DNA of 64,000 nt from assembly GCA_051294905.1 (NCBI GenBank), contig CM119371.1:24988001-25052000 (forward strand), written 5' to 3'. The notes below the pieces were generated by a model. That model worked only from the letters and a program-made list of their open reading frames with translations, was not told where the DNA came from and searched no databases. Made by a program: the position numbers and the translations under genes. Source of the DNA: Botryllus schlosseri. Lineage: Eukaryota. Shown piece by piece: positions 1 through 64,000 of the stretch (its first letter is position 1; the number at the start of each line of letters is the position of its first letter).

Positions 1-759
1 TTGGTGGAGTAATCCAAAGACGTCACAGAAGTAGTAGGCTTACACACGTATTATATACCAACATATGTAATATATATATTAACATTTTTGTAAGCGCACA
101 TTTTCAATGTATATTTTCATGTCGCCTATAAATCTATACCAGCCTCAGTTGATGATAGGGACGATATATAACCGGGATTGTTGGTGGATTGAATTGCAAT
201 GATCCTAGATAAACCACCAACACTTAATGAGAATCCTAATCGTATTGTAATGTCTAATTTAATTAATCAGGAAATTGGGCGTCATTTAATGATTCCGCAG
301 TATACACAGGCATAGGCGCCGACTTTTATTTTTTTACGAGGTGGCGAAGTCTTGTGACGTCATAATTGTTGCATATCGATGACGTCATCATCGCACGAAA
401 ACGCACTTTACTACATGCCGCCGGCGTACATGCAGAGTTAAACCATTCGCGTGACGTTTTAATTTCGGCCATGCACTCATTAATGCAGTCGATTATTAAA
501 TGGAATCTTGAAACGGTACGCTCATTCGAAAGTGTAACTGCGGCCTGCGCTACCGTCGGAATGCATCGAACAAAAATCATTTCAAGCAGACAATAATGAT
601 GATTACAAGCGCGAAATCGCACTGCCAATCAGTAATTGTCTATTGCGGTTTCTTGCTTCGCGTTGACCAACTCGCATCGTGGCAATTGTTTGCTGATTAA
701 AACAGCGATCTGGGCGGCATTGGTGCATTTCCCGATTTACGTTCGCGAAGTATTTCGGG

Positions 760-879
760 AGTACATTGGTCAATTCGCAAATTCAATTTGCAAGTCGACG
801 GCCGCCAACACATACTAATTAAATTACATGTTGATAGCCGCACAAATCTGCTTCTACGGCCGCAGGTTGCCCACCCCTG
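760..879 (-). mobile_element. Terminal fragment of the same hAT MITE family as 14179-14976
   Basis: Reverse-complement similarity to 14179-14290; ends in ...GCAGGTTGCCCACCCCTG. Confidence 0.65.
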
Positions 880-1278
880 GGCTAAAATTAATTCCACTTC
901 CGGGCGCATGCCGCGATCTTATCAATAGAAATCCGCTGTCTAACTAATGCCTAATAGTTCAATATTCGATATTGTTGTTTTCGATAAGAGTACATCCAGC
1001 ACTCAAGTTTATCGTTGTTCAAACGAATCGAATAGAATCAGAATTTGTGCCACCCAGAATCTTGTGATGCACCAATATTTGACAATGGCATTGCATGGCC
1101 TACTGCACGTTAATAATGAAAGGAACACTGAAAAATGACTTTGTGCGACAATTTCGGAGTACGAATGTATCCAGTAGATAACAAGTAATATGGATGATGG
1201 GATGATGGCAAATGAGAAAGCGTGTATTCTAATCAGAATCGCCACGAATGGTTTTTGAGTCTGACACCATATAGAGTA

Positions 1279-2120
1279 CCGTAATTTTCCATGTATAATG
1301 CGCAAAATTTTCACGATTTTTTTCCCTAAAATCGGGGGGTGCGTATTATCCATGGGAACAACGCGATTGAAAAAATCTCCCTCGATAAAAAACTTGAAAT
1401 CACACGTTTCTTCATGTTTGTTTCCAATCGCGCATCACCTCTAGCCATCGTGCCCGTAATTCGTATTATAGAATGTAACGCGCTGCCAAATAGAGACGCG
1501 TGTTGCCAATTAACGGAAGGCGTGTTGCCAATTAACTAGAATCGTCTGCAAAGCACGCGATCTCTTGCTGAGTTAGTTCGCCGTTTGTACGCGAGCGAAA
1601 TTAGGTCGCTGATTGCTACAAGCATGCGCGGCAATTCTTGCTAATTCATCGCGTCTGCGACAGGTCGACAATCGCATACGCAAGAGACCATGTGCAGATT
1701 GTGCACAAGATATAATCGCTTGCGTAATCAGTCGCATCTCCAACAGGACTGGTGCGCCCGACATAACCGTTGGCTTGAGCAATCACATCTGTAATTGTAA
1801 TAGGCCTTGTGCGCAAGATGTCGTGTGTCGCTAGCCTGAACTGTCGCGTCGCCAGCCTCGCAGGCTTCGGCTACTATCTACTCTCGTTTAGAGACAATGC
1901 ACTTATTGTATTATGATTAGCGATGGTTATGTCATGATTGTTGAACAGTGACATCGCAAAACAGACAACATCATATATTAAAACACAGCTATTCATGTAC
2001 TGCGAATGCAGGGTGCGTACTATACACGGGTACAGGCTTTTTCACAGAAATTACATGCTATTTTAAGGGTGCGTATTATACATGGGGGATTGGGGGCGTA
2101 CTATACTTGGAAAATTACGG
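1279..2120. mobile_element. Tc1/mariner/pogo-type MITE
   Basis: TIRs CCGTAATTTTCCA / TGGAAAATTACGG flanked by TA on both sides. Confidence 0.8.
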
Positions 2121-2445
2121 TAGCTTTTGTCGCGACAATTGTTTTCTCATTATATCGCTGTTTAGGCTGTATTGCTGCATTTCCCGATTAATGTCACTGG
2201 CAAAGCCTTGTTAGAGAAACGAATCTGCGCAGAAATGAATTCCAATTTGCAGGCACACACCAACCCACCCTCCAATTTCGCGCTCCGATTACCAAGACTA
2301 TCACGAAGCTAGCTAGCTCGTGAATGGTTTTGTAATCGAATATTGGCGGCGTGGGTGCACATAATTTAGATTTCAGAAAAGGAGAACGTCTATTTGGGCG
2401 CCTGGTCGGGAGAGGAGATCTACGATGGTGCTTCTCAGTACACGC

Positions 2446-3439
2446 TAGGCGCGTAGCCAGTCTAAAAATTAGGGGGACTTGGATTTTTTTCAAATTTACC
2501 AATATAACATCAACTCAATTCGGGTTAAGTACATGTGTAAATGGCGATCATATAATCTCTTCGTATTGACGATTTTAGGCGTATGGTAAGCTTGCCAAAG
2601 AGTCCGGGAGTGCTGTCAATTAGCGAGTCGCTGATATCTGGTGAACAATTAAATATGCGCGCGTATTACGCAGTCTCGGCGACAGTTCATCATCATCATC
2701 ATCATCATTTCGGAAATCTGAACTTGATGGCACCGATTTCAAACCTTTGTCGTCTTTCAGAACTCGAGCCATGAGACACATCTTCTGATCGTTACGTTCA
2801 AGCATTAGCGGGAATCATTTACACTCGGTAAAGTCTGTTTGCAGCGATTCGATGTTACTCAGTTACGCGATGTCGCTTTTTAATCAATATGACACAAAAC
2901 AATCACTAATTAGCGTCAACTCGACCGCATTGTCTTAAAACCAGCGAGAGATAGGAGCCAAAGCATGTTATGCCCGAGACGCGATAGTTAGGCTAGCAAT
3001 GATAGCTTTCGCACCATGCCTATTGCAGATGCTATTGTGTAGGCCAGCGATGATATCGTGCACACCAGGCCGAAACCGCCGATGCAGATGCGATTGCGCA
3101 GGCAAGCGATGATATAGTGTGAACTGGGCCTATTGCAGATGCGATTGTTCAAGCCTGCGGAACCAGGCTAGCTCGATACGCGATAAATCAGGCTAGCGAC
3201 GATTGCCACGCGCACGGGAATGAATGACCTAATTTCGCGACCATCTCAGCGGGAGATCGTCACAGACTTTTCTCCCTAATTGACAACACGTTTCTCGCAA
3301 ATTAGCCGCGCGGAACACTGATAACACAATTATTGAATTGCAACTGAGCATTAGAATTAGAATGATCATTTCAAAATGACGGGGTTTCGCGTTTCAAATA
3401 GGAAAGTTCGACCCTCGAAATCCCATGGCTACGAGCCTG
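2446..3439. mobile_element. Non-autonomous hAT-like element
   Basis: TIRs TAGGCGCGTAGCCA / TGGCTACGAGCCTG; 8-bp TSD gtacacgc/gcacacgc (1 mismatch). Confidence 0.6.
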
Positions 3440-4655
3440 GCACACGCGCATATCGAAATCGAAGACGTCTCTAACGAGGTCGCTTCGATTCGCCTGATTA
3501 CTAATTACTGGTCACAAATCACTTAGGCGTTTGAGCATTTTGTACGAGGTGGCCGCCACCTCGTAAATATGGTCACGAGGTGGCTGCGCCACCTCGTAAC
3601 CGCGTAAGTCGGCGCCTATGTACACAGGAACTGACACGACTTGACGCAAATGTCTGTAACTGGACGAAGGTGTATTCATGCCGCGAATCGCTCCGGTTTA
3701 CCGGTATAGCGCAGGGTACCTGAAATTTAGGGGATGAATCAAGGGCAAGATTTAGATCCTTCACCCTGCTCGTATGATTTTGTGTTATATCATGCGCGTG
3801 TCAAATACTATGTCATGCACCACAAACTACGAATCGCAATGACACAAAATTAAGTCGATTCATACTTTCAATACCTTTTATATGTAATATTAAAATTTTT
3901 GGAAAAGCGAGTTAGAGAGAGAGACCGAGAGAGAGACAGATACTTATAAGCGCGATGAAACAGTCCGGTGACGCATTTAGCTTCGACGCGATCAGTCGAC
4001 GTGAAAACATCATGTCAGCGCCACTCTAAGAATGTATTGTCGGGCCCATATCCATTTAACCCCTCTCTTTTGCACATTCATTTCTATGGATATGTAGAAT
4101 AGCGCTGCACTCAAGACATATTCAGTGTGCGAGGAATTGATCTGGATCTCGTGTGCTGAAAACGGTGTCTTAAAAAATGCAGGAGATAAGTTTTGGAAAT
4201 ACTAGGTAATGCCAGTTTACCTAGTGTTCTGTCAAGTGTATATTGCTCAGATAAGTGGTTTAGTTGGCAATTATCAGAGGCCGTCACTGTCGAAATCGTA
4301 GCGTGCACCCGTGCGACTAGAGTAAAATGACTACTCCAACTACAAATGAGCGAGAATATATCAAGTAAACTTGTTACGTGGTCTATTAAGGCCAGTTTTT
4401 GGCAGTTCCATTCCTAAAAGTGAATGCAGACAAACACCAAAACAAATCTACAATTGTCAAAAACAAATTTTAAAACGCATGTAGTTGAGCTTTAGAGTGG
4501 GGTTGTTCAAAACATATTTAATTGCTGGAGTAATTAACACAAGTTACCAAAACCTACTTAATTCCTCCGTAAAAGTATTAGTACTACGTTACTGATCACA
4601 CCTGATTACCCAGTGTGTGTTACTGAAGCATGTAAATGTATAATTTCCTTTTCAG

Positions 4656-4709
4656 GTATACTACTTCATGTGGCCACTGCTAGCGAATGGAGTTACCAAG
4701 GCGAAAAAG
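4656..4709 (+). CDS. CA exon: end of signal peptide and start of domain 1 ([17 protein letters not shown])
   Basis: ttttcag acceptor, gttag donor, phase 1/1. Contains the alpha-CA N-terminal WSY motif after a hydrophobic A-x-A segment. Confidence 0.8.
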
Positions 4710-7700
4710 GTTAGTGCTGTTCAACAATTGTGTAGGCAATTCTTGGTATCTGAGGTGATATGACACTGTACCGATAATCACTGTTCCAGGATTCCTCATG
4801 ACAAGGCGATGCAGTCAGAAAGCTTATATGCAGGCATGCGTGTAAACGCACACGGTAGCATCTGATGAATTAGTCATCATGATCAGCTGTAGCAATGCGA
4901 AGCAACGCGTTGTCTAGCGATAGCCCGTCACGGTATAGCGATATGCTTATTCAGCAAAATGATACCGCTGGTATCGTGTGACGTAATACGTCAAAATGTA
5001 TGTTTGGGAACGGGGGAGAGTGTGCTAATCTAGAATCTAGACTAGATGATTGCAGAAGTGATGCATACAATGTGAATCTACATGAAATACTGACGCTTCC
5101 AAACTATATCGCTGGTCACAAATAAACAATATATAGCCATCTGATTACTCACGATGACATAGGCTAATACCAAGCTAATGGTTGCTGATCTGTCATTGCG
5201 AATGCGCCATCAAGGTTATATATTTGAATTAAATATCTAGCAAAGCGTGTGCTTCAGCATGTGCAAATACCGCTACCACACGCTACGACCACTTCAACAG
5301 CCACAAATATTCATTTGCTAACCACCAAAACTTGGGCTACCCTTTAAAATGCGATATTCGTTTCTTGCAATATGCAATATGATTAACATGAAGGTCCCTT
5401 TTGTAGTTTTCAGCATGCGAGCTACTTGAATCTTAAAAGCCGCAGCGATCTATCCTATTTGTATTTTTTGATTTGTCAATCCAACCCAGATGACTATAGA
5501 CTAGTTCCAACAGAAAGTCGTGCATAATGATAAATATAGGCAGATGAAGGACAAGCAGTTAAGGGTAAAAGCATATACAGCCGGTCTGCACTCGAGTATG
5601 ACCTGTAAGTGACCCAATATACCGCACTGATTTGCACATCCGAGAGAGAGAGAGAGAGTCCTTATTTTCATCCAGTCAAAATACATAAAAAAAACAGACC
5701 GTAATGATGTTGGTACGGATATATATGCATGCACAATTGCACACTGTGCATTGCACAGTATTGTGTATCAGATAGGAATGATCGATACGACCGTGAAAGT
5801 CAACTAGCCGAAATGACAGAAAACAATAATTGCGTAATTTTACTGTCCGACTGAAAAAGTAATGGGTGATAATTTGACGTCATTCCCGTAATCATTATAC
5901 CATCAGCTTTCTAGTAGCGATCGATTAACTGAATAATGTTAATGCCCACAACGACACGTCATACGCACAATTACTATCTTTTATGTTACAAAGTGATGAG
6001 AATTTTATCCTAAGGTGTGTATTGATAGCGAAAACCCCATTATAAGAATGTGGATCGGAACCCGTCGGGATGACTATCCAACCGTGCGGAATTCTTCCGT
6101 TCTGCTCAATTCCAATTAAAAGTAGCAATTTCACGTCACACAGCAAGTTAAAAAACTTAGAATGAAAGCATAGAAAATGAAATTTACGAGAAGTATTCGA
6201 ATAAGTAGGCCTATATCGAAAAATTCTATTTAGTTGAGTGGCCGCTTAATTTAAGCAGTCGATGGGGCTGGCGAGTTTCTAAATTAAACTCAGTATCTTT
6301 GCATCTAACATCAAATAATTATTGACACCAAGCATTCGTAGGTTATCTAAGAGTAAGTATAAATTGCCGTGATACATGGGCAATATTCCAGGCGGTTCGC
6401 ATCACAATTACACTAATACAAGGAATGCAAACTTTTCCCTGTTCTGCTCTGTATTTTTATAAACTCAAACTGCCCATGATAACTAAATTTTCGTAAGTTA
6501 TCGTAACTTTAGTTATCGTAGGCAACCGTCTATGTCAATAAACTGTTCAAGTGGGCAAATCTACTTGACTACTCCAACTAATTTGTCACGTACTTCGTCA
6601 CTGAATAACCTCCGTGCGCATAGTGTCATAGTGTGAAATCTTCCCTATACTTCCTCACTTGATTGTTGATTTCAATTGATACGTACCTCTCCTCGGCGCG
6701 ATAATGACAGTTATGGAGATTTGGTCTGACTTTAATAATAGCGGTAAAACACTGCAAATTTGAAGCTATATTGGTCCGATTCCCTAACTGAGCGGGTTGT
6801 TGTGTGCGATCATATTTCTCCTTAATATAACATAGGATCACAAGAGATATGCCGCTTGTCGTTTGCGACACAATGGTATTCCGGTGTATCTTCATACGAG
6901 CCGGTGTGCATGCGGCAGAAGTCTAGTTACTGCGTTCTAATGATTATATTGTCACCATTTGCATACGGTAAACCCATCCAAGGAACGCCCATTGTCAATC
7001 CAATATATTTCATTTGCAACATTATAATCAAGGGGGAAAGACACTATTATTTATTCAGAGAGCAAATAGATATGAGTCGGGCAGATCAACGACACCGAAC
7101 ACATGGTATGACGAAGCGAGGCATATTGACTAACAGTGATTTATACTGATTACGATTCCATTACGAATCAGAGTCGCAGGATACCAACGTAAATGTAATA
7201 ACAGAACACTGATCTAGTCTGCATACCCTTCGAAATTCGCAAAATCATCCCAAATCCGAACCTTTTCAGTTGCCCTACATAATGGATAAAAAAAAACAGT
7301 GCCAGATAGTATTTTACGTAATTTGCTTCAATATATTGCTATGAGGTAGGATTATCAGCAAAACCACTTCGAAGAGCCAAACATCGACGAAAGCAGGAGA
7401 ATGGCGATTATCCTCGTAATTGAAAAATATTTCGTAATTATGCACTCATTTGCCTGTTATAGTTTTCTAATCGATTACAGGCAGTACTCTGCAATTTTAG
7501 AGATATGCAATGTTATTCTCTGTGTAAAAGAGTACCAACATGAGATAGGTTGAGAACCATTGCTCTCGTAGAAAAGGGGTAGCGCTATCCTGTATCTGAA
7601 AGGTTTGACGCTTTGAAATTCAGGACCATCAGAATGGAAGAATGACTACCCCAAGTGCGGGGGAGAATATCAATCGCCCGTCAACATCGAAACGACCAAA

Positions 7701-10700
7701 GTCTTGATCGATCCATCGCTGCACCTGTTCAAGATGGCGGGTTACGACCAGAAACTGTCAGGCGGGACTCTCGTCAATAACGGCCATTCGCGTAAGTGAA
7801 CTTCATGGATTATGATAATAGTGATTCCAGAAATGCGATTTATCCTGAGACACCTTATGCGATATGTAAAACGAATGCGTAAGTCCTTTTAAGCACGTAG
7901 CTAATACACGAACATACCTAATCGCATCATATATATCGGTAAAGAGACTTGTGTGGGAATGATGCGAACCCTTAATGTTTCTTGTTCGAGCATTCATAAA
8001 ACGCTCGCTGTTGGCGGGCAGACGAACGCGAACATATGACGACGTATGGTGATGTCACAATGCTTATTAAAAACTAATCATTAGTGTCTTAGTGCCTGCG
8101 TCCCTATCTTCTAAATGTACTACCTAGGTCGTTATTCAGAACATGTGTCCGCGGTCACAAGAGCATCGGACACAAAGGGATGCGACACTTCAACGTGCGG
8201 GTTAAACTTCGGGTCACCGTTGCGTTACGTTGAGACTCGGGCTGGAGTTTAGGTTAGGTTAACGTCTACTTACGGGTTACTTTTGGAGTTCGGGGATTAT
8301 AAAATCGCATACTTAGGTGTCGCATTCTAAACTGTTTTCTTCTATTGCGTCGCATGTCCATTGGACATGGGACAAATGTCGGGACACCGAGACTGCGATT
8401 GTGGATATAAGAACGATTTTTCACTCATGAATATGTTACTTTAGCGGAATATGTTGTTGGCCAAGTTGTCTCAAGACACCGGGTTAGTTTTCTGTACACA
8501 ATCCTTATCTGCACCAAGTAGCGTCAAGCTGCTCTGAGAATATCTTAACTCGAGAATAATTTGTAACCGAGGAACCGAAAAATTCTATTGTTAGCTTTTT
8601 CATCAGTAATGAGCAATTTTTCCACTTCACTTGAATAAAACGTCATAATCTCATCCTAACCCGTTTTGGAGCCAAGCATTTAAGGGTGGCGGAGGCGTTT
8701 CATTATATTATTCACAACCGTAATAGTGTCATATCTCATGCAAAATTAGCTTCAAAGCAAAATTAGTATCAATAACACTTTCGACGTATATGCTACATAG
8801 TTTTATTTCGATACGGAGATCACGTTACTTTCTTGTCGTTACCGCCATAAAAAAGAAAGAAAGTGCTATTTAAGTACTTTCGATAGAATAGGAAGTTGCA
8901 ATTCAAGGCATTACGATCAAATGCACAGTGTTTTTTTTCGCGAAACAGAAACCACTGAAATGTCGCATTTGCACGGCATCAGGAACGTGAACAGAACGTT
9001 CGCAGCATCCATAAACTTGAACATGGATATGTGGGGGTTTTATTGTATGTGATATTGGATATAAGACAAAATTAGATACATATATTCGTTAGTCTTCAAG
9101 GCCAATTCCACCTATAGGCGATAGCGAACTAGTTGTGTTTTATAGAAACGTGCCTGTAACCGATATCGCCTCCGTGCGTAATCTCATTGCGTAAACATTA
9201 TTTGACGGTATCCAGCGGAATGCGCCGGATGGAGATTATCCAGATTATATATTATAATAAAAAGATTTTCGCTAGCTTGAATTGTAATGTCGAAATTTGA
9301 AAACTGACAAGCAATCCGTTTATTCACAAATGACTCTAAGCAGAAATAAGTTCGGAGATTATCCCAAACCCATATAGGTTGATTTCGTCACGGGTTTGAA
9401 AAAACCCTGCATGATTTTACTGGCCGAGTCTGTTACACGATTATATTGAAATTGCCTCTGTTTTGCAGTGCAATTGAACTTCCCGGCAGACAAGACATTC
9501 CGTTTATCTGGCGGCGGATTCGGCAATAGCACATACCGCGCATTGCAGTTGCATTTTCACTGGTCAGCGCCAGGATCGTATGACGGCTCCGAACATACTA
9601 TCGACGGTCGACATTCTGCAGTCGAGGTAGCTTATACAGTGGTTTTCACTGCAATATGGGTGTGTCACGGGTGAGACTATAATCTCATGGTACACTTATA
9701 CCATCAGAAACAAATCCAGAGTTCATTCAGCATCATATTCAGATATAAGTCCATATCCGGGAATGGCATGTTTTTTTGCCATTTGTACCAAGTCCATATT
9801 TAAATCCGCCTTCAAATATATTAAATTTAATCCCCGTGGTTATCCTGTTGAAATGTTGAAATCCGATTTTATTTTAAGATGAAAATCGACAGTCGTAATC
9901 CCTGCTAATCCCAATATCAATTCAATACGAGATATTGCACTTTATGTCGTATCTATACACACGATACTGATTATATTTTGGGCTGAGTGCTAGGACAAAA
10001 TTACTCAAATCCGAGTGTGTATGCAATGGTAATAATACTGGGTCGAGCACATTGAGAAAACATTTGTCGAGAAACTAAAATAGACGGAATATACAAACGT
10101 CACACTTAACGATATCTTATCAACGAAAATGTAGTTTATATACATTCTTCAGGCCGTGGGCACCTCTCGACCTCAGTTAATATCAATTTAACATTCGAAA
10201 TATGTTACGGATCGAACCGGAATATCGGCACACAGAGCCGTGAAATAGTCATAGTCAAGAAATGCAACAATATTTCTGATGTGTAGCTGGCAATATCTCG
10301 TCGTGGAGGCAAGAACATCATATTTTGAACTTGAAGGACATTATATGTGTTGTGACGTAAATTTATGGGATACGCGAATACTTGACTCGATTCGAAGCTT
10401 AATACTTGACTGATGGGCATCACACCAACCGAGTAATAGATTTAACCCGCACCTGGGTCTATGCGAGTGGTTCCCAACGTTGATAAGGGTGCGGAGATAT
10501 CAAAAGGAGCGACTAGGGGTGGCGATAAGAGCGCAAATGTTAGAACGTCCTGTGATATATATTAAATTAACATGCTAAAAAATGCTGGGGATGACGGCTT
10601 ATTCTGCATACAAAACGAATAATAAGGTTAACTCAACGGAAAGTAAACGCAGAAACCGCTTTTTCGAGCACCTACCACCTCGTAAAAATCGCATCTTCTT

Positions 10701-13700
10701 TAATAAATTCATCAATTATTAGAGTTGGGCGAATAAATTTCCCGGTCATATGCCCTCTTCTTCGGATCCATAAATACGGCAGTGGGCGGAAATTTGTATC
10801 GAGATTGATAAGGGAGAGTTGATAGAAAAAGTTGGGAAACACTGGTCCGTGCAATACAAATCCCGGATGGCACCCGATTCCTAATAGGCATTCGATTGCC
10901 GAATTCAATGATTCGAAGCGTATCAGCAGGAACTATCACACTCCTAGCACATTGCATTATCTCGCTGGGCATACTGGTTTTTATTGCAGGACTGGGGTGG
11001 GTTATTTACGTGCTAAAACATCATTTAGAATTTTACGCCGTGCATTATGCAAGCATAAAATACACAGATATGTGCAGAGAGGGTGAACATAGTCAACGTT
11101 TGCCCTCAGTATACAAGTAGATGCACTGCTGTAAATTCCCACTAAATTAAGAGTACAAGGAGCGATTTCAAAGACATGCCGAAACTACTTCAGGTACAAT
11201 TTGAAAACGAAAGTATTAAAAGTACAAAACTAAGTTCTGTCAAAATGCACAACACAAACCAGCAAATCTTCGAAATATATTCAGTTACCGTGATACATAG
11301 GCTATATCGAGCACTAGTAATTATAGTTCGGCCTGCAAAAGTTGTCCAAGATATTATCAATCTACCTTTCCGATTACAAAATAAAAGGTTTAGAAAGTAA
11401 TCAGCTTTGCTTAAATAAATGTGAAGTGGAAGTATTGTAAAAGTGTAACTACTATGCAGTCCGAGCAGGCAAAACCAACTTTATCACACCAATGAACTTT
11501 TCCAGTAGAGGCCATCTCTATTTATGTTCAAGAACTTCTCCAATACTCGATATTTTGTATGAGGCTACCACTGGCATAGTTAAAATATTTGATAATAAAG
11601 ATTTGTTACAATTAGAATGTATAGCCAATATAGCTGTGACTTGATCCATTCGCGTAACAGCGAATCATGAACTGCACATGTTCAAAGAGCGTTATCGGGC
11701 ATTATTCTTCGATTACTCATGTGGTTATTACTTCATGTAAAGATGTGGTCCGGGGATTTAGGACATTTTAAAAGGCAATTGTCGGCGAAGTAAGATTACC
11801 CTTTTTACATCACGATTTATGGCGCATTAGTAAGGACCTATGCACATATCTACAGATTAGCCAACGGATTATAGTTTACCCATATCTTTTACGATGTACT
11901 CGCAGATGCACATTGTACACATTAAAGATCCGTATACGTCCACGGATCAAGTAAAAGACATGCGCGATGGACTTGCAGTGCTGAGCGTCATGATCGACGT
12001 CGGCCAAACAAACCTGGCCGTAAAGAAACTACTGGATGCCACACAGAATCTGACATACGCTGGTAAGACAGTTAACATGAAAAGACCTTGCCGATTAATT
12101 GTATAGCCGGTACGTTGTAGACCGGTGCCTGTATTATCCCATTGGCCAGGTCATCGACGCGTGACACCACACCCTCTAGCTGACCTCATTACTGATAGCG
12201 CTGTATCAACACAAGCAGATTACGATTAATCTGATTGTGCAATGTGCATCGCTGCTGAGAGAGCCAGCGCATTCAATCGTTTACCTTGCGTTGCAATAAC
12301 TCATTCGTTAGCGGACGATGGAAGTTTTGGGCCAAGTGCTGCATGCGATGAGTAGAATTCCTCCGCCTGTTGTTTTAGGGTGTTTCGCAAATAGACATAC
12401 TGGCGATAGAGCGTATCCGACTGTAAAAGGATTAAGCTCGCGCTTTTAATGAAGCGAAACTATCGGATTTTGTCATCTGCAAACGTAGGTTTGTGTGTGT
12501 TGGCTGAAATGTAATTAACCTGGTATGCATGGTCAAATCCCGTTCTTTATTCGGCAAGAATCTATGATTGATATTACAGTGCACTTCAAGTACATTCTTA
12601 TTTATCACACAAAGCGTTTCGAATTATCGCTAATCAGGGGTTTATCTGCGCAAGACTATTACAGCTTACTGTGCTAACTGTATTTACAGAAATAATATGA
12701 TGAGATCAGTGAAACCGAACTCAAATATAAATTTCAAATCACTCCCTTTGTTTCTATTGGGATGCTTCATTCGAAAGACCATGCATATAAATATCATGGA
12801 TCATACGGGATGCACTGTAAAAACACCATTGTTCACAAACGTGGGAGTTGTTAAATTTATATACATTGAATTCAGCTGTAACCGATAATAGTATCTCGTA
12901 ACTCGCGGTCACGACGATATATATTGTCATAATTGTATGTTCGCATTGTTTTACTCGGTAAATACCAGTGCCCCTGCGTATGCGTTGTGAGTGATACACG
13001 AGAGTTAGCTGTAAACTCGGTATTAAAATTCGATTCAGTATTGGTAAATCCCTATTCGGGTTTCCATAACGTAGTACTGTAGCAGTGTAGTGCAAAGCAT
13101 TCAAATCATTCTATCATTATATTCGACGTTAAGTCTTGCTGTATATTTGTGCTGCTGACATCGGAGATGAGATTTCCCAAACTGCCTATTTACCACTATA
13201 GATTCACGTAAAACACACCAGTAACTGTAAAAACCTATTTATGAAGTTGATTGTGAAAAATAAGTGTTCATACGTACAGATTCTACAACTACTCTCGCTG
13301 ACGGACCGTCACTCATCAGTCTGCTACCCAATTCGGAGACATTTTACAGATATATGGGTTCATTAACGACTCCTCCGTGTTACGAGACAGTTTTATGGAC
13401 AATTCTTGAACAGCCAATATCTATATCCCAGGCTCAGGTAATCCATAGGCTTACAGTGCATAATATATATTTGTAAGGGTGTGTGATCCGAAGGGATCAA
13501 AGTTGTCATCGTTGCTACTTGAACGTAGAACCAACGTCTGGAATTCCCACTATGTCACAAATAGTGGTATTCCAAGTCATCTCAAGACTACGTCAAGTGG
13601 AAGTAGAAAGTAGAATGTAGGACAAGTGTTCAAATAAGCGGTTTCTAAAAATGGATTTAGTCGAAGCAGGCTATACTTTTATCATTTAATCCAGTGGCTC

Positions 13701-16700
13701 CCAACCTATTAGTTGTCACGGACCGCTTTATACTAATTAATAATTCTGCGCGCCCCTGCATCAATTTTGCCTGAATCTCAAATAAGGTATATTTGACTAT
13801 CGTAATAATCATGCTATTCAACTAAACCATTGGTTCTCAAACTGGGGGTCTCGCCCCCCTTGGGGCGCGAGAAATTGGCAAAGTCTGTATGAATTCTGAC
13901 TAAACATCTGTTTTACAATCATTCTGAGGAGACGATTGTTGAAGAGAAACTTATTTCGTGTTCAAGAAAGCTCGCCATTTTCAAATTCCAGCAGTCGCGC
14001 TCAATGGAGTGTAAGCTGATTTCAACTTCATTTGAACAAATTTTTCGTATGCTTTGAAGATTTAGAGCAATTCCTCCGTGTAAGTTTGGGGAAATTTGCG
14101 AAAAAAGATAAATACTTAACTACTGGAATGCGGATTTAAACTTGGCGTAAGACATATTCCATGCGTATACTATTAGATCAGGAATGGGCAACCTGCGGCC
14201 GTAGAAGAAAATTCGTGCGGCCGTCAACACCTCATTCAATTAGTATAAGCTATGGCGGCCGTCGACATGCAAATGGAAATTACGAATTCATTCCCAATTT
14301 TTTGAGAGATTTTTATTAATATCGAAATTTTCTTCACGCTCCGCGCAATTCAGCATAGATTCATTTATCGATTTTATTATAGTAGCACCCTTCTCAATCT
14401 GAGCCGGAATTGGAATCGTGTGCTAGTCGCATAAAAAACAATTGTTTTTGGTAAATTTGGGCGATTTCAATATATTTCCACTACCGGTGCAAGCGACAAT
14501 CATAATGGGGAGTCAGGAAATAACAGCACGCAACAAAGTGACTAATAACAATTGGCCCACCCGAAGATGCATTATAATTTATGACTTGCCCCAAATTTTC
14601 GAAAGCACTCCCTCCATGAACCCTGCCGGTGAATCGGATCACATGGGCTGAGAAAGAATAAATATTTAATAGTAATGTGTGATACTGCTACTATTAATTA
14701 AGGAATTGATGCGCGAATCTGAAAAATTTTCGCGCTATGCGCGACAACATGCTATCCCAACAACCACTCATATATCTTTGCCACTCGCGGTTTCAGTGCA
14801 TACAATAGAATGAAAAGTAGAATAGCCCAGAGTTCACCGAAAATGGATATGAACAGATTAACATGTTTATTTTGCGTCCAGTTAGTTCATTACGACTATA
14901 TGCCCTGGAAGGCCGCCTTAGGCTACATAAGTAATCGAAATGCGGCCGTTATTAGCAAGAAGGTTGCCTACCTCTGTATTAGATGATGTGCTCTTTTTGA
15001 CATGACGATAAGAGCAGAGGGTCAGGGGGCGCAATTTTTTGACCATCGCCAGGGGGGAACATGCCCAAAAAGGTTGAGAACCGCTGAACTATACCGTGCT
15101 GTGTGAAATTGTCGTTCGACCGAACGAAAGTTGTATTCAACGTTTGGCATAGAATTGAATAAGCAATTGACTACAAAAATATAGAAACATCTATTCACAG
15201 CAACAGAATATGGCTAGAGGTCTTCAGCGGTAGTTTGCGCCTCGCACTGTTAGGACGTCAATAAAGGAATATTGTTGCCTTTCCTGAACTAAACAGTATG
15301 CTTTCTATTAAATTATTATTATTAATTTGGTTAAAGGTTGTAGTGGTGCTTATCTCCCTTAAGGGTCTGGTGCACCACGGTCTGAAATTACCTCCTGATA
15401 TAAGTGTGCAATGTAATTCAACCTCGGCTGTATACGAATCAAAACTCAAAGGATTCTACGACATGATAGTACGAATTCAGCCACAGTGGTTAATAGCTTG
15501 GGCTGGACCAAGAGGTTAATTAAATAATAGACAAGGCAATCATGATTTGACTGTAATCGACATGCGTTGTGGTAAATGTAGTAATGTAGTGTGGGGTCAA
15601 TGTCCACACTGTATGCAGCTGCATCAACTTGATGCCTACTCTGGCAAAGCTCATGAGGCTCGGGTGGCGATAAGAAGCCTTGATCAATCCCCCCACTTGA
15701 GAGTGGAATCTGGAGTCGACCTTGGTCGGACTCGAACCTGCGATCCATTGGCGTTGTAACAGAGTAACATACCGATATATCTAGACTCGCCACATTTAAT
15801 GAAATGCGTAGGCTATATATATCGACACTGCAGCTTTGTTTTGATGGTACCTGGTCGAGGTGACAGGCAGGGATTGATAATACTCTGGCCAAATTGGACG
15901 GAATTCACACCGTAAAGTATCTCCTGCTACGATTTGCTGTTGATGTTCTTTTCATTTCCTGGTATTTGAAATCGATTTCCATCCACATAAGTGTCATAGG
16001 CTTTTAGTTTAGACGATTCAATCACATCCGAGTTATAGCACGAACCTTTCCGGGTTTGGGATCCGTAACACAAGGCATACGGAGATTAAACGCATAGAGA
16101 TGTCCTGTAAAATCCTCCGTCACTTATACAGGGATCGGAATATAGAATTGGGTTTGGTCAGGCTCGATCGTGCACCCAATCGACGTGAAATACACGGACC
16201 TATACCCGATTTAAATAAGTGCCAATTCTATTAGTATCTGGAATATTACGTTATAACCACTTGAGGTGGCTTGAAATCATGGGATATTTCGCAGCTGAAA
16301 AGATTCCAACGTTTGAAATCCGTCCACAGTTGCCCGGAAGGAGGGAATTGTTCGTTGCCGGGGAATAGTATGGGAGGAAACTTTAGACCAGTGCAGCCTA
16401 TGGATGGAAGAGTGGCATCGTCGTTTGTAGATTTCAGTAAGTTTGTTCCGATTACCTGATAGGAACAGGAGATTCGTAGTTTAACAGACACGTTTCTCAG
16501 CAGTTATAATTGATACAGCGTCGTCTTTATAGCGGTTAAATGACACATTACCCAAAACATTACAGGTTACAACAAGATCGAAAGTCATGGATGGACGTAT
16601 GATGGCGCACTAACTGGTATGATATCAGATTTTGGTATAGCCTTTCTGGTGGGATATAATTTCCAAATCATTTTCTTGATATACTAGTATGCAATAAGTT

Positions 16701-19700
16701 TCATACCTGAAACTGGTCAGCATAAAAAAAGTGCGTATTATCAGTCCAACTTAAAAGCTGGTACACCAAAATGAGACGCGTGGTACGTTCGCCGTAAAAT
16801 TCCGTCTGAACTGATTGGTTTTGCTTATAACCACCGCCTAAAAACGGTGCGATAGCATAATGTTATGTCATAAAGTCCTGCTACTTGATAGGATACTATA
16901 TATTCGTTTAAACTAGGGTAGGCCAACCATTTTGGCCAAAGGGCTGCATGATATTTGCGAATCATTGAGAGTGCCACTTGAATGTTAGTGGTCCGAAAGT
17001 AGCAAACCGGATTACGTAACGATGAAAACAAGACTTATATTACTATGCATAAATATCTATAACAATTATGTCATGAAAATTCAGTGTGCATCGCGCACCC
17101 ATGACCTAACCGCGCGAAAATTTTACAAAGTTAATGAATGAGTTCGGCCAATACTAATATCACTTGCATATATTGATAGTCGCGGTCTTATGCCGCATGG
17201 CTCATTTGGCAAGGACAGGATTATTCGGTGCTTCGACATATAACTATCGAAGATTTCGGCGTACACGCGTCTATCATTTCGTGCAAAGGTTTCATCGCCA
17301 ACCATCTTTCTACAAGTTCAGAAAAGAACTATGATCCTGGATGACACGTTCTCTCATAATTAGGGTATAGTCAGACTCAATTCGGCATATTTTCGGAAGG
17401 GGATACTAAGAGCATAATATGGAGTAACAACAGCTCCCGCGAAGTGCTAAGAAAAATACCAAGTCAAATAAATCTACCACGAAAGGTTTACCTTTATGGT
17501 CATGTACGACGATCTACGAAAAGTGTGGGTGGCCCCAGGTTACGCCAATGCGTCGGAACTGATATTTAAGTCATCAACAACCCAAATTTCGTGATCAATA
17601 CGTTGAATGGGTAATTTATCATGTGATAATATAGCTAATTTCGGGATTTATCTCGCGGGTCACAAGTTTCCCCCCTGGTTTCAACATTGGGTCCGTTGCT
17701 ATTTCTTCTATATATTAACGATCTACATCGCGCAACATCTTTACATAGTGTTCTATTTGCTGACGATGCTTGTTTTTCTGGACACGCTAACTCCAAAGAA
17801 GAACTGAAGTACCAAGTCTCCCACGAGTTGAAAAAAAATCACTCGTGGATGACGAGAAACCGCCTCACAACAAACCCTGATAAAACTCAAATCATCCTTT
17901 TCCTTCCTCCGCGAATCCGCACCCAGCCAACCTTTTCCATTCCTTCCGGAAACTGCACTATCCTTCCTACTGAATCAGTCCGTTATCTTGGCATTCAAAT
18001 AGACAACAAGTTGTCATGGAAACATCACATCTATCTCGTCATCTCTAAATTATCTCGGGCCACCGGTATTTTGCATAGGCTAAAATATTTGTTATCGCGT
18101 AATGGTCTGCGGTCGATATATTTTTCAATCTTTCATTCACAATTACAATACTGTGTCAGTGTGTGGGGTCACACCCATTCTACATATCTTAAGCCCATTA
18201 TCACTCTCCAAAATAGTGCTATACGGGCACTAAGTGGTGTAGGTTTTCGTCGTAGATTGCTGCCAGAATACAAAAAACTCATAAAATACGAAACGGCAAA
18301 AATGATGCACAATATCTTCCATCATAATAGATCCTTCTTCGACAAACATTTCACTACTTTTGCCTCGGTACACTCGCACTTCACTCGTTCTGCCTCATCA
18401 AATGGTTTGTTACTTCCGCGTGTAGATAAATCGTCCTCCCAGAAAAGTTTCTATTATATTGGTGCCGCTACCTGGAACTCCCTACCAGAAGACCTCAGAG
18501 ATTTGCCCGATCATCTATTTAAAAAACGTTATCGGAAATATATATTAGATAAGTATAATTGATTATATGCCGATTTTGCAACTACTGTCTTGTTGTTGGA
18601 AAGTACCGTATAATCTACTCTATTGATCCTTTTCTGCACTGCTGTCTTGAAACTGTAATATTTATAGCTCGTGTATCCTTGTTGAATTTTTTTTCTCTGC
18701 TTTTCTTGTAGTTTTGTATATTTATTGTCATTTGTTTTGTGCCATTGAATGTAATGTGTATACTCCTACAGGTGGCGACTGTGTACTGAGGCCTTGCGGC
18801 CCCTCGTCGTCATCCTGGTCCGTACCGGATTTTCACTGGTGTGACAAATAAATGATTGATTGATTGATTGATTAAAGATTAGGTACATCTACATTTATGT
18901 ATTCCTCAAATCAACTACGAATCAGTTATGTGACGTATGGGGTCTGCAGGGATGTTAAAACTATAGTAATTGAATTGATTCAAGTGAAAATATTAATGCT
19001 GTACAATAAAACCTCTCTTAACTGTATAAATTTTCATTCTCAGAGGCACTTTAAGACTATTTTCAGTAGAAATGAAAAACTAAATGATTTATAGATTTTG
19101 AAGTACGCTAGATTGGCCTGTAATTATATACTAGACTTGAAATTAGTGAAACCTCTACCCAGTGGTTATCAACGGCCGGTCCGCAAAGCATTTTCAAGGG
19201 GTCCGCAATACCTCTAAATTTGTAAAATTATTGATAGCCCAATTTGTAAATTTTGAAACCATTGGGAAATCACAAAGCAGTTTCGATTCATAACTGCCAA
19301 ACTACAGTACTCACCTCAACTGAATGGCCGTCTGAGATGAAGTATCGTACTGTGCAAATTCAGTTCAATTTCCAATTTGCCAGTAGACTATTGATACAAA
19401 AATATTTGCTGTTTATAGATGTTTTGTTGGGGGTTTGTGAAAAAACCAAAAAGTTGTAGTAATAGGGTCAATCAGGTTAACTTAAATATGACTGCATAAT
19501 TTCTGGATTTTATGTTGTCAGTTTCAGCAAATTAGTGAACATTCGTTTGAAATTGTAATTCCTGGAAAATATTTCAGAATCTGTCCATATAAAGGGATTG
19601 AAGCCTCGCCACGAAATCCATTTTCTTCTGTGATAAACGTAGCGCCTAGTTCACAATACCTTCATCACTTCAAGAAATGCAGTTGCAGAATCCGCTTCGA

Positions 19701-22700
19701 AATAATCAAAGTGGTCCCAATTTCTACATATAGTATGATGTTATTTTTAATTAAGGTCGTTTTGCTGCTGTGAATTTGTAGCCTCAAGTTAATATTTACA
19801 CAGCACAGATGACGGTTGTACGATAATTGACCTAAATTTTATCTAAAACTTGTGGGGGTTCGTGACTGTCCAAAAGGGGTCCGCGATCACAAAAAATGAG
19901 ATCCACTGCTCCTGACAATATTCAAAAGCGCATGAAATATCAGTTTTAAAGTCTTATTCTTGATCGCATCGCATATTGTTAAATAGCATAAGTTTCGACC
20001 GGTATCTCATAACGCAACTTTCAGGTACATCGCGATGGTCAAAGGATTACCCCAACTGCGGTAAAAACTCCCAATCTCCCATTAATATCGATGAGAGCAT
20101 TGCTGCGAAACAGAATGATCCGGAAGATTTGAAATTTTCCGGATATGATGACGCGCTAAGAGGAACAGTCGTCAACAATGGCCACGCTGGTGAGATATTT
20201 AGCAACAAAAGAATCATTTTCTCGTGATGGACTTGGGTTTTATATGTACAAAATTAGTGACGAGATAGCTACCACAAACATTGAGATTGGACAGTAGATA
20301 CACTGGTAATGGTCTGAGCTCGGTTGATCTTCACAAAAGCGACGCTGTAAATGTTTGGATGGGCATTAATGATCAGGACAGATGCCTTTGTGAATGCCGA
20401 TATCTTACAAAAGTTCGATGAACCGCTATCAGAATTGCGTTGACCAGTCAGCTTCGGTGAACACGTTCAAAATTGTATACTTTGTATGCACCAGTGGAAT
20501 GTGGTGGCTTGAAAAATTTATTTGAAATCAAGTGAGTAATTGTCCCATATAAATCCAAAAGGTCTGCGGATTTTGCATGCGGTCTTGCGTTACATTGGAA
20601 AATGACATTTTTAGAATTAATAATCCCCTTCAGCTGGCCGTAACCGCACCAATTGCGTTTTACTGGACGTAACTTATTTTTTAGTGCAATTGAATTTCGA
20701 TCAAAGTTTGAACTATGTCGTCACCGGAGGTGGTACGGGGTCATCATACAAAGCGGTGCAGTTGCATTTTCATTGGGGAGAAGCTTTGGCCGATGGTACT
20801 ATCAATGGAGGCTCGGAACATACTCAAAATGGAAAAAGATACCCCGCAGAGGTAGGTCTACTTATTTTATATTGTCTTATTGTCTTATCTTCAGACCCGT
20901 CCGTAGACGGTGACGAACAAAATCGGTTTTATATAAAATATATTATAACGGAATTCAATGGTTACTCTCAATGTAAAAAGAAAAGTAATTAGTTTGGGAT
21001 GGAAACAAGTTGATCTGTACACCTGGAAGTAGTGTAAAACGTCAACACCTAAGCAATTACATAATTGAAGAGGTAGACAGACTACTTTGGAAAAAGTAGA
21101 AGTACTACGTCACTGACCATCTATCTATGATGATGGTGATCAGGATGACGACGTTTGAATATCACAGCATAGGCATTCTCGGGATCCTCTATAGAGCTTA
21201 ATTATGTTGCTTATTGCTAAAAATATTTACGCGCTAATAAATTTGTAAGAAGATGTACGGAGAAAACCAATATGATTTCATACATCTATACTGAGTGCAT
21301 TCTGAGACAAGGCTGATATTGCTTGAATTTAATAGCCCAGAACAGTGTACATATTGACTATTCTTTAGCCTTCAGATCCTGCCAAATCCCATACATAGCA
21401 TCAACTCGACCTTTGGTATATGCCGACTTTCACTAAAATAAGTTTTTATGTTCGATGATACAATTGTAAAACTCTTGTACGACTACCTCTGTAATTGCGT
21501 TTCCAATAAATCAAAAGAAAGCTTAATTTCGTGGCTTAACGGTCGGAATTCTCCACACCATCTCTATGTGCGAGTAGTTTTCCTACAATCAACGACCATA
21601 GCGATCACGCAGTAAACATCATTTTTATAACACGAATTTCTGGGTCATAAATTAGCCTTTCCAACGTGCTATTTTTGTATTTATTGTTTGAACAATAGAA
21701 CGAACTCACCGAGGGAACTGAATAATATATTGAGAACTTTGTCAGCCTTTTAAAATGATGTACATATTTTGATGGATTGGAATTAAATTTTTCATCTAGT
21801 GTTCGTGGTTAGTCCGGCAATATAGTCACTGTTATGCCTTCCACATTAACAACTACCAAACTAGTTTGTGAAATATTAATTGGTTTTATTCATTGCAAAT
21901 ATTTGTGTATTGAGACTTCGTTATAAACACGCCATGCATATAGGCCACCTCTGTCTTTATCCAACATAAATTCCCAATATTATCTATCGCACCATTTTCT
22001 TCGGATTACAGATGCACATCGTCCACGGCAAAGCATCGCATCTAAACGACTTGTCCACCTATAGAGATACGGCTTCTGACGCGTATTTGGTATTAGGCGT
22101 TTTCGTCGACGTCTACCACGATCCAGAGGGCAAAGATAACGATGCTGGCGCAAACGGCCTGGCACAAAGTCTGATTGATGCCATCTCAAAAGTTAGATAC
22201 GCAGGTATGAAGGCCAATACCATTAACATACCCAAACTTCCTCAAAGGCATGCTCTGAATGTAAACTTACAGACGACATCTGACGACATATTGCTATTTA
22301 CGACTACTACATTTCCGCAAAGTCTAAATAGGTACAATACTTGAGTGAGTAGGTATTCTTCTAATTAAATCTAATACATGATAATATCACATTTTCATAG
22401 TGTATTTCAGAAATATGATGGTTATACACAATGCTATTCACAAAGACTATAGAGACACACTTGTGTTGTTGACTTTCCCTGCATATGTGCGAATTCTCAT
22501 GTATGTAGACTTCTCCGCTCACCCACACATTATTCGTTGCTCCCCTTCGATGGATAAACACGAATTCCGATAGATGTTATTGGAATTTTCAGATCCTTGA
22601 AATGTCTTGTTATATATTAGTATTATTGTTAGTCGTTTATATGAGATATTTTGTAATTATAGTCATTAATCTGAACAGGTCTCGGTACCAGTAAGGTGTG

Positions 22701-25700
22701 ACTCGTGACGATGTGACCGAAAGAAATACATTCTCATCAAATTTCGTAGCAACTCGGTGGTACAATTCTAATGAAGTATTGTATTGGGGCGACCAGGGAC
22801 CCCTAGTCGCACCAAGAATTAGGGCTTCACGCACAGATAGTTCTGGTATTATGGGAGAACAGCTTGGCACAGCGCAACCCAATATCATTTGCGGTTTTAT
22901 CGGTAATAGCTAACTCTGCTAACTGCTTTGACCAAATAGCTCGAACTGCAACGCGAAATCTTCCAACACCGGGTGTGTCAAATTGCCAATCCCTGCTCAA
23001 TATGGGCAATGGAAATTAAGTGATGGCAGACTGACAGTGTGAATTTGCACAGCTTGGAAGTCCCGTTAAGGTTTTTTATAACTTACCGCTATACCGAGCA
23101 CCTATTAAAATTGCAAGCCTCTCTCATTCGCATGTATCGGTAATAGCATATGGATTTAGTGATTCAGAAATGGTAAACTAAGAATTAGCGAATATAACAC
23201 ACTATCACGATAATTACCGTAATATTTATATAAGCGAATATCGTTTTTGGTAGTATAAATATATTGCTGTGTTCCAGACGATACTGCAGAGTTGAACTAT
23301 GGTCAAAGTCTATCGTCCTTCATTCCGAGCGAAAAATCATTTTACCGGTACAATGGATCTCTCACCACACCACCGTGCTCAGAGAGTGTAATATGGACTG
23401 TTTTCAAGGATTCCATCGAAATATCCGTAAATCAGGTGGGAGTAATGTCGATAGTATCGCTTTTTGAGATCGAATGTCGTGCTTGCGTTGATCCCTATAT
23501 ATGGAGAAGCCATTCAAAGTAGCTGTTTGTTCATAGTTTGTGTTGTATAATTCACATTTATATAAGCTATTCTTGCTACAGAATTTAAATATTTTAATGA
23601 ACGAAACGTTAATTATGGTTCACTTATTCACTCTAATGCAGGGGTTCCTAAATTGTAATGACCGCAAACCCATTTCCAGGTTTGTCAGAGGTTGTGTGTC
23701 GTGTGTACCACCATACTGTTGTAAGACGTTGATTAATAGAAATAAAATGGTCTTCACCAAGCTGCGCAATCCCGATTGTAGAACTTAATGTCTGAAATGC
23801 TACGTACTGACTAAAAAGATCATAATATCCAGCTCAACTATGTTTATGCTCTTATATGTCTAAATTAAACTAGAGCCAGTGAGTAGAAAAGGCATTCATT
23901 TTCAATATTACCCTTTCACGGACCCCTAGATCTGGCTCGCGGACCCCAGTTTAGGTAGCAATGTTTTAGCCCTTTGAACTAACTCTCATCATGAGCTATC
24001 GTCAGTAAATGCGAAGGTTGGAATTTGCAATTTACAGATAGAATTGACATTTCTGCGGTAAATGGCATAATACAATAATAATAATTCAATAATAATAGGG
24101 ATATCGAGAACAGTAATAAATATTCATTTTAAATCATTTCGTCTCGTGTTATCAGAATATATTGGTATATGACCAGCGTCTGTCTAAAATGAAGAGTAAT
24201 GATGATCTGTTATATCTTTTCAAATATTAGAAAATATATTTGTAGGCTGCTTGTTACGCATTAGTGGGCATTTCAAAACTCTCCGCTCCATTCGCTATTC
24301 GTTTCTCCTGGCATAATTTAATCGATGTGACAGCACACCAGATAATGGTGTAACGATGGCTATTGCGCTATATATTAGATAAGCCAAAGCATCAGTAACA
24401 TTCTTTCCAGGAAATGGTTAACCATACTCTATAATATTTTATGCACAGTTCATGGCCCTGGAAAGATTGTTTTCATTTAAGAATGCCGATGTTACTGAGC
24501 GAAACAGCATCAAGAAGCTGAAGGACCTCGTGCTGGTCGACACCATAATAAATCAGGATGTAAATATTCATTATTTTCATTTTGTAAACAAGTCTCAATG
24601 GTTCATATTCATTTCTTTCAGGCACCAACGAGTTCATCGAATGCCACGAAGGTAAAATTCCGACGGTATCAAACATGATACTGACATAATTGAATTACAT
24701 TTACTCTCCCCACCATTGAAAATTAGATTGGAATAGCGAATGCGCTAAAATGCGTTTGTCTTGATGAATAAGTGATTGAGCGTATCAGGCTGTTTCTGCT
24801 CTACAGTATGCCCATGCCCATAAGTAACCTGCTGTGTTCTGAGACTGAACCCGAAGAGAGGATTGTCACGACGACATTGCCACAACTGTTTTCAATATAG
24901 TTCGAACACATGATATCAGGCATTTATAATTCTATATCTACGATATTAGATGGACATAGCAATTGCTGGTATGTATGGACATTCAACTTTAGCTGTCAGG
25001 AAATTCTACGGGAAGCTTCATGCGTTTCGATTAAAGATTAAACACGCTCCGGCAAGTTATCGACAAGGTAGCGTTATGGTGAAGCGTCCGGCTTGATCGG
25101 TAGGTAGTGGGTTCAATACCCGGTCGGGTCATATCAAAGACCTGATATCAAGTAAGACTGGTATCCATGGCTTCCCCGCTTGGCGATCAGCATTACGGGG
25201 ATAGCATGGAGGGGTGATGCAAGACTTCAAAATCTTTAAAAGGCTATTTCTGCACCTTGATTGTCCAGAGGCATATGCCCAACATTCGCTCATGGTATGC
25301 ATACACACAGATCATATGTATGTATATCATGAGTCGGTGTATATGCCGCAAAAACATCAGGGACAAAAATACATTACGTCATTTCCTTATCGCTGCTTAT
25401 ATTGAATTTAGTTAAAATATTTTAATACAGCTTTTAACAATGAAATCAAAATCATAATCATTGCGCCAGGTTGCAGATGGTACGAGTTCTATTCTACTTG
25501 AAGGCACGGCCAACCATCTTTTGCGAAACAATTACCGACCACTGCAAAGTTTGCATTCGCGACCAGTTACCTTTTACGACTTAACAGACAGCACTGTAAC
25601 AACAGGTAAATATAAGTATCTCAGTTTTACTGATCACTAGTGCCTGCACACCATATACTCAGTACACTATCTATAAGTATAGTTGTTCAAAGTAAAGTAA

Positions 25701-28700
25701 GCGCTGGTGATCAAGCAGAAGTAGAAGTAAACCTGTATATTGAGTGTCAATTAAAAGTAAAGTAGATATTTTCTAGATATGCTAGATCTGCTACACTTGA
25801 AAGTAGGAAATGAAGGTCTTTAAAAGACTTCTGTATGTAGTTTGCAGATGTAGAGTTTGTCGAGAAGTCGTAACTTTGAACAGTTATTCGAGGGTGGTTG
25901 CTTTATACCAAGCGAGATAAATTATGACACCGCAAATAGGTGAACAACAGTAGTGGTTCTCGAAAGCCGGTCTGCGGAAACGCGCCGGTGCCGGTCACTA
26001 GATATATTTAATTTTGTGCCATAATCGTTGAATGCAAGATGTTGGAGACAATTGTCCATAAAATAAGTAAAGCATCAAATTTTAAACCGATTTATAACTT
26101 CTTCGGCATTGTGAGGTAGGATTAGGCCTGGGAACACGTTCGATCTGGCTTGAAGTTACAGCAAAAACGCCATTCAACCGACAACCACAGCGCTGACTCG
26201 CGAAACCGTGCAGTTTGCACGATCATACATTTTAAATTCACCCGTTTGGTGGATTTGGTTTCATTTTTGAGAGTCTACCGGTAGGCCCAGTGTTGTTTGA
26301 AATCTAACCGGTCCGTGGGCTGAAAAAGGTTGAAAACCACTGGTTTAGAAGATATCAGAGCCGTGCTAGACGTTGGCATCTCACGAAAACAAATATATGC
26401 CAAGAGCCAAATGATTTTAGTACCGTCGATATACCATGAAACAACAGCAACAACATCTTGGTGCAATATTGGAACACACACATATGTATGTCTATCCGGT
26501 TACCGAGGCACCCCGGTTATTACAGTAGTTATGAAAATTTTATTCATAAAGATGGTGCGAGCATATCTCAAAACTACTTGCTACTTTACAATAGTCACCC
26601 CACAAGAGTAATTAGTTTCTCCTAACAAACTGTTATGGAGAAGTAGAAGTTGGGTAGATAATACCTAACCACTTGAATGAGTAGTGGATATATGATGAAA
26701 AACCTACGTGATTACTCCTTACTTCTTAAGGTACGATATTTAAAAACAGCTTGTAAACTACAGATCTGGGTTTGCCCCGCTTTTGCCTTGATGAAGGCTA
26801 ATCTAATTTATAGATGTTCCCGAGCAACAAGGAACACCGATTGTGTTAATTGTGCTGAGCGTCGGTCTTGGGATACTGGTGTTCGTACTCATGGCGTTCG
26901 TTGCGAAAAGGTACTGCTGCGGTGGAAAGAAAAAGGGAGGCACTGCAGAGTATACAGGTGCGATTCATTTTGCAACAGCTGAAATTGTTTACGTTGTGGA
27001 TATCATTAGTCATCTCGTTCAACCGTACTGTTGGATCCACAAATACGATCATTACGTGTGCTTGTTTCAATTTCATACGTAATTTTCTGCCCATATCAAC
27101 CAAGCTCCGTGCTAGATGGTGATTCAGCGGATAATAAATTCACTCAATCGTAACAAGAGCTGGGTAAAGTTCTAAACATTACTACTCAAGTAGAAGTAGA
27201 AGTAACGGCCTTCCTTTCTACTCAATTAAAAGTTGACGTCGGTGTCCCCGGAGCCTGAAAACAACGCAGGTAAGTAGTGTCCAAACGTGGATTTAGTTGA
27301 GGCGTCGCAGTAAATCAGGGTGGGCCTATTTCCAGATTGCAAGATATACCTCCGTGACTAACGCAAAATGACCAATGACACAGAAAATAGACACACTCTT
27401 TGAAAATAGAGCCAGTAGCTGTAATAACGCGGGTTGAACGTAATTTATACTGATGATTAAACGTAGTTCATATGGCAATTTCACTAGTAAATGCGATGAG
27501 AGCTCTAGTCACAAAACTACCTCATACTTATAAAAGTCCACGCTATTAAAAGTAGGTATTGTTACCTAAAATATGTAGTGGTCGAAGTGGAGGTATTTTA
27601 AAACACAAACCCGTGAGTTTGTACTGCATGTCGTCTAAACCTACTTGGGTACCACGATCGTATTGAAATAAACACGAATATTTTCGGCTGACACTCGTCA
27701 GGAGTAATCGTCAACTAGTTGAGAATTGGAAATGACATTGTATATTAAAAAGTTGTATCTCAAAATATGACGTCCCCAGCATGAAATTTGGAATAAGAGA
27801 GCGTTCAATGTACTATTTCAGATGGTACACGAACTCCTTTTGTTGACACATCCGTGGCTGGTGTATTTTGAAATAAGTCGACTTCAAGGCAAAGAAATGA
27901 AAGAGTGAACCGCCTCTTTCCAATACGCGAAATCTTTCGTATTGCTAATTTTTCGCACAGGCGGGATTATACAACATGTGCTTGCCAATGTCTGAATTAA
28001 TGGCCTTTGATTGCTGCCCATCAAGCTTGAGGGGATGAGCCAAGTGTAAAATGTCGAAATTTCATGCTGGCGACGTCATATTTTGAGATACGATTGTTTA
28101 TATACAATGTTCTTTCCCATTTTCTAAGTTGCAGACGATTACCCCTGACGAGTGTCAGCCGAAAATATTCGGTTCATTTCAATATTAATATACTATACTA
28201 TTTAATTGTATATTGAAGTTCTGTACCTCCAAGAAGCTCTACGAATTATTTGAGGAACTTCACCACTGACCTACTTCCGATCATAATCCATTTTGATGAC
28301 TTGATGACTAGACGCGTATGCTGAATACGAACAAGGCATAACGCCCTACGTTCCTATACATATACATGAAGGCATAATTTGGATTATAATGTTGTACTCG
28401 ATTTATACCGCGGTATAAGTCTGAGTGTGGTGATTCGGTACCACTGAGGTAGGTTATGGTTTGGTTTGCCATGGGTGTATATTCACACCCGTATATCGGG
28501 GAGATGGAGTAAGCGGGGGGATATACACAACACACTCTTTACGCTGAGAGTGAAGGATGAACGATAAAAGCAATGAATTTCATCTATTATTATCCAACAA
28601 CGTCGATGTCCGTAACAGCTTGTAGACCCGCGTGTAATGAAAGTTGCATATCAGATATTCACTGAAACTGTTATTTATTTGCAGCCGGTCACCAAGACGG

Positions 28701-29327
28701 AACAGACTTGATATAATTGAAGGAAGATGTCTTTGCACTCTTGGACTAACAATCAGCAGATTTATAATGAATAGGCCGTTCACAGTGTGCTGTATGGACA
28801 TATGTCAGAACATTTCTACCCGAAACCCGGTTTCAATCATTCAATGCAGACAAATCCGTGCCGATATCAATCGAATCGTTCATAGAAGTGCGGGCTCAAA
28901 CTAACTTGAATTTATATTAGGAAAGTTGTTGCTGTTATTTGTATTTGACAAAATAAGGCCATTGATCCATGTGAAATAATACACTACGCAATGGTATAAT
29001 ATAGACATATAGCTGGGCATCGTTATATGTTCAGGCAAGTCGAGTTTATTAATTTTGCTTTCAGCTTTGTATTCCCGAGTAGTCGTGATTATATCAAAAT
29101 GATTGTTAGTAATTTATTCAATAGATAACGAACCATTTCAGATTCTACGACGTTTATACTAATGCCACTATCACTTCTACAACTACAGTATTATAGTTAT
29201 ACCTTTTAATATAAAGCCCGCATTATGTTATCAAATGCATAATGCATAATAAATAACAATGAAATCTTATTATATTTCAATAGTGTCAGCGGACCTGCCT
29301 CGTAAAGAAGCCGGGGTCAGAGTGTAA
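4656..29327 (+). CDS. Tandem two-domain, single-pass membrane alpha-carbonic anhydrase gene (16 visible exons, 5'-incomplete, ~680 aa)
   Basis: join(4656-4709,7624-7791,9469-9626,11906-12062,13280-13437,16295-16436,16566-16616,20025-20189,20685-20851,22012-22204,23278-23435,24449-24559,24622-24651,25470-25605,26814-26957,29284-29327). All introns are GT-AG with compatible phases and there is no internal stop. Two copies each of [34 protein letters not shown] and N(F/Y)RP.Q, then a TM helix. Confidence 0.88.
7624..7791 (+). CDS. CA domain 1 exon ([22 protein letters not shown]...LVNNGHS)
   Basis: QSP.NI and NNGH (His64-equivalent) motifs; cag/gtaagt boundaries; phase 1/1. Confidence 0.95.
9469..9626 (+). 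CDS. CA domain 1 exon (QLHFHW...GSEHTIDG...VE)
   Basis: Equivalents of Zn ligands His94/His96, plus Glu106 and Glu117; ttgcag/gtagc boundaries. Confidence 0.96.
11906..12062 (+). CDS. CA domain 1 exon (MHIVH...[10 protein letters not shown]...)
   Basis: His119-equivalent MHIVH and the DGLAVL motif; cgcag/gtaag boundaries. Confidence 0.95.
13280..13437 (+). CDS. CA domain 1 exon ([27 protein letters not shown]...ISQAQ)
   Basis: GSLTTPPC (Thr199) motif; acag/gtaat boundaries. Confidence 0.96.
13828..15086. mobile_element. hAT (Buster/Charlie-like) MITE hosting a nested element
   Basis: TIRs CATTGGTTCTCAAACT / AGGTTGAGAACCGCTG; TSD aactaaac/aactatac. Confidence 0.7.
14179..14976. mobile_element. 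hAT (Buster/Charlie-like) MITE
   Basis: TIRs CAGGAATGGGCAACCT / AGGTTGCCTACCTCTG; perfect 8-bp TSD TATTAGAT. Confidence 0.85.
15570..15793 (-). mobile_element. tRNA-derived SINE
   Basis: Minus-strand head GTGGCGAGTCTAG...GCAGGTTCGAGTCC (A/B-box-like), a non-tRNA body and a short CATTA-like repeat tail. Confidence 0.55.
16295..16436 (+). CDS. CA domain 1 last exon (LKRFQRL...[21 protein letters not shown])
   Basis: NFRPVQP motif; no stop codon; ends at a gtaagt donor in phase 1. Confidence 0.92.
16566..16616 (+). CDS. Linker / CA domain 2 first exon ([17 protein letters not shown])
   Basis: ttacag/gtatga boundaries, phase 1/1, WTY motif. Joins domain 1 to domain 2 in frame. Confidence 0.85.
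17665..18873 (+). mobile_element. 5'-truncated CR1/L2-clade LINE (reverse transcriptase C-terminal part, ORF 17687-18562)
   Basis: [17 protein letters not shown] and YLGIQID.KLSW motifs; 3' end AATAAA followed by an (ATTG)n tail. Confidence 0.92.
19160..19908. mobile_element. Degenerate hAT-type MITE
   Basis: CAGTGGTTATCAAC...GGTCCGC start and GGTCCGCG...TGAGATCCACTG end; TSD not clear. Confidence 0.5.
20025..20189 (+). CDS. CA domain 2 exon ([18 protein letters not shown]...VVNNGHA)
   Basis: QSPINI and NNGH motifs; ttcag/gtgag boundaries. Confidence 0.95.
20685..20851 (+). CDS. CA domain 2 exon (QLHFHWG...GGSEHT..GKRYPAE)
   Basis: Zn-ligand histidines and SEH motif; ttttag/gtagg boundaries. 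Confidence 0.96.
22012..22204 (+). CDS. CA domain 2 exon (MHIVH...[10 protein letters not shown]...KVRYA)
   Basis: MHIVH motif; tacag/gtatg boundaries. Confidence 0.95.
23278..23435 (+). CDS. CA domain 2 exon ([22 protein letters not shown]...ISVNQ)
   Basis: GSLTTPPC motif; ttccag/gtggg boundaries. Confidence 0.96.
24449..24559 (+). CDS. CA domain 2 exon ([37 protein letters not shown])
   Basis: gcacag/gtaaat boundaries, phase 0/0. FMALERL aligns with LKRFQRL of domain 1. Confidence 0.75.
24622..24651 (+). CDS. 30-nt micro-exon ([10 protein letters not shown])
   Basis: Strong pyrimidine-rich acceptor atttctttcag after a 62-nt intron; AAG|gtaaaa donor; phase 0/0. Confidence 0.6.
25062..25225 (+). 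mobile_element. tRNA-derived SINE with MetaSINE-like core
   Basis: GGTAGCGTTATGG (A box), GGTTCAATACC (B box), then GGTCATATCAAAGAC...GGTA...GCTTCCCCGCTTGGCGATCAGCATTA. Confidence 0.65.
25470..25605 (+). CDS. CA domain 2 C-terminal exon (...[20 protein letters not shown]...)
   Basis: NYRPLQ.L..R.V motif; ccag/gtaaa boundaries. Confidence 0.88.
25951..26342. mobile_element. hAT-type MITE
   Basis: TAGTGGTTCTC...CCGGTCTGCGG start; CCGGTCCGTGG...AAAAAGGTTGAAAACCACTG end. Confidence 0.55.
26814..26957 (+). CDS. CA transmembrane exon ([48 protein letters not shown])
   Basis: ~22-aa hydrophobic helix followed by basic stop-transfer residues; phase 1/1. Confidence 0.85.
27661..28184. mobile_element. 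Long-TIR MITE (~130-bp inverted arms)
   Basis: TATTGAAAT...GAATATTTTCGGCTGACACTCGTCAGG...CCAGCATGAAATTT is mirrored at 28058-28184. Confidence 0.8.
29284..29327 (+). CDS. Probable terminal CA exon ([14 protein letters not shown])
   Basis: tatatttcaatag acceptor, phase-compatible short GC-richer ORF ending in TAA. No homology support. Confidence 0.55.
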
Positions 29328-30434
29328 GCCACTCGCACGTAGTGATGTGATTTTTGACTCGTGTAGAAAACTATCACTATCATTCCGGTTATGATTTGAA
29401 ACCAATTATCTCAACAATTGTAATCAAATTGGTCATCTAGTGTTTTACTAATTCCTTGTTATGAATATCTAATATGCTGTTACCTTTTTGAAACAAAGAT
29501 ATGCTACCGCAGAAGCTCTTACGCTGACGCGAATATGATCAGTGTTTATTCCGGATTGGAGGGGATTTTCCAATAACGCGCGAATGGTATCTTTGTGTTT
29601 TTGCATTGTATGTCACAATGGGAGAGTGGTAACACTGAGGGTGTTCAGAGAAGTTTTGTGTCAATCTACCAGAGATGAACACTCAAGTATGAGCATTGCT
29701 TCAAGAGTAGCAGATGAAGAAGCAACCTCTGACATATGTAAGGATAAATTTTTGGTAATTGTGGCGAGTGGATGGGCTGAATAGTGCTCAGGTAAGCATA
29801 GTTGTAAAAGTCAGATTAGGACGAACCGTTGAATACAATCAGGACGTTCATAGGAATGATAAAATGACATCTATATTGACCGATATATGTACGCTTTGAT
29901 AAAATGTCCAGTTCCTTCGAGACAATCCTTGAGAGAGGATACTGCACTTCCCATACCAATAGATCGATTTTTAATAACGGCCGGCGACGTGTCTAAGTAA
30001 ATTTCAGGTGCCAACTGCCGATCCCTACAACCAGCCTGGGATTGAGATGGAAGTAGAAAAATGTCAGATACCAGCTTCTTGGCCCGGCTCCACGAGGATG
30101 TGTGGCAAACGGGATTGGCGCACGTTCATGTACGAGCTGATGAAACTGATATCCCCCACCTTGTTCAATATTTTTATAGTACCAAATATTCCTCAGAACT
30201 CAGAATTATATCGCGGTCATAAATCCTACTAGATTACCTTCTTACGTGCAGTCGCGCATGCATTATTTGGATTAAAATGTTGTACTCGATTTATACCACA
30301 GTGGAAGTCTAAGGTATGTTCTGGTTTCGTGTGGGATGTATAATTGTGTATTCATAACCGTACATCAGGGGTGGTATACACGGGTGCAAATATACAATAC
30401 ATACTCTATTCGCTAAGAGTGTAGTCTGCGCTAT

Positions 30435-31490
30435 GAGAAAATATTTTTGTATCTTTGATTCCACCGAAATGGAATTCAACTTTCCACGGGAGATATGAAA
30501 GCCTACTCCAAGCACACAATTCGCTTGAGATTATGTTTCATGCGATGGTCTCGTTCTGGCTAAATCTAATATGAATGCGACCAAATCGCGGCTAAAATAA
30601 TCGAAAATCCCAAGAAATATGCTTATGCGGTTCACACATCTTGAATTTCATATTACTCAGTATAGGCTAATTTAAACGTCACGTAGACTTAATGTGTTTT
30701 ATCAAATTGTGCTCTAGTGTACTTAATTGCAATCTAAATCAATAAATGCAAGAAAACTGTTTTCCTGCCGTTATCAAACGCAATACAAGTATGCAAGAGA
30801 ATATAGAATTGGGGTAGTGCGCGACCCAATCTTACGCTCCGTATCCTCTCTCGATCCCAGCCTTGCAGATCTAAAAATGCATTTTTAATGTTGTATCTTC
30901 GATTCTAATGTAATTGAATTCAACTTTCCACGGAAGTGATGAATAAAGAATATACACGTATGTACTTCAGGCACACAATGCGATGGTATCGTTCTGACCC
31001 AATGTAATGTTAATGCGACGCAATCGCAGCTAAAATGATCAAAGATTAAAAATAAATCTGCCGATACAGTTAAGACATCCTGAATATCGTATTACTGTAT
31101 AATTAAAATTTCGTGTTTACGTGGCATTTTATCAAGATTTCGGATTAGTTTGCCTACACCATTTGCATCCGGATCAATAGATTTGATTCTCCTGTATGAC
31201 GTTATCATGCGCATTGCAAGTACTCCTCAGAATATATATAGCAATGCAGATGTTTGATGCTTCTTGGTAGTGATAGGTGCGTGATGTGACCGTAGTGCCA
31301 GATGTCGAATAGGATAATAGTAGCAAAGCTAGTAGGAAATTTCCCATGTATGGATTATGTGGATGGAGCGAACATTAGGTTGACGTTCATGTTCGGTATG
31401 TGATCCTCGGTAATTCAGAGAAGAGGTTCTCCGACATTTGTTACCATCTCTCGATCCCAGCCTTACACATCGGAAAATGCATTTTTATGT
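30435..31490. repeat. Degenerate tandem duplication (~440-600-bp period)
   Basis: GAATTCAACTTTCCACGG and GCGATGGT.TCGTTCTG...AATCGC.GCTAAAAT each occur at ~30470/30915 and ~30540/30980. TCTCTCGATCCCAGCCTT occurs at ~30846 and ~31447. Confidence 0.7.
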
Positions 31491-33576
31491 TTGGACGTAA
31501 CTTTTCGACGCGCTTGTATGAATAGGCTCAAAAACAACCAGTTGTGTGCTGAGCAATTCTGTGAAACGGGATTCATCAAAAAAATTCATTGTATCAGTAA
31601 CGTTGATGTAACTAATATTCATCCTTCATAGTGATATACAAGTCATTTATATTTTGCACTATGCGTACATTGAATATCGGTGAAATCTTACCGTGACATC
31701 TAACCGACTTTAGACGGTTGGGCACATTTGTCACGTTCAAACCATATTCTCGTAACAGCTGATTTTTGCTTGTCAATCATTGGCTATGGTAAAGAACTCC
31801 GTGGATTTGAAAATGCAGAGCAACCACAGGAAAATGCGTGCAAGCGCGAACACTATTCAGCAAATATTACATATATACTGTCGCTCAGGTGCATTGGCGA
31901 CCTTACTTTATGCCCCTCGCGGCCAATACTTTACTAACAACTGATTTATAGGTTTGCGTTTGGAAACAATTTTTAGTCGGGTCGTTGTCACGGTCGTGTT
32001 AACAGTGATGGAAATCAATTCACCATTCGTACTGAACTAAACCGAACGTACTCATCATTCCTAACTATAAATCTACATGGGTTTCTATTAGGTTTACCAT
32101 CAATAAACCACGGTACCGCAGGATGGCACCAGGATAATACTTATCTCTGATATGTTTCTATGGTCACTTCGTAATCAGTTATGGTATTGTTATAGAGCCT
32201 GCGACTGGAGCAAAAGTGTTGTAAAACTGCCAAGCCGAAGCTAGTGTCGCACTGATTAATAATATATGAATAAATATAACAATCCGGTTATGTCATCGCA
32301 ACTTACTCCAAAATTGGCTTTAATAACAGAAAATCGGTATTGTGCCGAACGATTCCAATTTCTTCTTCAAACAGGTTGGCTAAGCGTGCAGTCACGTTTC
32401 CGCATCTAGCTGTAGGCGTGTTTTCTGCTATGACATGCGTTTATATCTTATCCTGGACTTAGGGTATATAAATGCTACAAAAGTGCACATTAATGACGAG
32501 ATTTGACTCGAAGCAAAGCAGGGAAGTGTGTGTGATTGCGGTTCTGGCGAAATTTATTTAACGATATTTCATTCGCAACAATCTAACATTGTCATGAAAA
32601 CTGATTATTCTTGGTAATATGATACGTATTACGTCGTCAAGTCAAGTGTAACTAGATATATTTTGCGATATAAGTGTTCATTATGCATGCTGCACACATT
32701 TTGTTACTGAATTATTTAACCGGCGTGATTGTGGTTAGGATTGTGAATTATTCAGAATAAGCTCGAGCCGATCACGATGTTAAATCATGCAAAACACTTT
32801 TTAATTATTCCTGCCGGCCGGATAATGGAGTAGCGTTTTCCAGATCATTCCATAATTCGTAGAACCGGTAAATGAAAAGTTGCTATGTTGTCGTAGTAGA
32901 TAATTATGACTATCATATTAGTTGAGACTTTGCTTATATATAGAGAGAGAGAGGGAGAGAGAGATTTCAATTGTTCCTAACCGGTGTACATCGCGATGCA
33001 TCTCAGGAGTTCCGAACGGTTTAAGAGACATCCTTAAGTGATACCTAGTATTTGTCATCATACACCACTCGCCAGTCTTCGCGATCATGGGTTGCAGATG
33101 ATGAGACCCAATGACTTGTTGAATTGTGGCTTATTGCTGTTTGAGGTATACATGGTGTTTGTCGACTACTATGGTCATTTACATCAGGCCGATTTTCTTC
33201 ATCATCATTCCGTAGCTGCCGGCTCGTAGCACGGCGCGCTTCTAGGCGGCTTTTATAAGACAACGATTACACGGCTGAGATGGCGAGGAGGAGCCTAGAT
33301 AAACATCCAACACTTAGGTAGGATTTCTGGAGTCGACCGCGGTCTGACTCGGAGCCGCAACCCATTTGTGTTGCATCAACGGATTATAACCCTACGTTAT
33401 AACTCGCCACTAAACTTTGACTGTTGTTGTGGTACGTCTGTTGCAGTGGCGTACGCAGTACGAAATCGAAACCATGTCCTTATAAAATGACAATTCCACC
33501 ACAAATATTTATATTCTCATTTGTAATTACGCAATTGTTATCACGGTGTTGCGTTTCGATCGACCAATGCGATGAC

Positions 33577-35804
33577 CAATGTTCCCTCTAAGCTGCGCAC
33601 GTGCGCAAATGCGCAGTGCTGAAGCGGTCTCTGCGCACAGAAAATATAAGTTGCGCACAAAAAATCCGAAGTGATGTTTTTTTTAAGTCGTTGCGCACTG
33701 TTGTCCAAGGGACCACGCGGGCGCGCAAACTCGTGAAAAGTTAGAGGGCACATTGCCAGGGGCAAATAGTGTTATCGCTGAAGTATTACACCCAGGTACA
33801 AGTGCGGCCCGCAAAGGTAAATATTTCGCTCCGTGAAGAAATGAGACTTTGCAATCACGAGCGCCTAACGAAAAATCTTTTCTTTTAGTATGGTCTCGTA
33901 CGCGTGGTCGATACTGATATCATTTCAATAGCGCATTATTTTCTGGGAATGGCGAAATAACATGGTTTAACAAAGTCATAAATAACAATGGGCTAGCTCG
34001 TTGTTAATCTGCGAGAAACTAGCTCATTGTCTTCTCCGCGTGTCATGAACATTGCGTAAGATTTCCTCAGGACCGTAACTGCCGCACGCCAAACCCTCAA
34101 TTAGGGGGCCGAGATCGAAGGGAGCCCAAAATTATTTCGTGAATTAACATAAATCATGGTGTATTTTTGGGAATTTTTCAAAATATTTTTCGCGCCGGGC
34201 GCGAATTAATTTTGTCAAATATCTTCATTATTGGGTACCCTTCCCTTCATCGTCATCATCATCATCATTGGTTTATTAGCAATTTTGTCAGTTCAATACA
34301 CCACAAAAATGCGATACAATGAAAAGAAAGGAAGATGTTGAAGCGACTAGGAGTTGTCTATGGAATCGGACACCCACCTTGACCTAGGCGATGTAAAGAG
34401 GAGGCATGCACACTGAATGAAAGTAAAGAAGATAGTATAGAAAAAGGAAGCGACAAGAAATAGGGCGGCATGTCATGGGAAGCGAGATCGATAGGTCAGT
34501 CGTGGTCCGGAAATCTTGAGGATGGACTGTATTTATTTAGTAGTAATTGCTTGTATTTCGACTTGAATGTGGACATGCTCGACGACTGCCTGATGGCCGG
34601 CGGGATACTGTTCCACACATCAGGTCCGGCATATGTGATAGAGCGATGATCTTTTCGGTCGATCATATGATATTTGGACGACGTGGACGCGCGTGTGTTG
34701 TACTTGTGCGCTTTTGATTCAGAGGTAAAGAAGTCAATAAAGTATTCGGGGAAACGACCGCAGTGAAACTGATACATAAACTTGGCGATTTCTAGTATCC
34801 GCATATCTTCTATGTTTAGGACGCCGAATCTCTTCAGCAGCGACTTATTGGATGGGCAGCCGGGCCCCTTTGGGGCCCTAGCTATGATTCGGAGTACTTT
34901 ATGTTCTAGTTTCTGCAGTGGCTTGAGTGCAGTTTTACTGGCAGCCCCCCAACAGAGGGTGCCACAACAAAAAATACGCGTGATTAAGAGAAATGGGCAC
35001 TTGGGCGTCGGCCATTACCTTGCCACGACTCACCAAGACATATGAAGTTATAGGCTATGTGACATGCGACTCCAAGAAGTGCGCCAAAACGATCAGCAGC
35101 GAGAAAACCTTGGCCGAAAAGGACTGCCCTATATGCTGACCGAAAACTTCGATTCATACATATAAGTTTAATTGTCCATGCGTAAATGGCTAGCGTTGAA
35201 TGTTCCTGTGCTGGCGATCCGAGTCCCACAACAAGACAAATGCCATGTCGAGGGCACGTTATTTGCCAGTAGAGAAATACCAATTTTAAATCGTGTTCGT
35301 GTTTTAGTTTAGTACGTTTGAGCGATTTCAATGTCTTTTGACATAGCCGATAGGAGGTCACGAAATAGCATCATGTAACGAAGTCATTATATACCCACGG
35401 GTGCGCCCGAAGATGTTTAATTAATATTTAGAGGACCTACCTTTTCTAACACACCGCACTCGATCAGCTTTACCGGTAAATCTGAATATGTGAGCATAGA
35501 GAGGATAAAAATTGACAGCAATAGATATATGCAATGATCATATTGACCGATTCAATCATGAATCATATCTATAAAATTTTCGCGCTTCGCGCGTTCAGGC
35601 AACACAACAACCAAACCGGTCTGCGATTTAGAAAATAAGTATCGGCAAAAAGCGCAGAGCCCGATGGGGGGTCTGGGGGGCGAAGCCCCCCATAAGTTTG
35701 GTTTATCACGGTATGTGGGGGGCTGGTTGCGCACTATTGTCCAAGGGCCTGCGCAGTGAGTTAACGTGTTTGCGCAGACTCGTGAAAAATTAGAGGGAAC
35801 ATTG
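33577..35804. mobile_element. Composite non-autonomous hAT element
   Basis: TIRs CAATGTTCCCTCTAA / TTAGAGGGAACATTG; perfect 8-bp TSD GCGATGAC. Confidence 0.85.
34248..34990 (-). mobile_element. 5'-truncated CR1/L2-clade LINE 3' end
   Basis: Minus frame CWGAASKTALKPLQKLEHKVLRII...AKFMY...HKYNTR...SITYAGPDVWNSIP; AATAAA followed by an (ATG)n tail. Confidence 0.85.
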
Positions 35805-36174
35805 GCGATGACACTTTACAAGATTAAGACTCGAATTTCGTAACTGATATCCGAAATGGAATAGCTGTGATCCCCTTTCAGTTTTGCAATAAATTGTGAC
35901 ATTGCAAAAAATATGAATGATTCCACGAGGGCTTGCAGATTAGCATAAATTTTTCGAGGACTACTAACTGTTTTGAACCACTGATATGGTAGTTATACTT
36001 TTACGCTCTAGTAAAGTTTCTAAATATAGCGGCGACGTATATTTTGATCAACAAAGCTTGGTGTTTATGTTAGTAGGTCAGATTCAGGTCGGGACAACTT
36101 AAATATAACAGGCAATGAGTAATGTTGCTATGTGACATTATTGACAGTTTCTGCCCTTTTCCATACATATAGTT

Positions 36175-37090
36175 CAGAGGTGGGCAAACTTTTGGGCTCG
36201 CGGGCCGCATTCAACTTTTAAATATATTCGCGGGCCGCACTATATTAAATTGATATTATTAGCCAAAACGCAATATTGTTATTTCATCGTATAGCAGTGG
36301 TTCTTAAACGTTATGATACACGCCCCCTTTATGATAGTCAAAAATTTCGCGACCCCTTGATCGTGATATCACAAAATATCCAAGAGAGAAATCAGAATCC
36401 TCACGAGTAGTTTGATGGCATTGAAGGTTATGGCTGCAGACGAGAGAAATATCAAATATGAAATATGAACAATAGACAGAGCAACAACCATGAAGTGGAG
36501 CACCAGTTTACTGCGGCTTCGCGACACCTTTAAGATGCTTCCACGCCCCCTAATTTGAAAACCATTGTTTATATATAGTGACCGAAGAAATATTAAGATA
36601 GCATATAAGTGGATCGTCCTCATCAGTAACAAGTTTGTAAAGTAAAACACTCGTGGGCCGAGCATTCAACATTTAAATCCATTCGCCTGCCCCACTAGTT
36701 AAAATTGAGATTATAAACCAAAACGCAATATTGACAGCGTCATAACCATGTTAGCTTGAAATATGTTATATATAGATTTTATAACTATAAATACTTCTGC
36801 ACATGCAGTGAACGAATCTACCTACCTCACGCACGAATCGGTTTTCCAAGTACAGCAGTAAAACTAATAGACTTGCCGGAGATGGCCAATGTAAAATTAC
36901 ACTCGCGATCCAACAGTCATACCCATTTCGACTTTATGTAATGTTTAGCAATTGAAACCCTTTCAAATGCGTGGGCCTTGAGCTCACATTTTTTCAATAT
37001 TTGAAATTCGTTTCTCGAGCCTTTCGCGGGCCGCACAAAACGGTGTGACGGGCCGCATGCGGCCCGCGGGCCGTAATTTGCCCACCCCTG
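36175..37090. mobile_element. hAT (Buster-like) MITE, GCGGGCCGC family
   Basis: TIRs CAGAGGTGGGCAAA / TTTGCCCACCCCTG; TSD atatagtt/atctagtt. Relatives at 43677-44817 and 49175-49990. Confidence 0.8.
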
Positions 37091-37689
37091 ATCTAGTTAA
37101 TGAGGGCGAAATATTAAAAAAATTGAATATATTGTTCCGATCGCACTACTGTAGTAATTTTGCACTATTTGTGAGTAAGTATGTGTGCAAAATCCACATG
37201 TTAGCCTAATAGTTCAGTGGTTTCCAACGTATTTGCATTCATTCCCCACTTCAGGTTTATTCCTAGTGTTCATTCCCACTGCCCCACTTCTGTCATTAAG
37301 GAGAAGCCATTTCCTTGTTTTGAGTACACAAGACACACAACCACACCAGCACGTAATACAATCGCCTACAACTGCAACATAAAACTATTGTGAACCGATA
37401 CCGGTAACGTTCAAAATGTAGCGAATGCGTTATTTCACGTCATACTCGTCGTGCTGGATGCGTTTGTGACGCCACCATTGGTTATCCGGAGGTAAAATGA
37501 GTTTTGAGTCTGAGCAACACGCAATATAATTTTCGATACACATTCCAGAGCTGTTAACAGAAAACGGTAATTTCGCATGTGCTACGTAAATGTAGACTAT
37601 CCTGTATATAGTGTTTAACAAATGGGTGTATTACCCACCAGAAACCATTGAATTCCCGACTGGTTGGGAACCCCTGGCCTAGTTACAAG

Positions 37690-39314
37690 CAGTGGCGTAG
37701 CAGCATGTGCTGCCGCCCGTGGCTTTCGTTGAAAATGCCGCCCCCCTGAAAAAATTTCGGCATAGTTTCTTGTTCAAGCAATCTTTTCAATAAAAATAAT
37801 TACAAATAGTATGCCGCGTCTCAGAAGTTTCATATTTCTTGAGAAAGAAGCCTCCCGTCTCAGAAGCCTCCCGTCTCAGCGTTTACCAGGCCCCAAATAA
37901 CAAAGACGATAAATTGTGAACGAATGTATTAGGCCGGGGGCGGCCAATCCGTCGCTCGCAAACCTGTCAGTTCGTTAGCTGATATAATCAAGATATACCA
38001 TGCGAAATCTTGTCTCCCAAATACGCATAGAGCACCGTCAAATTCAAAACATATCATCCTCATCATCATTGGTTTATTAGCAATTTTATCAGTTCAATAC
38101 ACCACAGAATGCTATACAATGAAAAGATAGGAAGGTGTCGAAGCGACTTGGAGTAGTCTATGGAGTCTGACACCCACCTTGGCCTAGGGCTAGGCGATGT
38201 TAAGAGGAGGCATGCACACTGACTGAAAAGTAAAGAAGATAGCATAGAATCAATAGCGAGTTTTGTGTAAAATCGGCCATACGTATTGCGTAGTTTAGTT
38301 TCAGTTTCACGCACACCTATACATGGTCGATTTGAATAAGGCAATTACTACCTTAATCATTGATTGACAAACTTGAAACTTGGCAAAATGTTCGATGATA
38401 TCGTCAAGATATACCCTACCAAATCATATGACTCATCCCGGTATAAAACATCGTCAAAATCAACATATACCGATACCGGCGCTCGCGTTGAATCACTGTT
38501 TCAGACGGATCGGCAATAACATACTTGACTTCGATAACGAAATTACTGCCCTCATTATAAAGTGAAGACGTTGAAACTAGGCACAGTCTTAGATAACATC
38601 ATCAGGACATACCATACAAAATCTTGTCACCCATCTCGATATGAAACATCGTCAAAATCTACATATACCAATACCTGCTTTTGCACTGAATCAGTACCGA
38701 AATCGGATCGAAAATAACAATCTCGACTACCCAAGTGAAGCTTGAAGGAGAGAATTTTTTTCTGTGTCCACTCCACCTTCGAGTACACGCTGCTTAGACG
38801 GCTATTACGGGGTCGTTTCGTTGACCGAAGCAGCTTTTAAATTGTATTTCCGGATTCAGGGCGTCAATAATAGCTTTCGATTAAAAACAGTATTGTTAAA
38901 TTGGAGTTAGCTGCAGCAATTGACAGATTTAAGAGGCTGGTGCGGTCTAAATCTGAAGATCGGCATTGTTCCGAATATTTGCTCCATACAATTTCCAATA
39001 TAATGGTCAATTGGTCATTGTGTGGCAGCGCTCCGATTGTTCGGAAAAGTCGGTTTTGATGGCTATTTCGGAGTGGTTCCGTTGCCATGCTCACATTTTA
39101 ATTTGTGTGTTTCGGAATTAGTGCGACACTAGCTTTCGATTGAAACCAGTTGAATAAATTCGAGCTCTCGGGTCGCAAGCTTTAGGAATACCAACTATAC
39201 GCTGCTTTTAGCCCGCTGTGTACACTGTGCACAGTGCAGCCTCATTTGTCCGCCCACTTGGAGCCTGCGCCCCTGGCCTAGAGCCATACCCGCCAAGTGG
39301 CTGCTACGCTACTG
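37690..39314. mobile_element. Non-autonomous hAT element carrying a LINE 3' fragment and an internal tandem duplication
   Basis: TIRs CAGTGGCGTAGCAGC / GCTGCTACGCTACTG; perfect TSD GTTACAAG. Internal ~200-bp-period repeat at 38400-38730. Confidence 0.85.
38053..38250 (-). mobile_element. 3' UTR fragment of the same LINE family as 34248-34990
   Basis: Closely similar to 34255-34445 (catcattggtttattagc...cacccacctt...gaggaggcatgcacactga). Confidence 0.8.
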
Positions 39315-39942
39315 GTTACAAGGGCTAGGCGAAATCGAGTGACAAACTGATACGACTCCTGGTCAAGTCCTCAGCTTCGGGCGGAGATAAGTCTTCGAGT
39401 ACAATTCAGTAGGACATCATTTGTAGTAATAATGAATTGCACACAGTTCAAATTTGTACTTTTCAGTCACTCAGAATGAAAATAACACTGTAATTCTACG
39501 ATTAATACCAACATTTTTGTATTTGTCAACCATACCTATAGCGTCAGCGCATCGTAACAATGTCACTACAAAAAAGTGGTTTCAATGAACATGGGTATAT
39601 ATCGTCAAGGTGAACCCATAGTGTCCTACATGGTGTGGACACAATCAAATCTCCCGGCTCACTGCGATTGGTCTACGTCACACTCTCGATTTGGCCGAAG
39701 GCAGTTTTACGGTAATTTCTGACCGACTTGCCGAGCGCGAGAATTGACAAAATTGGTATCAATCGAAACCTACCGCGGTACTTACTGATTGCGAAAAGAA
39801 AAATTTCATTCAGCTCGTTGTCCAGGAAACCCCTAAATGAGCCTCAAATGTTGCATTGTAACGGAGTTCGGCACTGTGACGCAACAATGCCGTCTGGAAT
39901 AATACGCTGCAGCTGTGGAACAAGTCTGCACGAGCGTGAGAG

Positions 39943-40558
39943 CATAGTGTCCTATATGGTGTCGACACAAGCAAATCGCACGGTTCAATGAAATTGTATC
40001 ACGTCACAGTTTCCATTTGGCTACAGGCAATTTGACGGTGATTTTTGACCGACTTGCCGAGCATCAAATTTGATAAAACGGGTATCAATCGAAAGCTGCC
40101 GCCGTACTGATTACGAAAATATAAATTTTATTCCGCTCGCGGCCCTGGAATCCCCACAATCAGCCTCTAATTTTTCATTGTTATGGAGATTGGCATTGGG
40201 ACGCAACAATGCTGTCTAGCGAAACGAGACAGGTGCTCGAGAAAAAGGGAGCCAGACAGTATTGTTGCGTCTGTCGTTTCGCCAGACAGCATTGTTGCGT
40301 CCCAATGCCAATCTCCATAACAATGAAAAATTAGAGGCTGATTGTGGGGGTTCCAGGGCCGCGAGCGGAATAAAATTTATATTTTCGTAATCAGTACGGC
40401 GGCAGCTTTCGATTGATACCCGTTTTATCAAATTTGATGCTCGGCAAGTCGGTCAAAAATCACCGTCAAATTGCCTGTAGCCAAATGGAAACTGTGACGT
40501 GATACAATTTCATTGAACCGTGCGATTTGCTTGTGTCGACACCATATAGGACACTATG
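39943..40558. mobile_element. Near-perfect palindromic foldback MITE (P/Galileo-like)
   Basis: ~285-bp inverted arms CATAGTGTCC...GGACACTATG with about 2 mismatches; 7-bp TSD GTGAGAG. Confidence 0.9.
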
Positions 40559-40582
40559 GTGAGAGTGTGAATTCTTAATCGC

Positions 40583-42617
40583 CAGGCCGATTTAATATAT
40601 CGCAATTGCCTTAATATATCGCAATGAGATATATTAAGCCTCGAAAAGTGCGATATATTAATCTGCCGTACCGCAGGCCGTGGGGCGCTTCCTAGGCCGT
40701 GAGCAGCTCCTGGCACTTGTCATTCCTTACTTAACCTGTTGAACATGCCTCCTGGACGCAAGTATCCATGTCAGAAGGCCTATACGTTGAGCGACTCGGC
40801 ATAGGCGTTGCAACTTGCAAGCCGTGAAATGTTACCCTGCGATCAGTTACGATTGGTTTCTGCGCTCAGTAAGTGTTAGGACAAAGTAAAGAACAAAGCA
40901 ATGTAATCTATGGAAGTATAAGTGCCACTGTGATTGTGGCTACGTGGCAAGAACGACACTGCGTTTACAGGACCGCATATAACAACATGCCTCCTGAACG
41001 CAGGCCTACGTTGAGCGATTCGGCATACGCGTTGCAAGGCGTGATGCCAGAGGCGTCGTTGATTCCGCTGTGTGTTCTTTCTGCCAAGTGTTTGGTCGTG
41101 AAACCCATCTAACTGATGCAGCAGTTCGGAAACGCAAGAAGACCAAGGCGTTCCAAACGTTCACGAAGGACAAGTTCAATCCAGGAAACATTCTCAAGCA
41201 TATGAAACAACAGCATCCGAATAAGTGGAAGGAGTACATTCAAGCAAGAGATAATCAGGAATAAGCGCCGGACGCTTTCAAAGAGTTCTTCTCTCAGGCT
41301 CAGCTGCAAGCGTTCTTTTTCAAGAAGGACGACGTGAACGGGAGGTTGTCATACTCCATTGACAAGTAGATTGTCGAGGTCGTCGTCAAAGAGATGTCGT
41401 TCGACTCGACCGAAGAGTCATTGGCTGGAGACATCGCGATGCGTGCGTTCACGCCGGTGAAGAACGAAGCTGGTGACCTGATATCCTACAGTGTTACCAT
41501 TCGAAACAAGGCACAATTTAACCATGTGCTTGATTGTGTTGCTGCAGCTCTCAGCTTTCGTCAGGTTGTAAACGTTGCGCGATCTGATCGAGAAAATTTG
41601 ACTGCTGCTGCTACGAAAGTGGGCACCATATCACCGGGAGAAGCCTCGAATATATCGCTTATTGCATGTGAGATTGGTTTGCAGACGCTGTCTGAAATCA
41701 TGAAAGCGTCGTGGGCACTCTCCATTGGCTTCGATGAGTCGAACAATAAGGTTTCACAGGACTCCCAACTTGATTTGAGGATTCGATTCCCATCGGTTGT
41801 TGGATTTGAAGGCAGCGCTGAAGTCACGAATGAGTTCCATCTTCTTGTCATAGCATTGTTTGCTCTCTCGCACACAGGGAAAGTTTATGTTGATCAATTT
41901 ACCAAGCTCATGGACGCTGTGTGTTGTGATTGGCGCATGAAGTTGATTGGTTCATCAACGGATGGAGCTGGAAATATGACAGTCCATACCGCAGGGTTCT
42001 CGACCCTCGTAGGGAATGAATCTTTGTGCAAGGAAGCGTATTATCGTTTGTGATGAGTTGCGCATCAGCTCGACCTCGTCACAAAGAAGGCAGTGACTAA
42101 AAAATTATGGTGTATTAACATAACTTTCTCAATAGGATCACAGATGAGCACCTTCTATTGCAAGAGGCCGTTGCCAAAGAGCTAAGATTCAAGGCTTCGT
42201 TGCTGAAGGTGGAAGACAGTGCGTCCTTCAACAAGGTATGGGCTACCGCTGGACAGCGTTTTGCATCCTTACGTCAGTTTGCTGCTGGTTTAGCAACGGT
42301 CATGCCCACCACATCTCGTGTGGAAGCAGACTTCTCCTTGATCCACTACAGCAAAGACGAGTTCAACTCTGCCCTCTCTGATTTTTCTCTTGAAGGTATC
42401 TTGTTTTGCTCGACAAAGAAAGGACCTCGATTCGTTGTTGGCGTGTTTACACGAGCAGTGCATTAAACGATATTTTTCCTTACACAACCAGTGCTTTCAA
42501 TGCTTTTGGGTTGGTTTAGATGGGGTGCGATATTTGCGATATATTATAAGGGCTCTAATCTGCGATATTTTAAGTAATATATCGCAATATCGCATTGCGA
42601 TATATTAAATCGGCCTG
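40583..42617 (+). mobile_element. hAT-like DNA transposon with decayed transposase
   Basis: Perfect 24-bp TIR CAGGCCGATTTAATATATCGCAAT; perfect 8-bp TSD TTAATCGC; subterminal ATATCGCA/TGCGATAT repeats. Confidence 0.93.
40987..42445 (+). pseudogene. hAT-like transposase pseudogene (internally deleted, nonsense and frameshift mutations)
   Basis: Zn-finger-like CSFC...H...QH; IGFDES and STDGAGNM (putative catalytic Asp); **VAHQLDL (decayed WCxxH); PTTSRVEADFS (Glu/dimerisation region). Stops at 41262, 41367, 42051 and 42054. Confidence 0.85.
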
Positions 42618-43676
42618 TTAATCGCTCGCGCAACAATGGTCAATACGATTGCGGTTTTCGCTGTTCCTCAGCTGCTCCCAGACGGCATGGTTCAGTCGCA
42701 ATACCAAACTAACGTTACAATGCAACATTGGATGCTGATTTTTTATTATTATTGGGGTTCCAGGTCCTTGGAAGGTAATGCTGAAGTAATCAAGTATTCT
42801 GGCAGGGTCATAATAGTATGCCGTTAAAATGGTTGGAGTGAAATAACCTCGGACTGAATTGAATTTGATGTTGATTTACGGTTCTGCGGCAGCTCGTTTT
42901 GTTGTAACATAGAATTAGGCATAATTGCAATTTATTATCAATGTATAAACTTCCTGCGGAGGTATACGGCACCAGAACAACGAATCGTAATGGATTGAAG
43001 ATTTAGTGGAGTTTACCTAAAATGTATGGCCTTGAAATCATTTTAAATAACGTAAGAGTCGCATCAATTGTTTGTATCATTGGTTTGAATATTCTGAAAT
43101 CGCAACTTCAGTAGGCATAGGATACAAGAGATAAGCACAGCTTGCATGAAAATTTTTGTTCTCAACTTCTCCATAGTAACCCATTAATCGAAACCAAATT
43201 AAAAACGTTTGAAGCTGGCCCAGAATCGTCCCGCAATCCAGGTTACAGTTATTCCTCACTATTGTGGAGCTAAACGCCATTACGCAAACTGATTTCGTGC
43301 ATGCGGGGATGAAACCGTGTTTCACGACGCGCGTGGAACATCAGACGGTCACAATGTTCACAAGAGTAATATGAGCTAATACCAGAGACGTAGTTGCCGC
43401 ATCCTAAACACCCCGATGGTGAGGAGCAAAATTATTTGGTTAGTCGTTTTTTTTTGCGGGGATATTTATTGAACATGAAAATTTTCTTTGCGCGTTGCGC
43501 GATTTCAGAACAATAAAGGTCTTGATTTTAGAGAAATAAGCATAACGCCGCCGGGGATCACGGATTACCGCGCATAGAGCAGGACTATGACGCTAGGCTA
43601 AGAGATGCGCCGCAGAACATTTTCAAAAAGGAAATTTACGTTTCGTTTCCCGGCAATCAACCGACAAGTTGCATAT

Positions 43677-44817
43677 CAGGGGCGAGGTAATTTTTTTTGG
43701 GCCGCATAAAAAATATGAATCTATACGCAGGTCGGACTGTAGTAAAATTTAGATTATATGTCGAAACGCAATCCTATAATTGCTTGTATAGTAAAAGAAG
43801 ACAGAAAGATAATACGGATGTATTATTGAAATAAAATATGTATTGATTTGATGATAGCGTCCGCGCGTCGGAAGAATCAATGTGGTTTTCATGCTGATCG
43901 GTTGTGCCGATTCTTATTAGAAGACGATGGAAATTTGAATCTATGAGCGGTGTCTGTTCATAGATTTGCCGATTCTAATTTTGGATGAACTTCAGGTCAC
44001 ACAATACTTACATCATCATAACCATGTCACCTATGCTTCAGCAAGTGACTTGGGTTACTATGCAAAACCTGCCTTCTTAATATTATTTTGCGTAAAAAGT
44101 CATCAACATAATTTACTATTACCTAAAACTTTTTATTAATGCGGTCGCGTTATGTAGCCGCTAATATGTTAATGAAACTGTGCCTATAATTAGAATGTAT
44201 GGTTTTACTTGAGGTTTCAAATTGTGTAAACGGATTTATATTATGAGAAATCACAAATATTGTGTTCGACGCCAAAACAGAAACTACTTTTTAGCCGATT
44301 CTGAATTGAAAGCGAATCATTCATCTACCATTTTTCACCGTCTTGATTATTTTGAACAACTCATTATAGAAGAGGTGTAACTGAAGTTATGAATGGTTGT
44401 TCCTAACTGCACAATATGCAGTGCACATATAGTGGATTAGACTACCTACCTAGCACAGCATAAATTGGATATCCAAGTTCAGCAATAATATTCATAAACT
44501 TGCTGAAGTTACCAATCTAAAACACCACACATGATCCAAATTAAATCAATTTTACATTTCAGGAATGATTACCAACAGAGCTGTTTCAAAATGCGCAGGC
44601 CATGGGGTCTGGCAGTTGCCCAAGCAGAAAAATTAAAATTAAAAAATACTTCAGAAGGACTATGCATTGGGAAAATGATTTATCATGTCGTATCAAGTTA
44701 TATTCTTAATACGCATTTTCCCAATGTTTTGTATAACGCTTTCGAGGCTTTGGTTGGCCGCAAGTACTGTTTGCTCAGGCCGCATGTGGCTCACGGACCG
44801 TAGTTCGACCAACCCTA
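43677..44817. mobile_element. Diverged hAT MITE (GGGCCGC family)
   Basis: CAGGGGCGAGGTAA...GGGCCGC start; GGCCGCATGTGGCTCACGGACCGTAGTTCGACCAACCCT end; internal similarity to 49175-49990. Confidence 0.55.
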
Positions 44818-44974
44818 AAAAAATATAATATTATCTGAGCTATCGTCGTATCTATTTTCAATATCCAATTTCAAATATTTCTCTCCATTCGCATTACCAT
44901 ACTTATATCATAAATTTGCCATATCGGGTCGATAAGGGACATCATTATTTTAATCATATATATTTTGGACGACG

Positions 44975-45029
44975 ATGACGCTAAGCCTGCTGGCTTTCGG
45001 ATTATTGGTAACCGTTGCAAGTATACAAG
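44975..45029 (+). CDS. LDLa gene first coding exon, signal peptide MTLSLLAFGLLVTVASIQ
   Basis: ATG, hydrophobic stretch, then G|gtgag donor. Confidence 0.8.
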
Positions 45030-48000
45030 GTGAGTTGTTTGTGACATTTAGAACTCAGATGTCATCAAAATGGTCAGTTTTGATACTCAATTACGTGTAA
45101 AAGTAACGCGCTTAATTTGAAAATTCCATTACAAGTGGAAGTATACCGATTGTCAAGGCATGTAAATAATAATCCATAATATGAAGAAACGTACGATTTC
45201 ACTGGTTTCAAGTAAGTAGTTTGAGAAAATAAATCGTGACTTATCGTCGTAGACTTTCCTTCGTCAATCGCCGCTGACAGTGTTCACAGTTCGTGGCAAG
45301 AGGAACAAATGATGACGGAAATATCAGAGCAGTATTACAATTTCCGCCCATTCTCGCTATACTCGGTCTGGATCGCATACTTCCTATGGGATATTATGGG
45401 ACATTCATCAGCGTGATAAAATTCGATTCAAATACTGTTCTATACGTTACAAAAAATAAATATGAAGTTATGTGAATTCGAGATATGTCGATATACAGCC
45501 GAAAGTAGTCTAACAATTTATTCACTTGCAAAATCGGATGAAGTATAGGAAATAGTCACTTAAGTGCTTACCCAGTATCTACTGATTCCTTGTATGTTTA
45601 TGTGGGCTCCGCGTAAACGAGGATACTTAGATGTTCGTTTTGTTTTAAATATAGGAGCGTTGATTGCTATAAAACTCAAACACGTTTCCTATTCCAGGGT
45701 ACGTCCTCACAGCTATAACCGTCAAATATATTAATATTCATCTCAAATATTACGATCAGAAGATGCATGATATATACAAAAAAATGTTGGTGAAAACGGA
45801 GCATGCTATAGAAGTTGCTAAATCAGGAATCCGATGTACGAATATTGGCCCGGTTTAAAATGGGCCTATATGTCGAATACAATCATAAATATCCAATTAT
45901 AACATCGTATCTTATAATCAAGAAAAGGTATGACAACCGTGACAGCATACGTTATTTTAACATAACGTATAGCAGTGGTCGGGAACCTTTTTCGACTGAA
46001 GAGCCATATTGGCCCATTTTTTAAATTGTGACCCCAAATGACGTATTGGTAGCACTCATAAATGGGAAGCGTAGTGTGCGCCATATTTTTCTGCCCACAT
46101 ATGGGTAGATGGAGCCAAACATGGTCACTACAGCAGTACATACCCACAGTTTGTCAGTGACGTGGGTTTAGGGGAGGCAAGTGAAGCAGTGCCTCATAGG
46201 ATATGGCTTATAATTTATAGTCACTGATATTATTCAAATGATCGACTCCTAAAATAGTCGGCGTAACGTAACGTTGCGTTACACACCTATAGGTTATTTT
46301 CACGGCGGCGCTAAAAAGCTACTAACCAATCAAGAAAATGGATAAGTATGGCGTTGTTTTTCATTTGAATTTGTAATTCTGAATGCCATTTCAAAGGCAT
46401 ATTATTTCTCAGTGTAGATGGGGAAGGCATATTGTATTTGAAAACTGCATTGTCCGACAAGTGTCGCCATGTCTGCTATTCTCTTTCGTCAATCAAGGTA
46501 TCGTGCAATCCACGATTTCTAGTCGCGCGATGGTTGGTGGATCGAATTCGCGAGTGGTGTTAGTAGTCGCCGCTGCGACAGTAACTTAAATTCGGGGATT
46601 TTGAAAAGTGGGCGATACGAGCCATTAACCCTAGATACCCCACTGTTTTGACCTCTCAAAGACATGTCTGCGCTGCCACGAGAATAATTATTCTCGCCGT
46701 CATGAAAACTTACTAACAAGTTTCTGCAATAATGTAAAATTGAATACAAAGGTAAAAATTTATCTAAGAGCAATATCTGATACCCAAAAGAGCCATATAT
46801 GGCTCGCGAGCTATAGGTTCCCTACCGCTGACATATAGCAATATTATTTCGGACTGACATCTCCTAAATATTTTTCACAAGCCCGAAACTGTTCGCAAAA
46901 TGAGTTTGAATGCCGAGACGAAGGTACATGCATTGAGGTTTCGGAGTTCTGCGATGGAACCAAGCATTGCAGGTAATACTCTTGATTGCAGCATTTCCGG
47001 AAGTATCCCTTTTCGTCGTGTGCACATCGTAAGTATAGGTAAGTTTTAGGGTGACAATTTGAAGGTCAAGGATACCACGAGAATGTCTTACGTATACGTA
47101 GTTTATGTACTTGAAACACAGTGACGTTGAAATTCAGCTCGTCTACCTGACATACCAATGATTTCAGATAGCAGTCTCAAATGATATTGACACTTCTTGG
47201 ATAAACGTGGGAGTAAATTTTATAGTTCTTATTCTAGCCGAGTTTCCGTGTGCATCAGTTTTAGCATTTTAGAGGTATTATATTAGATTAGAGCGATGCA
47301 GTCGCTAGCGCTACATGATGAAATTCTGAATGACATTTTAATTTAAGAATTCAACGCATTAATACTGCTACATTATAATATGGTCACCATATGGTCCTTT
47401 CTTTTGGGGATTTTCCTCCTTATTCAGGGAACCGAAAATGTCCTCCCAGGACGCCCAAATGTCCTCTCTTCTTGAAATTCATCTTCCTTCATAAATTTGA
47501 CATTTATGCTAATGAACAGGCTGAACTACAAACGCTCTAATTGACTAGAACTCTGTAATGCGGACGTTCTTGCGGTTCATTCTGGAGGACTGGAAAAATG
47601 ACTTGAGTATCGTTATAAAAATAGGGTGATTCGGTAGTCGAGTCGGATAGATTATTGACCGTTATTTTATTATAATATTTCTATTCAACAAATTTCCCAT
47701 ATTAGAATCTGCAGTTTCTAGTCCGGTATTCTCACCTTATGAATTGTAAAAATTGTCCTATCTTCCGAATTCCAAGATATGGTAACCTTTCATTATGCAA
47801 TATTGTAAGCTATGAATTGCAAAATTGTTACTACGAAATTGGAATATATGAATGCTTGTTGACACGTCTCATGGTGTCAAGTTGATTAGTAACTATTCCA
47901 AGTCATTTTAAAGAGGCTATCACGTAGCCATTCCCACTAAATATCGTTTTTTCCGCTACTTCTGAAACCAGAGCTATTTTAGAAAGTAAACGATTTTTGG

Positions 48001-51000
48001 TCATTTCGTAGTGACGAAATTTGCAACTGTAAATATTCATAGTTCAAAAATGGTCGAAATTTCAATGTGGCCGACCTACATTGGTTGAATTGAGTCAAAT
48101 TTCGTTTACAAGGATTTTTTAGGTAACGTGACGATTATTTAATTAAGTCGATGAAGTTTGTTGAAAGAAAAGTATTTTTGAACACCAGTAGCGTGCATGG
48201 ACTCATTGTTATAGTGTTTAAATGCAATACAGTACACGAGACCAGTTTTGAAAGATATTGCCATAAATATAACTTTATAACTTTATATCTAAGCAATAAC
48301 GAAGGTTATTAATATCAGTGTGTACCGAATCAGATAAATGTTTTGACAGTGATGGGTCGGATGAGCCACAGTATGCGACGACTAATGATGACAACGTAAC
48401 GCTGTGTAGAGGAAAATCTATAGCCCGAGCGGCGCTCTGTATTCTGCCCCAGTACTTGGACCATGACAGAAGCAGATTGTGCAGAAGCAGTAAGTACGGC
48501 GTGTTCGTAAGTAATCACTGAGCGACTGGACAACAAACTATAGCCTCCATATTGCTTAGGTCATCCCCGCAGTATTAATAGGTTTGACGAGAAGATACAT
48601 ACTTAAAATGCCCATATCCATAGAGCCGCAGCAAAATTTCTAACACCATAGCTCATCTAGATTGCTATTGGTTCATCAAGGTGCTTCATCAATTAGCTAC
48701 AATTTCCTTATTAGTACAGTAGTCCACTGCATCACTTTACATGCAATTTTATCACCATACACAACATCTGAATGAAAATGGTGAATAGCGTGAAGTACGG
48801 CCCCGTTAAAAAAATTGTACATTCAGTCGGTAAAGTACCATCTTACCTGTGAACAAGTTTTAAACGTACTGTTCCCGACAAAGACAACGCATCGCTACAG
48901 AGCATATAGCTATGGTCTGCGTACCCTACGTTACTATTAAGAACAGTGCTTTTCAATCCTTTCAGCATCATCCACACATTTGTTTGCAAAACGAATTATA
49001 TTCGCACAAACCAACTGAAAATCGTCATATGAAAAGAAAAGGAAGAAACCTAACAATATTCTATTCAGATATGCAAATAAATAGGCTACTGCAGCTCAGG
49101 CCGTCGAATGTCTCATTAAAAAATCTTATTATTTGATAATTCCTTTTTTGCAATTCAAAGACATCGGGCTAAAGAAGGGGTGGGCAAACATTTTAGCTCG
49201 CGGGCAACATTTAACATCCTAATCCATTCGCGGGCCGCACTATATAAATTTTGGGTTTTACACCAAAACGCAATATTGGTCTTTGACTATATAGTGAAGA
49301 TATGGTTATGATATATATGGTTATTTAAAACCTAAAAACCAGTGATTTGATTTTATGGTACACTCGTCAGAAACGTTGGCGAGATTTCTTAGGTTGGTCA
49401 AACTCAATAACTAATTTTATTAAGTAGGGATGAAAGTCGGTTGTCCCGATTCTTGAAACAGGGTGGAGATTTGAATCTGTGAGCAGTTTTTTGTTTATAG
49501 ATTGGTTGATTCCACTTTTGGTTCAACTCCAGGATATACAATGATGACAGTGTTATAACCATGTTAGCTTGAAATACGCTAGTAATATCTATTTTTTATG
49601 AATATAAATGCCTCTGCACATACGGAGAACGAACCCTCCTAGCACACGCGCGAATTAGTTTTTCCAACTGCAGCACGAAAAGTAATAAACTTGTTGGAGG
49701 GCCGATGTAAAATCACACTCCGAAAGTAATTTTCGTTTTTACTTTCTGAGATGTGGAACCTCGAGGTCGGGCTATAGTGTAAGCAATGAAATATAAATAT
49801 ACCGTATTAAGAGTATAACATAAAATTATCGAGTTGAAATATGATAAGAAAAAGTTTTATCGCGTACTGAAGTAATTAGTAATACGAATTCTATCAATAT
49901 TTTAATACGTATCTTGAGCCATTCGCGGGCCGCACAAAATCGGTGTTGCGGACCGCACGAGGCCCGCGGGCCGTAGTTTGTCCAGCCCTGTGCTGGAGTA
50001 ATCAGGCAACCTCCTTACTAAAAAAAAACTCGAGACATGACATGTTTTTGCTAACTGTACCTCATTGCGAACAATTCTAGTTTCTGAGGGGATTTTGCAA
50101 GTCACCGAATATTTGTGAAATTGAACAGTATATTGCGATTTTTCAGATATTATAACTTTCCAGATAGCAGTACCACAAAAGCAAGCTCACAGAGCTATAG
50201 CTTGCAATGGAGATGACTAGCGTTTATCTCAATAGTCGCAAACACGTGGCGCGCCCGAACGTTTCGTGCGGCCCGCGTCTACATGCTAGATTTTCAAGTA
50301 TTTGACTATGTTTAGATGGCAGATATTTTATATTTAAAATCTATATTTTGCCAGTCCACAATTTACTTCAAAAGACTGAAAACACGCACCCAACTTCACT
50401 ATCGTATCACTTCCAAATGTCACCATGCGGCGAAAGATCTTCTATCCAGACATGGGGTAATCGGGATTAGTAATCGTAATCGATTACGACGATTACAGCA
50501 TTTCCAAGTAATCGTAATCGCAATCGATTACATTCCAAAAATCCCGAAGTAATCGTAATCGTAATCGACTACTTCACATATCTAATCGATTTCTTTGTGA
50601 AATAACGATTACTTTTCATTTGTGCAATGCCCATGTCACAAACTGAACATTCGTGAGCAATGAAGAGTGCGATTTAAAACAGGTTTTGGATAGCAGAAAT
50701 GCCGGATTGTCAAACGCCTCTGCTAATTATTGCGTCACAAGTATTGGTTCTTCATTGCGTAACGAATTACCCGCACATAGTAAATAGATATTCGAGATAC
50801 ATGTAGTACTGTGATTGTAAGAACACCCGCTATGCATTATGTCAGGTTATCAATACGCTGCAGACGCCACTACCTCGCAACAGAATAATAATCACCACTC
50901 TGCGTAGTTTCGAATAGTAACGTATGTAGGCCTACTATGTATTGATGTTTTGTTATGCTTTTAGGTAAACGCAGTTTGACCATTGCTGATTGGCGAGCGG

Positions 51001-54000
51001 TAGGCCTATCTACGTATCCACCGGGCAAAGATTTGAATTTTTTTACCCGTCAAATTAAACATGACAATTTCTACATCGAAGAATTAAAAACCAACGGCTG
51101 CTGATAAAAAATAATAACTGAGCCGTTATTCTCCGTTACTCGTAAAACGGCAGCTCGGAATATCTGTATTAAGTGGATTGTAGCCAGAAGTCTATGTTTA
51201 CATCATCATATTCTCATCCAGCCCTTCAAACGGGCAACAATTTCTATTTCGCAATTTTATACTCAACATTTGGATCTGTCACTATAGCCATTCGCTTACA
51301 CCCCATGTTAGCGTGGATTGCAGCTAGAATCAGTATTCAAATAGCATTTCGTCACCCCCCTTCTCAAAAATGGTGATCTTTGGCCCCCCATCAGGCGAAG
51401 TTCCTCAGACCCCCCCTCCCATAAACGACCGGGCTTTTTCACAAGAACTGAAAAACCCGATTTGATGAGATATGGATTCGCTGTGTATTTGCTGTCAAGT
51501 CGCGCCAAGACGAATATTTAGGCACGTAATTTACAACCATAACTACTGTATTGTATGTTGTTGATTCATGACCTCCTTTCTGCTATATAGTAAAAATATA
51601 TTGAAATCGCCTTAACGTAGCAGACGATAAGAAAACTAAACGAGAAACTTTCGTGAGTCGCACCCAGAAATTGTCATTTCTATACGGGGTTCATCATTTT
51701 CCTCAGTGCGTGCCCCGGGTCGCATTTGTATTGTGGTGCTGAGATTGAGAATACTATTCGTCGCGACCATCCCGCGCTGCTATGGACAATGGAAAAATAC
51801 ACAATGTTATGGCTAAGGTAGCATGTCTTGGTGTGTCCCGGCGCGGTATTGGCTGGCACCGAAATGCCTATATCTGTAAATCATGCAATGGTATAATATG
51901 TCGTATACAGGAAATGACGCTATGATATCTCATATAAAAAGAAAGACCGGGGCCTGTCGTAGGCCCCGGAAAGAACTTCTCTCATGAGGCCTTTTCATCG
52001 CATTGTTGTCTTCCGAAGATAACTTCTAAGAAGCAAAATAAATGTAATCGTGAGTAATCGTGATTACTTTCCCAAAGTAATCGTAATCGTAATCGACTAC
52101 TTGCGGATTTTGCTGTAATCGTAATCGTAATCGTAATCGCGTGATTCAGAATTATTCGTAATCGCAATCGATTACATTCATGAAGTAATCACCCCATGTC
52201 TGCTTCTATCACGTCATTTTGCCTATTCATGTTGGTACAACATGACCCGTATATGATCCCTGAGTTGAAAATGTGATTTGGACGTGAGCGCAGGGTTGTA
52301 ACCAAGTCACATGGCTCCGAGTCACAAGTCAATCTCACGTTTATAGTTTTGACTCGAGTGAAGTCGAGTCATTTTCAATTCAACCCTGAGTCAAGTCCGA
52401 GTCGTGGTGTTATGACTCAGGTCCGAGTCCAAGTCATTGTGTTGACTGCTCAGTTTCCCATTGAAGTCTTGTTAAACCCATTTTTTATGACTCTGTTTGG
52501 TTATATCGAATGGTTCGCATTTAAAGTATTCTCATTTTCTACACTTTTAGCAGTGTTTGGTCGTATTATCAAGAACCAGTCCTAAAATCCGAAATCCGAA
52601 AAGTGTGGTTACTTTACTTCTCTTCGGAATTACAATGAAATGTCGGTCTTGGCCGCCTGAGTCTTGAGTCATATGACTTGATCGAGTCATTGGCAATGAC
52701 TCAAGTCCAAGTCGAGTCACTACATAGATTGACTCGAGTTAAATCGAGTCATTTCAGTATTTTTAGAAAATGACTCGAGTCAAGTCGAGCCATCAGAAAA
52801 TCGTGACTCGAGTCGACCTCGAATATACGATTGGCTTGTCAAATGTGCATAATATAGCTGCAAAATATACGATATGATATAATTTGGCTTACATAATTCA
52901 TTTTTCTCTCGCATGATATCTATATCTCATAATATACAGAAATCATGCGTACTCTCTACCAGTTAAAACACCAATTTTATTCAAATATTCAAATATGTGA
53001 TTTTCTCCATGCCAGGCGTGAATTGGTACAATAGTAAATCCAGCGTTCACGGTGTGCGTGGAATGCCGATCTGCAAGGACCCGTCATACAAGGCTTACTT
53101 GGAAAAACGTTGAATACACATATTTTTAATCGGCGGCCTGCGGCGTCATCGAAAACTAGGAAATTTTCCCACGAGCACATTTGAGTTTGCAACCCGTGGT
53201 TTATCTGTTAACAATAGTAACATGAGTGGCGGTAATTTACGATAAATATTTCTCCAGGTACAGGGTGCACGGAAAAAGAATTCGCATGCCACGACGGATC
53301 ATTTTGTCTTCGTGGTGATTTTTTTTGCGATGGAAGAGCACAATGTCGGTGAGTTTACCAACATAACAAGGTTAGAGGTATCTATTGGCATTGTATCGCG
53401 TTGATTCCGTTCCATGACACCTACATGGTTGAGTCAGTATAAAGCAAACGTATAGCATTTTTTGTTAATATTATTAATAGTTAATGTTAATATTAAATAC
53501 ATGGCAATAAACACTGGTATTTCGAATGAACAGCGTTCCCATTCTAAACCTAATTACATTCCCTCCGTCACGAGACGCCCGAGCACTGTTTAACTGATTG
53601 CGAAAGCTTTTCGACCCACAGCGATCACATGAAGATGACATTGGCGAATCTAGGCATACCGATTCAGCTCATAAAAATGTCATCCGATCCATGGATTGTA
53701 CTACTAGTAACTAGGGAGGGTGTGAACCTCTGAAAGGTTCAGGTTCGTGTGAAGGCGAACCTTTTTGAAAGGTGAACCTCACGTGAACCTCATTACGTCA
53801 CGTGACGTCATATTGCTAATTCCAACCTTTCATTTCAGTGAAGTGATAGCTTATATTAATGTACCACGATACCTAACGACGACTAGGGCCACATAATGCC
53901 ACCATGCTGAAGTCCTATTGAATTTATCAAATGTATATTAACTGGGGCAATCAAATGATATAATAATCCCATAAAATCAATATCTTTCTTCGCTTTGCCA

Positions 54001-57000
54001 ACAATTTCAACGAGGACTTGCGACGGAATATAAGCTTACGCCTCAGCGGTCTATAGGCCAGACCGGACAGTTTTCGGCGTCTGAGTATTGCTTTGTAAAT
54101 ATTGAGCATTGTAAACCGGGTTTCTATACTTGCTACCGATATTACCCCATCAACAAGTTATGCAACAGTAGCCAACAACCCTATCACACGGATGTGGTTT
54201 TCATGATACAATAAACATTTGAAATCGAGATTGACCCCGTACGCTTACTACATTCTTTACATCAGACAAAGATATCGATATCATTGATTGGTTGAATAAG
54301 CATCACTACCTACGTGTAGTGTATTTGGCTTTTGAAGTTGTGTGATTGTGGGACAAGCTCACAGCAGAGAGTCTTTAAATAATCACAAACTGAAAACTGG
54401 ATATTTCGAGCAAACTTTTGTAACAAAGCAAGTAACATTTTTGAGATTGTCAAATTGCATGCTCGTTTAGTGTTGATTTTTCTTAGGCTGCCAGCGCCAT
54501 TGACAGAGTAGCACGCAGTTGAAATGCAATATATTGCTACCTAAGATGTTATAATAATATGAAAATTGTAATATATGAAAAAGGTTCACAGTGCAGAACC
54601 TACCAAGGTTCGTTTGTGAACGTGAACCTACAAATTTCTGAGGTTCACGCACGGAACGCGAACGCGAACCTCACGTTCACACCATCCCTACTAGTAACTA
54701 AATTCGCTATCGTCACCGGCAGGCAGTTTTGACGCTAATGGATTTATCAGGGTCTTCAGACCTGGTGTGAAAGGCCATAGTAGCCAAACACCATATAATA
54801 CAATAATGACAACAACAATAACAACATTCCCCGCGTAAGACATGGCACACGATGTACAATGATAACGGTCAAAATTCGGCTTCTGGGGGCACTTATTCTC
54901 TGTAGTCGGTGATGGCCAAGAGGAGCGTGTCCTCGCGGGTGTATGTGTTAAACTATCCAAATTGCGCGAGACAGTCTCAGCGAAATCGACCAAGCCCCAA
55001 TAAAGCGCAACTGTTGATCGGTGTATTCTGTTCAGTGATGGAACCGACGATATGAAAACATTACCAGATGGTAACACCCAGTATCGATCTTGTCCGGGGA
55101 AATATCCATATGATAATACAGTGGGTCAATGCTTGCTAAGGGAAGAATACTTTTGTGACGGGGAAGGATTATGCGAACAGGGTAAGACTTATACCGATGT
55201 GAGTGCTACGAACATCGAGTAAGACTTTAGAAATCAACATATGACATTGAATAATTTGACTTCTAAAATGTTCAACAACTGCTCACAGAACTTTCATGCT
55301 TTCGGGCGATAATGATAATTCTCATCGGAAATCATATGAAAGCAGAGATCAGACATGGGGTGATTGCTTCACGAATGCAATCGATTACGATTACGATTAC
55401 AATGACAGTCAAATCAAGAAGTAGTCGATTATGATTACGATTACTTTTCAAAAGTAATCACGATTACCCACGATTATATTTGTTTTGCGTCTTAGAACTA
55501 ATTTCAGAAGAGATATTCGAAGACAATATAAATAAGGCTTGCGATGAAAAGGTTTAATGAGATAGCAACTTTCTTTATAAATCATACGTCATTTGCTTGT
55601 TACGTCATAATGCGCCGATGGCCCACCTCTTTGCAGGACTATTCGTAGCACTCAACGATTTGCATTCTTGCCAGCTCCGTAACTGCCACACCCCAAACTC
55701 CCCAATAGGACCGGCAGAGAGCTCTAAGGGGACTCAAAAGTATTACGTAAATCCACATATTTTTCAGAGTTAATTAACTTCAAAAAAATTTTCGAGCTTC
55801 GGGATTTAATGTCTCTAAATAGCTTGATTTTGAAATTCATACCTCTCCCCCTCAAGAAAAAAAGCATGCATAATATTTCGTAAATCAGTTTATAACAAGT
55901 TTATAACAAAGAAGAGGCATGAGTACTAGTAATGTTATTGCGCTATTACTTTACCTAGCGGTATGCATCCTGCTGGTGCGAGACAACCAGACGCACATGT
56001 ATTTAGTATAGGCAGTATTGTGTAGTCTTAACTATGTGGGATGAATATAGATAAAGGTGTGCAGGGTCTACACGCACAATCGTTCATGCCATTCGCAAAC
56101 ATTTGAGAATCGTGTTCTGATATCGAAGACTGATTATCGTCCTTTCATGTTAACAGATATGGACGAATGCTCATGCGGGAACGACAACCAAGGTAATAAG
56201 CAAAATGGAAGAATACTCTTTACTATAAGTGTTAATATTTTTATCAATGGCACTAAAAAGCGGTAAAGTTCACTGGCCAAGAATACTCTTAAGTATTCAA
56301 GCTGGCTCAGGCTCGGGAGGATAAATCAAGGACGATCCTTCCTTCGAGCGGGATTCGCGTGCCATAATTACTCTAGGGCAGTGGTCGGGAACCTTCTTCG
56401 ACGGAAGAACCATATTGGCCCAATGTTTTCAATTGTAACTCCCAAAGAGCCATATATGCCAATCAACTGTTACGTCACAATTGAAAAACAGTCACGCATT
56501 GGTGTCACTATATATATATGAAATTCGTAGTGTGAGCCATATTTTTCTGTCCGTATGATTAGGTGGAGCCAAACATGGTCAATACAACAGTACCTACCCA
56601 CCGCGTGATACGTCAGTGACGTGGGGCTAGGGGAGCCAAGGATGTAGTGTCTCAGATATCGTCAGGGATGAGTGAGGGGAAATCGTGAACCCTTCAATGG
56701 TTATTGGTATCTTCTACCAATGTATTTGAATGAATAGATTTCGAACATTTACATTCCCAATATCACGGAATTTTCATTTTTATTGTTCGAAAATAAAGCG
56801 CGAAAGGAGAGGTGAGACTCAGCTGAGGCATTGACGGGCCAAGCCTCACCTGCGACAGCGCAACTCATCGTAAATACCTTAGAATTTACTATCACCGACA
56901 TTATTCAGCTTTAATTGTCGGGCTGAGTCTGGAAATATAAGTATTAATCGACTCCTAAAATATTCGGCGTAACGTAACGTTGCGTTACGTTACACACCTA

Positions 57001-60000
57001 CATTTTTACGGTGGTGATAGAAAGCTAATAGCCAGTCAAGAAAATGATTGGGTATGGCGTTATTTTAATATAAATTTGTAATTGTGAATATCACTTTTAC
57101 TTCATTTATTTGTGTAGATAAAGAATACATTGTGAATTTGAAAACTACAATATCCTACAAGTGTCACCATGTCTGCTATTCTTATTCGTCAATTGGGGTA
57201 TCGTGCAATCCACTATTTCTAGGCGCGCTAGGGTTGATTGATTGAATTCGCGGGTGATATTAGTCGTCGGTACGACAGCAACCCAAATTTGGGGATTTTT
57301 AAAAGAGGATGGTACAAGCCATATCCCTCGACACCCTTCTGCCTTGTCGTTTGAAATAAATATTTGTGCTTCTACGGGAATAATTACATTCGCGGTCATG
57401 AAAATTTACCAACAAGTTGCTGCAATATTGCTAAATTAATTACAAAATTGAAAATTTCTTAAAGAGCCATATCTTATACCGAAAAGAGCCATAGGTTCCC
57501 GACCACCGCTTCTGGGGCATAGAGGGCGGCATTGAACAACATGCGCCTACATTTATCATACCCTCTTCCGGGGTGGAGCAATACGAACGATCCTTTATTT
57601 GAGCATGATGCACGTGTACTATAAATCTGAGGATATGCAGCAGGTTTCTTGATTTATTAGAACACGGGCATAACGTTATATGCTTTAGAAAACGTGTTAG
57701 GTTCCCTCATATGCGGGGACTAACACGGAGAGCGAGCTCACCAACATGTCTTCGTGTCAATGTACTACTGTGTATGAAATATCCTTACAGAACATCTTGA
57801 CAAAATTTGTTTTCGCTGCTTTAAAAATTCCACGACCTACATCCCAATCTCCAAGTTGTGCGATGGAGCAGTGGATTGTCCGGATTTAACCGACGAATGC
57901 CTTTGCCAGTCGACAAACCGTCCTAAGATCTGTGACAGACTTATATGGGGTACGAATATGCTTCTCTTTGAGTATAAAAACACGTTCCACTTCTTTACAC
58001 ATGTATAAAATCACAGAACAAGAAGAGCCGTTTCTTCGGTGCAAGGGATCAAGCATTTCGAATAGGATTGATGTAGAAAAAGAACAAATCTGTGGCGTGA
58101 CGTAAGCAAGAAATGTCATCTATTGCAGTGTGAAGAAACCAAATTAGGCTCTTTTTCTTATATATATCCTTATTGCAGTAGTTCCCAACCTGTGGTACGC
58201 GTATCACTAGTGGTAGGCCTACGCGAAGGTCTTCATACCTAAACAAATTCCGCATTCATATATTTGACCACAATAATTCCAAATTGATCCACTACAGAAA
58301 TCATATACTGCGCTTTAAAATGGGCAGTTTATTTTCTTTTTCGCTGCCCTAGGCAGCTCAACACGGTGGAAGCATATATGGCCGCCTTGAAATCGTTCGT
58401 GCGGGGAAAAAGTTTGTGACCCACTGATATATTGTTATCCCCGACATGTAGGCCTACTTAATGTCGATACCCGTATTGTTATAAGCTTGTATAAATATTA
58501 CCAAACAAACATCGATTAGCATATATAAAGTCGTTAAAAAGATTTGATCACTGAACTTACGGTTGTACACTTATCTGTATGTTACTTTCTACCAGTCTAA
58601 CGGATACGATTTTGTCAAGGGAGGCATATTACTATTATCAAATTTAGTGGTAGACTAATTTTTTCGATTACAGTGCAAACTGCAGCTATGAAGAAAATGT
58701 GAAGCATTGTCAAAAAACCGGTAGGTAACCATTATTTATTTATTTTTATTATTTTAGTACGCATTATTGAACAATGATCATTAGGGCATTTCTTTGTACA
58801 AAAAGTCAGAATTAGGTCGAAACTGTCGCATTCGGTCAAAAAATGTCAAAATTATACACTAAGTGAGATATTTTTAAACCTGCATTCTGATAGTATCGTG
58901 GATATTGCACTGTCGGGGAGCTTATCATTTGACATTCTACAGCTTGTAGCCTACTTTATAGGCTTACCGTTGTAGACGGCCCATTGTCTGCTCATCGTGA
59001 ATCATAAAAATTCACATAAAACAAATAGGTTGACATGATGTTATGATCAACGCACCGCAATATCCTGAATGAAGCAAGCTGCGTGGGCATTGCATGGTTC
59101 TTATATACAGAAGCGCAATATGAGAAAAATTGTGATGTATACACTATTGTCAGAATGAAGCGACACAGTGTGTCACTATAGCAGTGTACGCACTCACAAC
59201 TTCAGTGTTGTCAGCCAACAACTGCTGCTGTTGAACGTTCTTTCTCCATTCTTGGCAAGCTACTTAGTAAGGACAGAGACTTTCTACGCGAGAATGTAGG
59301 AAACTATATCTTTCGTTGTACTGCAACATATTTCAAATATTTCTACCATATGTCGTAATGTAACTACTGAAATTCGTCATAGAGCCAGATTTCGTTGTAA
59401 TCAGATAGGTCAAAATTTGGTCTAAATTAAGTTTTTACAGTCAACAAATGTCAGAATTTTGATTTCATTGGTCAAAATCGTCCGTTTCGTAGGTCTATCA
59501 AAAATTTCCCTTATGAATATATAAGTTTAATCAAGAGTACATTGAACACGTAAGGGGCTCACATGTATCTGAGCTAAGCATATTTATCGGAAGAATAGGA
59601 CGATTCCAAGCGCATTCCGCTAAACTTGTACTGACTCCATCGGGACTTCTAGACCTCGGGGTTGCAGCCCCGGAAATCCAATCTTTGAGAATGGCAAAGC
59701 AGAAAAACACGCTATCAGATCAGTCGAAGCGTCATTTTAAAACGCCAGCAACGTATGGTTGATGTCTGATCACACTATAAAGTGCCGGGTGCATAGAAAT
59801 CAATAAGTTGGTAATTTCTCCTTCCAGAAAAGCTACAAATCACATATAGTCACTTGTTATTGACTGGTGTTCCACGGAACACCGGAGGTTTACCAAGCCA
59901 TTGTCAAGGGGTTCGTCAGGATGTCAAGACACACATAATTTATCCATATGATATGCGATGACACGCCGTTATTGGTTGCGGGCATTGCGCAAAATGAGTA

Positions 60001-63000
60001 TCCAAATTCTGAATGCAATGGTTTCCACTACAAAAATACATGCTTTATTGGATGTTGATGTCCATCAAGATTTTTCTTGCATTTGGAATGAAATGAATAG
60101 GATTCACAAACCATGTATAGGTTTGCAATTCTTGGAAATGCGTATCCATAATTTTGCAGTAATTTCATGCATGGCTTAACTGAATATTCAATTGGTGATA
60201 AAAAATGTGTTAGCTCAGACTAAAAACGAATTCCGTCCCTTTTGATCATTGCACATAATTTTGAAATATCTATCACGTTTTCATTCAGGGTATTCAGCAC
60301 CTTTTTGCGTGTTCACCGATAAACGTAAGTATCGTGCAAATAATGTTTGTCAATGATATCGTCGGCGTTTGTAAATTTTGAAAACTACGTCACTGTTACT
60401 TGAAATGAAATAAATTCACGTAAGCTAACCCGTTAATGTCTTCCATGGTATTGTTCTATACATCAAAAGATCTATTACTTTCATGTTGATCGGTATTGAA
60501 AAGTGCTTTAATCCCCCTAAATATATTTTATTCATTGACATCAGTAGCAATTGAATTATTGATTTCTTTTTGCATTTCCCTCTAGTTGATGCACCGGACT
60601 TGATAGCCTGTGACTATTTGACTGACTCAGAATCCTTTTCCAAATGCATTTCCGATGACAATCATTGTAAAGCCGCATTGGATGAGGCTAAAGTGTAAGT
60701 AGAATGTGTCAGTAAAACTTCTTTGCTATATGTTTCGCAATAACACTATACAGACACCTTTCGCAGGCGATTGAACTTAGAATTACAGGCGCATTGCTCA
60801 TTGCCGCGCCACCGATTGAGAACTCACTGTCTTGGCATAGTTTTGTGATAATACTGAACTCAGTCACGATTAGGGCTGGGCACAATGATTCGAGTACTCG
60901 ATTCTGAATCGAGTAATAATTTTAATGATTCGAGTCGAGTAGTAAAAGACGATATTTTCGAGTAATGAAATTACACGCTCCTCTCCACTGAAAGGTAATT
61001 TATCGACGAGAATTATAGTTTCGATACTATTTTCCACTGTGGAAGCCCTGAAACCTCGATTGGCCGTATCACAACGTACGAAACATAGAGTACAAAGCTA
61101 GGTGCGTTAGTTAAAATAACACATTTTCGAAGCCATGATCATCCCACAACATTGTCACAAAGTGCAACGAAATCGGTATGGTCGAAGAATTACCGAAGTA
61201 TCTTTAATGTGATGGATACCTGGCATTATATTTTCTGTGGTTGCATAAAAGGTGCACATTTGATACTTGACATATTACATTCTGTTATGACGTCATAATG
61301 AGTGATACTCGAATACTCGACTCGACTCGAAGCATTTTACGTGATTCAGAATCGGATCACTCAGGTACTCGATTTTGCCCAGCCCTTGTCACGATGCAAA
61401 ATGCGAGTCTAGTTTTAGGGATTACAGGGCCATAAACACAAAAATGTTTTTAATTCATAATTAGTAGAGTGTCTTTATTTTTCAGAATTAGCGCTAGGAG
61501 AACTAATCTAAAATTGCCGTAAAATTGCCTATGAATTGTGGTGGCCCTACGAATGGGGGCCCTGAGCGAGAATTCCCCTTATAATTATGTAACAACTTAT
61601 TATTTCTGCACTGTATGGAACGTAATTACGTCATGAGTATGACACTATAACATGGGTTTGAGGGGGGTTTAAATATTGAATTGCTCAGCTCCAGAGCCTT
61701 CTTTTATCGTACATTGTCAAATTATAAAAGAAGTGACCCAGTTAACTATATAGCTCATGTCTTCATGTAGAGAATGTGTAGCATGTACCGCGAAATATTA
61801 AAATAGCGATACAACTGCTGCAGGGTAAATAAACCACACTAATCCGGAAAGCTATCGGCTGACATTAGTAATAAGCCAGCACACCACCTCGAGGTTTGAG
61901 CCAGACACTGGAGTAGGCCATATTTATTATTGCATGTGTGCAAGGATAGACTAAATCGAAACTATGTAACTCTACCACATGCAGACACATGATGGTTATC
62001 GGGATATGGACTTTTCTAGCAAATGCAGAGATTTGATGATGGTTGACACATCTGTAGCGAATCATTTTGTTGATTGGTGCACGTATTTCCACATTTATTC
62101 GATATAATCCTTGGAAAAAACGCCTAAACCTAAGAGGTTCTTCGAAAAGGGCACCCCAGGCGACCGTAAACCTCCCCACCTCAAAAGCCATCACTGCCTG
62201 TGACCAAACGACAAGTGTGAGCTAACGCAAACGCAGTAAGCCGGCCGATGGTACTGCTTCCACACCATTTACGACAGTACTATGGTGATATTTATTTGAC
62301 TTTGTAGCGCAAATCGTCCGTCGAATTCGAATTTAATCGGATGAATTCGATTGAATTAACTGTAGCGGGGATTTCATACTAGAACCAACTAACATGTTTA
62401 CAATTGAGTTGAGTGCCCGGCTTTCTATTATCTATTTGATAAGATGCTAGCAGCAATGACTTTCAATGGTGAAAAAAATGCTGTTACAACGCTGATAAAT
62501 ATGTATTCTCATGATCTTAAATTCTTGTCACCTCCATGTCGACTCGGAAAATGCCAACAATATTTGATATATGTATTAGATTTGCTAATCACCTGAATAC
62601 ATTGGTAACAGTGTAACTCATTTCACACATATTCAATAATAGCGTATATAGCTTTACACTTGCTGGTGCTCTGTAACTCCAAAATGGACAGGCAGCACGA
62701 TTATTAGATTAGAAGTCATGTTTTCTCTTATGTTCGTAAGAATGTGACAAGCGTTGATAGACCTGCATGAGTATTAGATCATAGATATTTACGTCCTAAA
62801 ATACGGGATATCCGAGCTTTCAATAAAATATGTGTTGCAGTAAATGATAATGCACAAATTGCAATTTACCATAGGTACCCACGTCCACCAGCCATGAATT
62901 CATCGCTGCGATTCAGGACTTGCTCTGTGGATTATGACCCAGCAAAACAGAGTGGATCATGTTTAGTCGAGTAAGTGCTAGCTCTATTTGGATACTGAAT

Positions 63001-63611
63001 ATCGACGGAATGCATTATCTTGTTTTTGAGCAGTGATTCCCAACTTTGTTTCGACTAATCGTCCCCTTATTAACCCCGTCACAGATCACCCCAGATATAC
63101 GGATTGCAAAAAGAGGACATATAATCACGAAAATTATTCACCAAAGTATGATCGCTCGTGAATTTACTAAAAAAGGTCATATGCAGTGACCGTGAATCTA
63201 TTGACCGTGTAAACTAAGTATACCTGACTGTTCGTTCTAACATTCTCGCCCCGTATCACCCCCAGTCGTCCTCTTTGGTATTTTCGCCCCACCCTTATAC
63301 TCAAATTCGCCCTCTGTGGGGATATCGCCCCCCGTTGAAAATATGGAAAATTTTAGTAGCCTATACGCTATCACCTTTATTTTTCTGAGTCCTCGACACT
63401 TTTTAAAAAGGCTTGAAACAGTGCCATAAAATGTCAAATGTCTGAATCCATCACTCTTGCTACCAACTGTCCTTACCGTCGAATAGACATCTTTTCAGGT
63501 AATTCGGTGTTCGGAAACACGTCGCACACTAATTGCCAAAATATTTGCAGATACACCTGTACCGATGTGCCATATCAGGAGGTGTCAATCATTAGGGACT
63601 GTAAAAATCAG
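44975..63611 (+). CDS. Secreted-type Cys-rich LDLa-repeat protein, 3'-incomplete; likely N-terminus of an LDLa-LRR GPCR (GRL101-like)
   Basis: Phase-compatible exons 44975-45029, 46882-46972, 48350-48489, 53258-53348, 55036-55181, 56157-56192, 57791-57949, 58017-58101, 58674-58720, 60289-60324, 60586-60694, 62875-62970, 63551-63611; extra exons at 61.7-62.2 kb are possible but unresolved. Signal peptide plus CDG...C.D.(S/T)D(E/D) motifs. LRR/7TM parts are not in the window, so the GPCR call is inference. Confidence 0.75.
45973..46830. mobile_element. hAT (Buster-like) MITE, GAGCCATA family
   Basis: TIRs CAGTGGTCGGGAACCT / AGGTTCCCTACCGCTG; TSD acgtatag/acatatag. Confidence 0.85.
46882..46972 (+). 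CDS. LDLa exon (RNCSQNEFECRDEGTCIEVSEFCDGTKHC)
   Basis: Classic LDLa C-x6-C-x5-C-x6-CDG-x3-C pattern. Confidence 0.9.
48350..48489 (+). CDS. LDLa gene exon (DGSDE...CILPQYLDHDRSRLC)
   Basis: Completes the D.SDE motif across a phase-2 intron; gacag/gtaagt boundaries. Confidence 0.85.
49175..49990. mobile_element. hAT MITE, same family as 36175-37090
   Basis: Shared ends (GGGGTGGGCAAAC...GCTCGCGGGC; GGCCCGCGGGCCGTAGTTTGTCCAGCCCTG) and shared internal blocks. Confidence 0.75.
50447..52202. mobile_element. Non-autonomous hAT element with GTAATC/GATTAC subterminal repeats
   Basis: TIRs CAGACATGGGGT / ACCCCATGTCTG; perfect TSD CTTCTATC. An inverted partial copy starts at 55350. Confidence 0.9.
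52291..52830. mobile_element. MITE with GACTCGAGTC subterminal repeats
   Basis: CAGGGTTGTAAC start; many GAGTC/GACTC units at both ends; right TIR not resolved. Confidence 0.6.
53258..53348 (+). CDS. LDLa exon (TGCTEKEFACHDGSFCLRGDFFCDGRAQC)
   Basis: LDLa pattern; same 91-nt size and phases as 46882-46972. Confidence 0.9.
53712..54690. mobile_element. hAT (Ac-like) MITE with GAACCT/AGGTTC subterminal repeats
   Basis: TIRs TAGGGAGGGTGTGAAC / GTTCACACCATCCCTA; perfect TSD CTAGTAAC. Confidence 0.9.
55036..55181 (+). CDS. LDLa gene exon (DGTDD...QCLLREEYFCDGEGLCEQ)
   Basis: ttcag/gtaag boundaries; CDG motif. Confidence 0.85.
56157..56192 (+). CDS. LDLa gene small exon (DMDECSCGNDNQ)
   Basis: aacag/gtaat boundaries; completes the D.DEC.C motif. 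Confidence 0.75.
56379..57508. mobile_element. hAT MITE, same family as 45973-46830
   Basis: CAGTGGTCGGGAACCT / AGGTTCCCGACCACCG ends; collinear internal similarity. Confidence 0.8.
57791..57949 (+). CDS. LDLa exon (CFRCFKNSTTYIPISKLCDGAVDCPDLTDECLC...)
   Basis: CDG.VDC.DLTDEC LDLa motif. Confidence 0.88.
58017..58101 (+). CDS. Cys-containing exon of LDLa gene
   Basis: cacag/gtaagc boundaries, open frame, phase-compatible. Confidence 0.65.
58674..58720 (+). CDS. Small exon of LDLa gene (ANCSYEENVKHCQKT)
   Basis: ttacag/gtagg boundaries; phase 2/1. Confidence 0.65.
58776..59518 (+). mobile_element. Deletion-derivative DNA transposon with transposase C-terminal remnant
   Basis: Imperfect TIRs (TCATTAGGGCATTT / AAATTTCCCTTATGA) and GGTCAAAA subterminal repeats. 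59197-59310 reads QLQCCQPTTAAVERSFSILGKLLSKDRDF. Confidence 0.65.
60289..60324 (+). CDS. Small exon of LDLa gene (YSAPFCVFTDK)
   Basis: ttcag/gtaagt boundaries; phase 1/1. Confidence 0.6.
60586..60694 (+). CDS. Exon of LDLa gene (DAPDLIACDYLTDSESFSKCISDDNHC...)
   Basis: Strong polypyrimidine acceptor; gtaagt donor. Confidence 0.7.
60871..61387. mobile_element. hAT (Ac-like) MITE with TACTCGA subterminal repeats
   Basis: TIRs TAGGGCTGGGCA / TGCCCAGCCCTT; perfect TSD GTCACGAT. Confidence 0.88.
62875..62970 (+). CDS. Exon of LDLa gene (YPRPPAMNSSLRFRTCSVDYDPAKQSGSCLV)
   Basis: catag/gtaagt boundaries; phase 2/2. Confidence 0.6.
63551..63611 (+). CDS. Exon of LDLa gene (YTCTDVPYQEVSIIRDCKNQ)
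   Basis: ttgcag/gtaagt boundaries; phase 2/0. Confidence 0.55.
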
Positions 63612-64000
63612 GTAAGTATTCAGTAGCACCGAGACCGATATATATCACTATTCATTGCACTTGAATTTGAATAGGCATAAGCATCTCTTCAAGTATCGTA
63701 TAAAGATATGCGTATAGCGTGTAATAGTATCCCGTGATAAGGATTTCACAAGATGAGTTGTAAGTAATAATATATCACGAGTTTAATAAAGTAGTGAGTA
63801 GTGAGCGTTTCGTAGAACCTGATTTGAAATCTGTTTCAACTGGGGCTTGATATACCCTCAGTGACTCCAAATAGTGTTGAGTATTCGAATAACTCTCATA
63901 TTTATATGCTATAAAATCCGAGTAAAATGATATTTTTAATGAACATAGAAGTCGTATTCAGAGTAGAGCGAAACACATACTGAGTTGAGACGGAGTTTGT

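Follow-up and report, generated by a model that had tools for sequence, protein, structure and literature searches.

The window, a 64,000-nucleotide stretch of Botryllus schlosseri DNA, carries on its forward strand a single open frame of 673 residues, built from 16 exons that extend from 4656 to 28716; all 15 introns are of the GT-AG type, and there are no internal stop codons. The encoded protein consists, in order, of the tail of a signal peptide, a first α-carbonic anhydrase (α-CA) domain, a second α-CA domain, a transmembrane (TM) helix and a short tail. The features are as follows (window coordinates; evidence in brackets; X1, X3 and X13 are sequencing runs described below):

4656–4709, + strand: first exon seen, carrying the signal-peptide end and, for the N-terminus of domain 1, the W-x-Y motif, phase 1-1 (sequence, splice sites, orthologue alignment)
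7624–7791, + strand: domain 1 exon, first Cys of the disulfide pair, QSP, NNGH with His64 (PF00194, E 1e-14)
9469–9626, + strand: domain 1 exon, QLHFHW with His94 and His96, GSEH with Glu106 (Pfam, contig pieces, joint to 11906)
11906–12062, + strand: domain 1 exon, MHIVH with His119, hydrophobic wall L141/V143 (Pfam, RNA joints)
13280–13437, + strand: domain 1 exon of 158 nt, GSLTTPPC with Thr199 and the second Cys (Pfam; upstream joint in X3)
16295–16436, + strand: last domain 1 exon, NFRP motif, no in-frame stop, phase-1 GT donor (joint to 16566 in X1 and X3)
16566–16616, + strand: linker exon of 51 nt, short linker and WTY start of domain 2, phase 1-1 (both joints in X1 and X3)
20025–20189, + strand: domain 2 exon, first Cys, QSP, NNGH with His64 (sequence, RNA, Pfam)
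20685–20851, + strand: domain 2 exon, QLHFHW, loop insert, GGSEH (sequence, RNA, Pfam)
22012–22204, + strand: domain 2 exon, MHIVH, Tyr replacing Leu141, acidic loop insert (sequence, RNA)
23278–23435, + strand: domain 2 exon of 158 nt, GSLTTPPC (sequence, RNA, Pfam)
24449–24559, + strand: domain 2 exon, phase 0-0, helix and beginning of a long variable loop (sequence, RNA)
24622–24651, + strand: mini-exon of 30 nt, phase 0-0, Ser/Thr-rich, within the domain 2 loop (joints in X3 and X13)
25470–25605, + strand: final domain 2 exon, with NYRP and the beginning of the stalk (sequence, RNA, Pfam)
26814–26957, + strand: TM exon, hydrophobic helix followed by basic residues and two juxtamembrane Cys (RNA joints)
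28685–28716, + strand: last coding exon, stop codon TAA at 28714–28716 (joint 26957/28685 in X1, X3 and X13)
28717–29400, + strand: 3′ UTR, at least to 29400, AATAAA at 29248 (contig pieces 28828–29400)

Both ends of the gene deserve comment. We found no convincing candidate in 1–4655 for the exon that would supply the initiating Met and the bulk of the signal peptide (the best, 1414–1474, has a poor signal-peptide pattern); this exon may be located further upstream or have escaped recognition, and so the signal peptide of this protein rests on the hydrophobic tail that lies within the window and on the N-termini of the orthologues, which are hydrophobic. At the 3′ side, a preliminary description of the locus had the gene end at 29327, on a 44-nt AG...TAA segment (29284–29327); this candidate terminal exon is skipped by the RNA, contigs of which are unspliced through 28828–29400. 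As the true last exon starts at 28685, position 29327 lies within the 3′ UTR. The TM helix is hydrophobic, with a Kyte-Doolittle mean of up to 3.07 over 19 residues, and a tblastn search yielded no further CA genes in the 64-kb window.

Transcript support was sought over 9430–29400, a stretch outside which introns 1 and 2 fall, in four runs: X1 and X3 are assembled contigs from two studies (we presume that these runs are RNA), and X13 and X17 are raw reads. Twelve of the 13 introns in this stretch are among the joints listed, the exception being 13437/16295. The preliminary description had argued that exon 16295–16436 lacks a stop codon and splices, through a 51-nt exon with a WTY motif and neither Met nor signal peptide, into a second CA domain. 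These properties are present in the sequence, and each of the two bridging joints, 16436/16566 and 16616/20025, is found in one X1 contig (depth 14.4) and one X3 contig (depth 21.6); they are seen in assembled contigs only, with none among the joints listed for X13 and X17, of which about 6 in 100 and 13 in 100, respectively, were sampled. X13 has very low exon depth, with 2–6 reads per listed joint, and X17 has zero depth in repeat-free bins. In X3, the four consecutive joints between 16436 and 22012 all have a depth of 21.6. A 505-nt contig starts 131 letters ahead of 20024, a length that would accommodate the whole 51-nt exon and 80 letters from domain 1. The locus is one transcribed gene, with one transcript and one frame.

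Each of the catalytic motifs named in the preliminary description occurs twice on the + strand: NNGH at 7776 and 20174, QLHFHW at 9546 and 20759, and GSLTTP at 13357 and 23355, while the exons that carry MHIVH begin at 11906 and 22012. The two domains are 43% identical to each other, far beyond chance (E 9e-60). PF00194 matches were obtained with 10 of 12 exon translations scanned (seven above the curated cut-off and three weak), and these translations traverse the profile twice in order, through positions 3–249 and then 4–252. With residue numbers that we take to be those of CA II, assigned by motif, His94, His96, Glu106, Glu117, His119, Thr199, Thr200 and Cys203 are kept in all 24 domains of 12 proteins (the window protein and the 11 orthologues described below), and His64 in all 23 domains that cover its position. 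A Cys pair of the Cys23–Cys203 type is present in each domain (model residues 29/212 and 307/504); it is invariant or nearly so in the orthologues, and probably forms a disulfide bond. From this pattern of conservation, both domains are very probably catalytically active. The window protein has, in a loop of domain 1 (exon 16295–16436), one further Cys pair that the orthologues lack.

The layout of two domains, TM helix and tail recurs in 11 ascidian orthologues of 614–733 residues, among them proteins of Styela clava (XP_077967033.1), Ciona intestinalis (XP_002120107.3), Phallusia mammillata (CAB3262943.1) and Clavelina lepadiformis (CAK8672208.1); identity to the window protein over nearly the whole length is 50% for Styela and 38–39% for Ciona, Phallusia and Clavelina. 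The remaining seven, six of which come from Logan or JGI/IMG contigs of 2.2–3.5 kb, are likewise single chains, in which the short linker is conserved. Pfam recovers two CA stretches in all six orthologues scanned, and hydropathy places a TM helix and then a cytoplasmic tail in the window protein and in 11 of 11 orthologues. Domain 2 is the faster-diverging of the pair (mean identity among orthologues 39%, against 48% for domain 1) and bears long loop inserts; at wall position 141, it has Tyr or Phe in 7 of the 12 proteins (Tyr in the window protein), a substitution found in none of the 12 first domains. Two of the orthologues were modelled with AlphaFold2, and the pTM values of 0.82 and 0.70 suggest that the two domains may have a preferred arrangement; the model built from a shallow alignment is the weaker (mean pLDDT 74).

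The database orthologues bear automated names only (‘uncharacterized’, ‘carbonic anhydrase-like’). A warning that automated annotation might divide the gene is borne out by UniProt F6ZE10 of Ciona intestinalis, which holds domain 1 only, and by two Clavelina RefSeq models of 330 residues that end just past the linker exon. We found no expression data for the Ciona orthologue. Two Ciona candidates were set aside: the notochord CA KY21.Chr1.1715 sits with cytosolic CAs in its paper’s table, and the blood-cell marker KY21.Chr13.352 mismatches the orthologue P0007 at three probe stretches, compared by eye. Nor did we find a description of a two-domain tunicate CA in the literature published outside subscription journals, so that a passing mention is possible; the words ‘domains’, ‘tandem’ and ‘fused’ are absent from PMC13367328, which covers Ciona.

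The best solved relatives, by sequence (E 1e-56 to 1e-52) and by fold, are CA XIV and CA XII, each PDB match aligning with roughly one third of the model (TM-score by query 0.33). CA XIV (PDB: 4lu3, 1rj5), CA XII (PDB: 1jcz) and CA IX share with the tunicate protein the disulfide Cys pair, a full active site, a single TM helix and a short tail; they also have a signal peptide, of which the window shows only the tail. Where these vertebrate enzymes have one catalytic domain, however, the tunicate protein has two. The preliminary description took duplicated α-CAs to be known only sporadically, a view that does not hold: when the Styela protein, with its two domains, is the query, a crude count of motifs finds two or more CA domains in 109 of 120 matches, a set that is enriched by the query and a length filter and probably includes some fused gene models. 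In print, too, the giant-clam paper describes Tridacna tgCA/DDCA and Phreagena MCACO2 as tandem, membrane-attached α-CA pairs on one chain, with both sites predicted intact, from gill epithelia, and a Dunaliella salina α-CA with two domains that arose by internal duplication and no TM helix (PMC5879104); for the algal enzyme, the likeness is by description alone. Teleost CA4C is similarly reported as membrane-bound and gill-specific with two consecutive CA domains (PMC7918649), such that even vertebrates possess a two-domain form. The bivalve proteins resemble the tunicate one in their tandem α-CA domains with active-site residues in both, whereas their C-terminus is hydrophobic, carries a predicted GPI site and has next to no tail (PMC5879104); our own check of Phreagena P0047 and its kin likewise finds a terminal hydrophobic stretch with almost no tail. 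CA4C differs in belonging to the CA4 group, with GPI-type C-termini and a separate, younger duplication. The tunicate form is set apart by what hydropathy predicts to be a true TM helix and a cytoplasmic tail of 21–46 residues.

The gene structure records how the two domains arose. Introns 1–5 and 7–11 interrupt identical codons in identical phases (1, 1, 0, 1, 0), and these five repeated positions point to an internal duplication; the linker exon 16566–16616 is a duplicate of exon 4656–4709 in which the signal-peptide part is replaced by the linker. In IQ-TREE analyses (LG+G4 without mixture), tunicate domains 1 and 2 group together (100/99), with domain 2 (95/90) and domain 1 (94/89) as subgroups, and the trees date the duplication to an early point in tunicate history and keep it apart from those of the bivalve and teleost proteins. 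P0122, a relative with one CA domain and a TM helix, clusters with the window’s domain 1 (99/94), which indicates that domain 1 is able to stand alone on an anchor. Tunicate doubles join CA6/9/12/14 in FastTree (89); this fork is open in IQ-TREE, where neither that grouping (AU 0.56) nor a bivalve alternative (0.34) is rejected. We judge it highly improbable that one ancient duplication gave rise both to the tunicate gene and to bivalve DDCA or teleost CA4C. In topology tests whose groups were named after the first tree had been viewed, pairing of tunicate domain 1 with its counterpart is rejected for bivalves (p-AU 1.7e-5), for teleosts (3e-62) and for both (3e-85); moreover, the two tunicate domains are each other’s closest groups, and the teleost doubles are nested within the CA4 group (99/97). 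A duplication shared with bivalves draws some support from two constraints that the tests do not reject, namely tunicate with bivalve domain 2 (p-AU 0.099) and all tunicate and bivalve double domains together (0.344).

It might also be argued that the locus holds two adjoining single-domain CA genes, and that the fused form is a modelling artefact or a rare read-through product. Retention of intron 6 (129 nt) would bring in a stop six codons on, so a product with domain 1 only is possible; such a reading could also call upon the domain-1-only models for Ciona and Clavelina, and upon the lack of raw reads across the bridge among the joints listed. We nevertheless consider it very improbable: the contigs of two studies carry both bridging joints, neither the 51-nt exon nor intron 6 offers a Met or signal peptide from which a second gene could begin, and the 11 orthologues are single chains with the short linker conserved.

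The architecture of two domains on a single anchor is, in our estimation, almost certain, and we are confident that the best overall explanation is an ascidian type I membrane protein with two tandem α-CA domains that would act at the cell surface on CO2, bicarbonate and pH. We envisage that, in an early tunicate, a six-exon CA module with phase-1 intron borders was duplicated in tandem inside a CA12/CA14-like gene, and that the first exon of the second copy lost its signal-peptide part to become the linker exon. Both domains would lie outside the cell or in a lumen, ahead of the TM helix and the short cytoplasmic tail. α-CAs operate by a zinc-hydroxide cycle; by that mechanism, each domain would bind Zn through His94, His96 and His119, be oriented by Thr199–Glu106, shuttle protons through His64, and so interconvert CO2 with bicarbonate and H+ at the cell surface. 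Vertebrate CA IX and CA XII form non-covalent dimers, for which two active sites on one anchor, probably packed together, might be a covalent stand-in. A surface acid-base role is probable, most likely in an epithelium, at whose surface the enzyme would feed bicarbonate/proton transport and the excretion of CO2.

Several refinements of that role can be weighed. Domain 1 could be the main catalyst, with domain 2 tuned, slower or partly structural (a spacer, a site of partner binding, or a site of different inhibitor or anion sensitivity). The lower conservation of domain 2, its aromatic residue at 141 and long loop inserts, and the affinity of P0122 for domain 1 would all fit such a division of labour; the zinc ligands, gatekeeper pair and His64 of domain 2, however, are kept in 12 of 12 proteins, unlike in dead CA-like domains, and we regard the idea as unlikely. 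Another reading, which we also hold to be unlikely, takes the protein for a rigid, covalent pseudo-dimer in which the two active sites have been tuned differently from early tunicate evolution onwards, as the aromatic 141 and loop inserts of domain 2 might indicate. Such a surface enzyme would be functionally asymmetric and might, for example, work across a broader span of pH or anions in the acidic, sulfate-rich compartments that ascidians have. It could also correspond, in tunicates, to CA IX/XII/XIV, a two-site unit reached by fusion where vertebrates use dimerisation. Calcification, with bicarbonate supplied for spicules or concretions, had also been suggested as a role. Extracellular α-CAs do act in the biomineralisation of molluscs and sponges, yet this seems a distinctly improbable main function, since orthologues occur in Ciona, Phallusia, Styela and Clavelina, genera that are not known to have calcareous spicules. 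Further, the published double CAs of clam and fish are gill enzymes (PMC5879104, PMC7918649).

The tunicate gene represents neither new chemistry nor a new kind of system; it is an independent, old and conserved case of a recurrent doubling of the catalytic domain in membrane-attached α-CAs, with separate doublings in tunicates, bivalves, teleosts and crustaceans, and one that can now be flagged as shortened in some database entries. The benefit of such doubling is termed enigmatic in the giant-clam paper (PMC5879104). Since Ciona has the gene, and knock-outs and reporters are routine in that animal, tests of the function of each domain in turn are feasible in vivo.

We derived a gene model on the forward strand of the window, which is eukaryotic sequence of about 40% G+C with many repeats, and in which a motif search found NNGH, QLHFHW and GSLTTP twice each and in order. 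Sixteen exons were placed across 4656-28716; each of the 15 introns has GT-AG ends, and splicing leaves a frame of 673 residues without an internal stop. The two alpha-carbonic anhydrase (CA) domains share 43% identity over 250 columns (E 9e-60), and domain 2 is followed by a hydrophobic helix (residues 620-652, approximately) and then by a basic stretch, a pair of Cys and a tail of few residues. Ten of 12 exon translations match Pfam PF00194 (seven above the curated cut-off, three weakly), and together they traverse the profile twice. This double coverage, the uninterrupted frame and the transcript joints described below confirm the core of the preliminary description, namely that one gene encodes two CA domains. 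Exon 4656-4709 supplies the end of a signal peptide only; when 1-4655 was searched for an upstream Met exon, none of the candidates was convincing. In exon 16295-16436, a loop of domain 1 has gained two Cys with a spacing of six residues; none of the 11 orthologues has them, and they could form a local disulfide.

Transcripts were compared over 9430-29400 in four of 24 listed runs: X1 and X3 (assembled contigs from different studies, RNA origin presumed) and X13 and X17 (raw RNA reads). At least 12 of the 13 introns in this interval were seen as splice joints; 13437/16295 (exon end/exon start) is not among the joints listed. The joints that bridge the two domains, 16436/16566 and 16616/20025, had been named in the preliminary description as junctions to check; each is present in one X1 contig (depth 14.4) and one X3 contig (depth 21.6), both being marked 'between: not known', and neither is among the listed joints of X13 or X17. 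Four successive X3 joints, from 16436 to 22012, all have depth 21.6. Furthermore, a 505-nt X3 contig begins 131 letters before 20024, a start that would leave space for the 51-nt exon and, ahead of it, 80 letters from domain 1. Among the raw reads, X13 places 2-6 at each of six downstream joints, and X17 has zero depth in repeat-free bins. At the 3' end, 26957 is spliced to 28685 in X1, X3 and X13, with the stop at 28714-28716; the gene end formerly set at 29327 falls in the UTR. In this 3' UTR, at 28825-28828, the X1 and X3 contigs hold 36 letters where the window has two bases, an indel allele.

With a domain 2 exon we retrieved a 733-aa protein of the stolidobranch ascidian Styela clava, which, used as the next query, recovered others with two domains, from Clavelina, Ciona and Phallusia, along with seven more. 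Each of these 11 orthologues can be aligned over its full length to the window's protein (33-51% identity), and all have a linker of few residues, a TM helix and, after it, a tail of 21-46 residues. The window's domain 2 clusters with that of Styela and one further row (100/98, IQ-TREE), which makes a stolidobranch ascidian the most likely source of the window. We conclude that the finding is real and its core correctly read, that the tunicate form is a conserved variation on an architecture which is already known and has evolved repeatedly, and that it is already in databases as unstudied automated models. Four database models of the orthologue are truncated (P0123, P0359, P0361, P0363), the Ciona model among them to domain 1 only; two Clavelina models (330 aa) stop after the linker exon, and a 619-aa Clavelina isoform that has no TM helix is predicted to be secreted. 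The Logan protein P0122 (369 aa) has one CA domain and is anchored by a TM helix that, like its tail, is of tunicate type; in the tree it joins domain 1 of the window (99/94), to which it is about 55% identical. It may derive from a two-domain form by loss of domain 2, or represent exon skipping in a related species.

The gene has the marks of an internal duplication in tandem: introns 1-5 and 7-11 interrupt identical codons in identical phases (1, 1, 0, 1, 0) and the duplicated module is flanked by phase-1 introns; the 51-nt exon is a copy of the 54-nt first exon. Trees were built with FastTree (129 domains) and with IQ-TREE (55 of these, LG+G4 without mixture, omitting among other rows the near-duplicates P0002 and P0018). 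A domain-wise phylogeny, suggested in the preliminary description, gave a single clade of all tunicate-clade domains (100/99), divided into domain 1 (94/89) and domain 2 (95/90). It follows that the duplication is older than the divergence between Styela and the group of Ciona, Phallusia and Clavelina sampled here. Teleost doubles are nested within the CA4 group (99/97), and the two domains of a lobster double CA pair with each other. AU tests, for groups defined after a first tree had been seen, reject a grouping of tunicate domain 1 with its bivalve counterpart (p 1.7e-5), its teleost counterpart (3e-62) or the two together (3e-85); for domain 2, a tunicate-bivalve grouping is not rejected (p 0.099). 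As nearest group, vertebrate CA6/9/12/14 (0.56) and bivalve doubles (0.34) were both retained. A second tunicate two-domain CA, P0037 from Ciona savignyi, has domains that pair 100/100 outside the clade of the window's protein; it reflects either a further doubling, separate from the others, or tandem genes that were fused in the gene model.

With CA II numbering transferred by motif, His94, His96, Glu106, Glu117, His119, Thr199, Thr200 and Cys203 are kept in all 24 domains from 12 proteins, and His64 in all 23 domains that cover the position. The two domains are not equivalent: orthologues are on average 48% identical in domain 1 and 39% in domain 2, and at wall position 141 in the hydrophobic pocket a Tyr or Phe occurs in 7/12 second domains versus 0/12 first domains.

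The closest solved structures, CA XIV and CA XII, each cover one domain. AlphaFold2 models of orthologues gave mean pLDDT 85.7 and pTM 0.82 for Styela (45-row alignment), and 74.4 and 0.70 for Ciona (11 tunicate-clade rows). Since each domain is about 40% of the chain, these pTM values suggest that the two domains have a preferred relative orientation, a lead drawn from pTM rather than from an error map. A location outside the cell or in a lumen is indicated by the Cys pairs, by five N-glycosylation sequons and by the TM helix. In the alpha-CA cycle, zinc is held by three His, Thr199-Glu106 orient the hydroxide, and His64 releases the proton. Each domain would bind zinc through its three His, orient hydroxide by Thr199-Glu106 and release the proton via His64, and both would interconvert CO2 and bicarbonate at the cell's outer face. 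Calcification as the main role is the weaker proposal: the species of the named orthologues (Ciona, Phallusia, Styela, Clavelina) are ones that we take to be non-spiculate. The simplest role would be to provide an epithelium with two active sites per anchor, in support of bicarbonate/proton transport or the excretion of CO2; a similar role has been proposed for the double CAs that clams and fish express in their gills. Our search for expression data on this gene led to two studied Ciona CAs, both of which are other genes.

PMC5879104 describes the dual-domain CA (DDCA) of Tridacna and names Phreagena and Dunaliella as the other holders of double alpha-CAs; PMC7918649 reports two consecutive CA domains in teleost CA4C. 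The window's protein would work like DDCA and like CA XII/XIV; it is no member of the bivalve or teleost double-CA lineages, and is a possible orthologue of CA XII/XIV. We found no paper on a tunicate two-domain CA in the open literature, although subscription papers or supplements may mention one; the available parts of PMC13367328, PMC11341064 and PMC12258801 (bioRxiv copy and supplement rows) do not describe it. Counting motifs crudely, we find at least two CA domains in 109 of 120 Styela-query matches, a figure that describes spread and not frequency, since the query and length filter favour doubles and some matches probably result from the fusion of gene models. Of these 109, 16 have a TM helix with at least 15 residues after it, 11 of the 16 being of the tunicate clade. 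Longer arrays also occur (P0242, P0243, P0254 and P0259, 1841-3007 aa; P0010, P0013, P0005, P0009): among them are very long proteins in which 7-10 CA stretches were matched, as well as CAs of three domains from snails, Solemya and a prawn. Such arrays may be commoner than reported, some perhaps being fused gene models.

Further features of the window are as follows.
17639-18559, + strand: LINE-type reverse-transcriptase fragment (Pfam RVT_1, E 3e-8)
25070-25390: SINE-like repeat in intron 13, with very high depth in both raw RNA runs
near 34499-35014, - strand: putative similar remnant
40200-40530: inverted duplication, centre near 40280, by eye
41370-42050: transposase-like ORF of 227 codons, without a Pfam match
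44975-63615, + strand: separate downstream gene, with a signal-peptide-like first exon (ATG 44975) and small Cys-rich exons

The RVT_1 fragment sits in intron 7, between the linker exon and domain 2. The SINE-like repeat has a poly(A) loose end at 25388, and the reads on it derive mostly from other copies. The downstream gene contains LDL-receptor class A matches at 53257-53349, above the Pfam cut-off, and at 57787-57957, just below it.
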